Shown: piece by piece, positions 1 to 64,000 of the stretch
How positions within the stretch are numbered: the first letter of the stretch is position 1
How the letters are laid out: every line of letters starts with the position of its first letter
Source of the DNA: Stegostoma tigrinum
Taxonomy: Eukaryota
Assembly (NCBI RefSeq): GCF_030684315.1
Contig: NC_081371.1
Coordinates: 40,802,390 to 40,866,389, forward strand
Reading direction: 5' to 3'
Length of the DNA: 64,000 nucleotides
The notes under the pieces: model-generated
The model's input: only the letters and a program-made list of their open reading frames with translations
The model's database searches: none
Told to the model about the DNA's origin: nothing
Translations under genes and position numbers: made by a program

Positions 1-689
1 TCATGCCGTTGAGAATAAATGTTGTGCTGGGAACTTTGCACTTTAACTCCTTTATTTAATAGTGCACATAGCTGGGCTCAGGGCTGTCCCCTTGCAGGGC
101 ACTCTACTGACAGCCTGCACAATGGGATGGCAAATATCTAGTTTTGCTACAATAAAGTGATGTAGCCTTTTTAATAATAAACAGCTGCAAGTGAAAGGGA
201 AAGTACTACAAATCTGTCCAAAACTACTGTGTGTAAAAACTAAAATCAGCAAAATGATGTTGGGGATCAAAACATTTTTAACTCAGAGTCTTGTCAATAG
301 GGGAAGAGAATAAGGGAAAGCATGAAATGCAGACCCGTCAGAATCATATGAAGCCATTTAATGGATAGTGAACTAGAAATGCTGCTGCGGCAAAATGCTC
401 TCTCTTCGGACACTCTTGTCATCACCCAGGTTCAGCACTACAGGACCTACAGTGTGGAGCTGGGGAAACGTTGAACAATAGCTAAAGACCGTAACTAGTT
501 ACCAAGGCAATCAACCACAGGTTTATGGATGAAGCATTTTACACCATTGTGTTGCCTGTCAACCTGCTATACTTATCATGCATGCACATACTTCAACAGA
601 GCATAAGTCTTTAATTGCAACTTACAACTAAAGCACATGGCAGAATGATATGCTGAAGTTCTACACACAGAAGATTATTTAAATATAGG

Positions 690-880
690 AGGCAGATTTC
701 CTTCCCTAAGGGCCTTAATGAATCAGATGAGTTTATAACAATTGACAGAGGTTATACACTCATCGTTAGAGCAGATTTTAACTTTCTGCCATCGGCAGGA
801 TTTGAACACATCATCAGCTCATTCACCTGGTACTCTAGATTACTAGCCCAGTGATATTACCACTACAGCACTACATCCCA
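690..880 (-). mobile_element. Degenerate tRNA-derived SINE fragment (SacSINE1/DeuSINE-like)
   Basis: Similar to the better copy at 8555-8905 (gcagatttccttccctaag...ttaatgaatcagatg...ggcaggatttgaac...attactagcccagtgat). Confidence 0.55.
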
Positions 881-2295
881 CTGAATATTGTTTAGACTGT
901 TGGTCCAGATCCACATGAAAATGAGAAAGAATCTTAAAATGTCTTTCTTTGTTAGCCAATGTATCAGTTTGCTACCTCTTTAGGCAGCAACTTGCCTGAT
1001 TCTGTAAATGATACCCAAACTCCCTGAGAAGGGACAGTGAGACTACTGGTGACTCGACTGCCAGTGGATTTTGTCCAACCAATCTGTTCATGGATGTTAG
1101 TACACACTCCTGGAGCAGGTGGGACTTGAGCCAGGGCCTCCAGGCTCAAAGGTGGTGACATTATGACTACACCACACAATGCCTTTCAGGGAAGGTTGCA
1201 TATTGAAGGGAGGCTGCAGGGGTCCTTCTAATAAAATAGGCATTGATACCTGACATTGGCCAGTTTTTCTTAGTCACTGTCAGGAGTATTGTTGGTTCTT
1301 CCACTAATTATCTCCCTGGCATGCCAAGCTTCATTTTGAAGTGCCTTAGTCATTAAGTACAATGAATTGAGCACTTTTAAAAACCATTCCTCCTCATTCA
1401 TTTCACATGAAGTTACCAATCAGTATGCACTCTATAACAATACAACTGGATGCCTTGTCACTGCTTGAGATGAAGTGAAAGCTTGCTTTCCAAGAATAGC
1501 TATTCAGATCCTTGTGTTATTATGAAAATTCTCCAGACTTTCTGAACAAACACTTCCAAAAATGAAATGACGTTATGGAAATCCCACAAAACAGCTCCAA
1601 TTCTTTTTAGGAGTACACTTAAATGGACATGCAAATTGAGCAATATCAAATTCATATTATTAGTTTTATGCCTGGGGCTGTGAACTAGAAATCTCCTCCT
1701 TTGCTTCCTTTTACATCCACTCCATGTTCTGTAATGAGTGGATTGTGCAGTCCCATTGTAAAAGATAAGAATTCACTGCAAGCATATTTGCATAACAGAT
1801 GCTTAGACAAATTACGCAAGAATGTAATCTTGAAACTTCATTAGACTGCCCAATCCATGACTCTAGCAGGATCAAAAAATCCTGATCCTGACTGAATTGG
1901 AACTGATTTCTTATCAGATGAGGGAGCATAAAGAAATGGGCAGAATATCTTTGTAAGAGAATGGATTGGTGATTGATGTTATTCCTCACATAGAATACTG
2001 AGTATTTAGACAGAAACTGAACTAGTCCCTGTGCTGATTCAAGCCCACTGAAAGCTACAAAACCACCAGCTGCTGCATAGGAGGATGCTTTTGCATAAAC
2101 GCAATCCAGTATATTCATTTTGACATGGCACTACTCGTCCATCACATAGAGTGGGTCACACAATTGCCCTTTTGCAAATGGTGAACATCACAAAATTACA
2201 AACAAGTTGCAGGGGCAAATGAGTAATGCATTTGTAAGTAATTAACTGTCAGGAAAACACATTAATTGTAGAAGGTGAAGTTTATAATTCATTAC

Positions 2296-2434
2296 CTCGG
2301 TACAACAACTGTCTCAAACAGCTCTATCAATTTCCGAGAAATAGACTCCTTTGTCTTTTTTTGTACCTTGTAAGCAAGCTCACTCCAATTCTGGCAGAAT
2401 GGCACATCATATGAAGCATGAAGCCAGCTCAATT
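2296..2434 (-). CDS. Unnamed tandem-CH-domain gene, coding exon 10 (139 nt, phase 1 to 2): (E)LSWLHASYDVPFCQNWSELAYKVQKKTKESISRKLIELFETVVVP
   Basis: Acceptor attgtattgcAG, donor AG|GTAATG. Open frame, and phase matches the preceding exon (AAT G|AA = N,E). Confidence 0.8.
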
Positions 2435-2771
2435 CTGCAATACAATGATTAATTTTCGATTAAATAATGACAAACTTTCTGTCCCATTGGTTGTGGAATT
2501 TACCACATATGTCATTCTCTGCTAAATAACGTATTTTTTTTTATAATTGCTCAAATAATTGCAGAAAAACACCAGAAAATCTTTTCCTTCTCTTACAGAA
2601 AATCTAATCATGCTTTTACAAGAAATCTCTAAGAAGTGCAATTGTAGAAATTCACTTGAAGACAAATCAATATGAATCAGTGGCCTGAATTGTTATTCTG
2701 CTAAAAGAAGTAGGCAAGATGGTCCAGATTGCAAATAACTTGTAAATGAGTAGCATTTGTATCATCAACAG

Positions 2772-4160
2772 CCACTGGTGAAGTGCCAGAAGGCTAATTT
2801 GGTGCCATTACTTAAGAAAGGCTGTAAGAAGAAGCCAGGGAACGATGGACCAGTGAACCCTGCTTAAGTGGTGAGTAAGTTGTTAGAGGAGATTCTGAGG
2901 GACACGATTTACATGCATTTGGAAAGTAATTAGGGATAGTCAACATGACTTTGTGTATGGGAAATCATGACTCCCTAACTTGTTTGAGATTTTTGAAGAA
3001 GTGACAAAGAAGGTTGTTGAAGGCAGAATGGTAGAAGTTGTCATGTGGACTTCAGCAAAACATTTGACATGGTTCCACATGGTAGACTGGTTAATAAGGT
3101 TAGATCACCTGGGATCCAAAGGGAAGCTAGCCAATTAGATACAAAATTGGCTTTAATGTTATAGACAGAAGGTGGTGATAGAGGATTGCTTTTCAGATTG
3201 TGGTGTGTCACAAAGATCACTGTTAGATCCACCGCTTTTCATCATTTATATTCAGATTTGGATGTGAATATCAGAGGTATGGTTTGCAGATGACAACAAC
3301 ACAGGCACTGTAGTGGACAACGGAAAAAATTGTCTCATAATACAATGTTATCTTGATCCGATGGATCAATGGCTGAGAAGTGGCAGATGGAGTTTCATTT
3401 AGATAAATGTGAGATGTTGCAATTTAGTAGGGTAAACCAGGGCAGAACTTTATACAATTAATGGTAGAGCCCCAGGGGCTATTGCCAAACAAAGAGACCA
3501 GGGATGAGGGTATCTAGTTCCTTGAAAGTGGAATCACAGATAGACAAGGTGGTGAAGGTGGCATTTGGCATGCTTGCCTTCATTGGTCAGAACATTGAGC
3601 ACAGGAGCTAGGAAGTTATGTTGTGGCTGTACAGGACATTGGGGAAGCCACTTTTAGAATACTCCATACAATGCTGGCCACCTTTCAGAAAGAAAGGTGT
3701 TGTTAAACCTGTGAGGATGCAGAAAAGATTCACAAGGATGTTGCTGACTCTGGAGGGTTAGGGTTACAGTTACAGGAAGATGTTGAATAGCCTGGGCCTA
3801 GAACTTCGGAGGCTGACAGGTGATCTTTTAAGGTGGATAGGGTGAATAGCCAAGGTTGTCTTCCTTGAGTGGAGGATCCAAGACTAGAGAGCATAGGTTT
3901 AAGGTGAGAGGGAGAGATTTTAAAAGAGACGGATGGGTAATTGTTTCACAGAGAGGGTGGTACATGTATGGAATGAGCTGCCAGAGTAAGTTGTGGAGGC
4001 AGGTACATGTAAAAGACACCTGGATGCATCTATGAATAGGAAGGGTTTAGAGTGATATGGGCCAAATGCTGGCAAATGCAACTGCATATCGAAATATCTG
4101 ATTGGCGCAGACATGTTGGACTGAAGGGTCTGTTTCCGTGCTGTACGATTTTATGACTCT
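2772..4160 (+). mobile_element. CR1 LINE, 5'-truncated and degenerate (RT region to 3' tail)
   Basis: Broken ORF2 motifs (PLLKKGCKKKPGN; DFSKTFDMVPH; FADD). CR1 3' end ctgtttccgtgctgtacgattttatgactct. Confidence 0.9.
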
Positions 4161-4299
4161 GGAAGAGGCCATAACATAGCATGACTTTGATACCTGATCT
4201 ATTATCTATCTATGTGACATACAAGGTCTTTGGAAAAGCAGAGGAATCTGGATTGATTGTAAAGGTTGTCATTGTGTAATTTTGTGGGAATTTTTTCTT

Positions 4300-4690
4300 A
4301 ATAATTCATGTTATGTTGGCATACTGGGCAAAACTATCTTAATTGACCATCAGACACCTTAGGACTCTTAAAGTATGGCCTCAGGACACTGCAAATAAAA
4401 ATACTGCAAGTCTGTTTCTGGGTAGTTAACATTCTTCCACACTGTGATACTGCATAAAATTTGCAGATTTTTCATTTCTCATGGACATTAATGAACCAGT
4501 TGGGTTTTTGGACGTAACCACTAGTTTCGTGATCATCATTATTGTTTACTTGCTTTTCATTCCTAATTTATTTATCTGAATTTAAGTTTCCTAGTTGTTA
4601 TGGTGAGATCTGATCTCAGATTTCTGGCTCATTAGCAAAGGCCTCTGAGTTATTAGAGTGGCAATATAACTACTCTGATATCAACCCCAA
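4300..4690 (-). mobile_element. Degenerate SacSINE1-like SINE
   Basis: Patchy similarity to 8555-8905 (gcagattt...ggacattaatgaaccagttgggttttt...gaatttaagtttcc). Confidence 0.45.
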
Positions 4691-6213
4691 ATGTGAAAGG
4701 AACTTCCATTGCGAACAGTGTGTTGGAAGTGAAGTGTTAGTTTGTGGCTTTGGTGGGAGGGAGATTTTTGGGTGCAAAAGCATAGGGATTGGCAGTTGTT
4801 AAGTGTTGGAGAGGTATTTATCTGGATGTGTAAATATTCAGAAAGGAATCAAGTAGACAGTAACAAGTAGAGGCAAGCAATCTTTGACACAGAAGGGTTT
4901 CTTTTGTTGAAAATCTGACAATGGGATGAGAGATCAGCAGAGTGAATGCTGGAATTTAGGGCTATGAGTGAAGAAAATGGTCAGACTTGGGATTTCATTC
5001 AGGGGAATGTTGGGTTTTGACCACATTGGTGATGGTTTATGGACTAGTGCTATTGGAGATATCAAAGGATTTGGGAAAATTAGGAATGTGATTCATATAG
5101 GAAAATCAGGATAGCTACAACAGGAAAAGGTAGGAAGAAAATGCTGATGGAACGAGTGAGAGACAGCATAAGTTGATATTGGACAAGTAACCCAATTGTT
5201 GTGGAAAACAACATCATCCCACTTGGTATTACATTTTAAGAGCTCAGAAGGTCATGGATCTGCAGCCAGTCATGTGGTAAGTATAAGCCCGCAGTAAACA
5301 AAATAAGGAACAGCAGGTTACAATTTGGGTGGTTATTTTTCTGATCATCCATTGTCCTTTTGCCAGAAGTGGACACGCTGGAGAAACAGCATATAAACTA
5401 CTTACAGCATTTCTCCACGGTATCAGCAGATTTTCAGTGTGAACAATTAGAAGATCTCTTATGGAAATTCACCACCAACAAATTTAAGCATGACACCCAG
5501 GTGTAACAAGCAATGGAATGAAAATAGCAGGAACAGAAAGTATTGTTTGACATATGCAGTATATAAAAGACAAATTTTATTTTACTAATCCATGCATCAT
5601 TTCATAGAAATAAGTTTGTAGATTCCACATCTTGGAACAAGTCCTACTGGCACAGAATTATTCAGATGTTTAATTAGCAGAATGTTTAACAACCCTGTAA
5701 TACTAACCATCTTCACAAATGAACAATACAAAAATGTATGAAGTAGGAGCAGGAATGAGCCACTTGGCTTCTTGAGCCTGCTCTGTCATTCAATAAGGTG
5801 ATGGCTCATTTGATCATTTCAAATTCCCACTGCCCATGATAATATTTGACCCCTTGTTAATCAAGACGTCACCAATCTCTGCCTTAAAATGATTTCAAGA
5901 CACGGGATGAATCATGTGTTTTTTGGCTATGTCAATTAGGTTTCATGTAGGGTTTCTCTCCATGAGGCCTGACAGGTTTTCCTGTCACATCTGAACAAAT
6001 TTGCTTCATTAATTACCTAGCCTACTCCTACGGCACCATTCTTGCCCAATTCTAGCCTGATTCTACAACTTGCCTGTATCTGGTACTACTCTCTGCTGTT
6101 GGGATATCCCAGAATGGATCAGCATCACTGTGTGCCATTTTTAAAAGTCTGGTGAGCAGCCAGACAAACATTGTCAGTGCAGAGCTGCCCAGTTCCTGAC
6201 ATCTGCCACAGAT

Positions 6214-6423
6214 ATGGCAGAGAAAGGAAAATTTGCACCCCGCTTGGCAGGCAGTCACCTGGGGGTTCTGCTGGATGAGGTAGTGCAGAGGTGCAATGTT
6301 TTCTTCTCTCAGGACTAACAGAGGAGGCCACCATACCAGCCTGTCCTAAAGTTGCAGAAGAGTTAGTGAAGCCTTAGTTGTATACACAGCAGTGTAGAAC
6401 AAAGATTATTGCTCTGTTCCACT
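6214..6423 (+). pseudogene. Remnant of a Myb/SANT-like ORF from a PIF/Harbinger transposon
   Basis: ATG at 6214 reads MAEKGKFAPRLAGSHLGVLLDEVVQRCNVFFSQD*, then after a frameshift PACPKVAEEL. This resembles the APRF..LLDEV..R..VLF....AW..VA..V pattern of Harbinger Myb/SANT-like proteins. Confidence 0.55.
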
Positions 6424-7079
6424 TGTTATGGACCAGCCCAAACCCCTCATAATAAATCAAGGAAATAGCCTGCACCCTAACTTTTTCTTCTTTTAACAGC
6501 AAATGTAAGGCATTGAATTCCAGATGCAATCTGATTGGTCAAACTAATCAGCTTAATTCTTTTATTTTTATTTGCCCACTTCAGTTAAAATATAGATAAA
6601 AAATAAAATAAAAGAATTGGATTAACTAATTCTATCAAAATGCTCAAAAAAGTAATATGTTTGTTAACTGCTACTGTTCAATCGTTCCAATACAGCAGCA
6701 TTCTGTAAATACCCTTGGCAAAAGCAAATTTAGCAAAATAGATCTCCTGTATTTGTTGTCCAGATGAGGAGAAAGGAAAACCTCAAAAGCAGAAAAGAGA
6801 GAGCTCGCGCTTTTGCAGTAGCAAAGAGCGGGCCTTCCCCAAAATCCCGGTCCAACTGAAAAGCGAAACCTGTTTGTTGTCTGTGTGATCTTGACTCCAT
6901 CCACTCTTGCTTTTTCTTCTTTAAAATAACAAAGCCAGCTACATTGCTGGGCTGAGAGCAGACAGCTCAACTCCAAGTTTACAAAACTTGCTTTCAAATG
7001 AAACAAGACAGAACAATTCCATCTGAAAGGCTCATCTCGTAAAACACTCCTCCAGCATAACCTTCTCTCTGATACCACA
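6424..7079. mobile_element. Probable solo LTR
   Basis: Starts TGTTAT and ends ACCACA. Flanked by a 4-bp direct repeat CACT (6420-6423, 7080-7083) and interrupts the Myb/SANT-like remnant. Confidence 0.6.
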
Positions 7080-7596
7080 CACTCACTTTATCTTTGCAGC
7101 TGTCTCCACTTCTTATCAAGGCTCATCGTCTACTCAATCACTATCAACATCTTCCCCCACTTGCTCTCACCTGTTGCATCCTCCAACACCACAAACTGTG
7201 TATGCCTGCTACACTGCTTACTCACCCTCTGGGGACACCTCTCTACCTGCACCATTAGTAACAGCTGTGCCACCCACTTTCATCTCCCATTATACCTGCC
7301 TCTCACTAATTCCAGGAGGAAAGTAACCCCCCAATAAAGAGTCAAAACACATGGCATGCTTTCTGACATTCAGCTCCTAACCTATTATGTGGAGACTATC
7401 CTGGCTCTGGCCATCCAGAGTGGCTGACTGATTAGTCCAAGCTCATAGACTGGTATCAAAGGCTGGCCTTCGCTTCCTTCACCAGAACCTTGTGATCAAA
7501 GGCTATCTCTCTTGACTTGATTAAGGACTGCTAATAACCATGACAAAGTTCTCGCCTTTGTGTCTGTGCTAAATAGCAAAGCATACAGAGGTACTG

Positions 7597-7945
7597 TGAT
7601 AACAAAGTGTGAAGCTGGATGAACATAGCAGGTCAAGCAGCATCTCAGGAGCACAAAAACTGACGTTTCAGGCCCAGACCCTTCATCAGAGAGGGGGATG
7701 GGGAGAGTGTTCTGGAATAAAAAGGGAGAGAGGGGGAGGTGGACAGAAGATGGATAGAGGAGAAGATAGGTGGAGAGGAGAGTATAGGTGGGGAGGGGAT
7801 AGGTCAGTCCGAGGAGGACGGACAGGTCAAGGAGGCGGGATGAGGTTGGTCGGTGGGAAATGGAGATGTGGCTTGAGGTGGGAGGAGGGGATAGGTGAGA
7901 GGAAGAACAGGTTAGGGAGGCAGGGATGAGCTGGGCTGGTATTTC
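7597..7945 (-). mobile_element. Penelope-like element (Neptune-type), 3' end/pseudo-LTR only
   Basis: Closely matches 11078-11430 and 32734-33090. Contains ctgatgaagggtctgggcctgaaacgtcag on the - strand. Confidence 0.9.
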
Positions 7946-8554
7946 TGACTGAGAGGCAAGGTAAATCGAGACAAGTCAGGGATGGTGCGAGCATCCAAAT
8001 AGGCTCAAAGTAGGTGAGCCCAAAGAGAGCAAGAAAACAGTCCAGTGGTGTAATTTGGTCCTTCATGTGCCAGGGGCATGTTGCAACAGGCAAGAGTCCT
8101 TGCTGAGGAATTACAATGATAGTTTCTGTAGTGATCACAGGTACAACATTGAAGTGCAAAAATATACTGTTATATGCTCAGAGGATGGAACACATTGGAT
8201 GTCATTGACATGATGATGGGGTGCATGTAGCCAGTTCCCATTTAGTATTCCCTGAACTATTGGTTTCTCCCGTCTTTGGCGCAACTGGAATAGCTGAATA
8301 CCTACTTTGACATCCATGTTTAGAATTGCTCATATCTAGTTTGCTCACAGTGGATGGTAGGAAGGAAAGCCACAAAACTTGCAGTTAGTAAAGTTGTTCA
8401 TAAGTAATTGTCCCCCTTACTAGATAATTTACCACTGTTTAGCAGGAATTTCTCCTGGGTGTCCGGAACTTAGTTAAAAAAATTAATGAGTTGCTTCCAG
8501 TGTTGAGAAAGGTCTCCCTGGATGTCTTGTACAATTCCACCAGACCTTTTTTTG

Positions 8555-8905
8555 CCTTTATTCATTAATGGGATGAGGGCATTGCTAGCTAGGAAGCATT
8601 TATTGCCCATCCCTAATTACCCAGTGGGCAGTTTAGAGTCAACCACATTGCTATTGATCTGGAGTCACATGTAGGCCAGACCCAGTAAGGATGGCAATTT
8701 CCTTCCCTCAAGAACATTAGTGAATGAGAAGGGTTTTACTGACAATTGACAATGGATTCATGGTTACCATTAGATTCTTAATTCTAGACATTTCACTGAA
8801 TTCAAATTCCACCATTTGCCATGGCAGGATCTGAGCCTGGGCCCCCAGAACATTTCTGGCCTCTGGATTAACAGTCCAGCAATGATACCAGTAGGCCATC
8901 ACTTC
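8555..8905 (-). mobile_element. tRNA-derived SINE (SacSINE1/DeuSINE-like)
   Basis: The - strand starts with a tRNA-like head (tggcctactggtatcattgctggactgttaatccagagg) and ends gccctcatcccattaatgaataaa. Related copies occur at 690, 4300, 17440 and 43577. Confidence 0.7.
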
Positions 8906-8929
8906 CCTTTCGATATTCCATATTGCTCT

Positions 8930-11035
8930 GGCCACTATAAGATTCCACCCATGGCTTCTAACATGTTTTGAGAAAGACAGTTCTAAAGACTTACGGCTTG
9001 TGACTGCGATTACAAAAAATTCTCCTCGTCTCTGTCTTAAGTGGGTGGACACTTACTTTAAAACAGTGACCCATTGTTCTAGAATTTCCACAAGAAGAAA
9101 CATCTTTTATTCATCCACTCAATCAAGACCCCTCAGGATTTTACACGTTTCAATCAAGTCACACATACTCTTCTAAACTCCAGCACCTGCAAGCTGAACC
9201 TGTTCAACTCTTCTCCTAAGACAACCTGCTCATTTCAGGTATTAATCTAGTAAACCTTTCCCCAACTGCTTCAAACACATTTTGATCCATCCTCAAGTAA
9301 GAAGACAATACAGTACACAGCACTCTAAATGTGCTCTTATCAATGTCCTGCGTAGCTGAAGCATGACCTTTCTACTTTTGTATTCAGTCCCTCTTTTACT
9401 GAATGATATTATTCCAGTAGCTTTACTAATTACTTATTGAATCTGCATGTAACCTCATGTAATTCATACACTTGGACACCCATATGCTGCTAAATCTCAT
9501 AACCGCAATCTCTGAATATTTAGATAATTTGCTCCTTTTTATTCATCCTGCCATAGACTCATAGAGGTATATAGCATGGTAACAGACCCTTCAGTCCAAC
9601 TCATCCATACTGACCAGACATCCTAACTAAATCTAGTCCCATTTGCTAGCATTTGGCTCATATCCCTATAAACTCTTCCTATTCATATACCCATCCAGAT
9701 GCCTTTTAAGTGTCGTAATTGTACTGGCTTCCACCACTTCCTCTGGCAACACATTCCATACACACACCACCTGCTGCATGAAAACGTTATCACTTAGGTC
9801 CCTTTTAAAGCTTTCCCCTCTCACCTTAAATCTGTGCCCTCTAGTTTTGGAATCCCCCCACCCCACAGAAAAGACCTTGTCTATTTATCTTATCCAAGAC
9901 CCGCGTGATTTATAAACCCCAATAAGGTCACCCCTCGGCCTCCGAAGGTCCAGGGAAAATAGCTCCAGGCTCTCCCTTAAATCAAACCATCCAATCCTGG
10001 CAACATTCTTGTAAATCCTTTCTGAACCCTTTAAGTTCCACAACATTCTTCTGATAGCAGGGAGACAAAAATTGAATGCAGTACTCCAATAGTGGCCTAA
10101 CCAATGTCCTGTACAACCGTAACATGACCTCCCAACTCCTTTTCTCAATGCAATGTCCAATAAAGGCAAGCATACCAGACGGCTTCTTCACTATCCTATC
10201 TACCTGCGACTCCATTTTCAAGGAACTATGAACCAGCACTCCAAGGTTTCGATCTTTAGCAACACTCCCCAGGACCTTACCATTAAGTGTATAAGTTCTG
10301 CCCTGATTTGCTTTTCCAAAATGCAGCACATCACATTTATTTAACTTAAACTTCATTTGCCACTCGTTGGTCCATTGGCACATCTGATCAAAATCCCAAA
10401 ATAGACAATTTCACATGATACTCCTTTTGTTAGACATTTTTCTTCCCCCATTTACCACCTACTTATTTACCTTCGAATGTCCTTTTTAAAAACTTACTTT
10501 CCTGTCTACCTTTGTGTCAACAGCAAAAGTAGTAACCATACCTTTGGTGCCTTCACTCGAGTCATTTACATAAATTATAAAAAATTTGAGGCCAAGGCAC
10601 TGATCCTTAGGATACACTGCTTGTCACATGTTGCCAAAAAAGAATGTCCCATTTACAACTACTCTCTGTTTCCTGCTAGCTAGCAAATCTTCTGCCTATG
10701 TGTTATGTTAACACTACGCCATGGGGTCTTATTTTCCACAATAGCTGTTAATGCAGCACTTTAACAAAAAGTCTTCTAGAAATCTAAATACAATACATCA
10801 ACTGGTCCCCTCTATGCACATCACATTATTTCTTCAAAGCACTCCAAAGAGTTGTTTATAGATGAGTTTCCTTTCACAGAAGTATGTTGGCTCTGCTGGC
10901 TACCCTGAAATTCTCCGTAAGTACTCTGCTTCTGACACCTTCTCAATGACAGACATTAAGCTAACTGGCCTATAGTTTCCTGCTTTCTCTCCGCCTCCCT
11001 TTTTGAATAAGGAAGATACATTCTCTAAATACAGA
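8930..11035 (-). mobile_element. Old CR1 LINE split by a younger CR1 (9555-10400)
   Basis: The - strand at 10950-11030 encodes SLFKKGGGEKAGNYRPVSLMSVIEK. Degenerate RT and 3' sequence lies on both sides of the nested copy. Confidence 0.7.
9555..10400 (-). mobile_element. CR1 LINE 3' portion
   Basis: ORFs 9982-10383 (WQMKFKLNKCDVLHFG...LYRTLVRPLLEYCIQF) and 9666-9866 (KTRGHRFKVRG...WNVLPEEVVEA). The CR1 tail is at about 9555. Confidence 0.92.
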
Positions 11036-11077
11036 TCCTTATTTTTTCTATTTTGACAATTACAAATTCTTTCATAG

Positions 11078-12697
11078 ATAATAAAGTGTGAAGCTGGATG
11101 AACACAGCAGGCCAAGCAGCATCTCAGGAGCACAAAAGCTGACGTTTCGGGCCAAGACCCTTCATCAGAGAGGGGGATGGGGTGAGGGTTCTGGAATAAA
11201 TAGGGAGAGAGGGGGAGGCGGACCGAAGATGGAGAGAAAAGAAGATAGGTGGAGAGGAGATTATAGGTGGGGAGGTGGGGAGGGGATAGGTCAGTCCAGG
11301 GAAGACGGACAGGTCAAGGAGGTGGGATGAGGTTAGTAGGTAGGAGTTGGAGGTGCGGCTTCGGGTGGGAGGAAGGGATGGGTGAGAGGAAGAACCGGTT
11401 AGGGAGGCAGAGACAAGCTGGACTGGTTTTGGGATGCAGTGGGTGGAGGGGAAGAGCTGGGCTGGTTGTGTGGTGCAGTGGAGAGAGGGGACGAACTGGG
11501 CTGGTTTTGGGATGCGGTGGGGGAAGGGGAGATTTTGAAGCTGTTGAAGTCCACATTGATACCATTGGGCTGCAGGGTTCCCAAGCGGAATATGAGTTGC
11601 TGTTCCTGCAACCTTCGGGTGGCATCATTGTGGCACTGCAGGAGGCCCATGATGGACATGTCATCTAAAGAATGGGAGGGGGAGTGGAAATGGTTTGCGA
11701 CTGGGAGGTACAGTTGTTTATTGAGAACCGAGCGGAGGTGTTCTGCAAAGCGGTCCCCAAGCCTCCGCTTGGTTTCCCCAACGTAGAGGAAGCCACACCG
11801 GGTACAATGGATGCAGTATACCACATTGGCAGATGTGCAGGTGAACCTCTGCTTAATATGGAAAGTCATCTTGGGGCCTGGGATAGGGGTGACGGAGGAG
11901 GTGTGGGGGCAAGTGTAGCATTTCCTGCGGTTGCAGGGGAAGGTGCCGGGTGTGGTGGGGTTGGAGGGCAGTGTGGAGCGAACAAGGGAGTCACGGAGAG
12001 AGTGGTCTCTCCGGAAAGGAGACAAGGGTGGGGATGGAAAAGTGTCTTGAGTGGTGGGGTCGGATTGTAGATGGCGGAAGTGTCGGAGGATGATGCGTTG
12101 TATCCGGAGGTTGGTGGGGTGGTGTGTGAGAACGAGGGGGATCCTCTTAGGGCGGTTGTGGTGGGGGTGGGGTGTGAGGGATGTGTTGCGGGAAATGCGG
12201 GAGACGTGGTCAAGGGCATTCTCGACCACTGTGGGGGTAAAGTTGCGGTTCTTGAAGAACTTGGACATCTGGGAATTGCGGGAGTGGAATGCTTCATCAT
12301 GGGAACAGATGCGGCAGAGGCGGAGGAATTGGGAATAGGGGATGGAATTTTTGCAGGAGGGTGGGTGGGAGGAGGTGTATTCTAGGTAGCTGTGGGAGTC
12401 GGTGGGCTTGAAATGGACATCAGTTACAAGCTGGTTGCCTGAGATGCAGACTGAGAGGCCCAAGAAGGTGAGGGATGTGCTGGAGATGGCCCAGGTGAAC
12501 TGAAGGTTGGGGTGGAAGGTGTGTGTGAAGTGGATGAACTGTTCCAGCTCCTCTGGGGAGCAAGAGGCAGCGCAGACACAGTCATCAATGTAATGGAGGA
12601 AGAGGTGGGGTTTGGGGCCTGTGTAGGTGCGGAAGAGGGACTGTTCCACGTAACCTACAAAGAGGCAGGCATAGCTGGGGCCCATGCGGGTGCCCAA
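11078..12697 (-). mobile_element. Penelope-like retroelement (Neptune-type), 5'-truncated, with an uninterrupted RT C-terminus plus GIY-YIG endonuclease ORF
   Basis: 434-aa ORF 11399-12703 contains GTRMGPSYACLF, YIDD, a Cys linker CNRRKCYTC and GIY-YIG VVYCIHC..CGFLYVGET.RRL..RF.EH. The pseudo-LTR is at 11078-11170. Confidence 0.95.
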
Positions 12698-12832
12698 GGC
12701 CAAAATTAATTTTACCTGTTTTGTAGTATTGAGAACTTAAAATAAATGTCCACAATAGGAAATACTTTACACTAAATGACAAACATAAGATATACAGTAT
12801 GCAGTTGTGCTTTTGTAATGTGGTCCACCCAC

Positions 12833-12959
12833 CATTTTTGATTTTCTCCAGCTTTTCCTGTAACTCGCTTTTTTGAGTAGATTGAACTGACTCCAGGCCT
12901 TTGGCAGTGAAGGTTTTCAATTGTGACTGTAACTTATTCGTTAAAAGATGTAGCTCTCT
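12833..12959 (-). CDS. Unnamed tandem-CH-domain gene, coding exon 9 (127 nt, phase 0 to 1): RELHLLTNKLQSQLKTFTAKGLESVQSTQKSELQEKLEKIKN
   Basis: Acceptor ttgtttctttggcccAG, donor G|GTGGGT. Heptad-like L/Q/E/K pattern; phases match both neighbours. Confidence 0.85.
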
Positions 12960-13859
12960 CTGGGCCAAAGAAACAAACAATCATTTATTTAAAAAAAGCA
13001 GCTGAACAAACCCATCATACCAAGTCAGCTATATCAACTGTTCCCATCTAAGGATTCCATATTGAGGTTTGATAAATGGCCATCCACCTTCAATATTAAC
13101 TCTGCTGTAATCCACAGATATTGTCTGATTTGTTGAAGTTTTCCAACTTCTATTGTTCTCATTCCCACCACAAAAGCCAAAGGATGAAGGAAGGGGAAGA
13201 TTATCCTAGTTGATTATTGAAACATTTATGTGTCTGTCTGGATTTTTTCCAAGGTTGCTGCAGAACCCTAAAGGAAATAAGATGCATTGAAGGAAAAATT
13301 CACTGCAATCTGTTTTGTGCCTGAGGAACAAGTAGTCAGGAGGCAAAATCTAAGGTTTATTCAATGATTTGAAGAGTGGAGTTTGCAAATGGAAGAGCAG
13401 CTGGTTTGCCGAAGGAAGGGCTAAAGCCGTTTTCCATTTGATGTCCTGCAGTGGTTGTAGGATGCTACGACATATAAAGTTCTTTTAACAGCTCTTTAGT
13501 GACCTAACCAGTAATCCCAAAGGGCAACGTAGGAGATGTTCAAAAGAATGGCTGCACAGTTGCTTTCAAAGGTATATTTTTGTGAATCCACAATGAAGAG
13601 TGGTACTTCTGCTGGATCCACAAATGTAAAGTGTGCCAATGCTAGCCTGGGTGAAGCATCCTTGGAATTCCTACCTTCCCTCTATCTGTTTCCTGTGGGC
13701 TTTAAATAGGCCTGCTTGGTGAGAGAGGAGCTGAAATTTTATTACGTCGCTCCTGGTGAGCTGCATAAAGAATGTAATGCATTGTTTCCCTTCAACTGAA
13801 TGACACTGATGTAAAATGTTGCATCAAAAATAAATTTAGAGACAGACAAACGGTTGGAG

Positions 13860-14235
13860 ACACATTAAATCCTTAAAAACTGGAGTGTAGGCTGAACAGA
13901 TCATGGGATCTGCTAATGAGATTTTAATATATGCAGAAAATGATCTTAAGAACAAGAAAAATGCTGAATTTGTACAACTTTACATTACGGTACTGATCAA
14001 GTATGGTTTGTAGCTCTGGACAGTTTATGAAAAGTAAGTACCAGAACCATAAAGAGGTTTTAACGAAAATTCATTTGAACGTTGAGGGATAAGAGTTTAC
14101 AGTTGAAATGAAGAGCTTGAAATATTACTGTTTTTTTCATTTGGGCAGAGACAGTTAATTGGGTGATCTAACAAAGACTTTCAAAATTATGAAAGATTTT
14201 GTCAGGACATGTTGCTAAAGATCATTTCTGCTGGT
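13860..14235 (+). mobile_element. Highly degenerate CR1 3' fragment
   Basis: Residual motifs: atgctgaatttgtacaac...; ttttcatttgggcagagacagttaattgggtgatctaac...ttcaaaattatgaaagattttg. Confidence 0.5.
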
Positions 14236-15086
14236 TACAAGAAACCCAGAGTGGAATCTTCCAATCCTAAAGGTGGTGAGAAATCAACTTAAATGGTTGG
14301 GATGGTGGTGGATCTGAACCTTGTTGCCTCACACCTCCACCTGAACTAAATTTTGGTAGGAAGCTCTCTGCTTAATGTTCCTGCACTGTCACCAACTGAG
14401 GTTCATAAGTGGTCAATTAATGAGCACTTAGGGGATTATTTCTACCTACCAAAATAGGTGGGGTTGAAGGGGGTAGGGTTGACTGCTGATAGCCATTCCC
14501 CTGCACTTGTTTCCAACCCCATGGTCCTCCCTTTGCCCGAGAGACTCCAACGTAACACCACTCGCCAGTAAATGGTCAGTCCTTAATCCCAGGGGGCCAG
14601 GTAGATGTTTTACCGGAAGCTGCTATGGTGCTGCTATGTGCTGGAGCTGCTGGGCTCTAATTGGTTGAAAGATTTTGGTTGGGGTGATTCCCTCACTTGG
14701 GGTCCTGAAGGTCTAATAGAAATTACACTGGCCACCCATTAGATGCCTGAATGTGGAATAGGCTTTCTATCCTTATAGGGAATGGGATTCTCTCCACCAA
14801 TCTCTCCCACTTCTGGACAATCAAAAAATGGGGAGCTGCACCCACAGTTTCATCATCGTCAAATTGAGAAAAATTAGTATGGCTTGCTCTCACAAGGTCA
14901 TTACAACGAGTGGACATAGATGGAGAGAACAGATATTTTTTAAAAATTGGTAATGAGTTTGAAAAGGCAAGATAAAATCTGTTCAATGAAACGACAAGAA
15001 AAATGGCAAAAGGAACATAGCATTTCAACTAAATCCATGTGAGGCAAATAATTTCCTACAAGCATAATTCCTATGATTGTACTCAC

Positions 15087-15176
15087 AATGCAGTTTGTGA
15101 CTGCTCTGGATTGCTTGAATTTGTAGCCACTCATAAAAATAAAACACATATAGGTGCAGAGAGCCTTAGAATCCAC
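15087..15176 (-). CDS. Unnamed tandem-CH-domain gene, coding exon 8 (90 nt, phase 0 to 0): VDSKALCTYMCFIFMSGYKFKQSRAVTNCI
   Basis: Acceptor ttttttaaaataaAG, donor |GTGAGT. D.KALCTYM resembles the last CH2 helix (PDEKSIMTYV). Confidence 0.9.
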
Positions 15177-15281
15177 CTTTATTTTAAAAAAAAGTTAATT
15201 TAGAAATATTAAATGACCTTAAAAGGAAATGTAACTTTTTTTTTCTGCTTGTCTTTTCCCTTACAATTTTCATCTTGTTAC

Positions 15282-15363
15282 CTCAAGCAGATCTTGTGAT
15301 GTAAACGAGGTTGATGTACAAATAAATTCTTCCATTGTTTTTAAAGCAAGATTTGTTATCCAT
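15282..15363 (-). CDS. Unnamed tandem-CH-domain gene, coding exon 7 (82 nt, phase 2 to 0): (R)WITNLALKTMEEFICTSTSFTSQDLLE
   Basis: Acceptor ttaattttatAG, donor GAG|GTAACA. Resembles CH2 N...AF..AE..GI..LL..ED. Confidence 0.9.
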
Positions 15364-15446
15364 CTATAAAATTAACCACATTCAAAATATGAAACAAGAG
15401 CAGCGAGAATCAATAAGTCATGCTACAGATTATAATGAATAGTCAC

Positions 15447-15574
15447 CTGTCACATGGCAGCATTTCCACAATGAATGTGCCAGGCATGAAGGAATTTACC
15501 AGATAGCACCAGACATGACTGTCGACCAAGTCACTTAAATCTTTTATAAGGAGTTTGTGGCCTTCAGATGCAAT
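15447..15574 (-). CDS. Unnamed tandem-CH-domain gene, coding exon 6 (128 nt, phase 0 to 2): IASEGHKLLIKDLSDLVDSHVWCYLVNSFMPGTFIVEMLPCD
   Basis: Acceptor tttttttttcatttacacAG, donor AG|GTGACT. IKDLSDLVDS..WCYLVNSFMP resembles CH V.NF..SW.DG.AFCAL.H...P. Confidence 0.9.
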
Positions 15575-16148
15575 CTGTGTAAATGAAAAAAAAAGGGGAG
15601 TGAGTTTCAACAGGTTGAAATTAATTTGCTACACATTATATTACCAAGAAGGAACTGGTAAACACTTTGGGTCAAAACCTAGCGACACTGAATGGGAATA
15701 GTGTCTAAGAGAATTGAGGGGGAGCAACGTCTTGGAACTTTGGGGAGGATGCCAGTTTTGCAGCACTGAACAAGAGCAAAGATTCACATCAGGTAGTACA
15801 TTTTGTTTTGGCCTCCTTCAACTACTTGGCCACACAAAGATCAAAGTTGAAGATACCTTCAGGTGTTTTCTTTGAGTCAGCTTAAACTGTTCAAAACTGT
15901 TTATTTTTTCATGAAAAGCACTTTGATTTGCATCAGCTAAAAAGATGGTAAAATCATGAATAGTCAAAATGAATTTTTATAACAGTTTAAAATTTACTTC
16001 TGATCAACTTTTGTTTTCATAAACTGTCCATCGATTGAGTTTTATTCATATTGCAACAGGAGTAATATTTTGTATCACTTCAATGATGGCATTGACACTG
16101 CTTTGTGACAATTTGAAAAATAAGTGCCTCTGTGTTGAATAAAACCAC

Positions 16149-16255
16149 CTGTAAATGGGCATTAACGAGATCCAGGATGCATTCAACACCGGAAGGGTAG
16201 TAATCCCAGCCTTCTTTAGGAATCTTCTTGTTAAATATTTTAGCTACCTCACGAC
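16149..16255 (-). CDS. Unnamed tandem-CH-domain gene, coding exon 5 (107 nt, phase 1 to 0): (G)REVAKIFNKKIPKEGWDYYPSGVECILDLVNAHLQ
   Basis: Acceptor tattctgtctctaAG, donor CAG|GTGGTT. ECILDLVNAHL fits CH helix A. Confidence 0.85.
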
Positions 16256-17110
16256 CTTAGAGACAGAATACAGGCAAAATTAATATTCCACTTTTCTCAT
16301 TCTTGGACAACTAGCATTTTTTCTAAAGAAACAGCATGATAACTTTTGATTACTGCCTGAAAACTCAATGGGTAAAGTTGCTTGTCAAATATTCCATGCT
16401 CTTTTCAAGAGGGACTCCACAGCCACAGTGCTTTACCTCATTAAACATAGTTAGCAAAAATAAATTGAAGTAATTCTGCATGCAGTTTATCCTCTCCATG
16501 AATTTGAAATAATAGTAATGGATATTTCCAAGAAAGATGTTGTAATAAGGTCCCAAGACTAGTCTAAAGACTAATTTTTTTTATACAGCAAATAACTTAT
16601 TTCAATTGTTCATGTTTTGTAAGTTAACTACAGCAATATGAAAACATATTGACATTTCATAAACCGGAATTTCTAACTTTTAGGCTAAGAAACGGGGGAA
16701 AAATCATTTTAATTAGCATGCTTTATTATAAATGCTTTCAAAAAGAACATGATTACAACTTTACTGCACAAATAATTCTTTCCTCAGTTTCAATCTATTT
16801 ATATCTTTTTACTATAAGATTCTATATCTCTCTTCACAGATGCTGCTGAGTTTCTCCAGCACATTCTGTTTTCATTTCAGATTTTCTGCGTCCACAGTAT
16901 TTTGCATTTATTAGACACAATAAGAGATTGTTATCTTTACTGGTGAATCAAAAACAGGAGGGTACAGTTCAGAGTAAGATATTGTCTGCCATTTAAGACA
17001 TATTTTATCAAATTTGGTTATATAAACTTACTGTGCAGTACCTCAAGATGCTTTACTGTGTTAATACTTATATAAATGTGAGTACTTAAATCTAATAATG
17101 TAACAATTAC

Positions 17111-17276
17111 CTGGAAAAGGCTCAAAATCCTGCGATTGTAATGATTTAATCACAGAAGAAATAGAAGATTTTTCTGTAGAATCTGTTGAGATCTCAAGTT
17201 CATCAAAAAATGACAGAGGTGTTTTTGTTTCTTGAATAGACTTCTCCTGGTCTAGTGATTGAACCTTTGGGGTCCA
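17111..17276 (-). CDS. Unnamed tandem-CH-domain gene, coding exon 4 (166 nt, phase 0 to 1): WTPKVQSLDQEKSIQETKTPLSFFDELEISTDSTEKSSISSVIKSLQSQDFEPFP
   Basis: Acceptor tgttttgaattcAG, donor CAG|GTAATT. 55 open codons forming an S/T/E-rich linker between the CH domains. Confidence 0.85.
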
Positions 17277-17439
17277 CTGAATTCAAAACATAAAACAATT
17301 TCCATAACATGAATCCCTCGTCCACAATTACGACATACATTAGTGGCATAATTACAAGCAATGTATACCACTTTGCCCTTAACTACATTGTTTCAAAATC
17401 AGTTTGATGTTATTTATCCATGTTATCTTGTATCTGGAA

Positions 17440-17765
17440 GATGGTAGCTGTATTGATAATGTCATTGGACCAGTAATCTAGAGGGCCATGCTAACATAAT
17501 GGGGACTGAAGTTCAAACATGGAAGCAAGTATCTTTCAAATACAATTGATAAACCTGGAATATAAAACTACTCTTAGTTATGAGAATGATTATCACTTTT
17601 GGGGAGAACATCTGCCATCCTTCCCTGGTCTGACCTTATGCTCACAGCAATATGGCCAACTCTTAACAGCTCTTTGAGTGGCTTAGAAAACCATTCTGAT
17701 CACAGGCAATGAGGGTTGGACAATAGATGCTAGCCTTTTCCTCCCTCCTATGAATAAATAAAGGA
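17440..17765 (+). mobile_element. Degenerate SacSINE1-like SINE
   Basis: Reverse-complement similarity to 8555-8905 (tctgccatccttccctggtctgacct...tatgaataaat). Confidence 0.55.
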
Positions 17766-18116
17766 AAACAAAGTATTTCTTAAGATGACAACATGATTTG
17801 ACTTAAATGTGAGGGCTGTTAGCAGTAATACCTTAATAACAAAACTAAATTTTATTTAAAAGAAAACTTTCCGAAGAATTATAACAACATTTACACCAAG
17901 TAAAATTAAGAATAATATTGCAGTGCTACATTGAAAAGCAGTCATAAAAGGATTTTGTCAGTTACAAAACACAAACTACATTATCCCAACTTAAAAGATC
18001 CAATAAAAATGAATAGAATAAGCATTCCAGAAGCAAACAAATTATGTTCCTTTTCCATTATAACAATATGTTGCATGCTGTGAAAACATGAAGAACATAA
18101 ATAGAAATCCTTGTAC

Positions 18117-18227
18117 CTTGAAACAAACAGAGCAGACCAGTTTGTCATTGTCAAGCAGCAGTTGGCTGGATCGTTCCCAGGTGAACTGGATATCATGCAC
18201 TATTAACCTCCACAGCAGTTCCATTAT
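18117..18227 (-). CDS. Unnamed tandem-CH-domain gene, coding exon 3 (111 nt, phase 0 to 0): IMELLWRLIVHDIQFTWERSSQLLLDNDKLVCSVCFK
   Basis: Acceptor atttgtactttAG, donor AAG|GTACAA. IMELLWRLI matches the CH1 C-terminal helix (TLGMIWTII / ILGLLWQLI). Confidence 0.9.
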
Positions 18228-18629
18228 CTAAAGTACAAATCAAATGCATTCCTCACAACTTAAGCCATCATGAAATCCAAATATTCATTGTTATGAATTT
18301 CTAAATAACAGTATCATCAACTGATATGCTTAAGAAAAATAATTGTACATTGGCCTGATCTTTGCAGTTGTAATCATGGTGAAACCATTAGCATTCAGAT
18401 CATTATCCTGCAAAATTGACAATGTCTACTACCAGCGCATATGCAGTTAAACACTTAAATCCAAAGCGATTGTTCATGTGGCATTCTGTTTGACTTATGT
18501 AATTGGCTGAGCTGATGAATAACCACACTTTAAAGTACAATATTAATCCATACTAGTATACTACCCCTATCGCAAAAACTCCCATAGGATCTTCTGAAGG
18601 TTTTCTGAAAATCCAAATGCACTAGTTTT

Positions 18630-19340
18630 CCTTCATCTATGCTACAAGTAACATCCTCAAAAAGCTAAAACAGGTTTTCAAAACATGATTTCCCTTTCAT
18701 AAATCAATATTGATTCTGCTCAATCATATAATTATTTTCCAGGTTCCCAACTATCACCACCTTTAAAGCATTCTAATATTTTTCCTTCTGCTCAACATCA
18801 AATTAAAAGGACTGTAGTTCTCCATTTCATCTGTTCCTCCCTTCTTAGGGAACACATATACTTTTAGGATTACATTTTCTATTTTCCAGTCTACAGGAAA
18901 CTTCCCAGAACTTAGAGTTTTGAAATGTAAGCATCAATGCATTCATTTTCTCTTTAGCCATCTCCTACAAACACTGGGATATTGCTTATTGATTTGGGGG
19001 TTTATCAGCCTTCAACCCAGTTAATTTTTCACGCTGTAGCTGTTTATTAATATTAATTTCTTTCAGGACATCATTTTCACAATTTGCTTGGTTCCCTGGT
19101 GTTTCTGGGACATTTTTTGTATTTTCCTCCGTAAAGTCAGACAAAAATTATTTGTTTAGCTTCTCCACCATTTCTGCATGCCACTATAAATTGTCCTCCC
19201 TCCATCTGTAGCAGTCACACATTTTACCTTTCTAATTTTTTGCTATTGTATACCTAAAGAAGTTTTACATTCCACCTTATGATTCTTCCTAGTTTGCAGT
19301 CTTATTCTCATTTCCATGAGTTATTAATTTCTTGATCACT
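18630..19340 (-). mobile_element. Degenerate CR1 ORF2 fragment
   Basis: Plus-strand aaaacatgatttccctttcataaatc... and ...aaggactgtagttctcc are reverse complements of CR1 RT segments (HGF.KGKSC; GNYRP). Confidence 0.6.
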
Positions 19341-20051
19341 TTTGCCGAAGTCAAAATTGCTCCTAACTTTTTCTCATATTTATAACATTAGATTCAAAAT
19401 TCTTTATTGATCATTCATAGGATTTGGGCAGCACTGACGAACCCAGCATTTATTTTTCATCCTTCATTGCTCTTGAGAAGTTGTTATGAGAGATTTTGTT
19501 AAAAACTTCCAGGCCTTAGGATGTACAGACAACCACAGTACTGTTAAGAAGCAAGGTCCAGGACTTTGACACAGAGGAAGAATGGCAATATAATTCCAAG
19601 TCAAGGTGATAGAGGTGCTTGTTTTGGTAGGTGTTTTGCTGCAGCAGGTCTTGTAGGTGGAATACACTGCTGCCATATGTAGGATTAATGGGGATGTTAG
19701 CAAATCCTGATTGGTTTTGTTATAAGCACTCAACATCAATTGGTTCGTCTGTTACATTGTTCTAATTAACTGTAAGCAATGTAGATTTTAGTACTTTAAT
19801 ATCATGTGACTCTGCTTAGCTTAATTTGACAAAGAAATGCACCATGAGATTGTGAACCAGGTGAAAACAATACATTAATATTTTAGACGTACAGGTACAA
19901 AACCAAGGTGCCCCATTTATTTGGCTTCTATTTCATGTTTGTGGCAACATCAGAATAAGACAGAGGTTGTATCCTCCCAGGTCTTTACCCTTTATCAAGA
20001 TATCATAACCAGAGTTGTGCCTCTGTACTGGTGTTATTTTAATTTGGTTTA

Positions 20052-20356
20052 GAATTCCTAGAGTGTGACAACAGGCTCTTTGGCCCAACAAATCCACGCT
20101 GACCCTCAGAACATCCCACCCGGACCCATCTCCCCAACCGACACATCCCTGAACACTATGGGCAATTCAGCACAGCTAATCCATCTAGGCTGCACATCTT
20201 TGGACTGTGGGAGGAAACCAGAGCACCCAGAGAAAACCCACGCAAACACAGGGAGAATGTGCAAACTCCACACAGACAGTTACCCAAAGGTGGAATTGAA
20301 CCCTGGTTCCTAGCGCGGTGAGGCAGCAGTGCTAACCACTGAGCCACCCTGCCACG
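20052..20356 (-). mobile_element. HE1-type shark tRNA-derived SINE, near full length
   Basis: The - strand has A box tggctcagtgg, B box ggttcaattcc, V-domain tgtctgtgtggagtttgcacattctccctgtg...tttcctcccacagtccaaagatgtgc and a CR1-like tail. Confidence 0.88.
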
Positions 20357-22439
20357 TCATGGTTTAGAAGTAAATCAATTGATTGGAAGTAAATTTGTAT
20401 AGAATTAACTTTGAAAAGATTAGACTTGCATCACTCAAAACTATGTATTGAAGCACATGTCACTGCTTCACTCTTTTTTGATTAACTTGGTTGAGATTAG
20501 TACTTTGTGATCTGTTTTAGTTTTATATAGTCTTGAGGTTTTAAGTAGTCTTTTTTACCCAATGCCCTTTGTCTTTCAAATAAAAGGGCAATTAAAAATC
20601 TAGGCATTTAAACATACATGATTTAACAAATGGATCTAAGAAGAACAAATGTTCATTTATAAGTAAGTGTCTGATTTAATGGGAAGTTCAATAATAAGGA
20701 AGAACTTAGACATGAGCTCAAAAATATCAGTCACTGGGTCCGAACTGAATATGCCTCCCTTTTCTCAATAAAAGGAGTAAAGAACATTCCAACCTATCCA
20801 CTTAGTAAAAAGTCATACAATGACAATAATAAAACTAAATGAAGAGGGTGGGCCATAGGCCAATTTATTCATTCATAAATAGTTAAATGGATCCAGTCAA
20901 GGTCCATCACCCATAAAAAAAATTAGAAGTTGATCATGCATCGTTTGAACCAAGTAGCTGTCTCACCTAACCTAGGTCAATTAGAATATAATTATGTAAT
21001 CAATCACCCTGGCTTGGAAAAAGTTAAGAAGCAGCTACTTTCAGTGATCAAAGGGTACATTAAGTTTGAAAATGAGGTTATTCTGCTGCCCAAGTGAAAT
21101 CAGTTGATTCTCAATATATTAGAGCGAGAGATCAGAGATGAAATGTTGACTTGCACTCCATGACAAGTAAGAAAACAAGAGCTGTAATACACCCATAGCA
21201 TATTATCATGGTATATAAAGTTACTGATCTGTTTTATTAAGTATAGCTTAAACAAAATTGTCTGAAGTACTGCAGCATGATGTTTCCTTTTTTTTGGTTA
21301 AAGTCACAAATGAATACATTAATATTGGGATTTGAGATTAAAATGTAACCTAGAACTCAGACATTTGCCAGTATTGAGGGGAGTGAATGTTGAAGGTAAT
21401 GGATGGGGTGACAGTCAAAAGGGTATCTTATCCTGGATAGTGTAGCCAGGACTTTTATCCAGCAACACTGATGAAACAGTGGTGCATTAGTCAAGAATCC
21501 TCTGCCTATTGGCATTGTGGGTCAACTCATGACAGGTGGACTGCAGTGGTTGAAGAAGGCAGATGACTACCACTTTCCCGAGGGCAACCACGGGCAATAA
21601 ATGCTGGGCCCAGTCAATGACACTCATATACCATGGATGAATAGAAAAAGATTCAGCATGAAGATGGTGTGAAGCTTAGGGGACGTGGGGGGGGGGGGGG
21701 TGGACAGTGCAAGTGGTTGGGTTGCCATGTTGCTTTTGTCCTTCAAGATGGTAGTCTTTATGCATTTGGAAGGAACTGCCTGAGGAACCTTGGTGAATTT
21801 TTGCAGTGCATCTAACAAGTGTCCATGGTGAACGTTTGTGGCTGGGTGCCATCAAGTGGACTGCTTTGTCCTGGATGGTGTCAAGCTTCTTCAGCATTAT
21901 TGGAGTTGCAACTATCTGGGTTATACACCATCCTGATTTGGAATTTTTCTATGGTGGACAGAAGGCCATTGATGAAGCAGCTGAAGATGTTTGGCTCCAG
22001 GAAACTAATCTAGGTCTCTCCTCTACTGTTGGTTCATCTCTCCTCTACTATCTCTCTTCTACTCCTCCACTGGTTACAACTGTTCTTAAAATTATTTTCT
22101 CTAAAAATATAAAGAATTAACTGGAGCATGGAACCAGAGCCATTTAGCCTGAAACAAAAGAGTGACAATTTGAATTTAATGTATCAGAACTTTTCAGGAG
22201 AACATTTGATAAACATTTGTAATTTTGGAGCATTGTTCTAAATGCACAGTACCAACAAGTGAAAAGTACCGAAATAAAAAGGCAGGATAGAATCATTGTT
22301 TGATCAGAATTTGATCTCTATTCTATCCAGGTATACCATCATTGTCAATCTCAGATGGATAATTGCAGTGTGTGATGCAGAGTTGGCATATCAGAGATAC
22401 ACTGCATTTGTAAAGGATATGATAGTAGAGAATTCAGAA

Positions 22440-23130
22440 ATATAATAACCACATGGAGTCTTGACGGCTTTATGAATGAGAAATCATATTCTATAAAGAG
22501 TTAACAAGCAGGTCAAACAAAAGAGAATCAACAGATGTAACATACTTGAATTTCCAAAAGGCAATTGTAAGGTACTTCAGATGCTACTTAATAAGATGAG
22601 GCCATGACATTGGGGTCATTTTTTCATAATGGAAGATTGGCTAACCAATAGAAAACAGAGTTGGGATGAAAGGGGCATTTTCAGGATGGTGACCTGTACC
22701 CTAGGGAGCATGACAGGGATCAATGCTGTGGCCAAAATTGATTACAATATACATTTATGACTTGGCTGATGGAAGTGAACATACTATTGCCAAGTTTGCA
22801 GATGGCACAGAAATAGCAAAGTTTTAAAAATGATACAAATGATAGGTATACAAATATTGATCGCATGGGCACAAACTTAGCAAATGGAATGTAGTATTGG
22901 GAAATGCGAGGCTATGCATTTTGGAGGGAAGAACAGAAATTCTGAAGATTATTGAAATGGAGAAAGACCACGGGAATCTGTGGTACAGGGGAATTTGGGC
23001 ATCCAGTGAATGATTTACAAAATGTTAGCATTCTAGTTCAGCTGGAGCTCAATTGGAGAGTCGAGAACCAGGGGTCATAACCTGAGAGGAAGGTGCCTGT
23101 TTAAGACAGCTGATGAGGAATTTCTTCTCT
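22440..23130 (+). mobile_element. Degenerate CR1 RT fragment
   Basis: gaagattggctaaccaatagaaaacagag (EDWLTNRKQ) and attgccaagtttgcagatggcac (IAKFADG). Confidence 0.75.
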
Positions 23131-24992
23131 CATGACAAAGGTAATGCCATATGGGCAACAATCCTCTAGTACCAGGACTGAAAAAATCTTGGTCACCAGG
23201 ATCACATCCACAGAGTAAAGGAAAACATCCAGCTTAGTCAACAACTTGAAGTAGTGTGCTTTTAAACTTCACCACAAACATATTGTTAGATTGGGTGTAA
23301 TGGTTTGCTTGACCGAAATGGAGATGAGCTGCTTGCAAGTCCATGAAACCAAGACTTAAGTCTACAGATTCAGATTTTACTTAAAAGACAATTCCTTGTG
23401 TGATAATTCAGAATATTATTAAGTCTGAAAATCTAAGATACTGTAGGGAAGAAAGTACTAGCTTTAACGGTGCAGCTGTCTTCTATGAAATATTTGTGAG
23501 ATTAAAAATCCTCGCAATAATATTAGGAACAACTACATGAGCTGTCAGGGAGGAGTTCCTTTTGAAGGTAATTCAGCTTGAATGCTCTGCATATAAGGTA
23601 ATGATGCCACTATCAGAATTAGCAGGAACAACACTCTCCAAAAAGGACATCCAAGGATTAAATGATTCTGTAGGGGAGAAATAATTTACAAAGTTCAAAA
23701 TCGAGGTCAACAATCCTCAGGCCAAAGGCCTAAAAAAATCTAAAAAGTCCAAAGGGAACATGTTCTGGGAAAATTTGAAAAGCCTGCAGCAGCCTGAACC
23801 TTTGAAGTCAGTGACTTGGGGGTAGATGGAGTAGTGGTAAGTGTAGAGAATAAAATACAGAAAGAAAGACTGGCTGCTGCTTTTGTTTCAATGCCCTATC
23901 AGGGGCTGTTTAACCATTTAATTTGATGTTAATGAGAGTAGAAAGAAGGACTGGTGGCAGCCCTCTACTACTGCAGGTGGCAGTAATGCAAAACATAACA
24001 TGGTGATTAGCAGTGGATTTGTCGCATCAATAACTCAAGGTAACAGTAGTGGAAAAAAATTCCATTTGACTTATTAACAAAAATTCACCACTTCAAGAAC
24101 ATCACCATAATAACAACACATGCAGTGTCATAATATGGTGAATTCATGGACAGAATGAACAGTGTTATAATGGTTATAATAATTGTGTGAGGTGAAATCG
24201 TGGAACGAGTTGAAAACATAAACGCGAAACTTAGAATCTTAAAGTGAATGCTGGAAGGTTTCCTGAAGGAACCACACAACTCCTAACACCAATCCCTCCA
24301 AGAATCTAATTTCTATGACTTTCCATTTAATAAATACTCAAAACAGCTTCTCACTAAAGCTGTTTGAGCTGAATTTGTTCAGTTTCCAGCCAGGAAAAGA
24401 GTGCTGTCTGAAATCATTTTATATGCAGTGTCCAACTAATACAATCTGCATGTCAGCAAAATTCTTACTGTTCAAAGAGAACCCTTGAGGCATTAAATAT
24501 GAAAGTCAATTACCTTTTAAACTTTTAAACTAAATTAATTTTAAAACTGCATGAGTTGCAATCATACCACAAGAGGTGTAAAGCCAACATAATGATACAT
24601 GATTGCTTTAAGGTGTTGGCACATTTTTTTGAAACCAAATCTAAGGGATCACTGTAGTTATGTAACAGATTCCAAATCTGATTTCACAAATTTATTTGAA
24701 CACCTGACTGATAAACCTCCAAGAAGGGAGCCTGCACTCAGTGAGTAGAGCTGATTCCCTGATCCACCATACCTGTGAGCTCAGTTCTCAACCTGAAGCA
24801 TAGGAAGCACAATTATCACTCTCAGCAATATATTGTCTATTGAACATGATTTCAATCCACCCAATGGCATTGAAAGGAATTATTACATATTTATTATAAT
24901 TATCAAAATATCAATTCTTAAGGTATTAATGTTATTTAATGTAGTGTCACCCACACAGGAGAATTAAAATTGAAAGAGACCCTGTTACGTAC

Positions 24993-25162
24993 ACGTTTCG
25001 TGTTTTTCTTGGCAATCGTGCCACAATCAATTTCGCTATTCTCTGGTAAAATGCCAGCTGCCCGCAGTTCAACCAGTAGCAACTCAAACTGTGCTGCAAC
25101 TTGCCGGCTTGAGTGGCAGCAAGTCATGCTGCGCATATTCTTCGATGACTTTCCAATGAAAC
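24993..25162 (-). CDS. Unnamed tandem-CH-domain gene, coding exon 2 (170 nt, phase 1 to 0): (G)FIGKSSKNMRSMTCCHSSRQVAAQFELLLVELRAAGILPENSEIDCGTIAKKNTKR
   Basis: Acceptor aactttttattAG, donor CGT|GTACGT. LRAAGI...IDCGTIAKKNTK resembles CH1 L...GV....I....IV.GN.K. Confidence 0.9.
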
Positions 25163-25724
25163 CTAATAAAAAGTTAATAATGTCTTTTTCAATAACTCTC
25201 AATCAACAAATGGCAGAAAAAAAACAAATATTTTGGAAAATCAGGGTTCAGAAATCTGTCTTTATTGAATAAAAATAATTGCATAGATCCTGTCAAGTTC
25301 CTCACTTATGTGGTCAAATCAATGTTTACAATAACTATATCACGCAAGCATTAAATTTTCAATTCAGGAATAATTGTCCTAATATTATCCCCTAAAATCT
25401 TCTGTACAGAAGTTGCAACAATTACTTTTAATAAATATAGGAATTAACAGCAAACCTCTTCGCTTGTTTCTGAATCTGCCTATCCCATTTAATTTTCATA
25501 CAAGTTTATATGAAGGTGTGGCCTATAGATTAGACATTATAATAGTCACTCAGCAGACTAAATGCTGTTTAAATAATATTTACGCAACAGTTTTTCCAGA
25601 AAAGATGCTTTTCATAGAAGTATTTGAAGTGGCATAAACCTAGTACATCTATGCCAAAGCAAATAACTTCCTATTGTCAAATGCTGCAGAGATATTTCTA
25701 AAACATTGATTTATTTGAACTTAC

Positions 25725-25854
25725 CTTCTAACAAGGATTTCAAATGAGTGCCTGCGAATAGATCTGTAAATACATTATTGAGTGGTCGATCAAGTGATGA
25801 ACATCGCATATTTGCCCAGGCTGTGTAACATGCTATTTTTGACTGTTGAGACAT
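25725..25854 (-). CDS. Unnamed tandem-CH-domain gene, first coding exon (exon 25725-25900; CDS 130 nt): MSQQSKIACYTAWANMRCSSLDRPLNNVFTDLFAGTHLKSLLE
   Basis: Acceptor ttttttatttgcAG at 25901. An in-frame TAA directly precedes the ATG at 25854; donor AAG|GTAAGT. YTAWAN....L.NVFTDL..G..L..LLE fits the CH1 consensus (FTAWCN...I..I..DF.DG..L..LLE). Confidence 0.9.
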
Positions 25855-26487
25855 TTAATTATATATTTTCCAAATCATTAGTTGGAAATTCCTTCGATAT
25901 CTGCAAATAAAAAAGCAATTAAATGAAATGTTCAGCAATAACCATCCTACTTCTCACTTTCAGTCTCTATAGCAAAACTTTTCTTCTTGGACAATGTGGA
26001 CAAATAGCCTAATCAATTGCCTGCAGCTATGTTACTAGATATTTTCACTGACACTAACACTTCGTTGTAAGTGTACATGGCAGTTAAGATGGTAACAGAC
26101 TGGTCAGCTCTTTTTTAAATTTGGTGATCTTTTACTATAATTACAGATGAGGTGCCAGATGACTGGAGGGTGACTACCTTCGTCTAAGAAAGGTTATGAG
26201 GCGAAACCGGGGAACTATAGATCTGTGAATTTGACTTCAGTTGTGGTACATGGTTGAAGGTGATTATAAAAGATAGAATTTATGGACGTTTAAAGAGGCA
26301 CAAATTGATTAGGGATAATCAATATGGTTTTGTGCGAGGAAAATTGTGTCTTACAAACTTGACTGAGTTTTTTGAGGAGGTACCAAAAAGACTGATGACG
26401 GCATAGCAGTTGAAGTTGTTTATTTGGATTTTAGTAAAGCTTTTGACAAGGTTCCACATGGTAGACTAATTAGTAAAGTTAGGTCAC

Positions 26488-26661
26488 TAGCGAGTTTTGA
26501 GAAGATTTGTAGCTAAGGTTGAGGTTCTGGATGTAAGTTTGCTCGCTGAGCTGGAAGGTTCGTTTTCAGACGTTTCGTCACCATTCTAGGTAACATCATC
26601 AGTGAGCCTCCGGTGAACGTCTGAAAACGAACCTTCCAGCTCAGCGAGCAAACTTACATCC
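26488..26661 (-). mobile_element. Fold-back pseudo-LTR insertion of a Poseidon/Penelope-type element
   Basis: 11-bp TSD agttaggtcac (26477-26487, 26662-26672). Perfect 48-bp inverted arms 26527-26574 / 26616-26663. Homologous to the 3' end of the element at 54555-56845. Confidence 0.85.
26566..26605 (-). ncRNA. Minimal hammerhead ribozyme-like motif
   Basis: The - strand reads UCA-CUGAUGA-U-GUUACC UAGAAU GGUGAC-GAAA-C-GUC-UGA: core boxes, 6-bp stem II, palindromic ACGU at stem III and a 3-bp stem I. Such motifs are known from Penelope-like element pLTRs. Confidence 0.65.
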
Positions 26662-27751
26662 AGTTAGGTCACATGGGATTCAGGGTGAAGCTTGCCAATT
26701 GGATACATAAGTGGCTTAACTGCAGGAAACAGAGAATAATGATGGAGGATTGCTTTTTGGACTGGAGGCCTGTCACCAGCGGTATTCCACGGATCAGCTC
26801 TGTGTCCTCTTTTGTTTGTCATTTATATAAATAATTTGGAATGAGAATATAGGAGGCTTGATTACCAAGTTTGTGAACAACACCGAAATTGATGTCATAG
26901 TAGACAGTGAAGAAGATTTCTAAGATTACAAAGGGATCTTGATCAAATGGGTCAATAGGCTGAAAAATGGTAGATGGAGTTCAACCTGGATAAATGCAGA
27001 GTGTTGGGTGGTAGGGCTTATACAATTAATGGTACTGTAGTAGAACAGAGGGAACCAAGAGTGCAGGTACATTATTCTTTGAAGTTCAAATCACAGGATG
27101 GTTAGAAAGGCACTGGGCATGCTTGCCTTCATTGCTCAGTCCTTTGAGTATAGGAGTTGGGAAGTCATGTTGAGGCTGTAGAGGTCATTGGTGAGGCCTC
27201 TTCTGGAATACTGTGTCCTGTTCTGGTTGCCCAGTTATAGGAAGAATATTATCAAACTGGAGAGGGTACAGAAGAGATACACCAGGATGTTGCTGGATAT
27301 GGAAGTTTGAGTTATATAGGAAGGTTGAATAGGCTGGGACATTTTTCACTGGAGTGTAGGAAGTTGAAAGGTGACCGGACATAAATTTATAAAATAATGA
27401 GAGGTATAGACAGAGTTAATGGTAGTTGTCTTTTCCTAGAGTTGGAGATTGCAAGACTAGGGAGCACATTTTTAAGGTGAGAAAAGAGAGTTTTTAAAAA
27501 AAGACATGGGGCAAATTTTTAATACAGAGGAATTAAAATGGCATGTGGAATAAGCTTCCTGAGGAAGTTGTGGATATGGGTACAATTACAACTTTTAAAA
27601 GGCATTTGGATAAGTACATGAATAGGAAAGGTATGGAGGGATATGGGCCAGGACCACGCAGATGGAAGTAGTTTAGTTTGGGATTATGTTTGGTATGGAT
27701 TGTTTGGAACAAACAGTCGGTTTCCACGCTGTATGACTCTATAACTCTATA

Positions 27752-27777
27752 AATTAAATCAAATCAAATCAAAATCA
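27752..27777. repeat. (AAATC)n microsatellite
   Basis: aattaaatcaaatcaaatcaaaatca. Confidence 0.7.
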
Positions 27778-28494
27778 AGTGTGCTGACTGCACTGTTCTT
27801 CTAGTCAGTACAGATCATGAGTTGGGAGCTTTTGTAGAAAAAGTCTTGGCAAGATGCTAGACTGCATCTCGTGGATGGTGCACACACAGCTCTGGTATTC
27901 CAATGACACAGCGTTGTGAGTTGAGGGTTTTAAATAGATGCCAATCAAGTCTACTTTTTTGTCCTGGATGGTGTCATATTCTGACCAATGTTTCTAAGGC
28001 ACTCTGACCCAGGCAGGTGGACAGCATTCCATCACAAATCTGACCTGTGTCTTTTAGCAACTGCAAAGGCTTTCAAGATTCAGGAGCTGGGTGGTTCACT
28101 TGATATAGAATGTCCAATATCTGACCTGCACTTGTAGCCACATGACATGTATATGGCGGTTCCAGTTAAGTTCCTGGTTAGTGGTGAACACCAGCATATT
28201 CATGCTCGGAAACTGAGTGACATCAATGCTATTGAATGTCAAGAGACAGTGATTAGGCTTTCTCTTTCTTGGTGTGGTCATTGTTGGGCATTTTTATGGC
28301 ATTAATGCCACCTGCCACTATTTAGCCAAAGCCTGAAAGTATTCGAAGTCTTGCTGAATGCAATGCAATAAGGCCATAAGTTAGAGGGAGCAGGATTGGG
28401 CCATTTGGCCTAACAAGTCTGCTCTACCATTTGGCCACATTGTCCTGCTTTCTCTCTATAACTGTGATCCCTTTACTGATCAGGAACCTATCCA

Positions 28495-29160
28495 ACAACA
28501 AAAACAGAATTTGCTGGAGAAGCTCAGCAGGTCTGGCAGCACCCGTGAAGAAAAAAAAGTCTTAACATTTCGGGTTGAGTGACCCTTCCTTAGAACTGAT
28601 GGTAGTTGGAAAATGTCAATTTATATGCAGTAAATAGGGATTGGGGGTTGGATAGGGAGTAAATGATAGGATAGAGCCCAAAGAGAGAGAAGAGCAGTTG
28701 GATAAACAAAGGAGTTGATAATGATCTGGCTAGGTGGGTAAATAGTTGATGAGGACTGTTAGTGGCTAACAATAGGGACTGTGTAATAGCAAGCTGTTTA
28801 ATACAAGGGCTGGTGTGGGATAGCGGGCTAGGACATAGAATAGTTAGGCCCTAAAATTATTGAACTCGAAATTGAGTCTGGAAAGCTGCAGGGTTCCCAA
28901 GTGGAAAATGAGGTGTTAGTCTTCCAGCTTTCGTTGAACTTCACTGGAACGCTGCAGCAAGCCTGAAACAGAGATGCTGGCTAGGGAACAGGGTGTGTGT
29001 TAAAGTGGCAGGCAACAGGTAGCTCAGGGTCTGTGTTGTGAGCAGAGCATAGATGTTCTGCAAAGCGGTTGCCCAGTCTATACTTCTTTTCCCCAATGTA
29101 GAGGAGACTACATTGTCAGCAGCAAATGCAGTAGGTCGAATTGCGCTCTGGGAAGGTAAG
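28495..29160 (-). mobile_element. Older Neptune-type Penelope-like element, 3' fragment
   Basis: Diverged GIY-YIG C-terminus (ctgcagggttcccaagtggaaaatgag; gttctgcaaagcggttgcccagtc) and pLTR (tgctggagaagctcagcaggtctggcagc...tttcgggttgagtgacccttc). Confidence 0.75.
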
Positions 29161-29199
29161 TGAACAGACATATTTGGGCAGTGGCCCAAATTATTGTGT

Positions 29200-31063
29200 G
29201 CTGGTAAATAGAGTGATTGGTTATGAATTTTTTATTTCATTTATCTATTATTTGATATTATAGTAGGACTAAGTTAAGCTTACGAGTAAAAATGGCAGGA
29301 GATCCCAGACCCATGTTATGCTCCTCTTGCTCAATGTGGGAGGTCAGGGACGTGGCTGATGTCTCTGACTCCTCTGCGTGCAGGAAGAGTGTCCAGTTGC
29401 AGCTCTTGTTAAACTGCATGATAGGTCTGGAGCTGCGCATGGGCTCACTCTAGAGCATTTGCGATGCTGAGGAAGTCATGGATAGCACGTTTAGCAAATT
29501 GGTCACACTGCAGATTAGGATTGCTGAGGGAGAAAGGGAATGGGTGACCAAAAGGCAGAGAAAAAGCAAGAAGGCAGCGCAGGTGTCCCCTGTGGTCATC
29601 TCCCTTGAAAACAGGTATACCGTTTTGGATACTGTTTGGGGGAGATAGCTCACCAGGGGAAGGCAGCAGTAGCCCGGTTCATGGCACTGTGGCTGGCTCT
29701 GCTGCACAGAAAGGCGGGAAAAAAGAGTGTAAGGGCTATAGTCATAGGGGATTCGATTGTAAGGGGAGTAGATAGGTGGTTCTGTGGTCGTAAACGAGAC
29801 TCCTGAAAGGTATGTTGCCTCCCAGGTGCACAATCAGGGGTATCTCAGATCAACAGCAGGATATTCTGAAGGTGGGGGTGGGGGTGTCGAATAACCAGCT
29901 GTCATGGTGCATTTAGGCACCAAAGATATAGGTAAAAAATGGGATGAGGTCCTACAAGCAGAATTTAGGGAGTTAGAAACCAAATTAGATAGTAGGACCT
30001 CAAAGGTAGTAATCTCAGGATTGCTACCAATGGCACGTGCTAGTCAGAGTAAAAATGAAAGCATAGGCAGGATAAGTGTGGCTTGAGAGATGGTGCAGGA
30101 GGGAGGGGTTCAGATTTTTGGGACATTGGGACCGGTTCTGGGGGAGGTGGGTCTAAATCGGATGGTCTACACCTGGGAAGGACTGGAACCAATGTTCAAT
30201 GTCCAAGGGGTGCTTTTGCTAACACCGTTGGGGAGGGTTTAAACTAATGTGGCAGGGGGATGGGAACCAAATGAGGAGGTTAGTGGACAATAAGGAAGTA
30301 GTAACTAAAGCCTGTAAGGAACGAGATAATGAAGTCAGTGGGACTAAAGGGAAGAGTAGGCAGAGAGCAGATGATGATCGCAAAAGAGACAGATAGTCTG
30401 AGGTGGGGAGAGATAATGGGAACTGCAGATGCTGGAGAATCCAAGATAATAAAGTGTGAAGCTGGATGAACACAGCAGGCCAAGCAGCATCTCAGGAGCA
30501 CAAAAGCTGACGTTTCGGGCCTAGACCCTTCATCAGCAGTGGGAGAGTGATTCCCTGAGGTTGGTCCGGAGGGAGGGGGGTAACTTCTTCAGGTTAGGCA
30601 TCCCTGGTAGAGGCTTCGCAGTGAGGTTAAAATTGTAGCAGTGAGGTTAAAATTGTATCAGAGATTGAAGCCTCTTCCAGGGATGCCTAACCTGAAGAAG
30701 TTACCCCCCTCCCTCCGGACCAACCTCAGGGAATCACTCTCCCACTGCTGATGAAGGGTCTAGGCCCGAAACGTCAGCTTTTGTGCTCCTGAGATGCTGC
30801 TTGGCCTGCTGTGTTCATCCAGCTTCACACTTTATTATCTATGATAGTCTGAGGTGCATTTGTTTTAATGTGAGAAGTGTGGCAGGTAAGGCAGATGAAT
30901 TTAGGGCTTGGATTAGCACCTGGGAGTATGATGTTATTGCTATTACTGAGACTTGGTTGATAGAACGGGAAAATTGGCAATTAAATATCCCAGGATATAG
31001 ATGATTCAGGCGGGATAGAGAGGGAGGTAAAAAGAGTGGAGGAGTTGCATTACTGGTCAAAGA
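29200..31063 (+). mobile_element. CR1 LINE 5' half: ORF1 (Cys motif plus SGNH esterase) and start of the ORF2 endonuclease, interrupted at 30406-30842
   Basis: ATG at 29292 reads MAGDPRPMLCSSCSMWEVRD...CRKSVQLQLL. Also AIVIGDSIVRG, VMVHLGTKDIG and KVVISGLLP, then LRCICFNVRSV..KADEF......EYDVIAITETWL. Confidence 0.9.
30406..30842. mobile_element. Fold-back insertion of Neptune-type pseudo-LTR sequence (174-bp inverted arms)
   Basis: 14-bp TSD gatagtctgaggtg (30392-30405, 30843-30856). Arms 30444-30617 / 30667-30840 show one mismatch; the spacer holds a 20-bp tandem duplication. Confidence 0.9.
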
Positions 31064-32362
31064 ACCAGTAAGCTAACCAGTGGAGTCTACTCTTCAAAGT
31101 GTAATATTTCCACGTTGTTGAAAGATTGTGACAGTTTGTCTAGAGGTGTAGCTGGTTCTGGAGCTTAGATTTTGAACTCTACAGCCCAGATGTCATTTGA
31201 ACCTGTAGTCTTTGTTGTGTCAGAACATAGTTTTGTCACATCACGTGAACTAAATCAAATTGGCAGGAGGTTTTTTAGTGATGGTTCATCACCAGAAATG
31301 CACTGAATCTCTTGACTATATTCAAGAGAGTTTATTGAATGGTATAATTTTGAATCAACAACAGGATAAGCTATATTAAATTTAGTAATGAGAAAGGTTT
31401 GATAACATGTGTAGAGTAACTTGTCTCACGGTGATTATAAAAATAATTAATTATTAAATTCAAAGTTACATTTACATAGAATTATGTAGAATATACAGAA
31501 CAGAAAAGGCCAGTTAATCAAAAAGTTCAGCAATAAGCTCACTAAATGAGATTGTTAAAAGAACATGGGCCTGACTGATGTATACCAGTTCCGTTGATGT
31601 TGAAACTGTTGACAGTTTAGTTTATTTGCAATTTTGAGCCAATTCAGAGGAGCAAAGCTAATGTTATGTTCCGTCACCAAAAGCGTAAGTTATAAATTAA
31701 GCAAGTAGTAGTCCCACTGCGTGTTAACTCATGTGAGATCAAACCTTGGAGTACTGCCATGTCCAGGATATCAAGAAACAAAAGGAACATTTACGTGCTG
31801 AAGCAGCAAGTAGGATTGATCAATGGGAAATACTGTGTAAAGTTAAGCCTTTCGTCCTGGAATTGAGGCATCCGAGGGATGACATTACAGAGCTTTGAAA
31901 AAGTCAACTGCAAAACATTAAAGCGTTTGTAGGAGCCACACTATCCTATCATAAATGCAGTGTTTTGGAAAATAAGTTTTGAAAGGAATGTAAACTAACC
32001 TTCAAATGGAAATGGGCAAGGGGACAACTGTTATCTAATGCGCTGAGTTGCTGCCCCATGGGCATTGGTAGAAAGGACTTAGGCAACAAATTCCAGAAAC
32101 AGGGAGCATCAATCAGTGCTCAGGGGAAAAGGGGAGGCCTAGTCAGGACACACTTGTAGGTGGCAGATCTTGTCAGGAAGACATCTTCCCCAGACAGAAG
32201 GTAGACTAGAAGAGGAGGAAGATTGCTGGAAAGAGTTCACGAGCACTTTGGCTAGAGAGTAGGATGTTGCCATTATAGCTTCAACAAAACTAACACATTC
32301 TGTGCCAACAGTTTGTTTATCCTCTGGAGTCAGAGAGCCATCTTCAATTGTCATGTTGTATA

Positions 32363-32577
32363 CAGGCAGTCCCCAGGCTGCTAACGGGTTCCATTCTTGA
32401 GTCTGTTCAGAAGTCAATTTGGGTGTAAGTGGGAACACAACACAAGGCAAGAGAAAGTAGCTCTTCATAGGTTCAGGAAACATTCCCACGTTGGATCTTT
32501 AGAATTACACCACGTATACGAGATTGTTTAAGTGCAAGCATTCATAAGTCGGATGTTAGTAAATCGAGGACTCCGTG
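32363..32577. mobile_element. Tigger/pogo-like MITE
   Basis: TA-caggcagtccccaggctgctaac at the left end and a degenerate inverted copy gttagtaaatcgaggactccgtg at the right end. Confidence 0.5.
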
Positions 32578-32733
32578 CACTTTGTTTGTTAATGTATCAG
32601 CTAAACTGCTGCTTCTTAACAAAAAGCAATAAGCTATCGGAAAATTACTACAAACAGTTGATTGCCTATATTAGATAACTGATCACGAATCCTCAAATCA
32701 GCAGTTTTTGGGGGAAGGATGGGTGGTGACTTT

Positions 32734-34005
32734 GAGATAACAAAGTGTGAAGCTGGATGAACACAGCAGGCCAAGCAGCATCTCAGGAGCACAAAAGCTG
32801 ACGTTTTGGGCCTAGACCCTTCATCAGAGAGGGGGATGGGGTGAGGGTTCTGGAATAAATAGGGAGAGAGGGGGAGGTGGACCGAAGATGGAGAAAAGAA
32901 CATAGGTGGAGAGGAGAGTATAGGTAGGGAGGTAGGGAGGGGATAGGTCAGTCCAGGGAGGACGGATAGGTCAAGGAGGTGGGATGAGGTTAGTAGGTAG
33001 GAAATGGAGGTGCAGCTTGAGGTGGGAAGAGGGGATAAGTGAGAGGAAGAACAGGTTAGGGAGACGGGGACAAGCTGGGCTGGTTTTGGGATGCAGTGGG
33101 GGGAGGGGACGAGCTGGGCTGGTTTTGGCATGCAGTGGGGGAAGGGGAGATTTTGAAGCTCGTGAAGTCCTCGTTGATGCCATTGGGCTGCAGGGTTCCC
33201 AAGCGGAATATGAGTTGCTGTTCCTGAAACCTTTGGGTGGCATCATTGTGGCACTGCAGGAGGCCCATGATGGACATGTCGTCTGAGGAACGGGAGGGGG
33301 AGTTAAAATGGTTCGCGACTGGGAGGTGCTGTTGTTTATTGCGAACCGAGCAGAGGTGTTCTGCAAAGCGGTCCCCAAGCCTCTGCTTGGTTTCCTCAAT
33401 ATAGAGGAAGCCACACCGGATACGGTGGATACAGTATACCACATTGGCAGATGTGCAGATGAACATCTGCTTAGTATGGAGAGTCATCTTGGGGCCTGGG
33501 ATGGGGGTGAGGGAGGTGGTGTGGGGTCAAGTGTAGCACTTCCTGTGGTTGCAGGGGAAGGTGCCGGGTGTGGTGGGGTTGGAGGGGAGTGTGGAGTGGA
33601 CGGGGGAGTCACGGAGAGAGTGGTCTCTCCAGAAGGCAGACAAGGGTGGGAATGGAAAAATGTCCTGGGTGGTGGGGTCAGATTGTAGATGGCGGAAGTG
33701 TCAGAGGATGATGCGTTGTATCTGGAGGTTGCTGGGGTGGTAGGTGAGGATAAGGGGGATCCTCTTATGGCGGTTGTTGCAGGGGCAGGGTGTGAGTGAT
33801 GTGTTGCGGGAAACACGGGAGACGCGGTCAAGGGCGTTCTCGACCACTGCAGGGGGAAAGTTGCGGTCCTTGAAGAACTTGGACATCTGGGATGTGTGGG
33901 AGTGGAATGCCTCATCTTGGGAGCAGGAGCGGCGGAGGCAAAGGAATTGGGAATAGGGGATGGAATTTTTGCAGGAGGGTGATTGGGAGTAGGTGTATTC
34001 TAGGT
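32734..34005 (-). mobile_element. Penelope-like element (Neptune-type), 5'-truncated
   Basis: ORFs 33056-33487 (GIY-YIG) and 33701-33886. Colinear with 11078-12390 but carries stop codons. Confidence 0.95.
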
Positions 34006-34140
34006 ACTTTGGTTGGGAGCCTTGGCTCTAGGACAAACCTTCTTACTGTAAGACTGAGTTAAAACCTGGGGCAGTTTCTTCCTGATCCACGAGGGGCCGG
34101 GGGTGGGGATGTAGGTGCAGTTGTGCCTTCAGTCTCTCAC

Positions 34141-34420
34141 CTACCAATTCAGAATGATCTATTTCTACGTTTCTTTTTCTTTTCACAATCATTCACTTAT
34201 CATTAAAGAATTCATCCTAAATTTGGCTTTAACCTTTAATAACCAACGGAGAAAAAAAAGTTCATACCGGACTTTGACGACCTCAAGCTAAAAGTTCTGA
34301 CTTCCGCTGCTGAGTTCTGCACCTTTGACAGAAAGGACAACATTCGGAGCCTCCCAGCAACGGTGGCAGTTCCGTCCTTGCTATTGTTGAACTCGCTGTG
34401 ATTTACGCGTCAGATAGAGC
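34141..34420 (-). promoter_or_regulatory. Candidate promoter and non-coding first exon of the CH-domain gene
   Basis: Local CpG enrichment from about 34080 to 35400. Good donor TAG|GTGAGA at 34140. The first coding exon has its own acceptor, so an upstream exon is expected. The 5' boundary is unknown. Confidence 0.45.
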
Positions 34421-36112
34421 TGCAGTGTTGTTTACAGTTTCTATGACTCCAAAAAGAACCCGGCCTTCCTAACTCGTGGTTTTCTCGTGGAATTTCGCTG
34501 ACATTCTTCCCTCCTATTATCCTTATTTCCAATCAACATTTATACTGTGTGTCATTATCACCCTGTATCAGTCAACCGGCTGCACTTCTCCCGTTCCTGC
34601 TCGTTGTCATCGCACCTACATTAGCCCTGAGGGTGGGGTAATAACCAGTGTTCTGGCAGCGGTCATTTTGATGCTTATGTGTCAGGTAGCAATTTGGAAG
34701 GGCTCGAGTGACATCTTGAACTATCAAAAATCCAGCGCCTTCCTTTAGAACCGTAGAACGGTTACAGCACGCAGGAGGCCATTCGTCCCGTCAAGTTTAT
34801 TTGCAAAAGCAACTAACCGATTGCCAGTTCCCCCCTTTTCAGTCGCACTGCTTTTTGTCTTGTTTTGGTTTGCACTGTCACTACTCACTGAGGAAACGCT
34901 CTTCACAGTTTAAGATTTTAAAATACCAAAACCCACAAACAACCTGTCTTTTGGCCAGACATTGATTTTAAAAAAACAGGCCAGGTTTCTGTCCAGAGCA
35001 AGAATCATTGATTATTTCAGGCAACCAACGGTAAACAATTTAACTTAATTGTTTTCGTAGCCGCTATCCTACAGACAGAATAAAATACATGGGTGGAGTG
35101 CCAACTGGAAAAACGCCAAGTTCACAAGATCTGTTGGATTGGTTCGTGCTGATCCAATCTTTTCCCAAATGCTTCCATTCTTTTGCAAAAGGCACAGGAC
35201 AGCAGTTCCACTTACAAAAGGTCTCTGAGTCATTCAATTCAAAGTCGCGACTTGCAGCATCAGCTGAAGAAAAAATGAGTCAGTTTTCCTCAGATTTAAA
35301 GTGGCTGCTGCGGATCGATGGGTTCCTTTCTGGTCTCGCTAAGTCGTCTCTCTCTTGCCTCCCAGACCAAGGTGTTCAGCTCGGTCGTCTCTGTCATGCT
35401 CACAGACCAAGGTGTTGGGGTGACAATCAATCGCCTTATTTTGCAAAAGGACCTTTGTCAGATAATTGGTCCCTAGTGCACAAATTAATCATCTTCACTT
35501 GTAAGTAATCCCTTGACCTCAGTTCATCTGCACTTTGCTGGAATCTACAGCTAGAGTTCACAATAGGTATAAAATTATTTAACTTCAAAACATTTAGTCA
35601 TCCTTGTAAATCCATAGCCTTCAAATAGTTATTTCTCATTTCAAGTATAAAAGGTGAAAAAAAGGCACAGTCTTTACAGCAGCTTTTTCAAAATCATAGT
35701 GGATCTGATTCTACTGCATTCTCAGGCAGTATATTCCACATTCCTAAACACTTTAAAACAAAAACCCTTATAGGGCTTTTGATTTTTTTTTTATTTGCCA
35801 TTGATCTTAAATATGTGCACTTTGATTCTTTTCCTTTCCACCAATGGAAAGTTTTGTCATTTCTGTTCTAGATAGTTAGGCAGACCCTGCAAAGTTCTGC
35901 CTAGCTCCATCATATGTTCTTTCAAAGTGCAGACATTTACCTGTAAGTTGCTGGGGGTTCTTACTTCATACAAGGTAACTATTTGGTCCATCCAGATAAT
36001 GCTAGCTCTCTGTTGCCCCTGCTTTAGCCTTTATTTCCCTCAAGTACCCAATCAATTTCCTTTTGAAAATTTTTGCTTTCACTATCCTCAGAGATAGTGA
36101 ATTCCTGTATGT

Positions 36113-36275
36113 CAGCCATAGAGCACGGAAACAGACTCGTTGGTCCGACAAGATTCCCAAATTAAACTAGTCCCACTGGTCTGCATTTGGCCCGTATCCC
36201 TCTAAACATTTGCTATTCATGTACCTGTTTAAATGTCTTTTCAATGTTGAAACTGTACCTGCAATTACCATATTT
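36113..36275 (-). mobile_element. CR1 3' end fragment
   Basis: agcacggaaacagactcgttggtcc...gcatttggcccgtatccctctaaac, same family as 9555 and 47310. Confidence 0.8.
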
Positions 36276-38031
36276 TCAGGATATCCCTAGATGCTACAGA
36301 GCTGATGGATTATGTGATGAAATCAATTCAGTTTACAGTCAAACATAACAGCTAGTTATTCAAATCAGCAGAGATAAATAACAAATCTTTTTGTGGACGT
36401 TTTTAGATGTTGGCCTGCAACCAGGCTGGATCAACACATAATCCCAGTTCATCTTTGAATAATGCCATCAGCCTAAACAGAGAGCTTTTTTTTTACAATG
36501 CCTCAAGTGAATTGAGGCAGAGTGGTACATTTCCTCAGCAAAAATGAAAAACTATAGGAATTGAGGAAACAAATCTAACTCGAAGATACATTACACCATG
36601 GAACAAAGTCTCAACAACATCTTCTGTTAAAATTCTCTTTTGGTGGGGGAGGCAGCACTTTTATATAAATTATCAGATCACTTTATTTCATTGTTTTGTG
36701 ATATTTTGCTGTGTTCAAATTGATGGTTACATTTCCTCACAATGACTGCATTAAAATAAAGCTTCCTCTGCAAGAACTGCCAGCAACGCATACTATTGAT
36801 TTGGCGATTGGAAAACTGAGGGTAGTATCTGCTTATATCTTTGAAAGTTTACATTCGTTTGGACTAGCTCTTGTACAAACAAGTTAATTTTGGAAGTTTA
36901 CATCCTTTTCTCAGTGAATGCAAACTCAAAGCACAAAACTGGCAGTAACCAGTATTCTCTCTCAAAAGAATAAAAATGCTTGATATAAGAAACTAAAATA
37001 TCAGACAGGGGCTCTAATGAATGTGGTATTTCTGAAAGTAAGATATTTTGTATCATAAAGAACGACTCACTGAAAATGAGAATCCCAGTACAATCTTATA
37101 TTTATATTAACAGGTAAAATATCATAAGAATTACAAGCATTATTTGATTTAAGTGCAACCCTCAGGCTGAAGCATAGACACTATTGCACATTTTAAATAT
37201 TTGAAACTGCATTTTGCATCATCTCTCGCACTATTATTCAGAAAAATAGTAGTTTGGGTTTTAAGAGGACAAAAATTTGAGTCTGCTTAATAAGTTGCTG
37301 GTTCGCGGGGTGGGGGGGTTGTCTTTTCATGTTAAACAAAAACAAGTACAAAGTGGTATCCTGAGGTTTCACATGTTGCATTTCCCTTTCAACTCAAATA
37401 AGTGAAATCTAATCCAGATGGATGGAATGGAAAGCTGTTTTTAGGATCTTATGCAAAGTAAATGCATAGTTTTAGTTATTCTGAGGTGTCCTTCTCCTCA
37501 AGAAAAAAAAACTCACTATAGGTCAGTGCAAAGTGCAAATTGATGGAATGAAAAATTCAGACCAACATATGAACAAAAGTTCTTTTCAGATTGGGTCCAT
37601 ATCTTACTTTTAGGTTTTTTTGTATCAAGCTTTGTTACACCATTCCAACATTGTTTTATAAATAGAGGATAGGGTGTTACTTTCTCCAACTCAAGACTTC
37701 ATTCAACTTCACAAGAATAAGATTGGCATTTGCAACGCATATCAAATACGTTTAATATTAAATAACAAAGTAAAGTTGCCCAACACCCATGGGGTGCTCC
37801 TTATAACAAAATCAATACATACCATAAGAAAAATAGCCCTTGAGTGAAGTGGCAGAAACTCCTGGATCTTAGGATAAATGTTTAAATCAAATACTTCAAA
37901 ATATTGAAACATAAAACATATCCAGTACATTTCATAGGTCCAGCAAGTTATTTTGATGAGCAGAACAAATTGTATTTCAAAACTAAAAATAAACAAGGTA
38001 TATTTCAAGTTAACTAAAAGTGCTGCAGATA

Positions 38032-38513
38032 TGTGGAAGCTTTGGAAAGGGTGCAGAGGAGATTTACCAGGATGTTGCCTGGTATGGAGGGAAGGTCTTA
38101 CGAGGAAAGGCTGAGGGACTTGAGGCTGTTTTCATTAGAGAGAAGAAGGTTGAGAGGTGACTTAATTGAAACATATAAAATAATCAGAGGGTTAGATAGG
38201 GCGGATAGGGAGAGCCTTTTTCCTAGGATGGTGACGGCGAGCACGAGGGGGCATAGCTTTAAATTGAGGAGTGAAAGATATAGGACAGATGTCAGAGGTA
38301 GTTTCTTTACTCAGAGAGTAGTAAGGGAATGGAAGGCTTTGCCTGCAACGATAGTAGATTCGCCAACTTTAGGTACATTTAAGTCGTCATTGGACAAGCA
38401 TATGGATGTACATGGAATAGTGTAGGTTAGATGGGCTTGAGATCGGTATGACAGGTCAGCACAACATCGAGGGCCGAAGGGCCTGTACTGTGTTGTAATG
38501 TTCTATGTTCTAC
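38032..38513 (+). mobile_element. Young CR1 LINE 3' fragment with an intact ORF2 C-terminus
   Basis: ORF 38033-38425 ALERVQRRFTRMLPGM...FSLERRRLRGDLIETYKI...TRGHSFKL; tail (atgttct)n. Inserted into a pLTR-like remnant (gctgcagata|ctggaaatctgaaac). Confidence 0.93.
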
Positions 38514-38760
38514 TGGAAATCTGAAACAAAAACAGAAAGTGTTGGAGAAACTCAGCAGGTCTGACCTTTCCAATTTCTTCAGCATTTTCAACTGTTGTAA
38601 TTTTTCCAGTTGTAGTTTTGTTTTGTTTGATCTGTATTCTCTTTCAATTGGACCAACTCCAGTAGGAACAAAGCCAATTAAAGGAAAATTTTTAGGTGCC
38701 AACAAAATCAGAAATGCAAGAGATCAAAATAATGCCAGTTGAGGTCAAAAGTATGTGATT

Positions 38761-38931
38761 TTATTTTGTGCCCCAATTCTCTTGTATCTTTTTAAGCAGG
38801 TATTCCATCTGTAGGTTTAGGTTTGGCTGTCCTTTTCTTGTTTTTTTGCTAAGTATTCTGTACTTTTCTAATTTATCTTCTTTGTATTTTCTCTGCGCCT
38901 CTTCCTTTTCTTGTTGACGTTTCTCAGCTGC
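38761..38931 (-). CDS. CCDC59: CCDC59/TAP26 exon 4 (terminal): [56 protein letters not shown]
   Basis: Signature KKT.KGQPNLN.QMEYLL.KIQE. Acceptor tttttctcaaAG, TAA at 38761-38763, phase 0. Confidence 0.95.
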
Positions 38932-40404
38932 CTTTGAGAAAAATACAAAGTTAACAAATATATCTCAAATGAATAACTCTGCAGTGACATTAAGAGATTT
39001 ATGATGTTCCTTTGCAAGGATTCTCTGATAAAACAAGTTCATACTTTTTGGTACAACATACAGTACATCGGTATAATTCAAGGAGTCTTAAAAAGCAGTT
39101 ATTGAAGGCTGTTTTTTTTCTTTTTATATTCTTTATAATGGCATGTGTGCTTTGTTAGGAAAATTAAAATTTATTGACCATTTTTAATGGTCTTTGAAAA
39201 GGTGATGTAAGCTGAATTCCTGAACTACTGCAGTCCACATGATGTAGCTATGCCCACAGTGCAATTAGGGAGGAAGCTCTAGGTCACTGATCCAATGAAC
39301 AAACAGTGATATATTTCCAAGTCAGGATGATGTGAGACTTGGAGGGGAAACTTAGGTGGTGTTTCCGGACAATTACTACTCCTGTCCTTCAATTCCAGCT
39401 CGGTTTTTGGTCAATGGTTTTCCCTGGGATGAAGTTAGCAGGGGATTGAGCGCCAGTAATGTGTTGAAAAGGTAAAGGACAATGGTTAGATTCTCATTTG
39501 CTGGAGATGAGCATTGTCTGATACACCTATAGCAAGTATATTACTCGGCATTTGTCAGCTCAAACCTGAATATTACTGTGGATTTGGAAGACGATGTCAA
39601 AATAGGCTTCATGACATATCCAAGTGCATCAGGCAGATGGCATTTAATATCATTGTGCACCAGTGATGAAGAGACTGAAAGTTTAAAATGATTTTTAGGG
39701 TGACAAATAACAGCTATGTTGATATCTGCTGTGCTGTTTCACCGTGCTATTATAATTGATGAATTTTCAGATGTGGATCAATTTACTGAGATCAAGTGGC
39801 AGTTGTAATTAGTGTAACAAATTGGACATAGGGCAGTAAAGAGAATTCAATTTTGGAGTTTCTTCAGGTTCAGCCTCAGGCAAGTGTGCTATTTTCACAG
39901 TGTTGGTTAATTTCCATTTTGCTTTAACCTGTATGAACTGCTTGAGATGGGGTGGGGTATGGTGGGAAGGAGAAGGGAGGGCCATAATTTTCTGCCCTAA
40001 GACTTCATCCAATGGTTTACTGGGAGAGTATCAAATACAGGTGTGCAGTAAGAACAAAGAAAAAAATACTGTAGATGTTGGAAATCTGAAACAAACAGAA
40101 CAGTGGAGAAACTCAGCAGGTTCGATGGCATCTGGGAAAGAAACAGAGTTAACATTTTGAGTTTGGTATTACTCTTCATCAGACAGTATAAATGAGAGAT
40201 CTGCAGGGTCACAAACATAAATTATTTAAAGATGGTAGGACGAATTGAATCAGCTGCTAAAAAAAAAAACACAGGATCCTGGACTTCATAAATCTGAACC
40301 AAAGCAACAGTGTAATGTTATTCTGAGGTGAAGAATGCTTTCAGAAGAATGTTAGGACCTTGAACAGGTGCAGGATAGATTTTCCAAGTACTTAGCAATG
40401 CCAA

Positions 40405-41418
40405 AGTTGTATGAAAACAATACATTTTTCTGACTGGTAACACTCTGGTTGAGTTACTTACTGCATTTTTATTTTATTCTTTTATCAATTTTAGTTTGGA
40501 GCTGTGAACTGAAGACGGCCTTTGGAATGAACAACAGCTTATGTTTAAAAATAAAAACAAAACAAATAAAAGTTGTCGCTGGTTTGAGAAGCCAGGTCTG
40601 GCAGTTAATTTCAGGCTAGTACTTGATTGAAAGGGTTCCATAGATGCTTCAAAGCTGGGGAGAACAGTATGTTTAAACAGACAGCAGATGTTGGCTACTA
40701 ATAAGGTCAGTATCTGGGAGTTGGTTCCAGCAAGTTTGGGAGAGAACTTTTGCTCCGGCAGAGGCAGATGTTGAATAGTACCTGGGACCTCGTGAGGAGA
40801 GAGTCAGTTTTGGAGGAGACCAGACTTTTGAACTGGGTTTGAACAACGTTTTCTGGGTGAAGGAATTTGGTTGTTGATGCACAAGTGTGAAGATCTGAAA
40901 GCTCCCTGCCTAACCTCCTGTTATTAGCTATGAGAAGTTTACAGAATAGAAACTGAGTCGTAAGTATTACTGGCTTCCTTTGAATGAGCTGAAAATGTTA
41001 GCTTGATCTACAACTTCAGAAAGTCAAGTGAGAAATAATCATATATGCCCATGGAACACCACATCATGAAAACCACTGAAATAAACTGGCCAGATTTGTT
41101 ATTTTCTTTTATTTATCCCTTCAGTGAGTTTGTCTGTCTGTCTTGTCTGTGACTGGAACTGAAAAAAAAAGTTACTGGGGTTACAATTAGATTACATCGT
41201 TGTTTAATTTTTCTCATTTATAATTACTGTATTGTAAATAAATTGCTAAGCCTTTTGTTCAAGTTACAAACCAACATCGAGAACTGATTGTTCCAGAATC
41301 TGGGACTGATTATTAAAAAAAGTCTAGTTAGGAGATATTCGGATCAATTTTGAGGGTGTGTGCAGCAAATACAGAGGTAGAAAGGCTGATTTTGTTCAGC
41401 AGTCTCCTTGTCATAACA
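40405..41418 (+). mobile_element. Possible solo LTR
   Basis: About 1 kb non-coding block with a late aataaa (gtaaataaatt) and ending ...cataaca. No TSD found, so boundaries are uncertain. Confidence 0.3.
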
Positions 41419-41709
41419 TAGCCATATTCATTGTGATATGGTTATTTGTGATTTTATAAGTCGAACGTTTGAAATCTTAGTTCAGAACCTTAAGTACATA
41501 TAGGAGTACTGGGAAAAAAAAAATTCAAAGCATTCAATTGTTATTTCTAATTATCATAAACTATTTATTTCACTAAATCATTGCTGATTATGTCAATGAA
41601 ATGTGTGTTAATTCTACCATTTAAAATCCTGGGGTATTCTTGCTTTTCTGAAACCATGAATAGAAATTGAATCAGAGTTCAGATCCAGAAAGCACTGTGT
41701 AACACTTAC

Positions 41710-41788
41710 CTCTTTCTGTTTTAATTTTTCTGCCTGCCGTTTTTCAAATTCCTCTTTGATCTTTTGATATGATGACTTTCTCTTTTTC
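41710..41788 (-). CDS. CCDC59: CCDC59 exon 3 (79 nt): (K)KKRKSSYQKIKEEFEKRQAEKLKQKE
   Basis: Acceptor ttctggttttAG, donor GAG|GTAAGT, phase 2 to 0. Matches the recalled KKKTSNQKAQEEYE segment. Confidence 0.93.
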
Positions 41789-42020
41789 CTAAAACCAGAA
41801 AGTAAAATGAAAGCAAATGATATTGTCTGCATTTAGGTCAACATCTTCAGTAACAAGTCTTTCTTTGAGAACCTTAGTCAGCATTCTCCAATTTTATAAA
41901 TTTGCCCAATGACAGAATTATGGAAATAACAGATGGCTGTCATCCGTCCCGTTCCGCTAGGTCCATATCAGAATTACCTGATCGAAATTGATTTTTTTGT
42001 GATATCTCATGAATACTAAA

Positions 42021-42091
42021 CCTTTCTGCTCCTGAGTCCTATGGTCTTATTTTAGAATAACATAAGACCATAGGACTCAGGAGCAGAAAGG
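42021..42091. repeat. Perfect 30-bp inverted repeat with 11-nt spacer at a CR1 3' end
   Basis: cctttctgctcctgagtcctatggtcttat (42021-42050) / ataagaccataggactcaggagcagaaagg (42062-42091). Confidence 0.9.
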
Positions 42092-42670
42092 GTCATTCGG
42101 CCCATTGCTTCACTGCTCAATGAGATAACAGCTGATTTGAAAATCCTGAACTCAATTTTCCCATCTTCCCCCTTAATCCTTGAATTCATTACAGATTTAA
42201 AATGTCTCAGTTTGAATTGGGAGTGGCTTAGTTTCAAATGCCCACTGTTGCATATTATACTACATTTCTACATAAAAGTCCTTCCATCATATCTCTGTAT
42301 GCTTCTAGTAATAACTATGTGTGTCTGCTAAAGTATCAAATCATCAAAAGTTGAAGTCAACTTCTACTATTTACCCTCTGAAATTCTTTCAAAATGTTAA
42401 GCACATTACAAGAGAAAAAAACCTCTTTTCTGACCTAATGAGTACAGGCCTAGTTCCTTAAACCTGTTATTTGAAAGCAATCTATAGAACCATTCTCGTG
42501 AGCTCATACTGCACTTCTTCCACAGCTTTAATGCCCATTGAAAATAGGGTGCCTAGCAGTACACATGACGAGAGGGGCTGTTTCAAAGATATTCTTCATA
42601 TCCTTCTTGTTCTTATATTCGATATTCCGATTCTGCAATAAAATGCAGAGCTCTGTTTGCCCTTATGTTG

Positions 42671-43575
42671 TCTGCCTTCTGGAGAGACCACTCTCTCCGC
42701 GACTCCCTTGTCAGCTCCACACTCCCCTCCAACCCCACCACAGCCGGCACCTTCCCCTGCAACCGCAGGAAGTGCTACACTTGCTCCCACACCTCCTCCC
42801 TCACCCCCATCCCAGGCCCCAAGATGACCTTCCATATTAAGCAGATGTTCACCTGCACATCTGCCAATGTGGTATACTGTATCCATTGCACCCGGTGTGG
42901 CTTCCTCTACATTGGGGGAAACTAAGCGGAGGCTTGGGGACCGCTTTGCCGAACAGCTCTGCTCGGTTCGCAATAAAACAACAGCACATCCCAGTCGCGA
43001 ACCATTTTAACTCCACCTCCCATTCCTCAGACGACATGTCCATCATCGGCCTCCTGCAGTGCCACAATGATGCCACCCGAAGGTTGCAAGAGCAGCAACT
43101 CATATTCCGCTTGGGAACCCTGCAGCCCAATGGTATCAATGTGGACTTCACAAGCTTCAAAATCTCCCCTTCCTCCACTGCATCACAAAACCAGCCCAGC
43201 TAGTGCCCTCCCCCCACTGCATCCCAAAACCAGCCCAGCCTGTCTCCGCTTCCCTAACCTGTTCTTCCTCTCACCCATTCCTTCCTCCCACCTCAAGCCA
43301 CACCTCCATTTCCTACCTACTACATCATCCTGCCTCCTTGACCTGTCTGTCTTCCTTGGACTGACCTATTCCCTCCCTACCTCCCCACCTATACTCTCCT
43401 CTCCACCTATCTTCTTTTCTCTCCATCTTCGGCCCATCTACCCCTCTCTCCCTATTTATTCTAGAACCCTCTCCCCATCCCCCTCTCTCATGAAGGGTCT
43501 AGGCCCGAAACGTCAGCTTTTGAGCTCCTGAGATGCTTGGCCTGCTGTGTTCATCCAGCCTCACACTTTGTTGTC
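42671..43575 (+). mobile_element. Penelope-like element (Neptune-type), 3' part, frameshifted
   Basis: ORFs 42665-42925 (RDSLVS..FPCNRRKCYTC..VVYCIHCTRCGFLYIG) and 42886-43203. pLTR at about 43485-43575. Confidence 0.95.
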
Positions 43576-43576
43576 A

Positions 43577-43760
43577 GGAAACACCCATCTGGTTCACTAA
43601 CGTCCTTTAGGGATCAAAACTGCCATCCTTACCTGGTTTGGCTTATTTGTGACTTCTGACCCTCAGCAATGTGGCTGACTCTAAACAATTCTCTGGGCAG
43701 TTAGAGATGGGCAATAAATTTTGGCCTAGCCAGTGATGCCCTCATACTGTGAATGAAAAA
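43577..43760 (+). mobile_element. SacSINE1-like SINE, 3' half
   Basis: cccatctggttcactaacgtcctttaggga...ctgccatccttacctggt...gggcaataaat...gccagtgatgccctcat. Confidence 0.65.
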
Positions 43761-44316
43761 AAGTCTTTCAATATGGTTCTACATCTTCTTCATATCTTCC
43801 TGCCCATGCTTCAATTCCTTCACGTACTTCAATTTTCTTTCTCCCCGCAAAAAGTAGCCGACCATTTCAATTTTTTCTCAGCTACTTTCTACAACGTGCC
43901 CAAAATCTTCACTGCCCCAATTAGTGGATTCCTGATTTTGACCTTTCTTATCATGTCAGCTCAGCACTTGTATGTCATTAACATCCAATCACGGTTTCTG
44001 TTTTTTTGATGCTGCCCAAATTTAACAAAATCAGTCTCGTACCTGTCTTACAGAGTCTTGGTTTCAGTTTCATAAATGATTTTCAATTACATTACACTCC
44101 AATGCACTTTTAATTACTCCAACCCAAGGCAATTTATCATTTAACTTTCACTGCAACAGATCTATCTTCTGCCACTAATGACTTCAGATACTTAACTTAC
44201 TTAGTTTCTCCAACTCTTCACCCATAATCTTTATACCTTCACTTCATCTTCTTTACCAAGCTCAAACTGATAGTACTTAAATTGAGTTTTTAGTTTACTG
44301 ATCTTTTCAACTTTGC

Positions 44317-45008
44317 TGTGCAGACGGAGCTGGGTGTCCTTGCGCATGAATCACAAAAATTTGACTTGCAGGTGCAGCAGGTAATTAAGAAGGCAAATGG
44401 AATATTGTCCTTCATTGCTGAAGGGATGGAGTTTAAAAACAGCAAGGTTATGCTGCAGTTGTATACAGTGCTGATGAGGCCACACCTAGAGAACTGTGTA
44501 CAGTTCTGAACTTCTTACTTGAGAAAGGATGTACCAGAGGGGCTGCAGAGAAGGGTCACGAGGTTGATTCTGGAGCTGAGAGGGTTGGCTTATTAGGAGA
44601 TATCAAGTAGACTGGGCTTATACTCATTAGAATTTTGAAGAATGGGGGGGGATCTGAAAGAAAAATATAAAATTGTGAAGGGAATAGATAAGGTAGAAGC
44701 AGGGAGATTGTTTCCACTGACATGTGAAACTAGAACAAGGGGGCATAGCTTCCAAACAAGCGGTAGCAGATTTTGGACCACCAAGTTGAGGAGAAAATTC
44801 TTCACCCAAAGGATTGTGAAGAATCTGTGAATTGCCCAATAAAGCAGTTGAGGCTAGCCCGTTGAATGTGTTTAAGGCAAAGATAGATTTTTGAACAGTA
44901 AAGGAATTAAGGGTTATGGTAAATGGGTAGGTAAGTGATGTTGAGCACACAAACAGATCAGCCGTGATCTTAATGAATGACAGAGAAGGCTCTATTTCTT
45001 ACGTTCTC
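44317..45008 (+). mobile_element. CR1 LINE 3' portion
   Basis: IKKANGILSFI...LYTVLMRPHLENCVQF; ETRTRGHSF; tail tctatttcttacgttct. Confidence 0.9.
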
Positions 45009-46655
45009 TAGTTTACCACAATCAGGAAAAGGAAGGGATTCATGATAATTGGTGGAATCCAAAATAGTTTCAAAGTTATCAGTCTACTTCATACTGCTTC
45101 ATATGACTGTTAAGGGATGTGTAAAAGGAGTATTAACTTCTCAGGAACTGTACAATTTTTATCACATCTTCAAACTCCTTGCTGAGGCATCTGATCATAA
45201 GCCTTCTCTAGCTTCACGAATACAACATTCATGTCATATACGTCTTTCCAATAGTTCTCTTTCATTTGTCCAGAAACTAAAATCTCATCGGCGGTGCTTC
45301 TTCAGGGCATAAATTCCATTGACCTTGATGGATTTCTACCATTTCTCCTTAGTCTCTGGCCCATGATGCTCTCCTACATTTTGTATGTATATGGCAGAAG
45401 TTTAATGGCTCAACAGTTTCTGCAATCTTGAGTCTCTGTTTCTTCTTAATACGTTAAATGTTGGGGAAACCAGCATCTCACTTTAGTAGTTCCTTCCTAT
45501 GTGTTATTTTTGTAATCATGCTGTATCCCCGCATATTATATATGCTATACAATATACCATGATTACAGGTTATAAGCAAGCTTCTTCATTTTTGGTACCA
45601 TATTTGGTATTAGTATTTCGCATGGTTTAATATTAGCAGCTGTAAGACATGGCAAACCCAAGCATCTTGGTTCCTTTGTCATTTGCTTCTCCAAAACTAT
45701 GACCACCAAAGATAACCTAATATTCTTCTCTTTCACTCCCAAAGTGTCCAGTTAGGTCATTTGCCACCACTCGTCCCTCACTGCTCAGTAGTGTTTAAAT
45801 TGCATTGACTATCTGCTCCTAGAATTTTTCTCAATACAGTATCATTTTTCAAAAAGGTACCTCAACAGTAGGTCCAGACCTTTCAGTTCTTCAACTCCAG
45901 TGAATTTTAATATTTTCATATTCCATTTTATGTGTGTTTTTCCCCCACAAAACATACTTCCTTATCTATTAAACTGTGTTCAGTGACATTTGCCATATCT
46001 AATACTTGCCCAATTTGCTCAGGTTCTCCTCTAATCTCCCAAAGTAGAAAATATTTAATGACAAAACTTGTTTGGTTAGAACTATTAATAAACTTGCAGG
46101 TGACACAAGAATATGCAAAGTCATCTAGACCAAATTAATAAATTAGCTATTGGCATAAATAGTATGAGATGAAAGGGCTCACAGATGGCAAATTTCATTC
46201 AACGTGAGCAAATGCAGCTTTTTGAACTTAGGACTGAAATCTCCAAGCACATTTTAACTTACTTCATTGGAAATAACATCAAACATTGTAATACATTACT
46301 ACAGAATACTAACTGCCAAGTATTACATGGTAGTGGTTAAACTAAAGCAAAAATCTACACAGATCCTACACTATAACAATGAACACGCTTTAAAAGTAAT
46401 TAATTGGTTATGAAATGCTTTGGGACATCCTGAAATTGCAAAATATCCAATTCTATGAAGGTACTGTTTAACATTTTTAACTTTGTTTCTTATTCCTTTG
46501 TACCTAGGTACCTTTGTACCTAAGATAGCTGTGTGGTGTGACATTACATACTTTTCACTGTACTCCTGCCCTTCTGAGTATGCGATAATAAAGACTAAAT
46601 CTAAAATAACAAAAGCAGTTTTTTTTCACAATTTTGAATTTTAAAAAAAACATAC

Positions 46656-46893
46656 TTTTTTTTCTCCTCTGTTTGCAAAGTTGGTTGATCTATCGAGGCA
46701 GTTTTGTTCTTTTTGGCTTTCTCTGACTGTTTCTTAAGCAGCTCTTCTTCAGCCAGATACAGGTGTCGCAAATGATCTGGGTAATTCTCATTAAACTGTA
46801 TTTCTTTGGAATGCTGTGCTTTCCTTTCTTTTCTCAATATTTTCTTATACTCATGTTTGATCTTCTCCTTCTGTTGGAAAGCAAAACCTTGCC
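46656..46893 (-). CDS. CCDC59: CCDC59 exon 2 (238 nt): (G)QGFAFQQKEKIKHEYKKILRKERK...YPDHLRHLYLAEEE...TEEKK
   Basis: Signatures GQGFAF and YPDHL.HLYLAEEE. Acceptor tcttcttacAG, donor AA|GTATGT, phase 1 to 2. Confidence 0.95.
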
Positions 46894-47309
46894 CTGTAAG
46901 AAGACAATACTATCAGAATTGCATCAACATCCTGACTGCCATTTTTCATCTATCAAACCCATATTTTAACTGAATTTATAGTTCTCTAGATCACAATTTA
47001 GAGAATTAACATGACATTTTTCTGTTCCCTAAAAGGTAATTAGAAACTTGGAAGCACATCATAGTAACACACATCACACAATGAACTCATGAAGTGAGCA
47101 TAAATATTTAGATAGGTGGAAAAGATTAATAGCTAACATTTTAGATGACGTGTTTTCAGGGAACAATTTGCATGCTGCTGAAATTCCTGCAAGAGTTCAT
47201 ATAGTTTGAATAGAACATAAATGGATTGAGAAGATGAACAAAATTAAAATATGGAAAGAAGTGAAGGATAAAATAAAGGAAGTATGCTTACATATGACCT
47301 TAAGTAATA

Positions 47310-48478
47310 ATCATACAGCGTGGAAGCAGACCCTTCAGTCCAACTAGTACATGCCGACCATGTTCCCAAAATAAACTAGTCCCACTTTGTCTGCATTTGG
47401 CCCGTATCCCTCCAAACCTTCCCTATTCATGTACCCAACCAAATATCTTTTCAATGTTATAACTGTATCTGCATCTGCCACTTCCTCTGGCACTTCATTC
47501 CAAACATGAGCCACTGTGAGTGAAAAAGTTGCCCAAGTCCTTTTTAAAACTTTCTTCTCTTACATTAAAAATATGCCCCCTAGTTATGCCTCTCATGATT
47601 TTATAAAATTTTATAAGGTCACCCTTAACCTTTGAGCTCCAGTGAAAAAGGTCGCAGCCTATCCTTATAACTAAAATACTCTGTTCCCAGTAACAACCTG
47701 GTAAATCTATTTTGAATCATCTCTAATTATATACTTCCTATAACAGGGTGCAAACAGTATTCCAGAACAGGCCTCACCAACATCCTGTACAAGCTCAACA
47801 TGCCGTCCCAACTCCTACATACAAAGATCTGAGCAATGAAGGCAAGCATGCTAAATGCCTTCTTAACTGGCCTAACAGTGACACAAATTTCAAAAAAAAT
47901 TATGTACTTGAACCCATAGGTCTCAGTTCGAAAAGACTACTCAGGCCCCATCATTAACTGCATAAGTCTTGCACTTGTTTGTTTTACCAAAGTGCAATAC
48001 TTTACATTTATCCAAATTAAACTCCATCTGCCACCCCTCAGTCCATTAACCCAAATTCATCAAGACCCCTTTGTAATCTTTGATAACTTTCTTCACTGTC
48101 CACTACACCACCAATTCTGGTGTCATCTGCAAAATGCCTCCTATATTCTCATTCAAATTACAAACAAAACAGGACTCAGTGTTGTAACTGTATTGGCATC
48201 TCATACTTCCTCTGGCAGTTGATTCCAGACATGAGCCACTGTGAGTGAAAAAGTTGCCCCTCAAGTCCTTTTTAAAACTTTCTCCTCTCACATTAAAAAT
48301 ATGCCCCTAGTTATGCCTCTCATTGACTCACAGATCCCTACAGAACACCGGTGGTCACAGGCCTGCAGTCTGAAAGAAACAACCCTCTACCACCAGTACC
48401 ACCACCACGCTCAGTCACCTACTGTCAATTTTGTGCCCAATTGGCCCGCTCATCCTGAATCTCATGTGATCTAACTTT
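47310..48478 (-). mobile_element. CR1 LINE 3' portion with an internal local duplication
   Basis: 3' tail reverse complement at 47310 (catacagcgtggaagcagacccttcagtcc). RT remnants run to about 48478; see the finding on 48179-48324. Confidence 0.88.
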
Positions 48479-49939
48479 AGTATATGTTTTTAATAGCAGA
48501 ATGATCAAATTCATCATCAGGCCCAAATGCACAACATGTACTTCTGACAGGACTGACTATGCAAAATTGAAATACACCACTTAAATTATGAGGGCAAATA
48601 CACCTTCGGTTCGGAAATCAGGCATTTGTCACGTCTCACTATGGTAATGCACTGAAATTCATGTCCTACAATTCCTAGTCGTTACCAAAGTTAAGGATTT
48701 TTAAAAGTCCTCGGAATTGCCCAATTTACCTTTCGTTCAGACTAAGGTTGACAGAAAATATGGACCAGGTTTCTACACTTGACAAGAATTACCATTCATT
48801 ACAAATAAGTAGCATCTAGCTACAGGTAAACAATTATGAACTGTACACATAACTCTACTATTAAAACTGCAATCCCATTATAAACAACCCCCGAACCGCA
48901 TACAGACAGCAAAATAAAAAGCATCATGGGCAAAAGGAAAGACCAGGAAGGCAGTACAACAGTCTCAGTTTACAGGACTCACAGATGGTCCTTTGTGGCG
49001 TGACAAGACAGGTTGCACCTTGATTCTCTTCCTCCAGATATTTTCATTTGCTTTCAGAAGGCACGGAGTGGTTGGTTCACACTTATAAAACCTCCAGCTT
49101 ACTTAGGAGCCACAGCTTACAGCAACTGCTGAAGGAATATAAATAAACTGATCTTCAGTTTTTAATCACAGACAAAAGATACAGCTCCAGTGTTTTCTGA
49201 AATCCAATGACTCCTCTCAAACATTGTCAAGTAGTTGAACAACTTGGCTGCATCAATCAGTCACACAGTTGTTCACTGGCAGAAGGCCTTTATCACTGGT
49301 AACTAGTCCGTAATCCACAGACCAATCAGCTCCTTGTTCCTGGTCAAATTTTAATGGACACACAGACCCTGCCAAACCTCGTTTGGAACTAGGCTTCCAC
49401 TACTGGTTGAACCAGCAGCTACGTGAATAGCATTTACAAGAGATGCCCAATTACTTACTTTTAAAGTGCAGAAATGTCTGGAGTTTAAAACAGTTTGTTT
49501 GTCCCATTTCAGTCCACAATCACAGAACAGAAAAATAAAAAGTTAGGGCTTTACATGTTTGTTGTTCATTTTTTCAATAATTTATTCAGGAAAACATTCC
49601 ACTCTCCTCTCAGAATTTTATGGCTTCCTTTTCCTTGCCCTCTTGCCTTCATTTTCAACTGATCTTTCTTTGTGCTTTCTCCCAACCTACTGCTTGATGG
49701 CATCACAGAGCACACTTTTCCCTAATTATCCACAAAACTCTTTCCCATAGAAAACAAGCACAGGGTATTCAACAACTGACCTCTCATCACACTACCCATG
49801 TACCCAATGATTGTCCCAAGTGAAACAGTAATTTATTTTATTGCTTTCAATTTAGTATACACAGTTATTCACTACTAACAGTCCAATCTTACACACATTG
49901 GAAGTTATATAGTGGGTAACACATATTCCTATTCAGAGA

Positions 49940-50163
49940 TAATGGGAACTGCAGATGCTGGAGAATCCAAGATAACAAATTGTGGAGCTGGATGAACACA
50001 GCAGGCCAAGCAGCATCTCAGGAGCACAAAAGCTGACGCTTCGGGCCTAGACCCTTCATCAGTGAGCTCTCTGATGAAGGGTCGAGGCCCGAAACGTCAG
50101 CTTTTGTGCTCCTGAGATACTGCTTGGCCTGCTGTGTTCATCCAGCTCCACAGTTTTGTTATC
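49940..50163. mobile_element. Fold-back insertion of Neptune-type pseudo-LTR in CCDC59 intron 1
   Basis: 14-bp flanking direct repeat ttcctattcagaga (49926-49939, 50164-50177). Arms of about 97 bp meet without a spacer at gag|ctc (50066/50067). Confidence 0.88.
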
Positions 50164-50798
50164 TTCCTATTCAGAGACATCTTCGCTCATAGTAAAGGAC
50201 GTTGCCCCGGGCCGCAAGTTGCCCCTTGGAAGTGAACAGGGATGGGATGATGTGTGGATAACCTGCAACTGTTTGCCGTCAATACTCAAGGTGAAAACAG
50301 TCGCTTGGAACGAGTTCCGAAGGAGATGAATGGATAGGTGGGACGGGTAATTTTTGATATTTTTTAGCAGTTGCAATGAGCCACGTGGAGTCTCCGGGCT
50401 TGCTCTACCACTCAATAAGATGATGGCAGATCTTACAGTTTCAGCTCTAACTTCCTTCAGTACCCTCTAACTGTCTCGGCGGAGAACACTGGTACGATTA
50501 CTTCTTGCTGTGAACTGACCGAAGGAGGTTAATTGTTTTGATTAAAAGTTATAACCCAACTATTATCATCGTTACTGCAGGTAGGCGAAGGGTGAAATAA
50601 AAAGGTCACTGAAACCGAAAGGTTAACTCTGCTTTCTCTCCACGGGCGCTGCCAGACCCACAGAGTTTTCCCAACAATTTGTGTTTCTGATTTCCATCAT
50701 CAGCAGCTCTTCGGGTTTTTTTTTCCAAAGAGCGAACTCGACGGAACTCGGGCCTTTGAGGGGACGCTGCAGCCAAAAAACGCAAGGGGAGTCCTCAC

Positions 50799-50946
50799 CT
50801 TCTCTAACACTGCCCCAACCTTTCTTGAAGTGATTCGCTATCCACCGCTGCTTTTGTTGTGATCTCTGCCGGCCTCTGAGCCCCGGGCCGGGATGAACTT
50901 TCTTCGCAAAGGTCCGGCCATCCCTTTTCCTCGAGCTGGACGCCAT
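50799..50946 (-). CDS. CCDC59: CCDC59 exon 1 CDS (148 nt): MASSSRKRDGRTFAKKVHPGPGLRGRQRSQQKQRWIANHFKKGWGSVRE(G). Total CDS 636 nt, 211 aa
   Basis: ATGGCG start, K.RW....K...GSV.EG motif and donor AG|GTGAGG. Splicing to exon 2 gives GSVREGQGFAF. Confidence 0.93.
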
Positions 50947-51178
50947 GATGTGTACGTCATCAATCTGCGACGGCAGCCGCGGGCGATCAGACCATCCTGT
51001 GGGGGAACACGGTGCAGCGGTCTCTGTAATCTTGTGTGGAGCTTTAACGGTCACTGTAGTGGAATATTTCCCCAATTTAAGGACAAAGTTTTTCATTTTC
51101 CTGAGTTTCAGTCCCCGGTTTCTCGTTATTTTGTGCTTTGGGAGGCCTACACCGGGTCTGCAGCCGACTCCACTCCCG
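50947..51178. promoter_or_regulatory. Bidirectional CpG-island promoter and 5' UTRs shared by CCDC59 and METTL25
   Basis: Divergent ATGs at 50946 (-) and 51179 (+) in CpG-rich sequence (about 50600-51350). The same head-to-head pair is recalled in human. Confidence 0.85.
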
Positions 51179-51383
51179 ATGCTGTTCCCCGCGGATGTCG
51201 GTCTAGACCTGGTCAAGAGCAAAATCAAAATCCTCACCGAGTTCCTGGACGTTTACCTGAAGATAGCAAACGTGCACACAGTTGATTTTTACACCCAAGA
51301 CGTTTGGAATCAGTTTGTAGCCCTGCCGCCTGAAACTGTCATATCACGACTGCTCTGTCAGCAGGGAGAAACTCCTGAACAGG
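51179..51383 (+). CDS. METTL25: METTL25 exon 1 CDS: MLFPADVGLDLVKSKIKILTEFLDVYLKIANVHTVDFYTQDVWNQFVALPPETVISRLLCQQGETPEQ
   Basis: Signature I.N.HTVDFYT..VW...V.LPPETV; donor GG|GTAAGG at 51384 (phase 1). The start codon choice is inferred. Confidence 0.9.
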
Positions 51384-51557
51384 GTAAGGAGCAGTTGTAT
51401 CAAGTGACCATCAGTAAATGGAACAGAATTTTGTTGATAATCTGTACCAAAACAATACCAAAAGTAGTTGAGCATTTGGCTCCTGTCACTAAAATTGGAA
51501 TACCTGATGACGTGTTGGGTTAACAAACATTCAAAGTATCTAGTATTTACTGACTGT

Positions 51558-51745
51558 GGAGCTGGATGAACACAGCAGGCCAAGCAGCATCAGAGGAACA
51601 GGAAAGCTGATGTTTCGACCCTAGGCCCGTCTAGGCCTGAAACGTCAGCCTTCCTGCTCCTCTGATGCTGCTTGGCCTGCTGTGTTCATCCAGCTCTGCA
51701 CCTTGTTATCTCTTTCTCCGGCATCTGCAGTTCCTACTATCTCTG
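51558..51745. mobile_element. Fold-back insertion of a related Neptune-type pseudo-LTR subfamily in METTL25 intron 1
   Basis: Flanking 15-bp repeat gtatttac(t/a)gactgt (51543-51557, 51746-51760). Imperfect inverted arms of about 68 bp. Confidence 0.8.
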
Positions 51746-54554
51746 GTATTTACAGACTGTTTTTCACAATGCAAGAACATCCCTAACTTTCACAAAAACA
51801 CTTCTGAAGTGTAGTGACTGTAGTTCAGTAGGATGCAGGAATTAAGGGACTAAATTTTCTTGTGGGCTTTGGGACCCCAATGTTCAGACCAAATGGAGGA
51901 TCACAGTCTGCAGTATTAATGGCATTGCAATTATCTAGAAGGTGGTTAATGTGCAGGAGTTGGCAGTTACATATTTGCCATCATTTTAAGGACCAGGACC
52001 AGACTTGAAATGGTGCAAGCTCAGTCAGAAGGCAGGCTGGAGAAGTGGGCTGTGCTGAGCCAGGCTGGGGAAAGCAATGGTTCGTCAACATGGAAAGGAG
52101 CTAGCAAGAAAGGTTGCGGTAAAACTTTTGGACAAGGACATTGGAAAACCTTTCCACAGGATTAAGTCTGATCGCCATTGTGACCTTTTGTTCCCACAAT
52201 GCTATCATTGAGACTTCCATCTCCATGGAAGGTGCCAAAAATCTGGCTTCCCCTGCGTTATGTTTGTGGGATACTATCCAGTGGGAAAGTTTCAGCAATG
52301 CCATAAGACTACCTTTAGTTAAAGCCTTAAACATCTTAATTGGCTACCTCTGTCCAATCTGTATCCACAGGGCTGGGACAATCCAGCTTAATTTGTGCAC
52401 AGCAAGATTCCACAACAAATAGTTCAATGAATGAATCCTGTAGCACCTTATCTGAAGATGTGAGGGGAGGACTGTTTATTTATTTGGGAGCTTAGTGTGT
52501 GTAAATAGGTTGCTGTGGGGTATAAAATTGAGAATCATCGAAACATTGCACAACAAAGGGAATAAAGTGTAACTCTAATTACACTGGATTTGAACCTTGT
52601 GTCCAATTTAGATTAGTGATATTTATTACCATGGTTACCGGAAAGAGCCTTAAACCTAATTTAGATTGCAAAAGGAAATACTAGCAATGAAATAGGCAGT
52701 ATGATATCAAATCTGAAAATAAAACTACAAATGGTGAATGGGTCAGAAGGCAATTGTGGAGGGCGAAATGTTTCTATTCCATGTCCTTTCATTAGAACTA
52801 GCAGAAGTTAATGATATCTGTTCTTAAGATTACAGCTGCTCATACACTTATTTTAAAGGAACTACTACTCTGTGTTACCTTTTTGTCTGTTGCTCATCAC
52901 GTACCCAACTGTGTGGCTGTGCAACTTAAAGAAATTGTTCCCTGTATCTTGTTTGAACAAATATGGAGGCTGGGAAAGTGGGGTGGGGAAAAACAGAAAT
53001 ATGTGATAGAATGGAAAGCCAGAGAGAAAGGTATGATGCTTCAGATTTCTTACAAAAAAGTAGTGGCTCCATTACTGTGTCTAGTAAAAACAGATTATTT
53101 TGTTTACTTTTGCCATGCTATTAATTTAGGCAACTCCAACAGTGTTGTGAAAAAGACATTGTTAAAGTGTAAATTATTCTGAATTGTCTTTTGAGATTGA
53201 CATCACTACCAGATATAGTTTCATGTTTGGTAGTGTAATGATTTCATACTATGAGTACCTTCTGCCATGCTACCTCATCTTCAAACATACTGACATTTTT
53301 CCTCTTCTAAGATTACTCTGAAGAGGCATGTGGCCATTACAATGTGCCATCCAGGTGCTTGCCAATTTTGAATAGGTCTGCAGGTGGTAGGAGATCGGAA
53401 AAATGAAAGGCGCACTAAGGATCCCAGCAATTTTGTTAAGTATAGTGTGACTCCAATTGTAGAAAACTAAGTTACTCTATCAGAGGATATTGCACATTAT
53501 AAACTTCCATCTGGTGTTATGTATATTCCAGGAAACTTACAAAATTTAATCTTTTTCAAAGGGCCCTGTGGTACATAAAAGAATAACGGAGCATTCCAAA
53601 GGATGTATCTTGAAGTAGGGTAGATGATCAGTGTGAAATAACTTTAAATCAATCACGTATGAATTTCCTTGGGGGCCAAATGTCCTCTCACTTTGTGTAT
53701 TTCAAGATAAAGTAGGTGCTGTTTTTATGGTCGCTGCCATTCAGTTAAAGGTGTACTGATTGTGCAGAGAAAGTACATATAGGTAGGTGCTGATTTTGGA
53801 GATCCTTTAATACTGGATATAAAACAAACTTTCATCAATCAGTATTTAAATCATCCACCATGAGAAACCTAAAATACTCACTTATAAAAGAAAAAAAAAA
53901 TTAAAATTACATATTATTTTTGCAGGATTACATTTTAAGGTGCATTTTCCACAACACATTTCTTACATCTGACCATTTTGGTGAAAAAAAAATCCACTTC
54001 CTTACTGTCATAACTGTCTGAGACACAAACACAGTTAACGGCTTAATCATTGTCACTTTCTCCATTCCTTAGATCTGTAGAGGTGATGTTTGTTGATGAT
54101 TGTAAATTTTCATGATTGAATTAGGCCGTGCATGCCTGCTGCAAAATCTGAATAACATTCAACCTTGGGCTAATAAATGACAAGTAACAATCATGTCACA
54201 AAATGTCACACAGTGACTGTCTCCAATAAGGGAGAATCTAAAAACCTGCCGTTCATGAAATATGTTATAACTGAATCCTTTACTCATCAACTGCTGGAGT
54301 TTAGCATCGATCAGAAAGTTTATGTAAGCCGTACAGTTACAGGAGCCAGTCAGAGGCAGAGAATAATTTACCTGCTGACTCTTCAGAGCATGTCTACCAG
54401 AAACAAGATAGTTTTCCTTCGCAGTCCTAATTCTATCACCAACTGTCTGGATTATTGCAGCTTTTCCCGCCATCAAGAAGCTCAACTCCATCCAAACAAA
54501 AGAAGCTTGCTCGATCGGCATCCCACCTACCAGTTTTAACATTTGCACCCTCCA

Positions 54555-56845
54555 GGGTAAAACAACCCACAGACATACAAATTAGCTGAACAGAACAGAT
54601 GCAGAATGCTACGTGTAATGATTGATGATGCCTTTAATTGACTACAAATATGAACTGAAAATTTTGCACCAAAAATCATACTACCTCAACACTACGGACC
54701 AGCAATGCATTATAACTCGAGAACAGGCCATCACCATCAAACAACACAGGAGCAAAACGAAGAAGGTACATAAGCTACAGGAGAAACTTACCAAACTGAT
54801 CCACCACAAAGACAAGGACAACAACAAACTGGATACATCGATAAGAAACCTATCCAGCAGACAACTCACAGAAACTGAGAAAGCTGTCCTATTACACAGA
54901 CTGAACTATAACCACAAAGATACGAACAGAACAGACTTGATAGTCGCCCTGGAAACTACATTAAAAGACTCTCAGACTCATGGATGAAACACAACAAGCC
55001 ATCTGACAAATTATAATCCCCACACTAAACCAAAGGAACGAATGGGCACCCTGAATACATCAGAGGGAAAAGCACCAGAAAAACTCAGGAATGACAAGTA
55101 CGTTATAATCCTACCAGCGGACAAGAGCGAATGACCATCATTATGAACAGACCGGACTATGTTGAGACAGTACAGGCATCTCTGGCAGATACAAACACTT
55201 ACCAATGGGTGGCGATAGTCCCAACACTGCAGCGAGGTAATAGGATCACCTAGACACTGAAACGACCAAAGGATGCAAGGTAGGTAACCAAGATGTACTG
55301 CATAAGACTAAAACCAGAAGGCACAAACACCCTTCGATTCTATGGATTTCCTAAAGTACACAAACCAGACATCCCCCTCAGACCCATTGTCTCCCAACTG
55401 GGCACACCTTCACACAAACAGGCCAAGGACAGAGACTGAAACACCTAATCGATGGGTCACCCCATTGCATCGACTCAATCCAAGAATCCCTCAATATCCT
55501 TATGCACATGAATATCAGCAACGACGAGATTATGGTAGCCTTTGACATCAAAGCGTTATTCATGACATCCCACTAGCCAAAGAAACACTGGCCACATCAC
55601 AGGAATGTAGTCCAGCAGCTCCATCAGCAATGACCACATACTCAAACTATAGACTTGTGCCTCACCACACACTTCATCTTTAATGGTCAAGTATACAAAC
55701 AGATCAGTGGCACACCCATGGGGTCACCCATCTCAGGATTCATCACAGAGGCAGTCATGCAAAGTCTAGAACACGCTGCCCTCCCCCAAATTCAACCCAA
55801 ATTGTGGATCCAATATGTGGATGACACATTTGTCATCGTTAAACGCGCCGAACTGGAAGAGGCCCATCACCTTATCTACAACGTATTCCCTGGGGTAAAA
55901 TTCACATTGCTGGACGTCAGAGTTGAATGAATGACCAACAGGGAGTTCCTAACCTCTGTATACAGGAAAGCATAAGCTGACAATATCCTCAACTTCCACA
56001 ATAACCACCCGAACATCCACAGCCAAAGCTGTGTTAGGACACTATTTAAATGGACCAGCACTCACCGCAACATGTCAGAACTATGCAGGAAAGGGGAAGA
56101 ACGCCTATACAAAATCTTCACTATGAATGGATATACCTACAACTTCATCCACAGGTGCCTGCTAAATAGACCACAACAAGAGGACACGCTACACCCTAAC
56201 ACACTAGCCACACTGCCCTACATCAAGAACATATCAGAACTGACAACGAGACTCCTACGACCACTAGGAATCATGGTAGCACACAATCCCACAACCACTC
56301 TACAACAAACACTCACAAGGATTAAAGACTACATTCCCACAACATGCAGAACCAACAAACAACATTCCATGCAACGACTGCCACAAGCATTACTTTGGAC
56401 AGACAGGAAGGAAACTAGCCATCAGAATTCACGAATATCAGCTAGCAGCAAAACAACACAGCAAACTTTCCCTAATATCAGTACACTCGGACAATGAAGG
56501 CCATCAGTTTAATTGGGACAACATAACCATAGTAGCCCAAGCCAAACGTAGACACGCACAGGAATTCCTAGAGGCATGGTTCTTTACCCATAATGCACTC
56601 AACAGACATATAGAATTGGACCCCATACACAAACTCATACAGAACAAAACTGGAAATGACACAACTCACCATAATGGACTGGACAGTATAAATTTCAAGC
56701 AGAGTAGAACAACATCCCTTCATCGGAGGCCTCATTGATGATGTTATTGAGCGTGGTGATGAAACATCTGAACAAAAACAAACCAGCTCAGTGAACAAGT
56801 CAATAACCTCACCTATAATCTGAGCTACAAATCTTTGCTAAAACA
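54555..56845 (+). mobile_element. Penelope-like element (Poseidon/Penelope-type), long and degenerate
   Basis: RNLSSRQLTETEKAVL; ILPADK; GTPMGSPISG; YVDDTF; LPYIKNISELTTRLLRPLGIMVAH; frameshifted GIY-YIG. The pLTR has a degenerate hammerhead core ttgatgatg...gatgaaacatctg at about 56735-56770. Confidence 0.92.
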
Positions 56846-57475
56846 TGATAAATTTACACCCTCCACCACTATTATGTAGTATCAGCAGTTTATACCATCT
56901 GTAAGTATTAATTCGCCAAGGTTTATTTGACAACACCTTCCAAAGCTGCAACCGCTACCACTAGAAAAACAAATACTGTTTTTTTCCATGATGCTGTTAT
57001 ACCATACATTAATCTGAAAATCTATTTTTATTTTGATTGGGCATAACTTACAGGTGTGCAGAGAAACTTCTTGTTCCATAGTGTTAGGTAATTTTGTTTG
57101 TCGCTCTCACATGCATTAACAAATTACATGAGATAAATACTAACTGAATTCCAGAACCTTAATTTCAATAAAGCTTTGCTTTAATGTTGTAGAACAGTAT
57201 TTTACTCTGAATGCTAAAATTACTCTTCATGCCGCTAATGTTTCTGGCATATTACATTTTTTACAGCTATGTACTGTATATTCTTCATTGGCTATGTAAA
57301 GAATAGCTCTTCAGACTCTTAAGCAAAAAAAAATGTAGATTTGGTACTATGAAAGGCACAATGGATCCAGTGTGCACCAAATAATTTAATTTTTTTTGTA
57401 TTTTCTTTTCTAAGCATTAATAGTAATTAGAACTAAAATTTAGTCTGCTTAAACTTTATCTTTATTCATGACCAG

Positions 57476-57628
57476 AAGAAATGGGTGTCTCAGTTTGGGA
57501 TGAGTCCCAAAAACTTAAAGATGTGGCTGCTTACAAGAGAGTTACTCAGGATCACTCCCTGCCAAACCTTGGAGTGTGCACCGCACTGGATGACCTGATA
57601 CAGGAGATGTGGGGAAATAAGCAAAAAG
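57476..57628 (+). CDS. METTL25: METTL25 exon 2 (153 nt, phase 1 to 1): (E)EMGVSVWDESQKLKDVAAYKRVTQDHSLPNLGVCTALDDLIQEMWGNKQK
   Basis: Matches the recalled SQKL..V.AF......S..NLG.CT....L...L.GN segment. Acceptor ttcatgaccAG (NAGNAG cagaag), donor AAG|GTTTGG. Confidence 0.85.
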
Positions 57629-59486
57629 GTTTGGAAATCAGTTTTGTGTTTTTTTTGTGTAAAATGGACTCCTGCACATATTTCACATGTACCACCCAGT
57701 TTGGTCAATGTCCTCTATATGCTGCTTGGAATGTCTTCTTCCACTCTCACCTTCTTCTCATCCTATTAGTTTAATCTTCAAAACCTTTCTTCTTTGCATC
57801 CTACTGTAGTTTCCTCTTAAATGTATCCAGGCTATTCATCTCAACTTTTCCTGTCAGTAGTTAGTTCCCAATCTAACCACTGACTGAATAAAGAAGTTTC
57901 TGCTCAGTTTTTCACTGGACTTATTCGTTTATAGCTTATCATCATGGACCATAGTGCTGGTCTCCCTACAACTGGAAAGTTCTTTTCTACCTCTGTTTAT
58001 CATAAACTCAAAATAATTTTATTAGGTTACTCATTAGCCTTCACTCTGTATTTAAAAAGTAGTCTAAGTAAGCCGCACTCAAGTTAAAATGATTTATTAA
58101 ATTTTGTATTATGATGTTGTTATTTTGTGTGTTGGTTTTCCAGTTAATTCATTAATTATAATATTCACTTTGTTTCAGATCTGATAAAATATACCATTTT
58201 ACCATCTTGTCTTTACTCCAAAACCAAGTTAGCTTTTGGCCCATCATGTCATTTTCAACATTTTTCAAATTTCTTATTTTTTGATTTATCTCACAAAGTA
58301 TCTGATTTCTTCTTAACGTTATTTCGTTTTGAAACTTATTTCAACATTTTCCTGTGCCCTTTCTACTATTATTTAATATTATATCACTATTTTTTATTAC
58401 AATCATAAGTCATGAGCTTTCCAGTTACACATCAAGTAACTTTGTACAAGATACCATGTCTGTTTTGAACTTGGACTGTTATTGAATTTTCTGTTGTGTT
58501 CTATGATATTGCATATGGTTTCAAGGAGGGATTTTTTTTCACTGATACACTGGGAACAGAGGGATTTTGTAATGGTGTGTTTTGCCTCATGTTTTGGTCT
58601 TTTAACACCACATTGTATGACTTCAGGCTCTCCCCCGAATGTCATCTTGATTGGCAGGCTTTGGTTACAGTTGGATGGGCATCTTTCCAGTAGAGGTCAC
58701 AGGACCAGATAGGCCCAATTCCTAATCTTGAGGTTGAGAGTGGCCCCAAAATTGGGAAAAAGGTGGATTGAGGTGCTATCAATTGGTCCTTGATATCATG
58801 TGGCAGCATAAGGAGGAGCGTAGGGGTACTGGTTGAATCCCAATGGAAGTCCAATCTTTGACCCTAGCAATATGGTTTCTGATTCCTGTCAGTGAATTGC
58901 ATGTTCTTTTGGGGGGATTGGCAAGTGGTTAGTGGATTCAGGGTCTGATTGTGGGTGAAATTCAGTTCTATGAAAGCTAGTTAAATTGGAGGCTTCCAAA
59001 AATTTAGAAAAGCTGAGTACACTTTGTAATACAACAGGGAACTGGCACATCACGCTGTTTGATATTTAGTTGTAAGCTTGTATAATTCATCAAATTATAC
59101 AAAAGTGGTAAAGAAACAACAAAAAAGACAGAAGTGGACCATGTGATGTTTATGCTGCATATGTGCTGTGATCCTAATTTCAAGGACCCATTTTGCTGTC
59201 ATATCCATTTGCATCAACCACTGAGGTAAGCTGATTTTACATATTGACATGGTACAGAAACTTCCTAGGCCCTGAGCTATTTGGGCTATGGTGACAAATG
59301 TGGGCAAATTACATGAGATGTCAAGTGAGGCCTATCTCAATGTCGAGACTGACAAGTTACATTTTCCAATTAAATTTCATAGTGAGGAAGGTCGACAAAG
59401 GAGACAGCAGAATATAGACCAATTGGAAAGTTATGAGGTTATGCGTTTTGGGAGGACAAATGCAAGTGTAAAGTATATAGTAAATC

Positions 59487-59757
59487 ACTGTCTGTATGGA
59501 GTTTGCAGATTCTCCGTGTGTCTGTGTGGGTTTCCGCCGAGTGCTCCATTTCCTCCCACAGTCCAAAAATATGCAGATGACATTGATTGGCCATGCTAAA
59601 TTGCCCATAATGTCCAGGGATGTGCAGGCTAGTTGAATTGGTCCTGGGGAAAGACAGGATTACATGGTTGGGGCTTGTCTGGGTGGGCTGTTCTTTACAG
59701 GGTCAGTGAAAATTCAATTGGCCAAATGGCCTGCTTCCACACGTTGGGATTCTATAA
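59487..59757 (+). mobile_element. HE1-type SINE lacking its head, nested in an old CR1
   Basis: ctgtctgtatggagtttgcagattctccgtgtg...tttcctcccacagtccaaaaatatgcag...gccatgctaaattgccc. Confidence 0.8.
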
Positions 59758-60009
59758 ATTCAATATTCTAATAAACTTGGATATACCAGGCCATTAAGAG
59801 CACTGATAAACAGAGGGATCTTGGGTACAAGTCCACAGCTCTCTAAAAGTAGCAACTCAAGTGGATAAGAAGGTAAAGAAGGCTTGCGGCATACTGGACA
59901 AACTTGCATTATTTTTGCTCAACATTGAAGGCTGAGGGACAACCTGAATCAAGTATATGAGTAAGATTATGAGGAGCATGAATAGTTGGAGTCTTTATAC
60001 TGGTGAATG

Positions 60010-61097
60010 TAAGAACATAAGAACTAGGAGCAGGAGTAGGCTGTTCGGCCCTTCGAGCTGGCTCCGCCATTCAATAAGATCATGGCTGATCTTTACATGG
60101 ACTCAGATCCACTTACCCGTGTTCTCACCGTATCCCTTAATTCCTTTATTGCTCAAAAAAAATCTAGCTTAGCTTTAAAAATGTTTACTGAAGTAGCATC
60201 AACGAATTCACTGGGCAAGGGATTCCAGAGATTAATAACCCTCTGAGTGAAGAAGTTCCTTCTCAATTCAGTCCTAAATCTGCTCCCTCTAATCTTGAGG
60301 CTATGCCCTCTTGTCCTAGCTTCACCTGCCAGTGCGGACATCCTCTCTATTTCTATCTTATCTATTCCATTCATAATTTTATATTGTTTCTATAAGATCC
60401 CCCTCAATCTTCTGAATTCCAATGAATATAATCGTAGTCTACTCAGTCTCTCCTCCAACCCCCTCAACTCCGGAATCAATCCAGTGAACCTCCTGTGCAC
60501 CTCGTCCAGTGCCTGTACAGCCTTCCTCAAGTAAGGAGCCCAAAACTGCACACAGTACTCCAGGTGTGGCCTCACCAGCACCTTCTACAGCTGCAACATA
60601 ACCTCTCTGCTTTTAAACTCAATCCCTTTAGCAATGATGGACAAAATTCCATTTGCCTTCCTAATTACTTGTTGTACCTGCAGAACAACCTTCTATGATT
60701 CATGGACAAGGACACCCAGGTCCCTCTGCATAGCAGCATGCTGCAACTTTTTACCATTCAAGTAGTAATCCCTTTTACTATGACTCCTACCAAAATGTAT
60801 GACTTCACGTTTATTTACATTGTATTCTATCTGTCAGATCTTTACCTGCTCACTCAATGTATCTGTGTTCCTCTGCAATGTTTCACAGTCCTCTGCACAC
60901 TTTGCTCTGCCACTCATCTTAGTGTCATCATCAAACTTTGACACCCTACACGTTCTCCCCAACTCCAAGTCATCTATATAAATTGTAAATAATTGCCGTC
61001 CCAACACCGATCCCTGAGGCACACCACTAGTCACTGATTGCCAGCCAGAATAGCACTCATTTATCCCCAGTCTTTGCTTCCTGTCAGTCAACCAATG
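60010..61097 (-). mobile_element. CR1 LINE 3' portion nested in an older + strand CR1 (about 59380-60005 and 61100-61380)
   Basis: WLTDRKQRLGIN...SGVPQGSVLG..LFTIYIDDL...SKFDDDTK; [16 protein letters not shown]; TRGHSLKIRG; tail (ttcttatg). Confidence 0.93.
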
Positions 61098-63409
61098 TGG
61101 CAATTGTTTAAAGTGAGAGAGGAAAAGTTTAGAGGAGATTGCAAAGAAAGGTTTTTGTCCAGAGGGTGGTAGGTGCCTGGAATGAACTGCCAGTGGAGGT
61201 GGTAGAGGCAGATATGATAGCAACACTTAAGAGGCATTTAGACAGACTAATGAGCAGGCAGAGAATAGAGGGCTGTGAACCATGTGTGAATGGCGTTAGT
61301 TTAGAATGCCATCATGGCTGGCCAGGACACGGTGGGCCAAAGGACCTGTTGTAGTGCTGTCCTGCTGTATGTTCTATGAGACGAGATTCTCGCTTGTGAG
61401 TGATGAGAGGCTTGGTAACAGGAATTGTTACTCGTTGTCACCCTCATTATATCTTTATCTCACCTCATTAACATGAACTGTACTGTCCTATTTTATGACC
61501 CGCTGTTTAGAAACTAGAGGGCACCAAGAACTCCTGAGATGAAAGTCAGAGCAGTTACCTGGTGATTAAAGATTACTACTTGTTCCTTTGGATGTTCAGT
61601 AGCTGCATACACCCCATGGCCATGGATACTGGCATCCAGCATGTGTTAGCATCTAAGCACCTCTCCTCCGATCCACTTATAGTACACTCAGTACTTCAAT
61701 TCCATACTTTGGTGTGCAATAGCACCTCTCATTGGATCTCTGCTGCAAGGGCGGACACCCAGCTAAAGATCTCAAGATTGGATCAGGCAGCATTCCAGGG
61801 CCGCTCCCTCATTCTGTTAGTGCTCCTTGGCTTTGTGTTTATCTGGGTGCTGAATGTATCCCTGCAATGCCTGGCCTAATAGTGTGTTGCCTTAAAGCCA
61901 AACTTTTAAGGCTCACGCTACTTCAGCCTTGCTGTGTGCCTTAATGTCAACACAAAGACAGCCAGCCTGATGTGTTGGTCACTAGTCATCAGCTAAGAGC
62001 TGGATATGTTGCTGCACATCATAGTGCTAATTCAATCTCATAACAAAAGTATGTGCCAGTAGCCTACATGACAAATACCCTGTGTGTGCATCAACTAAAC
62101 GGCCATATCTCAAAATTGGAGGGGATTGCCCTCACTCCGGTCAAGGGGGATCACTGTTAATTAGCGGTTCCTACTGCACTTAAACAAGGGCAGTATATGC
62201 CATCAGTCTAGGGGCATGGACCGTGATCAGGCAACTGCTGGGCACAGTCAGGGTCAGAGAGTCACTACAGTTTGGGGAGTGGCCACGGACAGTCCGCTAA
62301 GTCCTGTGCATGTGGTCAAGAGATTAGCGAATCATCACTCGGGGAGGTTCACAGCAACACAGAGATCAGTCAGGGGTCTGGTCAGTCCTCAGTTCTTAGA
62401 GGTTTTGTGATGGGGGAGAACCTGACGACCAGGCTTGTGGTGTCCAATGTGGCGTACGTTGCCTTCCACGATCTGTTGAGCGTTGAATGCAATCTGTGAG
62501 GGAAAAATGACTGCAATCACATGACGAGTAGCTACCTATTTGTTGGCCAAAATTACAGGCTTCGCTTCCGTGTAACAGGCGTATGTTCAAGGGTAACTGC
62601 TTCTGTTGTACACTTACAGAGTGCTGGTTGAAGTCACTATCAGTCATATCATCATGCATTTGAAATGAAGGCATTGCACGACCACATTGGTGCAAATGTT
62701 GGCCACAAGCAGTGTTGACTGTGTCATTGGTCCTTGCAGATAGATATCTGTGTGAAAGTAATCCCAGGCACCCTTAAAGGGTCACCTGTGGGCTTCAAAG
62801 CACTCAGTTAATGCAAGACCACCTAGATGCACAAAAGCCCAGAACTTGATACCCTGTCAACCTGAACTGAGAGGCTCATGCAAAGTGCTCTGATATGTAA
62901 TAATGCCTTTCTAGCATGATGAGACTGAAAGGAGATGAGTTCAGCACTCATGAAGCACCGACACTCTCCAACTGTCTCATTGCCACATGCTTGGTGGTAT
63001 GCATTAGTTAGAGAACAGTCTAATGCCAAAATTCCAAAAATAATCATTTCGTGAACTTCCTTGTTAGAATGCTCCATGTCACACTATAGGAGGAAAATGT
63101 TAAGCCATTGTTTGTAAGTGATGTGAATGCTGACTGTTTACATTACTAAGGACCTGTTTTGCTTCTTCTGGGCCCCACACAAGGTAATTGCAAGTGTCAA
63201 CTGTGGCTCCAGTCATAGCAGGGCTTATCATCATTTTTCTGCAATGCAATGATGATGCAGAGAAATGGAAAAAGAGCTGATGCACCAGCAAGCCCAGGAC
63301 CAGAAGTAACCTCCAGCAGAGATCTGACAGTCTCCACCTGAAGAGATTGCAGGTGAAGGTCAGTGCAGAATGTCCAGGAGTTAGAGGCCAAAAGGTTTCA
63401 TCCCCAGTG

Positions 63410-63802
63410 CCATTTTCTCCTGATGAGTGAGGCACAGTGTTTGTGCAGGCTGAGGATGTCGAGGGACACTGTCCCTAAACCATGCTGAGCATCCCTTAGG
63501 CCATCAACATACAGCTGCTTTGAACATTCTTGCAATTGACTTCTTTCAAGGAGCTACTGGGGACCTGTGTGGAATTTCTCACTTATAGCTGATGTATTTC
63601 TGGGTGGATAACTAATGTCATTTGTGCCAGATCTCATTTCCCCATAACAAAGTCAGTGCTGCAGCCAGGCATTGGCTGTAACAACATAACTGGCATCGAC
63701 TAGGTGTGGGGTACAAAAGACTGTACTCCATATCATGATACAGCTGCATTCATCAATAAAAAGGAGTTTCAGCCCTTCAGTGTGCAAGTCATGTGTGATC
63801 AT
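63410..63802 (+). pseudogene. Degenerate PIF/Harbinger (HARBI1-like) transposase
   Basis: Fragments in order: FLLMSEAQCLCRLRMSRDTV; FFQGATGDLCGISH; TGID*VWGTKDCTP (cf. GFP.V.GAIDCTH); FINKKEFQPFSVQVMCDH (cf. F.NRKGFHS.NVQ.VCD). Confidence 0.75.
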
Positions 63803-64000
63803 TGGTTCCACATCTTAGATGTTTGCATCGGACAGCCGTCGCTGTATCATTATTCTTGAGACCTCTGACGTTCGTGTTGCATTTGAGTCCAGCCTTATAA
63901 GGATAGCAAGTAGGTCTACCCACCGCAGCCTTGTCTGATGAGTCTTGTGCAATCACTTGACTGAAAAGGAGCCTGGAAGCACTGCAGCCCATTTTTCAGC

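Follow-up and report, generated by a model that had tools for sequence, protein, structure and literature searches.

The gene LOC125460951 of Stegostoma tigrinum, whose first ten coding exons lie in the window analyzed here (the whole stretch of 64,000 nucleotides), encodes a 1,044-amino-acid protein that, by its sequence, opens with a CH1-type and then a CH2-type calponin-homology (CH) domain of the alpha-actinin class and joins these to other parts toward the C terminus. In order, CH1 is followed by a conserved helical extension, a 46-amino-acid linker of variable sequence, CH2, three long helices, an unclassified 114-amino-acid domain (domain X), and ankyrin repeats; domain X and the repeats make up 60% of the protein. 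The reading we lean toward, tentatively, is that of a closed-by-default adaptor that would tie an ankyrin-bound partner to F-actin; we infer both the actin binding and the “cytoskeletal” role.

An exon walk of the RefSeq protein (“uncharacterized LOC125460951”) resolved 26 coding exons spread over 100 kb of the minus strand; the gene is single copy. The exons, when spliced, reproduced that protein letter for letter; every one of the 25 introns has a GT donor, all 26 exons are in frame, and a TAA ends the last. A preliminary description of this DNA had proposed ten minus-strand exons that join into 416 stop-free codons directly preceded by an in-frame TAA; all ten coordinates were right, with 10/10 GT donors, 9/9 AG acceptors (exons 2 to 10), and matching phases, and the walk returned the same ten boundaries. 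The intact gene it described is thus real, but the ten exons are only the first 416 codons (1,250 nucleotides in total) of a 26-exon gene, and the gene it called unnamed, while lacking a proper name, already stands in RefSeq as an uncharacterized entry. Features in the window are as follows.

25725..25854, minus strand: exon 1, amino acids 1-43; ATG, CH1 helix A, YTAWAN motif
24993..25162, minus strand: exon 2, amino acids 44-100; CH1 middle
18117..18227, minus strand: exon 3, amino acids 101-137; last CH1 helix (W106), then the conserved extension (D112, I113, F115, W117, R119)
17111..17276, minus strand: exon 4, amino acids 138-192; the conserved W138 and P140 followed by the variable linker, rich in S, T, and E
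16149..16255, minus strand: exon 5, amino acids 193-228; segment ahead of CH2, and CH2 helix A, where position 222 is not Trp
15447..15574, minus strand: exon 6, amino acids 229-270; CH2
15282..15363, minus strand: exon 7, amino acids 271-298; CH2, with conserved D270-R271-W272 and D295-L296
15087..15176, minus strand: exon 8, amino acids 299-328; last CH2 helix, modeled as one helix to about amino acid 342
12833..12959, minus strand: exon 9, amino acids 329-370; helical segment
2296..2434, minus strand: exon 10, amino acids 371-416; last stretch of the helical segment, then the first strand of domain X
1..2295, minus strand: start of intron 10, from the exon walk
25855..25878, minus strand: upstream open reading frame of 7 codons, its TAA abutting the main ATG, read from the sequence

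Exons 1 to 10 contain no stop codon; the last of them closes in phase 2 and is followed by a GT donor. The other 16 coding exons (11 to 26) lie outside the window, at window positions -13,484 to -74,272 (down to about base 40,728,117), and add the rest of domain X, the ankyrin repeats, and the TAA. About 45 nucleotides upstream, a pyrimidine tract followed by AG suggests a further, noncoding exon 5' of the ATG. An Rfam search gave no match. The gene sits between a liprin-alpha gene and CCDC59/METTL25-like, and the CCDC59 neighbor that had been named in advance is supported by a PF08524 match at window positions 38779-38928. Cross-species conservation of the exons, a check set beforehand, was found: related sequences, ranging from those of sharks to those of bivalves and of an acoel, aligned over exons 1 to 10 at 31 to 81% identity. 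The ends of short database fragments from other animals concentrated at profile positions 44 (6/94) and 136-137 (10/94), which are intron positions in the shark gene; because relatives align across the ten exons and fragment ends match shark introns, these exons are not chance.

Records of the family bear automatic names only. The UniRef orthologue label reads “Calponin-homology (CH) domain-containing protein”; the “filamin-A-like” label of one relative rests on a 140-amino-acid CH1 fragment, and the name “Ankycorbin” on one sturgeon record is a misfit for a protein with N-terminal CH domains, with which the ankycorbin architecture is presumably incompatible.

The class assignment, as first proposed, stands on profile searches. 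A profile built from the first 523 positions matched the actin-binding domains of alpha-actinin, utrophin, filamin, plectin, and dystrophin (best E value, 4e-8), and Pfam CH, which covered CH2, matched in 8/8 members at E ≤ 1 (best, 7e-11); the best ESM Atlas result for the CH region (0.80) serves as a lead only. Positions 4-108 and 239-309 aligned, in order, to both CH domains of Entamoeba actinin (5nl7), an alignment that reached 4e-8 as a whole with CH2 alone not significant. The FTxWxN motif of helix A (ABS1) aligned to utrophin and actinin and was well kept (T11 in 39/43, W13 in 40/43, and N15 in 40/43 sequences), and in the last CH1 helix (ABS2) W106, retained in 45/49, fell opposite the Trp in the LGLVW motif of actinin. 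Around this Trp the motif is replaced: actinin DGN corresponded to A94 (40/48) and residues that vary, and D, E, or N took the place of the Gly that precedes the Trp in 38/49. We take W106 to be the equivalent of filamin A W142. The latter is reported to be buried in the closed form and to contact actin in the open form (PMC8810934).

Several elements of classical actin-binding domains are reduced or missing. Since in almost every named animal member the Met lies only 9 residues ahead of the motif aromatic, these have hardly any N-terminal extension, and the actin-contacting region ahead of CH1 (ABS-N) is absent from most of them; longer N termini occurred only in three unicellular members, one further member, and one divergent catshark model. 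In beta-III-spectrin, filamin A, and utrophin, removal of this extension abolishes or weakens actin binding (PMC8810934, PMC6938246). The helix-A Trp of CH2, reported missing in the shark protein, proved absent family-wide, with no W at column 222 (placed by the WxN register) in 44 sequences, and a basic residue (K or R) at latch position 302 of CH2 occurred in only 16/46. The lack of the extension in most animal members, the changed DGN/Gly, the weakly kept latch, and the low model confidence in the CH1 middle (given below) speak against the actin-adaptor reading.

The separation of the CH domains by about 100 amino acids was correctly described in length, but the gap is not all S/T/E-rich linker. 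Residues 114-141 were 39 to 93% identical to the shark in 24/25 other named animal rows (29% in Macrostomum) and residues 188-214 were moderately conserved, whereas residues 142-187 formed a variable linker, 3 to 19% identical outside cartilaginous fishes; positions 140-187 were modeled at a pLDDT under 50, as was the CH1 middle (47-94) in a 13-sequence model. Within the extension, D112, F115, W117, and R119 were as conserved as the CH core, and a modeled helix (98-123) spans the last CH1 helix and the start of the extension. Despite the gap, CH1 is predicted to pack onto CH2: a complex model of amino acids 1-142 with 186-410 scored 0.76 (best of three controls, 0.20), a pass that may reflect likeness, as these are two halves of one protein that resemble solved domains. 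The score mark was reached by 51/78 solved and 2/108 mismatched microbial pairs and by 39/65 solved and 2/126 unrelated eukaryotic pairs. Runs of the complex model shared at least 64% of contacts with a partner pLDDT of at least 69, and 14/31 CH1-side interface residues fell in the extension (112-130), with D112, F115, W117, and R119 in or beside the predicted interface.

In the model, the linker would loop out while CH1 still packs on CH2, and the last CH1 helix would continue through the extension, placing I113 and W117 against CH2 helix A (218-222). There, the usual CH2 Trp is missing, so that the pair would be clamped shut with W106 buried. If the pair behaves as tandem-CH domains do elsewhere, CH1 would become accessible to F-actin on opening, with the long, flexible linker allowing CH2 to move out of the way; the spacing between the CH pair and the ankyrin repeats may be provided by the three helices and domain X. 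In utrophin, an unstructured linker raised actin affinity (Kd, 0.7 uM) (PMC6938246). A role at the cortex of ciliated or flagellated cells would be a guess based on which species retain the gene.

The enlarged predicted interface could also mean that the CH pair never opens. A permanently clamped pair that has lost F-actin binding and serves as a rigid base for a different protein, in the manner of parvin, or for structures of microtubules or cilia, is a possibility we take seriously while judging it unlikely. It would fit the altered actin-binding motif, the missing N-terminal extension, the CH core-like conservation of the four extension residues in or beside the predicted interface, and the habit of the three named unicellular carriers, which are flagellated taxa. 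Against such a platform, all PDB sequence matches at E < 0.001 were F-actin-binding tandem-CH proteins and none was of the microtubule type, W106 and the FTxWxN motif are retained, and classical tandem-CH domains are likewise closed in solution.

The C-terminal portion contains a readily recognized part and an unclassified one. The ankyrin repeats (Pfam Ank, E value of 7e-40, 8 stretches) gave structural matches over 528-996 with Z up to 22 and were the sole return of fold searches with the whole-protein model; structural matches stood at 14 to 28% identity, a generic similarity. Domain X matched no Pfam family. Its model was confident (pLDDT, 88; pTM, 0.81), and it had no Foldseek match in the PDB at E ≤ 0.001, none in a viral structure library, and nothing in ESM Atlas; the best VIA result was a ThiS-like protein (Z, 4.8; rmsd, 2.6; 56 aligned), tied with LysM, and Axin DIX (2d5g) reached a background Z of 3.0 (rmsd, 2.7; 57 aligned). 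These model-based results support neither assignment of domain X to a known fold nor a claim that its fold is new. An ASCH-type hint (PRK04980, E value of 0.095, 1/13) was unsupported by fold search.

Domain X also occurs C-terminal to vWA in cyanobacteria, myxobacteria, the fungus Jimgerdemannia, and large DNA viruses, where the viral group is PHROG 26613, listed as function unknown. That domain X is itself the working part, whether by ligand, nucleic-acid, or small-molecule binding or by catalysis, with the CH pair and ankyrin repeats only placing it, strikes us as improbable. Its polar residues are kept from bacteria to sharks (E, 50/54; S, 40/47; N, 41/47; Y, 43/45), some vWA-X proteins also carry BRCT or RING, and an open reading frame with a ligase-type motif was the next one in 38/77 bacterial loci scored (one confirmed as an NAD-dependent DNA ligase), all of which would favor such a role. 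Yet the ligase link was seen solely in cyanobacteria, Nostocales for the most part, and may reflect a single arrangement passed on by descent; no structural match hinted at activity; and duplicated copies, as for binding modules, do occur (on both sides of a central region in four proteins looked at, and two copies alone in one). By eye, no conserved MoxR-like neighbor was seen in the 25 commonest neighbor clusters of 80 bacterial loci.

The helices between CH2 and domain X (320-407, three long helices in the structure model, where a coiled coil had been proposed) raise the idea that the protein dimerizes through this segment to cross-link actin, as alpha-actinin or cortexillin does, and the alignment to Entamoeba actinin does continue beyond CH2 to position 326, in the neck, with a nonsignificant score. 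We regard this as quite improbable, as spectrin repeats were matched in none of eight members at E ≤ 1 and, of the folded parts, this one is the least conserved (17 to 45% outside cartilaginous fishes among animals). Decay or silence of the locus in S. tigrinum is scarcely credible given the in-frame exons, GT donors, and terminal TAA noted above, the 86 to 96% identity of folded parts to bamboo shark against 70% for the linker, the single copy, and the several isoforms that databases list for caecilian, frog, and starfish. Four sequence runs compared with the locus were contigs that cover introns and lack splicing, and they carry no weight on expression in either direction.

Orthologues were found in sharks, sturgeons, gar, coelacanth, amphibians, lamprey, invertebrates, a choanoflagellate, Pigoraptor, and Chromosphaera; the family suspected of belonging to cartilaginous fishes is therefore holozoan-wide, while remaining uncharacterized and unnamed as described. 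Literature searches on the family, architecture, domain X, and locus, mostly of titles and abstract starts, returned no description of it. No teleost or amniote appeared among the named matches of database searches, and loss in both is suggested; the possible loss in mammals raised at the outset agrees with these searches. Electroreception, the spiral valve, and the sperm acrosomal process were dropped as reasons for the vertebrate distribution because, to our knowledge, gar, frogs, or unicellular carriers break each. A broader proposal, rather doubtful as a whole, is of an overlooked pre-animal tandem-CH class in which an actinin-type pair, a domain X of undescribed fold shared with bacteria and large viruses, and ankyrin repeats were joined in a holozoan ancestor. 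The class would have its own clamp (a Trp of the CH1 extension for the lost CH2 Trp), would organize the actin cortex in cells with flagella or cilia, and would have been lost independently by teleosts and by amniotes; such losses would explain why the family is unstudied.

Tandem-CH actin-binding proteins are considered well catalogued, yet here is a single-copy family of fixed architecture, from ichthyosporeans to frogs, with no name or paper found; if it was lost in teleosts and amniotes, it would have been out of reach of the main vertebrate models. With its long linker and predicted extra clamp, the protein lends itself to testing the control of CH1-CH2 opening in a naturally occurring setting, and domain X, unclassified and common to bacterial and viral vWA proteins, is a structure that could be solved. 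As a candidate component of the early-animal actin cortex, the family is testable in frogs, tunicates, or echinoderms.

Among known systems, the closest are alpha-actinin (Entamoeba 5nl7/6sl2, human ACTN2/3), utrophin, dystrophin, filamin, plectin, and beta-spectrin, which share the N-terminal CH1-type then CH2-type order, the FTxWxN motif, the Trp of the last CH1 helix, a long helix after CH2, and, as predicted here, a closed interface to which each domain contributes helix A and its last helix. The shark protein differs in its roughly 100 amino acids between CH domains, including the conserved helix extension (the filamin A linker has 12 amino acids; PMC9132340), in lacking the N-terminal extension and CH2 helix-A Trp, and in its altered DGN/LG motif. 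Domain X and ankyrin repeats stand in place of spectrin, Ig, plakin, or EF-hand modules: spectrin and EF-hand had no Pfam match in LOC125460951 (E ≤ 5) or eight N-terminal halves (E ≤ 1), and Ig-like filamin repeats were seen neither by Pfam search nor in the structure model. The four CH domains and N-terminal EF-hands of plastin/fimbrin are absent (two CH domains, Met at helix A), and the ASH domain and IQ repeats of ASPM had no Pfam match in LOC125460951 and two relatives at E ≤ 5. The architecture agrees with the initial judgment that the protein is not actinin, filamin, plastin, parvin, DIXDC1, calmin, or ASPM. DIXDC1, composed of a CH domain, a coiled coil, and DIX, resembles it in having CH, then a helical segment, then a small beta-rich domain; the shark protein has two CH domains and ankyrin repeats, and no Pfam DIX match was found in it or in the eight N-terminal halves. 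The vWA-X proteins share the 110-amino-acid domain X (27 to 37% identity, with GFY...E and S-x-N-x-x-L...LY motifs), which there lies C-terminal to vWA without CH or ankyrin. Espin, ankycorbin/RAI14, and ankyrin are ankyrin-repeat cytoskeletal adaptors, and we know of no tandem CH pair or domain X in these or in KANK. KANK is likewise an ankyrin-repeat cytoskeletal adaptor (PMC9145010). In combining ankyrin repeats with a cytoskeleton-linking module, this group is probably the working analogue of the shark protein.

The ten minus-strand exons of the preliminary description recurred in the window sequence at their positions, with GT donors, AG acceptors and fitting phases, and when joined (1,250 nt) they again formed an open frame of 416 codons, preceded by a TAA in frame. 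A GT donor closes exon 10, and the gene therefore extends past it. Exon 2 as the sole query recovered P0001, a 1,044-aa protein (100% identity) recorded as [quoted passage not shown]; the gene is already annotated, but without a name. Mapped on 150 kb of adjoining assembly sequence, P0001 has 26 coding exons, of which these are the first ten, with GT-AG at all 25 introns and a TAA stop at window position -74,272, beyond the window start. Searching the genome with an orthologue of 507 aa gave 12 matches, every one of them inside this locus. A seven-codon upstream ORF (window 25855-25878, minus strand) ends in a TAA immediately before the main ATG, with a splice-acceptor-like tract ~45 nt upstream of it; the ORF could reflect translation tuning or chance. 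Compared with shark exon borders, database models lack exon 9 (P0002) or roughly exon 8 (P0009), or run into intron 3 and then stop (P0003), reflecting alternative splicing or prediction errors.

The gene order on the contig, and features of the window, are as follows.

Contig 40.43-40.47 Mb, minus: liprin-alpha gene, first
Contig 40.73-40.83 Mb, minus: studied gene, second
Third, minus: CCDC59 (PF08524 match)
Fourth, plus: METTL25-like gene (PF13679 match)
Window 38779-38928, minus: CCDC59 exon, last of three (PF08524 match)
Window 46601-46909, minus: candidate CCDC59 exon
Window about 50600-50850, minus: candidate CCDC59 exon
Window 50897-51523, plus: ORF in CpG-rich stretch
Window 11399-12736: Penelope-like retroelement-end fragment in intron 9, 445 open codons
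Window 32971-34027, 42532-43531, 55976-56738: further Penelope-like retroelement-end fragments
Window 9885-10410, 38018-38425, 60834-61226: broken CR1-like LINE fragments
Window 16843-16884: intron 4, short repeat of high copy number (depth thousands vs about 6-25 flanking)

Among four liprin-alpha loci found, the one beside the studied gene is presumably PPFIA2, by human synteny. The two candidate exons we tentatively assign to CCDC59 by position, and 46601-46909 had no Pfam match. The plus-strand ORF is probably the first exon of METTL25, which would lie head-to-head with CCDC59; a CpG-rich kilobase lies within 50001-51523 (observed/expected 0.75), and the PF13679 exons lie ~31 kb beyond the ORF, past the window end. 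A reverse transcriptase tail and GIY-YIG-like motif in the four Penelope-like fragments are taken to mark Penelope-type ends, and the three LINE fragments are presumed CR1-like from their motifs.

Pfam detected ankyrin repeats in P0001 (8 stretches, E 7e-40) and a weak CH match under the cut-off (E 7e-4). A profile built from eight N-terminal halves of members outperformed Pfam on P0001 alone; its PDB matches at E<0.001 were solely actin-binding domains of alpha-actinin, utrophin, filamin, plectin, dystrophin and MACF1, and Entamoeba actinin aligned in the same order (positions 4-108 to CH1, 239-309 to CH2). An AlphaFold model from 13 sequences (mean pLDDT 79, pTM 0.48) predicts a helix (98-123) continuing beyond the end of CH1, three helices after CH2 (301-342, 352-378 and 381-407), a beta-rich domain, X (410-520), followed by paired helices as far as about 990, with low confidence at 140-187 and in the middle of CH1 (47-94). 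The conservation pattern follows these boundaries: shark and bivalve are 38% identical in CH1, 43% in the extension, 6% in the linker, 48% in CH2, 20% in the helices, 45% in X and 43% in the ankyrin repeats.

First searches named relatives in sharks, rays, sturgeons, coelacanth, caecilian, lamprey, tunicate, bivalves and acoel; further ones came from gar, bichirs, a second caecilian, four frogs, two newts, starfish, Macrostomum, a bdelloid rotifer, a sponge (partial model), the choanoflagellate UC4, Pigoraptor and Chromosphaera, the last three unicellular proteins sharing an identical CH, X, ankyrin order. The records P0015 (Convolutriloba), P0016, P0017 and P0026, among others, end at or soon after X, without full ankyrin repeats, and may be either split annotations or genuinely short proteins. 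A quick 44-row tree, excluding fragments and most short matches, broadly mirrors the species tree; the acoel placement beside chordates and the long unicellular branches are uncertain. Its vertebrate clade (17 rows, support 100) holds 16 named rows and one 97% identical to Huso, none from teleosts or amniotes. Names were looked up for 30 of the best 150 representatives (782 at E<=0.001), which conceal members >50% identical; about nine short vertebrate-like fragments carry no species name, and searches at 90%, with 8,000 candidates scored, missed frogs and gar. Amphibian orders are mutually only 43-48% identical, so amniote orthologues, if they existed, would probably have made up separate clusters; loss in teleosts and amniotes therefore appears likely. 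No arthropod or nematode occurs among named relatives, and several protostome-like rows carry no species name.

The profile also matches proteins sharing just positions 405-520, one of them named (the fungus Jimgerdemannia); 7 of 15 scanned had a vWA match at E<=0.01, including P0164 (BRCT-vWA-X). Scans for X confirmed 249/288 candidate stretches in prokaryotes (the best 80 mostly from cyanobacteria and myxobacteria) and 303/374 in viruses; 80 viral loci were kept, and 79 of them gave an X match, nearly always behind an N-terminal region of at least 200 aa. Among scanned viral X proteins, 7/10 matched vWA, two with a RING finger too.

L125:3446-5131 and L137:3401-5140, giant-virus bins: RING finger-vWA-X proteins
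L020, L024, L025 and other cyanobacterial loci: vWA-X, then ligase-type ORF

Of 77 scored bacterial loci, 38 had an NAD-dependent DNA ligase-type ORF as the next one after the vWA-X gene, commonly no more than 50 nt away; these neighbours are not independent, because they are mostly Nostocales. In MoxR-vWA systems effectors lie C-terminal to vWA (PMC8195603), and no MoxR-like neighbour recurred among the 25 commonest neighbour clusters of the 80 bacterial X loci, as judged by eye. Locus L164 has a weak acyl-carrier-like match C-terminal to X. All 13 aligned X members matched PHROG 26613 (function not known); the predicted fold is confident (pLDDT 88), and structural searches with it gave no clear match.

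Folded without alignments, residues 1-142 and 186-410 scored 0.76 (median, three runs) vs 0.20 for the best of 3 controls, with contact agreement of at least 64% and partner pLDDT of at least 69. The score mark was reached by 51/78 solved vs 2/108 mismatched pairs in a microbial benchmark and by 39/65 solved vs 2/126 unrelated pairs in a eukaryotic one; the pass may stem from likeness, the partners being halves of one protein and resembling solved domains. On the CH1 side, 14 of 31 predicted interface residues lie within extension 112-130, which in the model would depart from textbook tandem-CH packing. There, I113 (kept in 40/49 sequences) and W117 (43/49) contact C218, I219, D221 and L222, the site of the missing CH2 Trp. 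Only 16/46 sequences have K or R at 302, the basic latch position. We infer that the extension may provide the clamp of the CH pair.

Some actin-binding features are kept and others changed, and we accordingly divide our expectation: P0001 is tentatively a regulated actin adaptor, at somewhat under even chances, and a clamped pair binding something other than actin seems unlikely, if still a serious rival. Motif FTxWxN and W106 are preserved among members. Contacts are carried by CH1, and W142 of filamin A touches actin when open and is buried when closed (PMC8810934); W106 presumably corresponds to this W142. In utrophin, an unstructured linker increases affinity (PMC6938246). Favouring the clamped pair, the N-terminal extension before CH1 is missing, its removal elsewhere lowering or abolishing binding (PMC8810934, PMC6938246; boundaries of ABS-N, ABS2 and ABS2' as in PMC9132340), and the DGN motif and the Gly preceding the conserved Trp are both substituted.

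We found no paper on the family in the literature covered, which lay outside subscription journals and supplements; orthology databases may list the group, and a term search of a CH-domain review (PMC7240100) gave no mention of ankyrin. Membership of P0001 in the actinin, filamin, plastin and ASPM families was rejected. The family is real, ancient and testable. P0001 most likely works like a tandem-CH adaptor.
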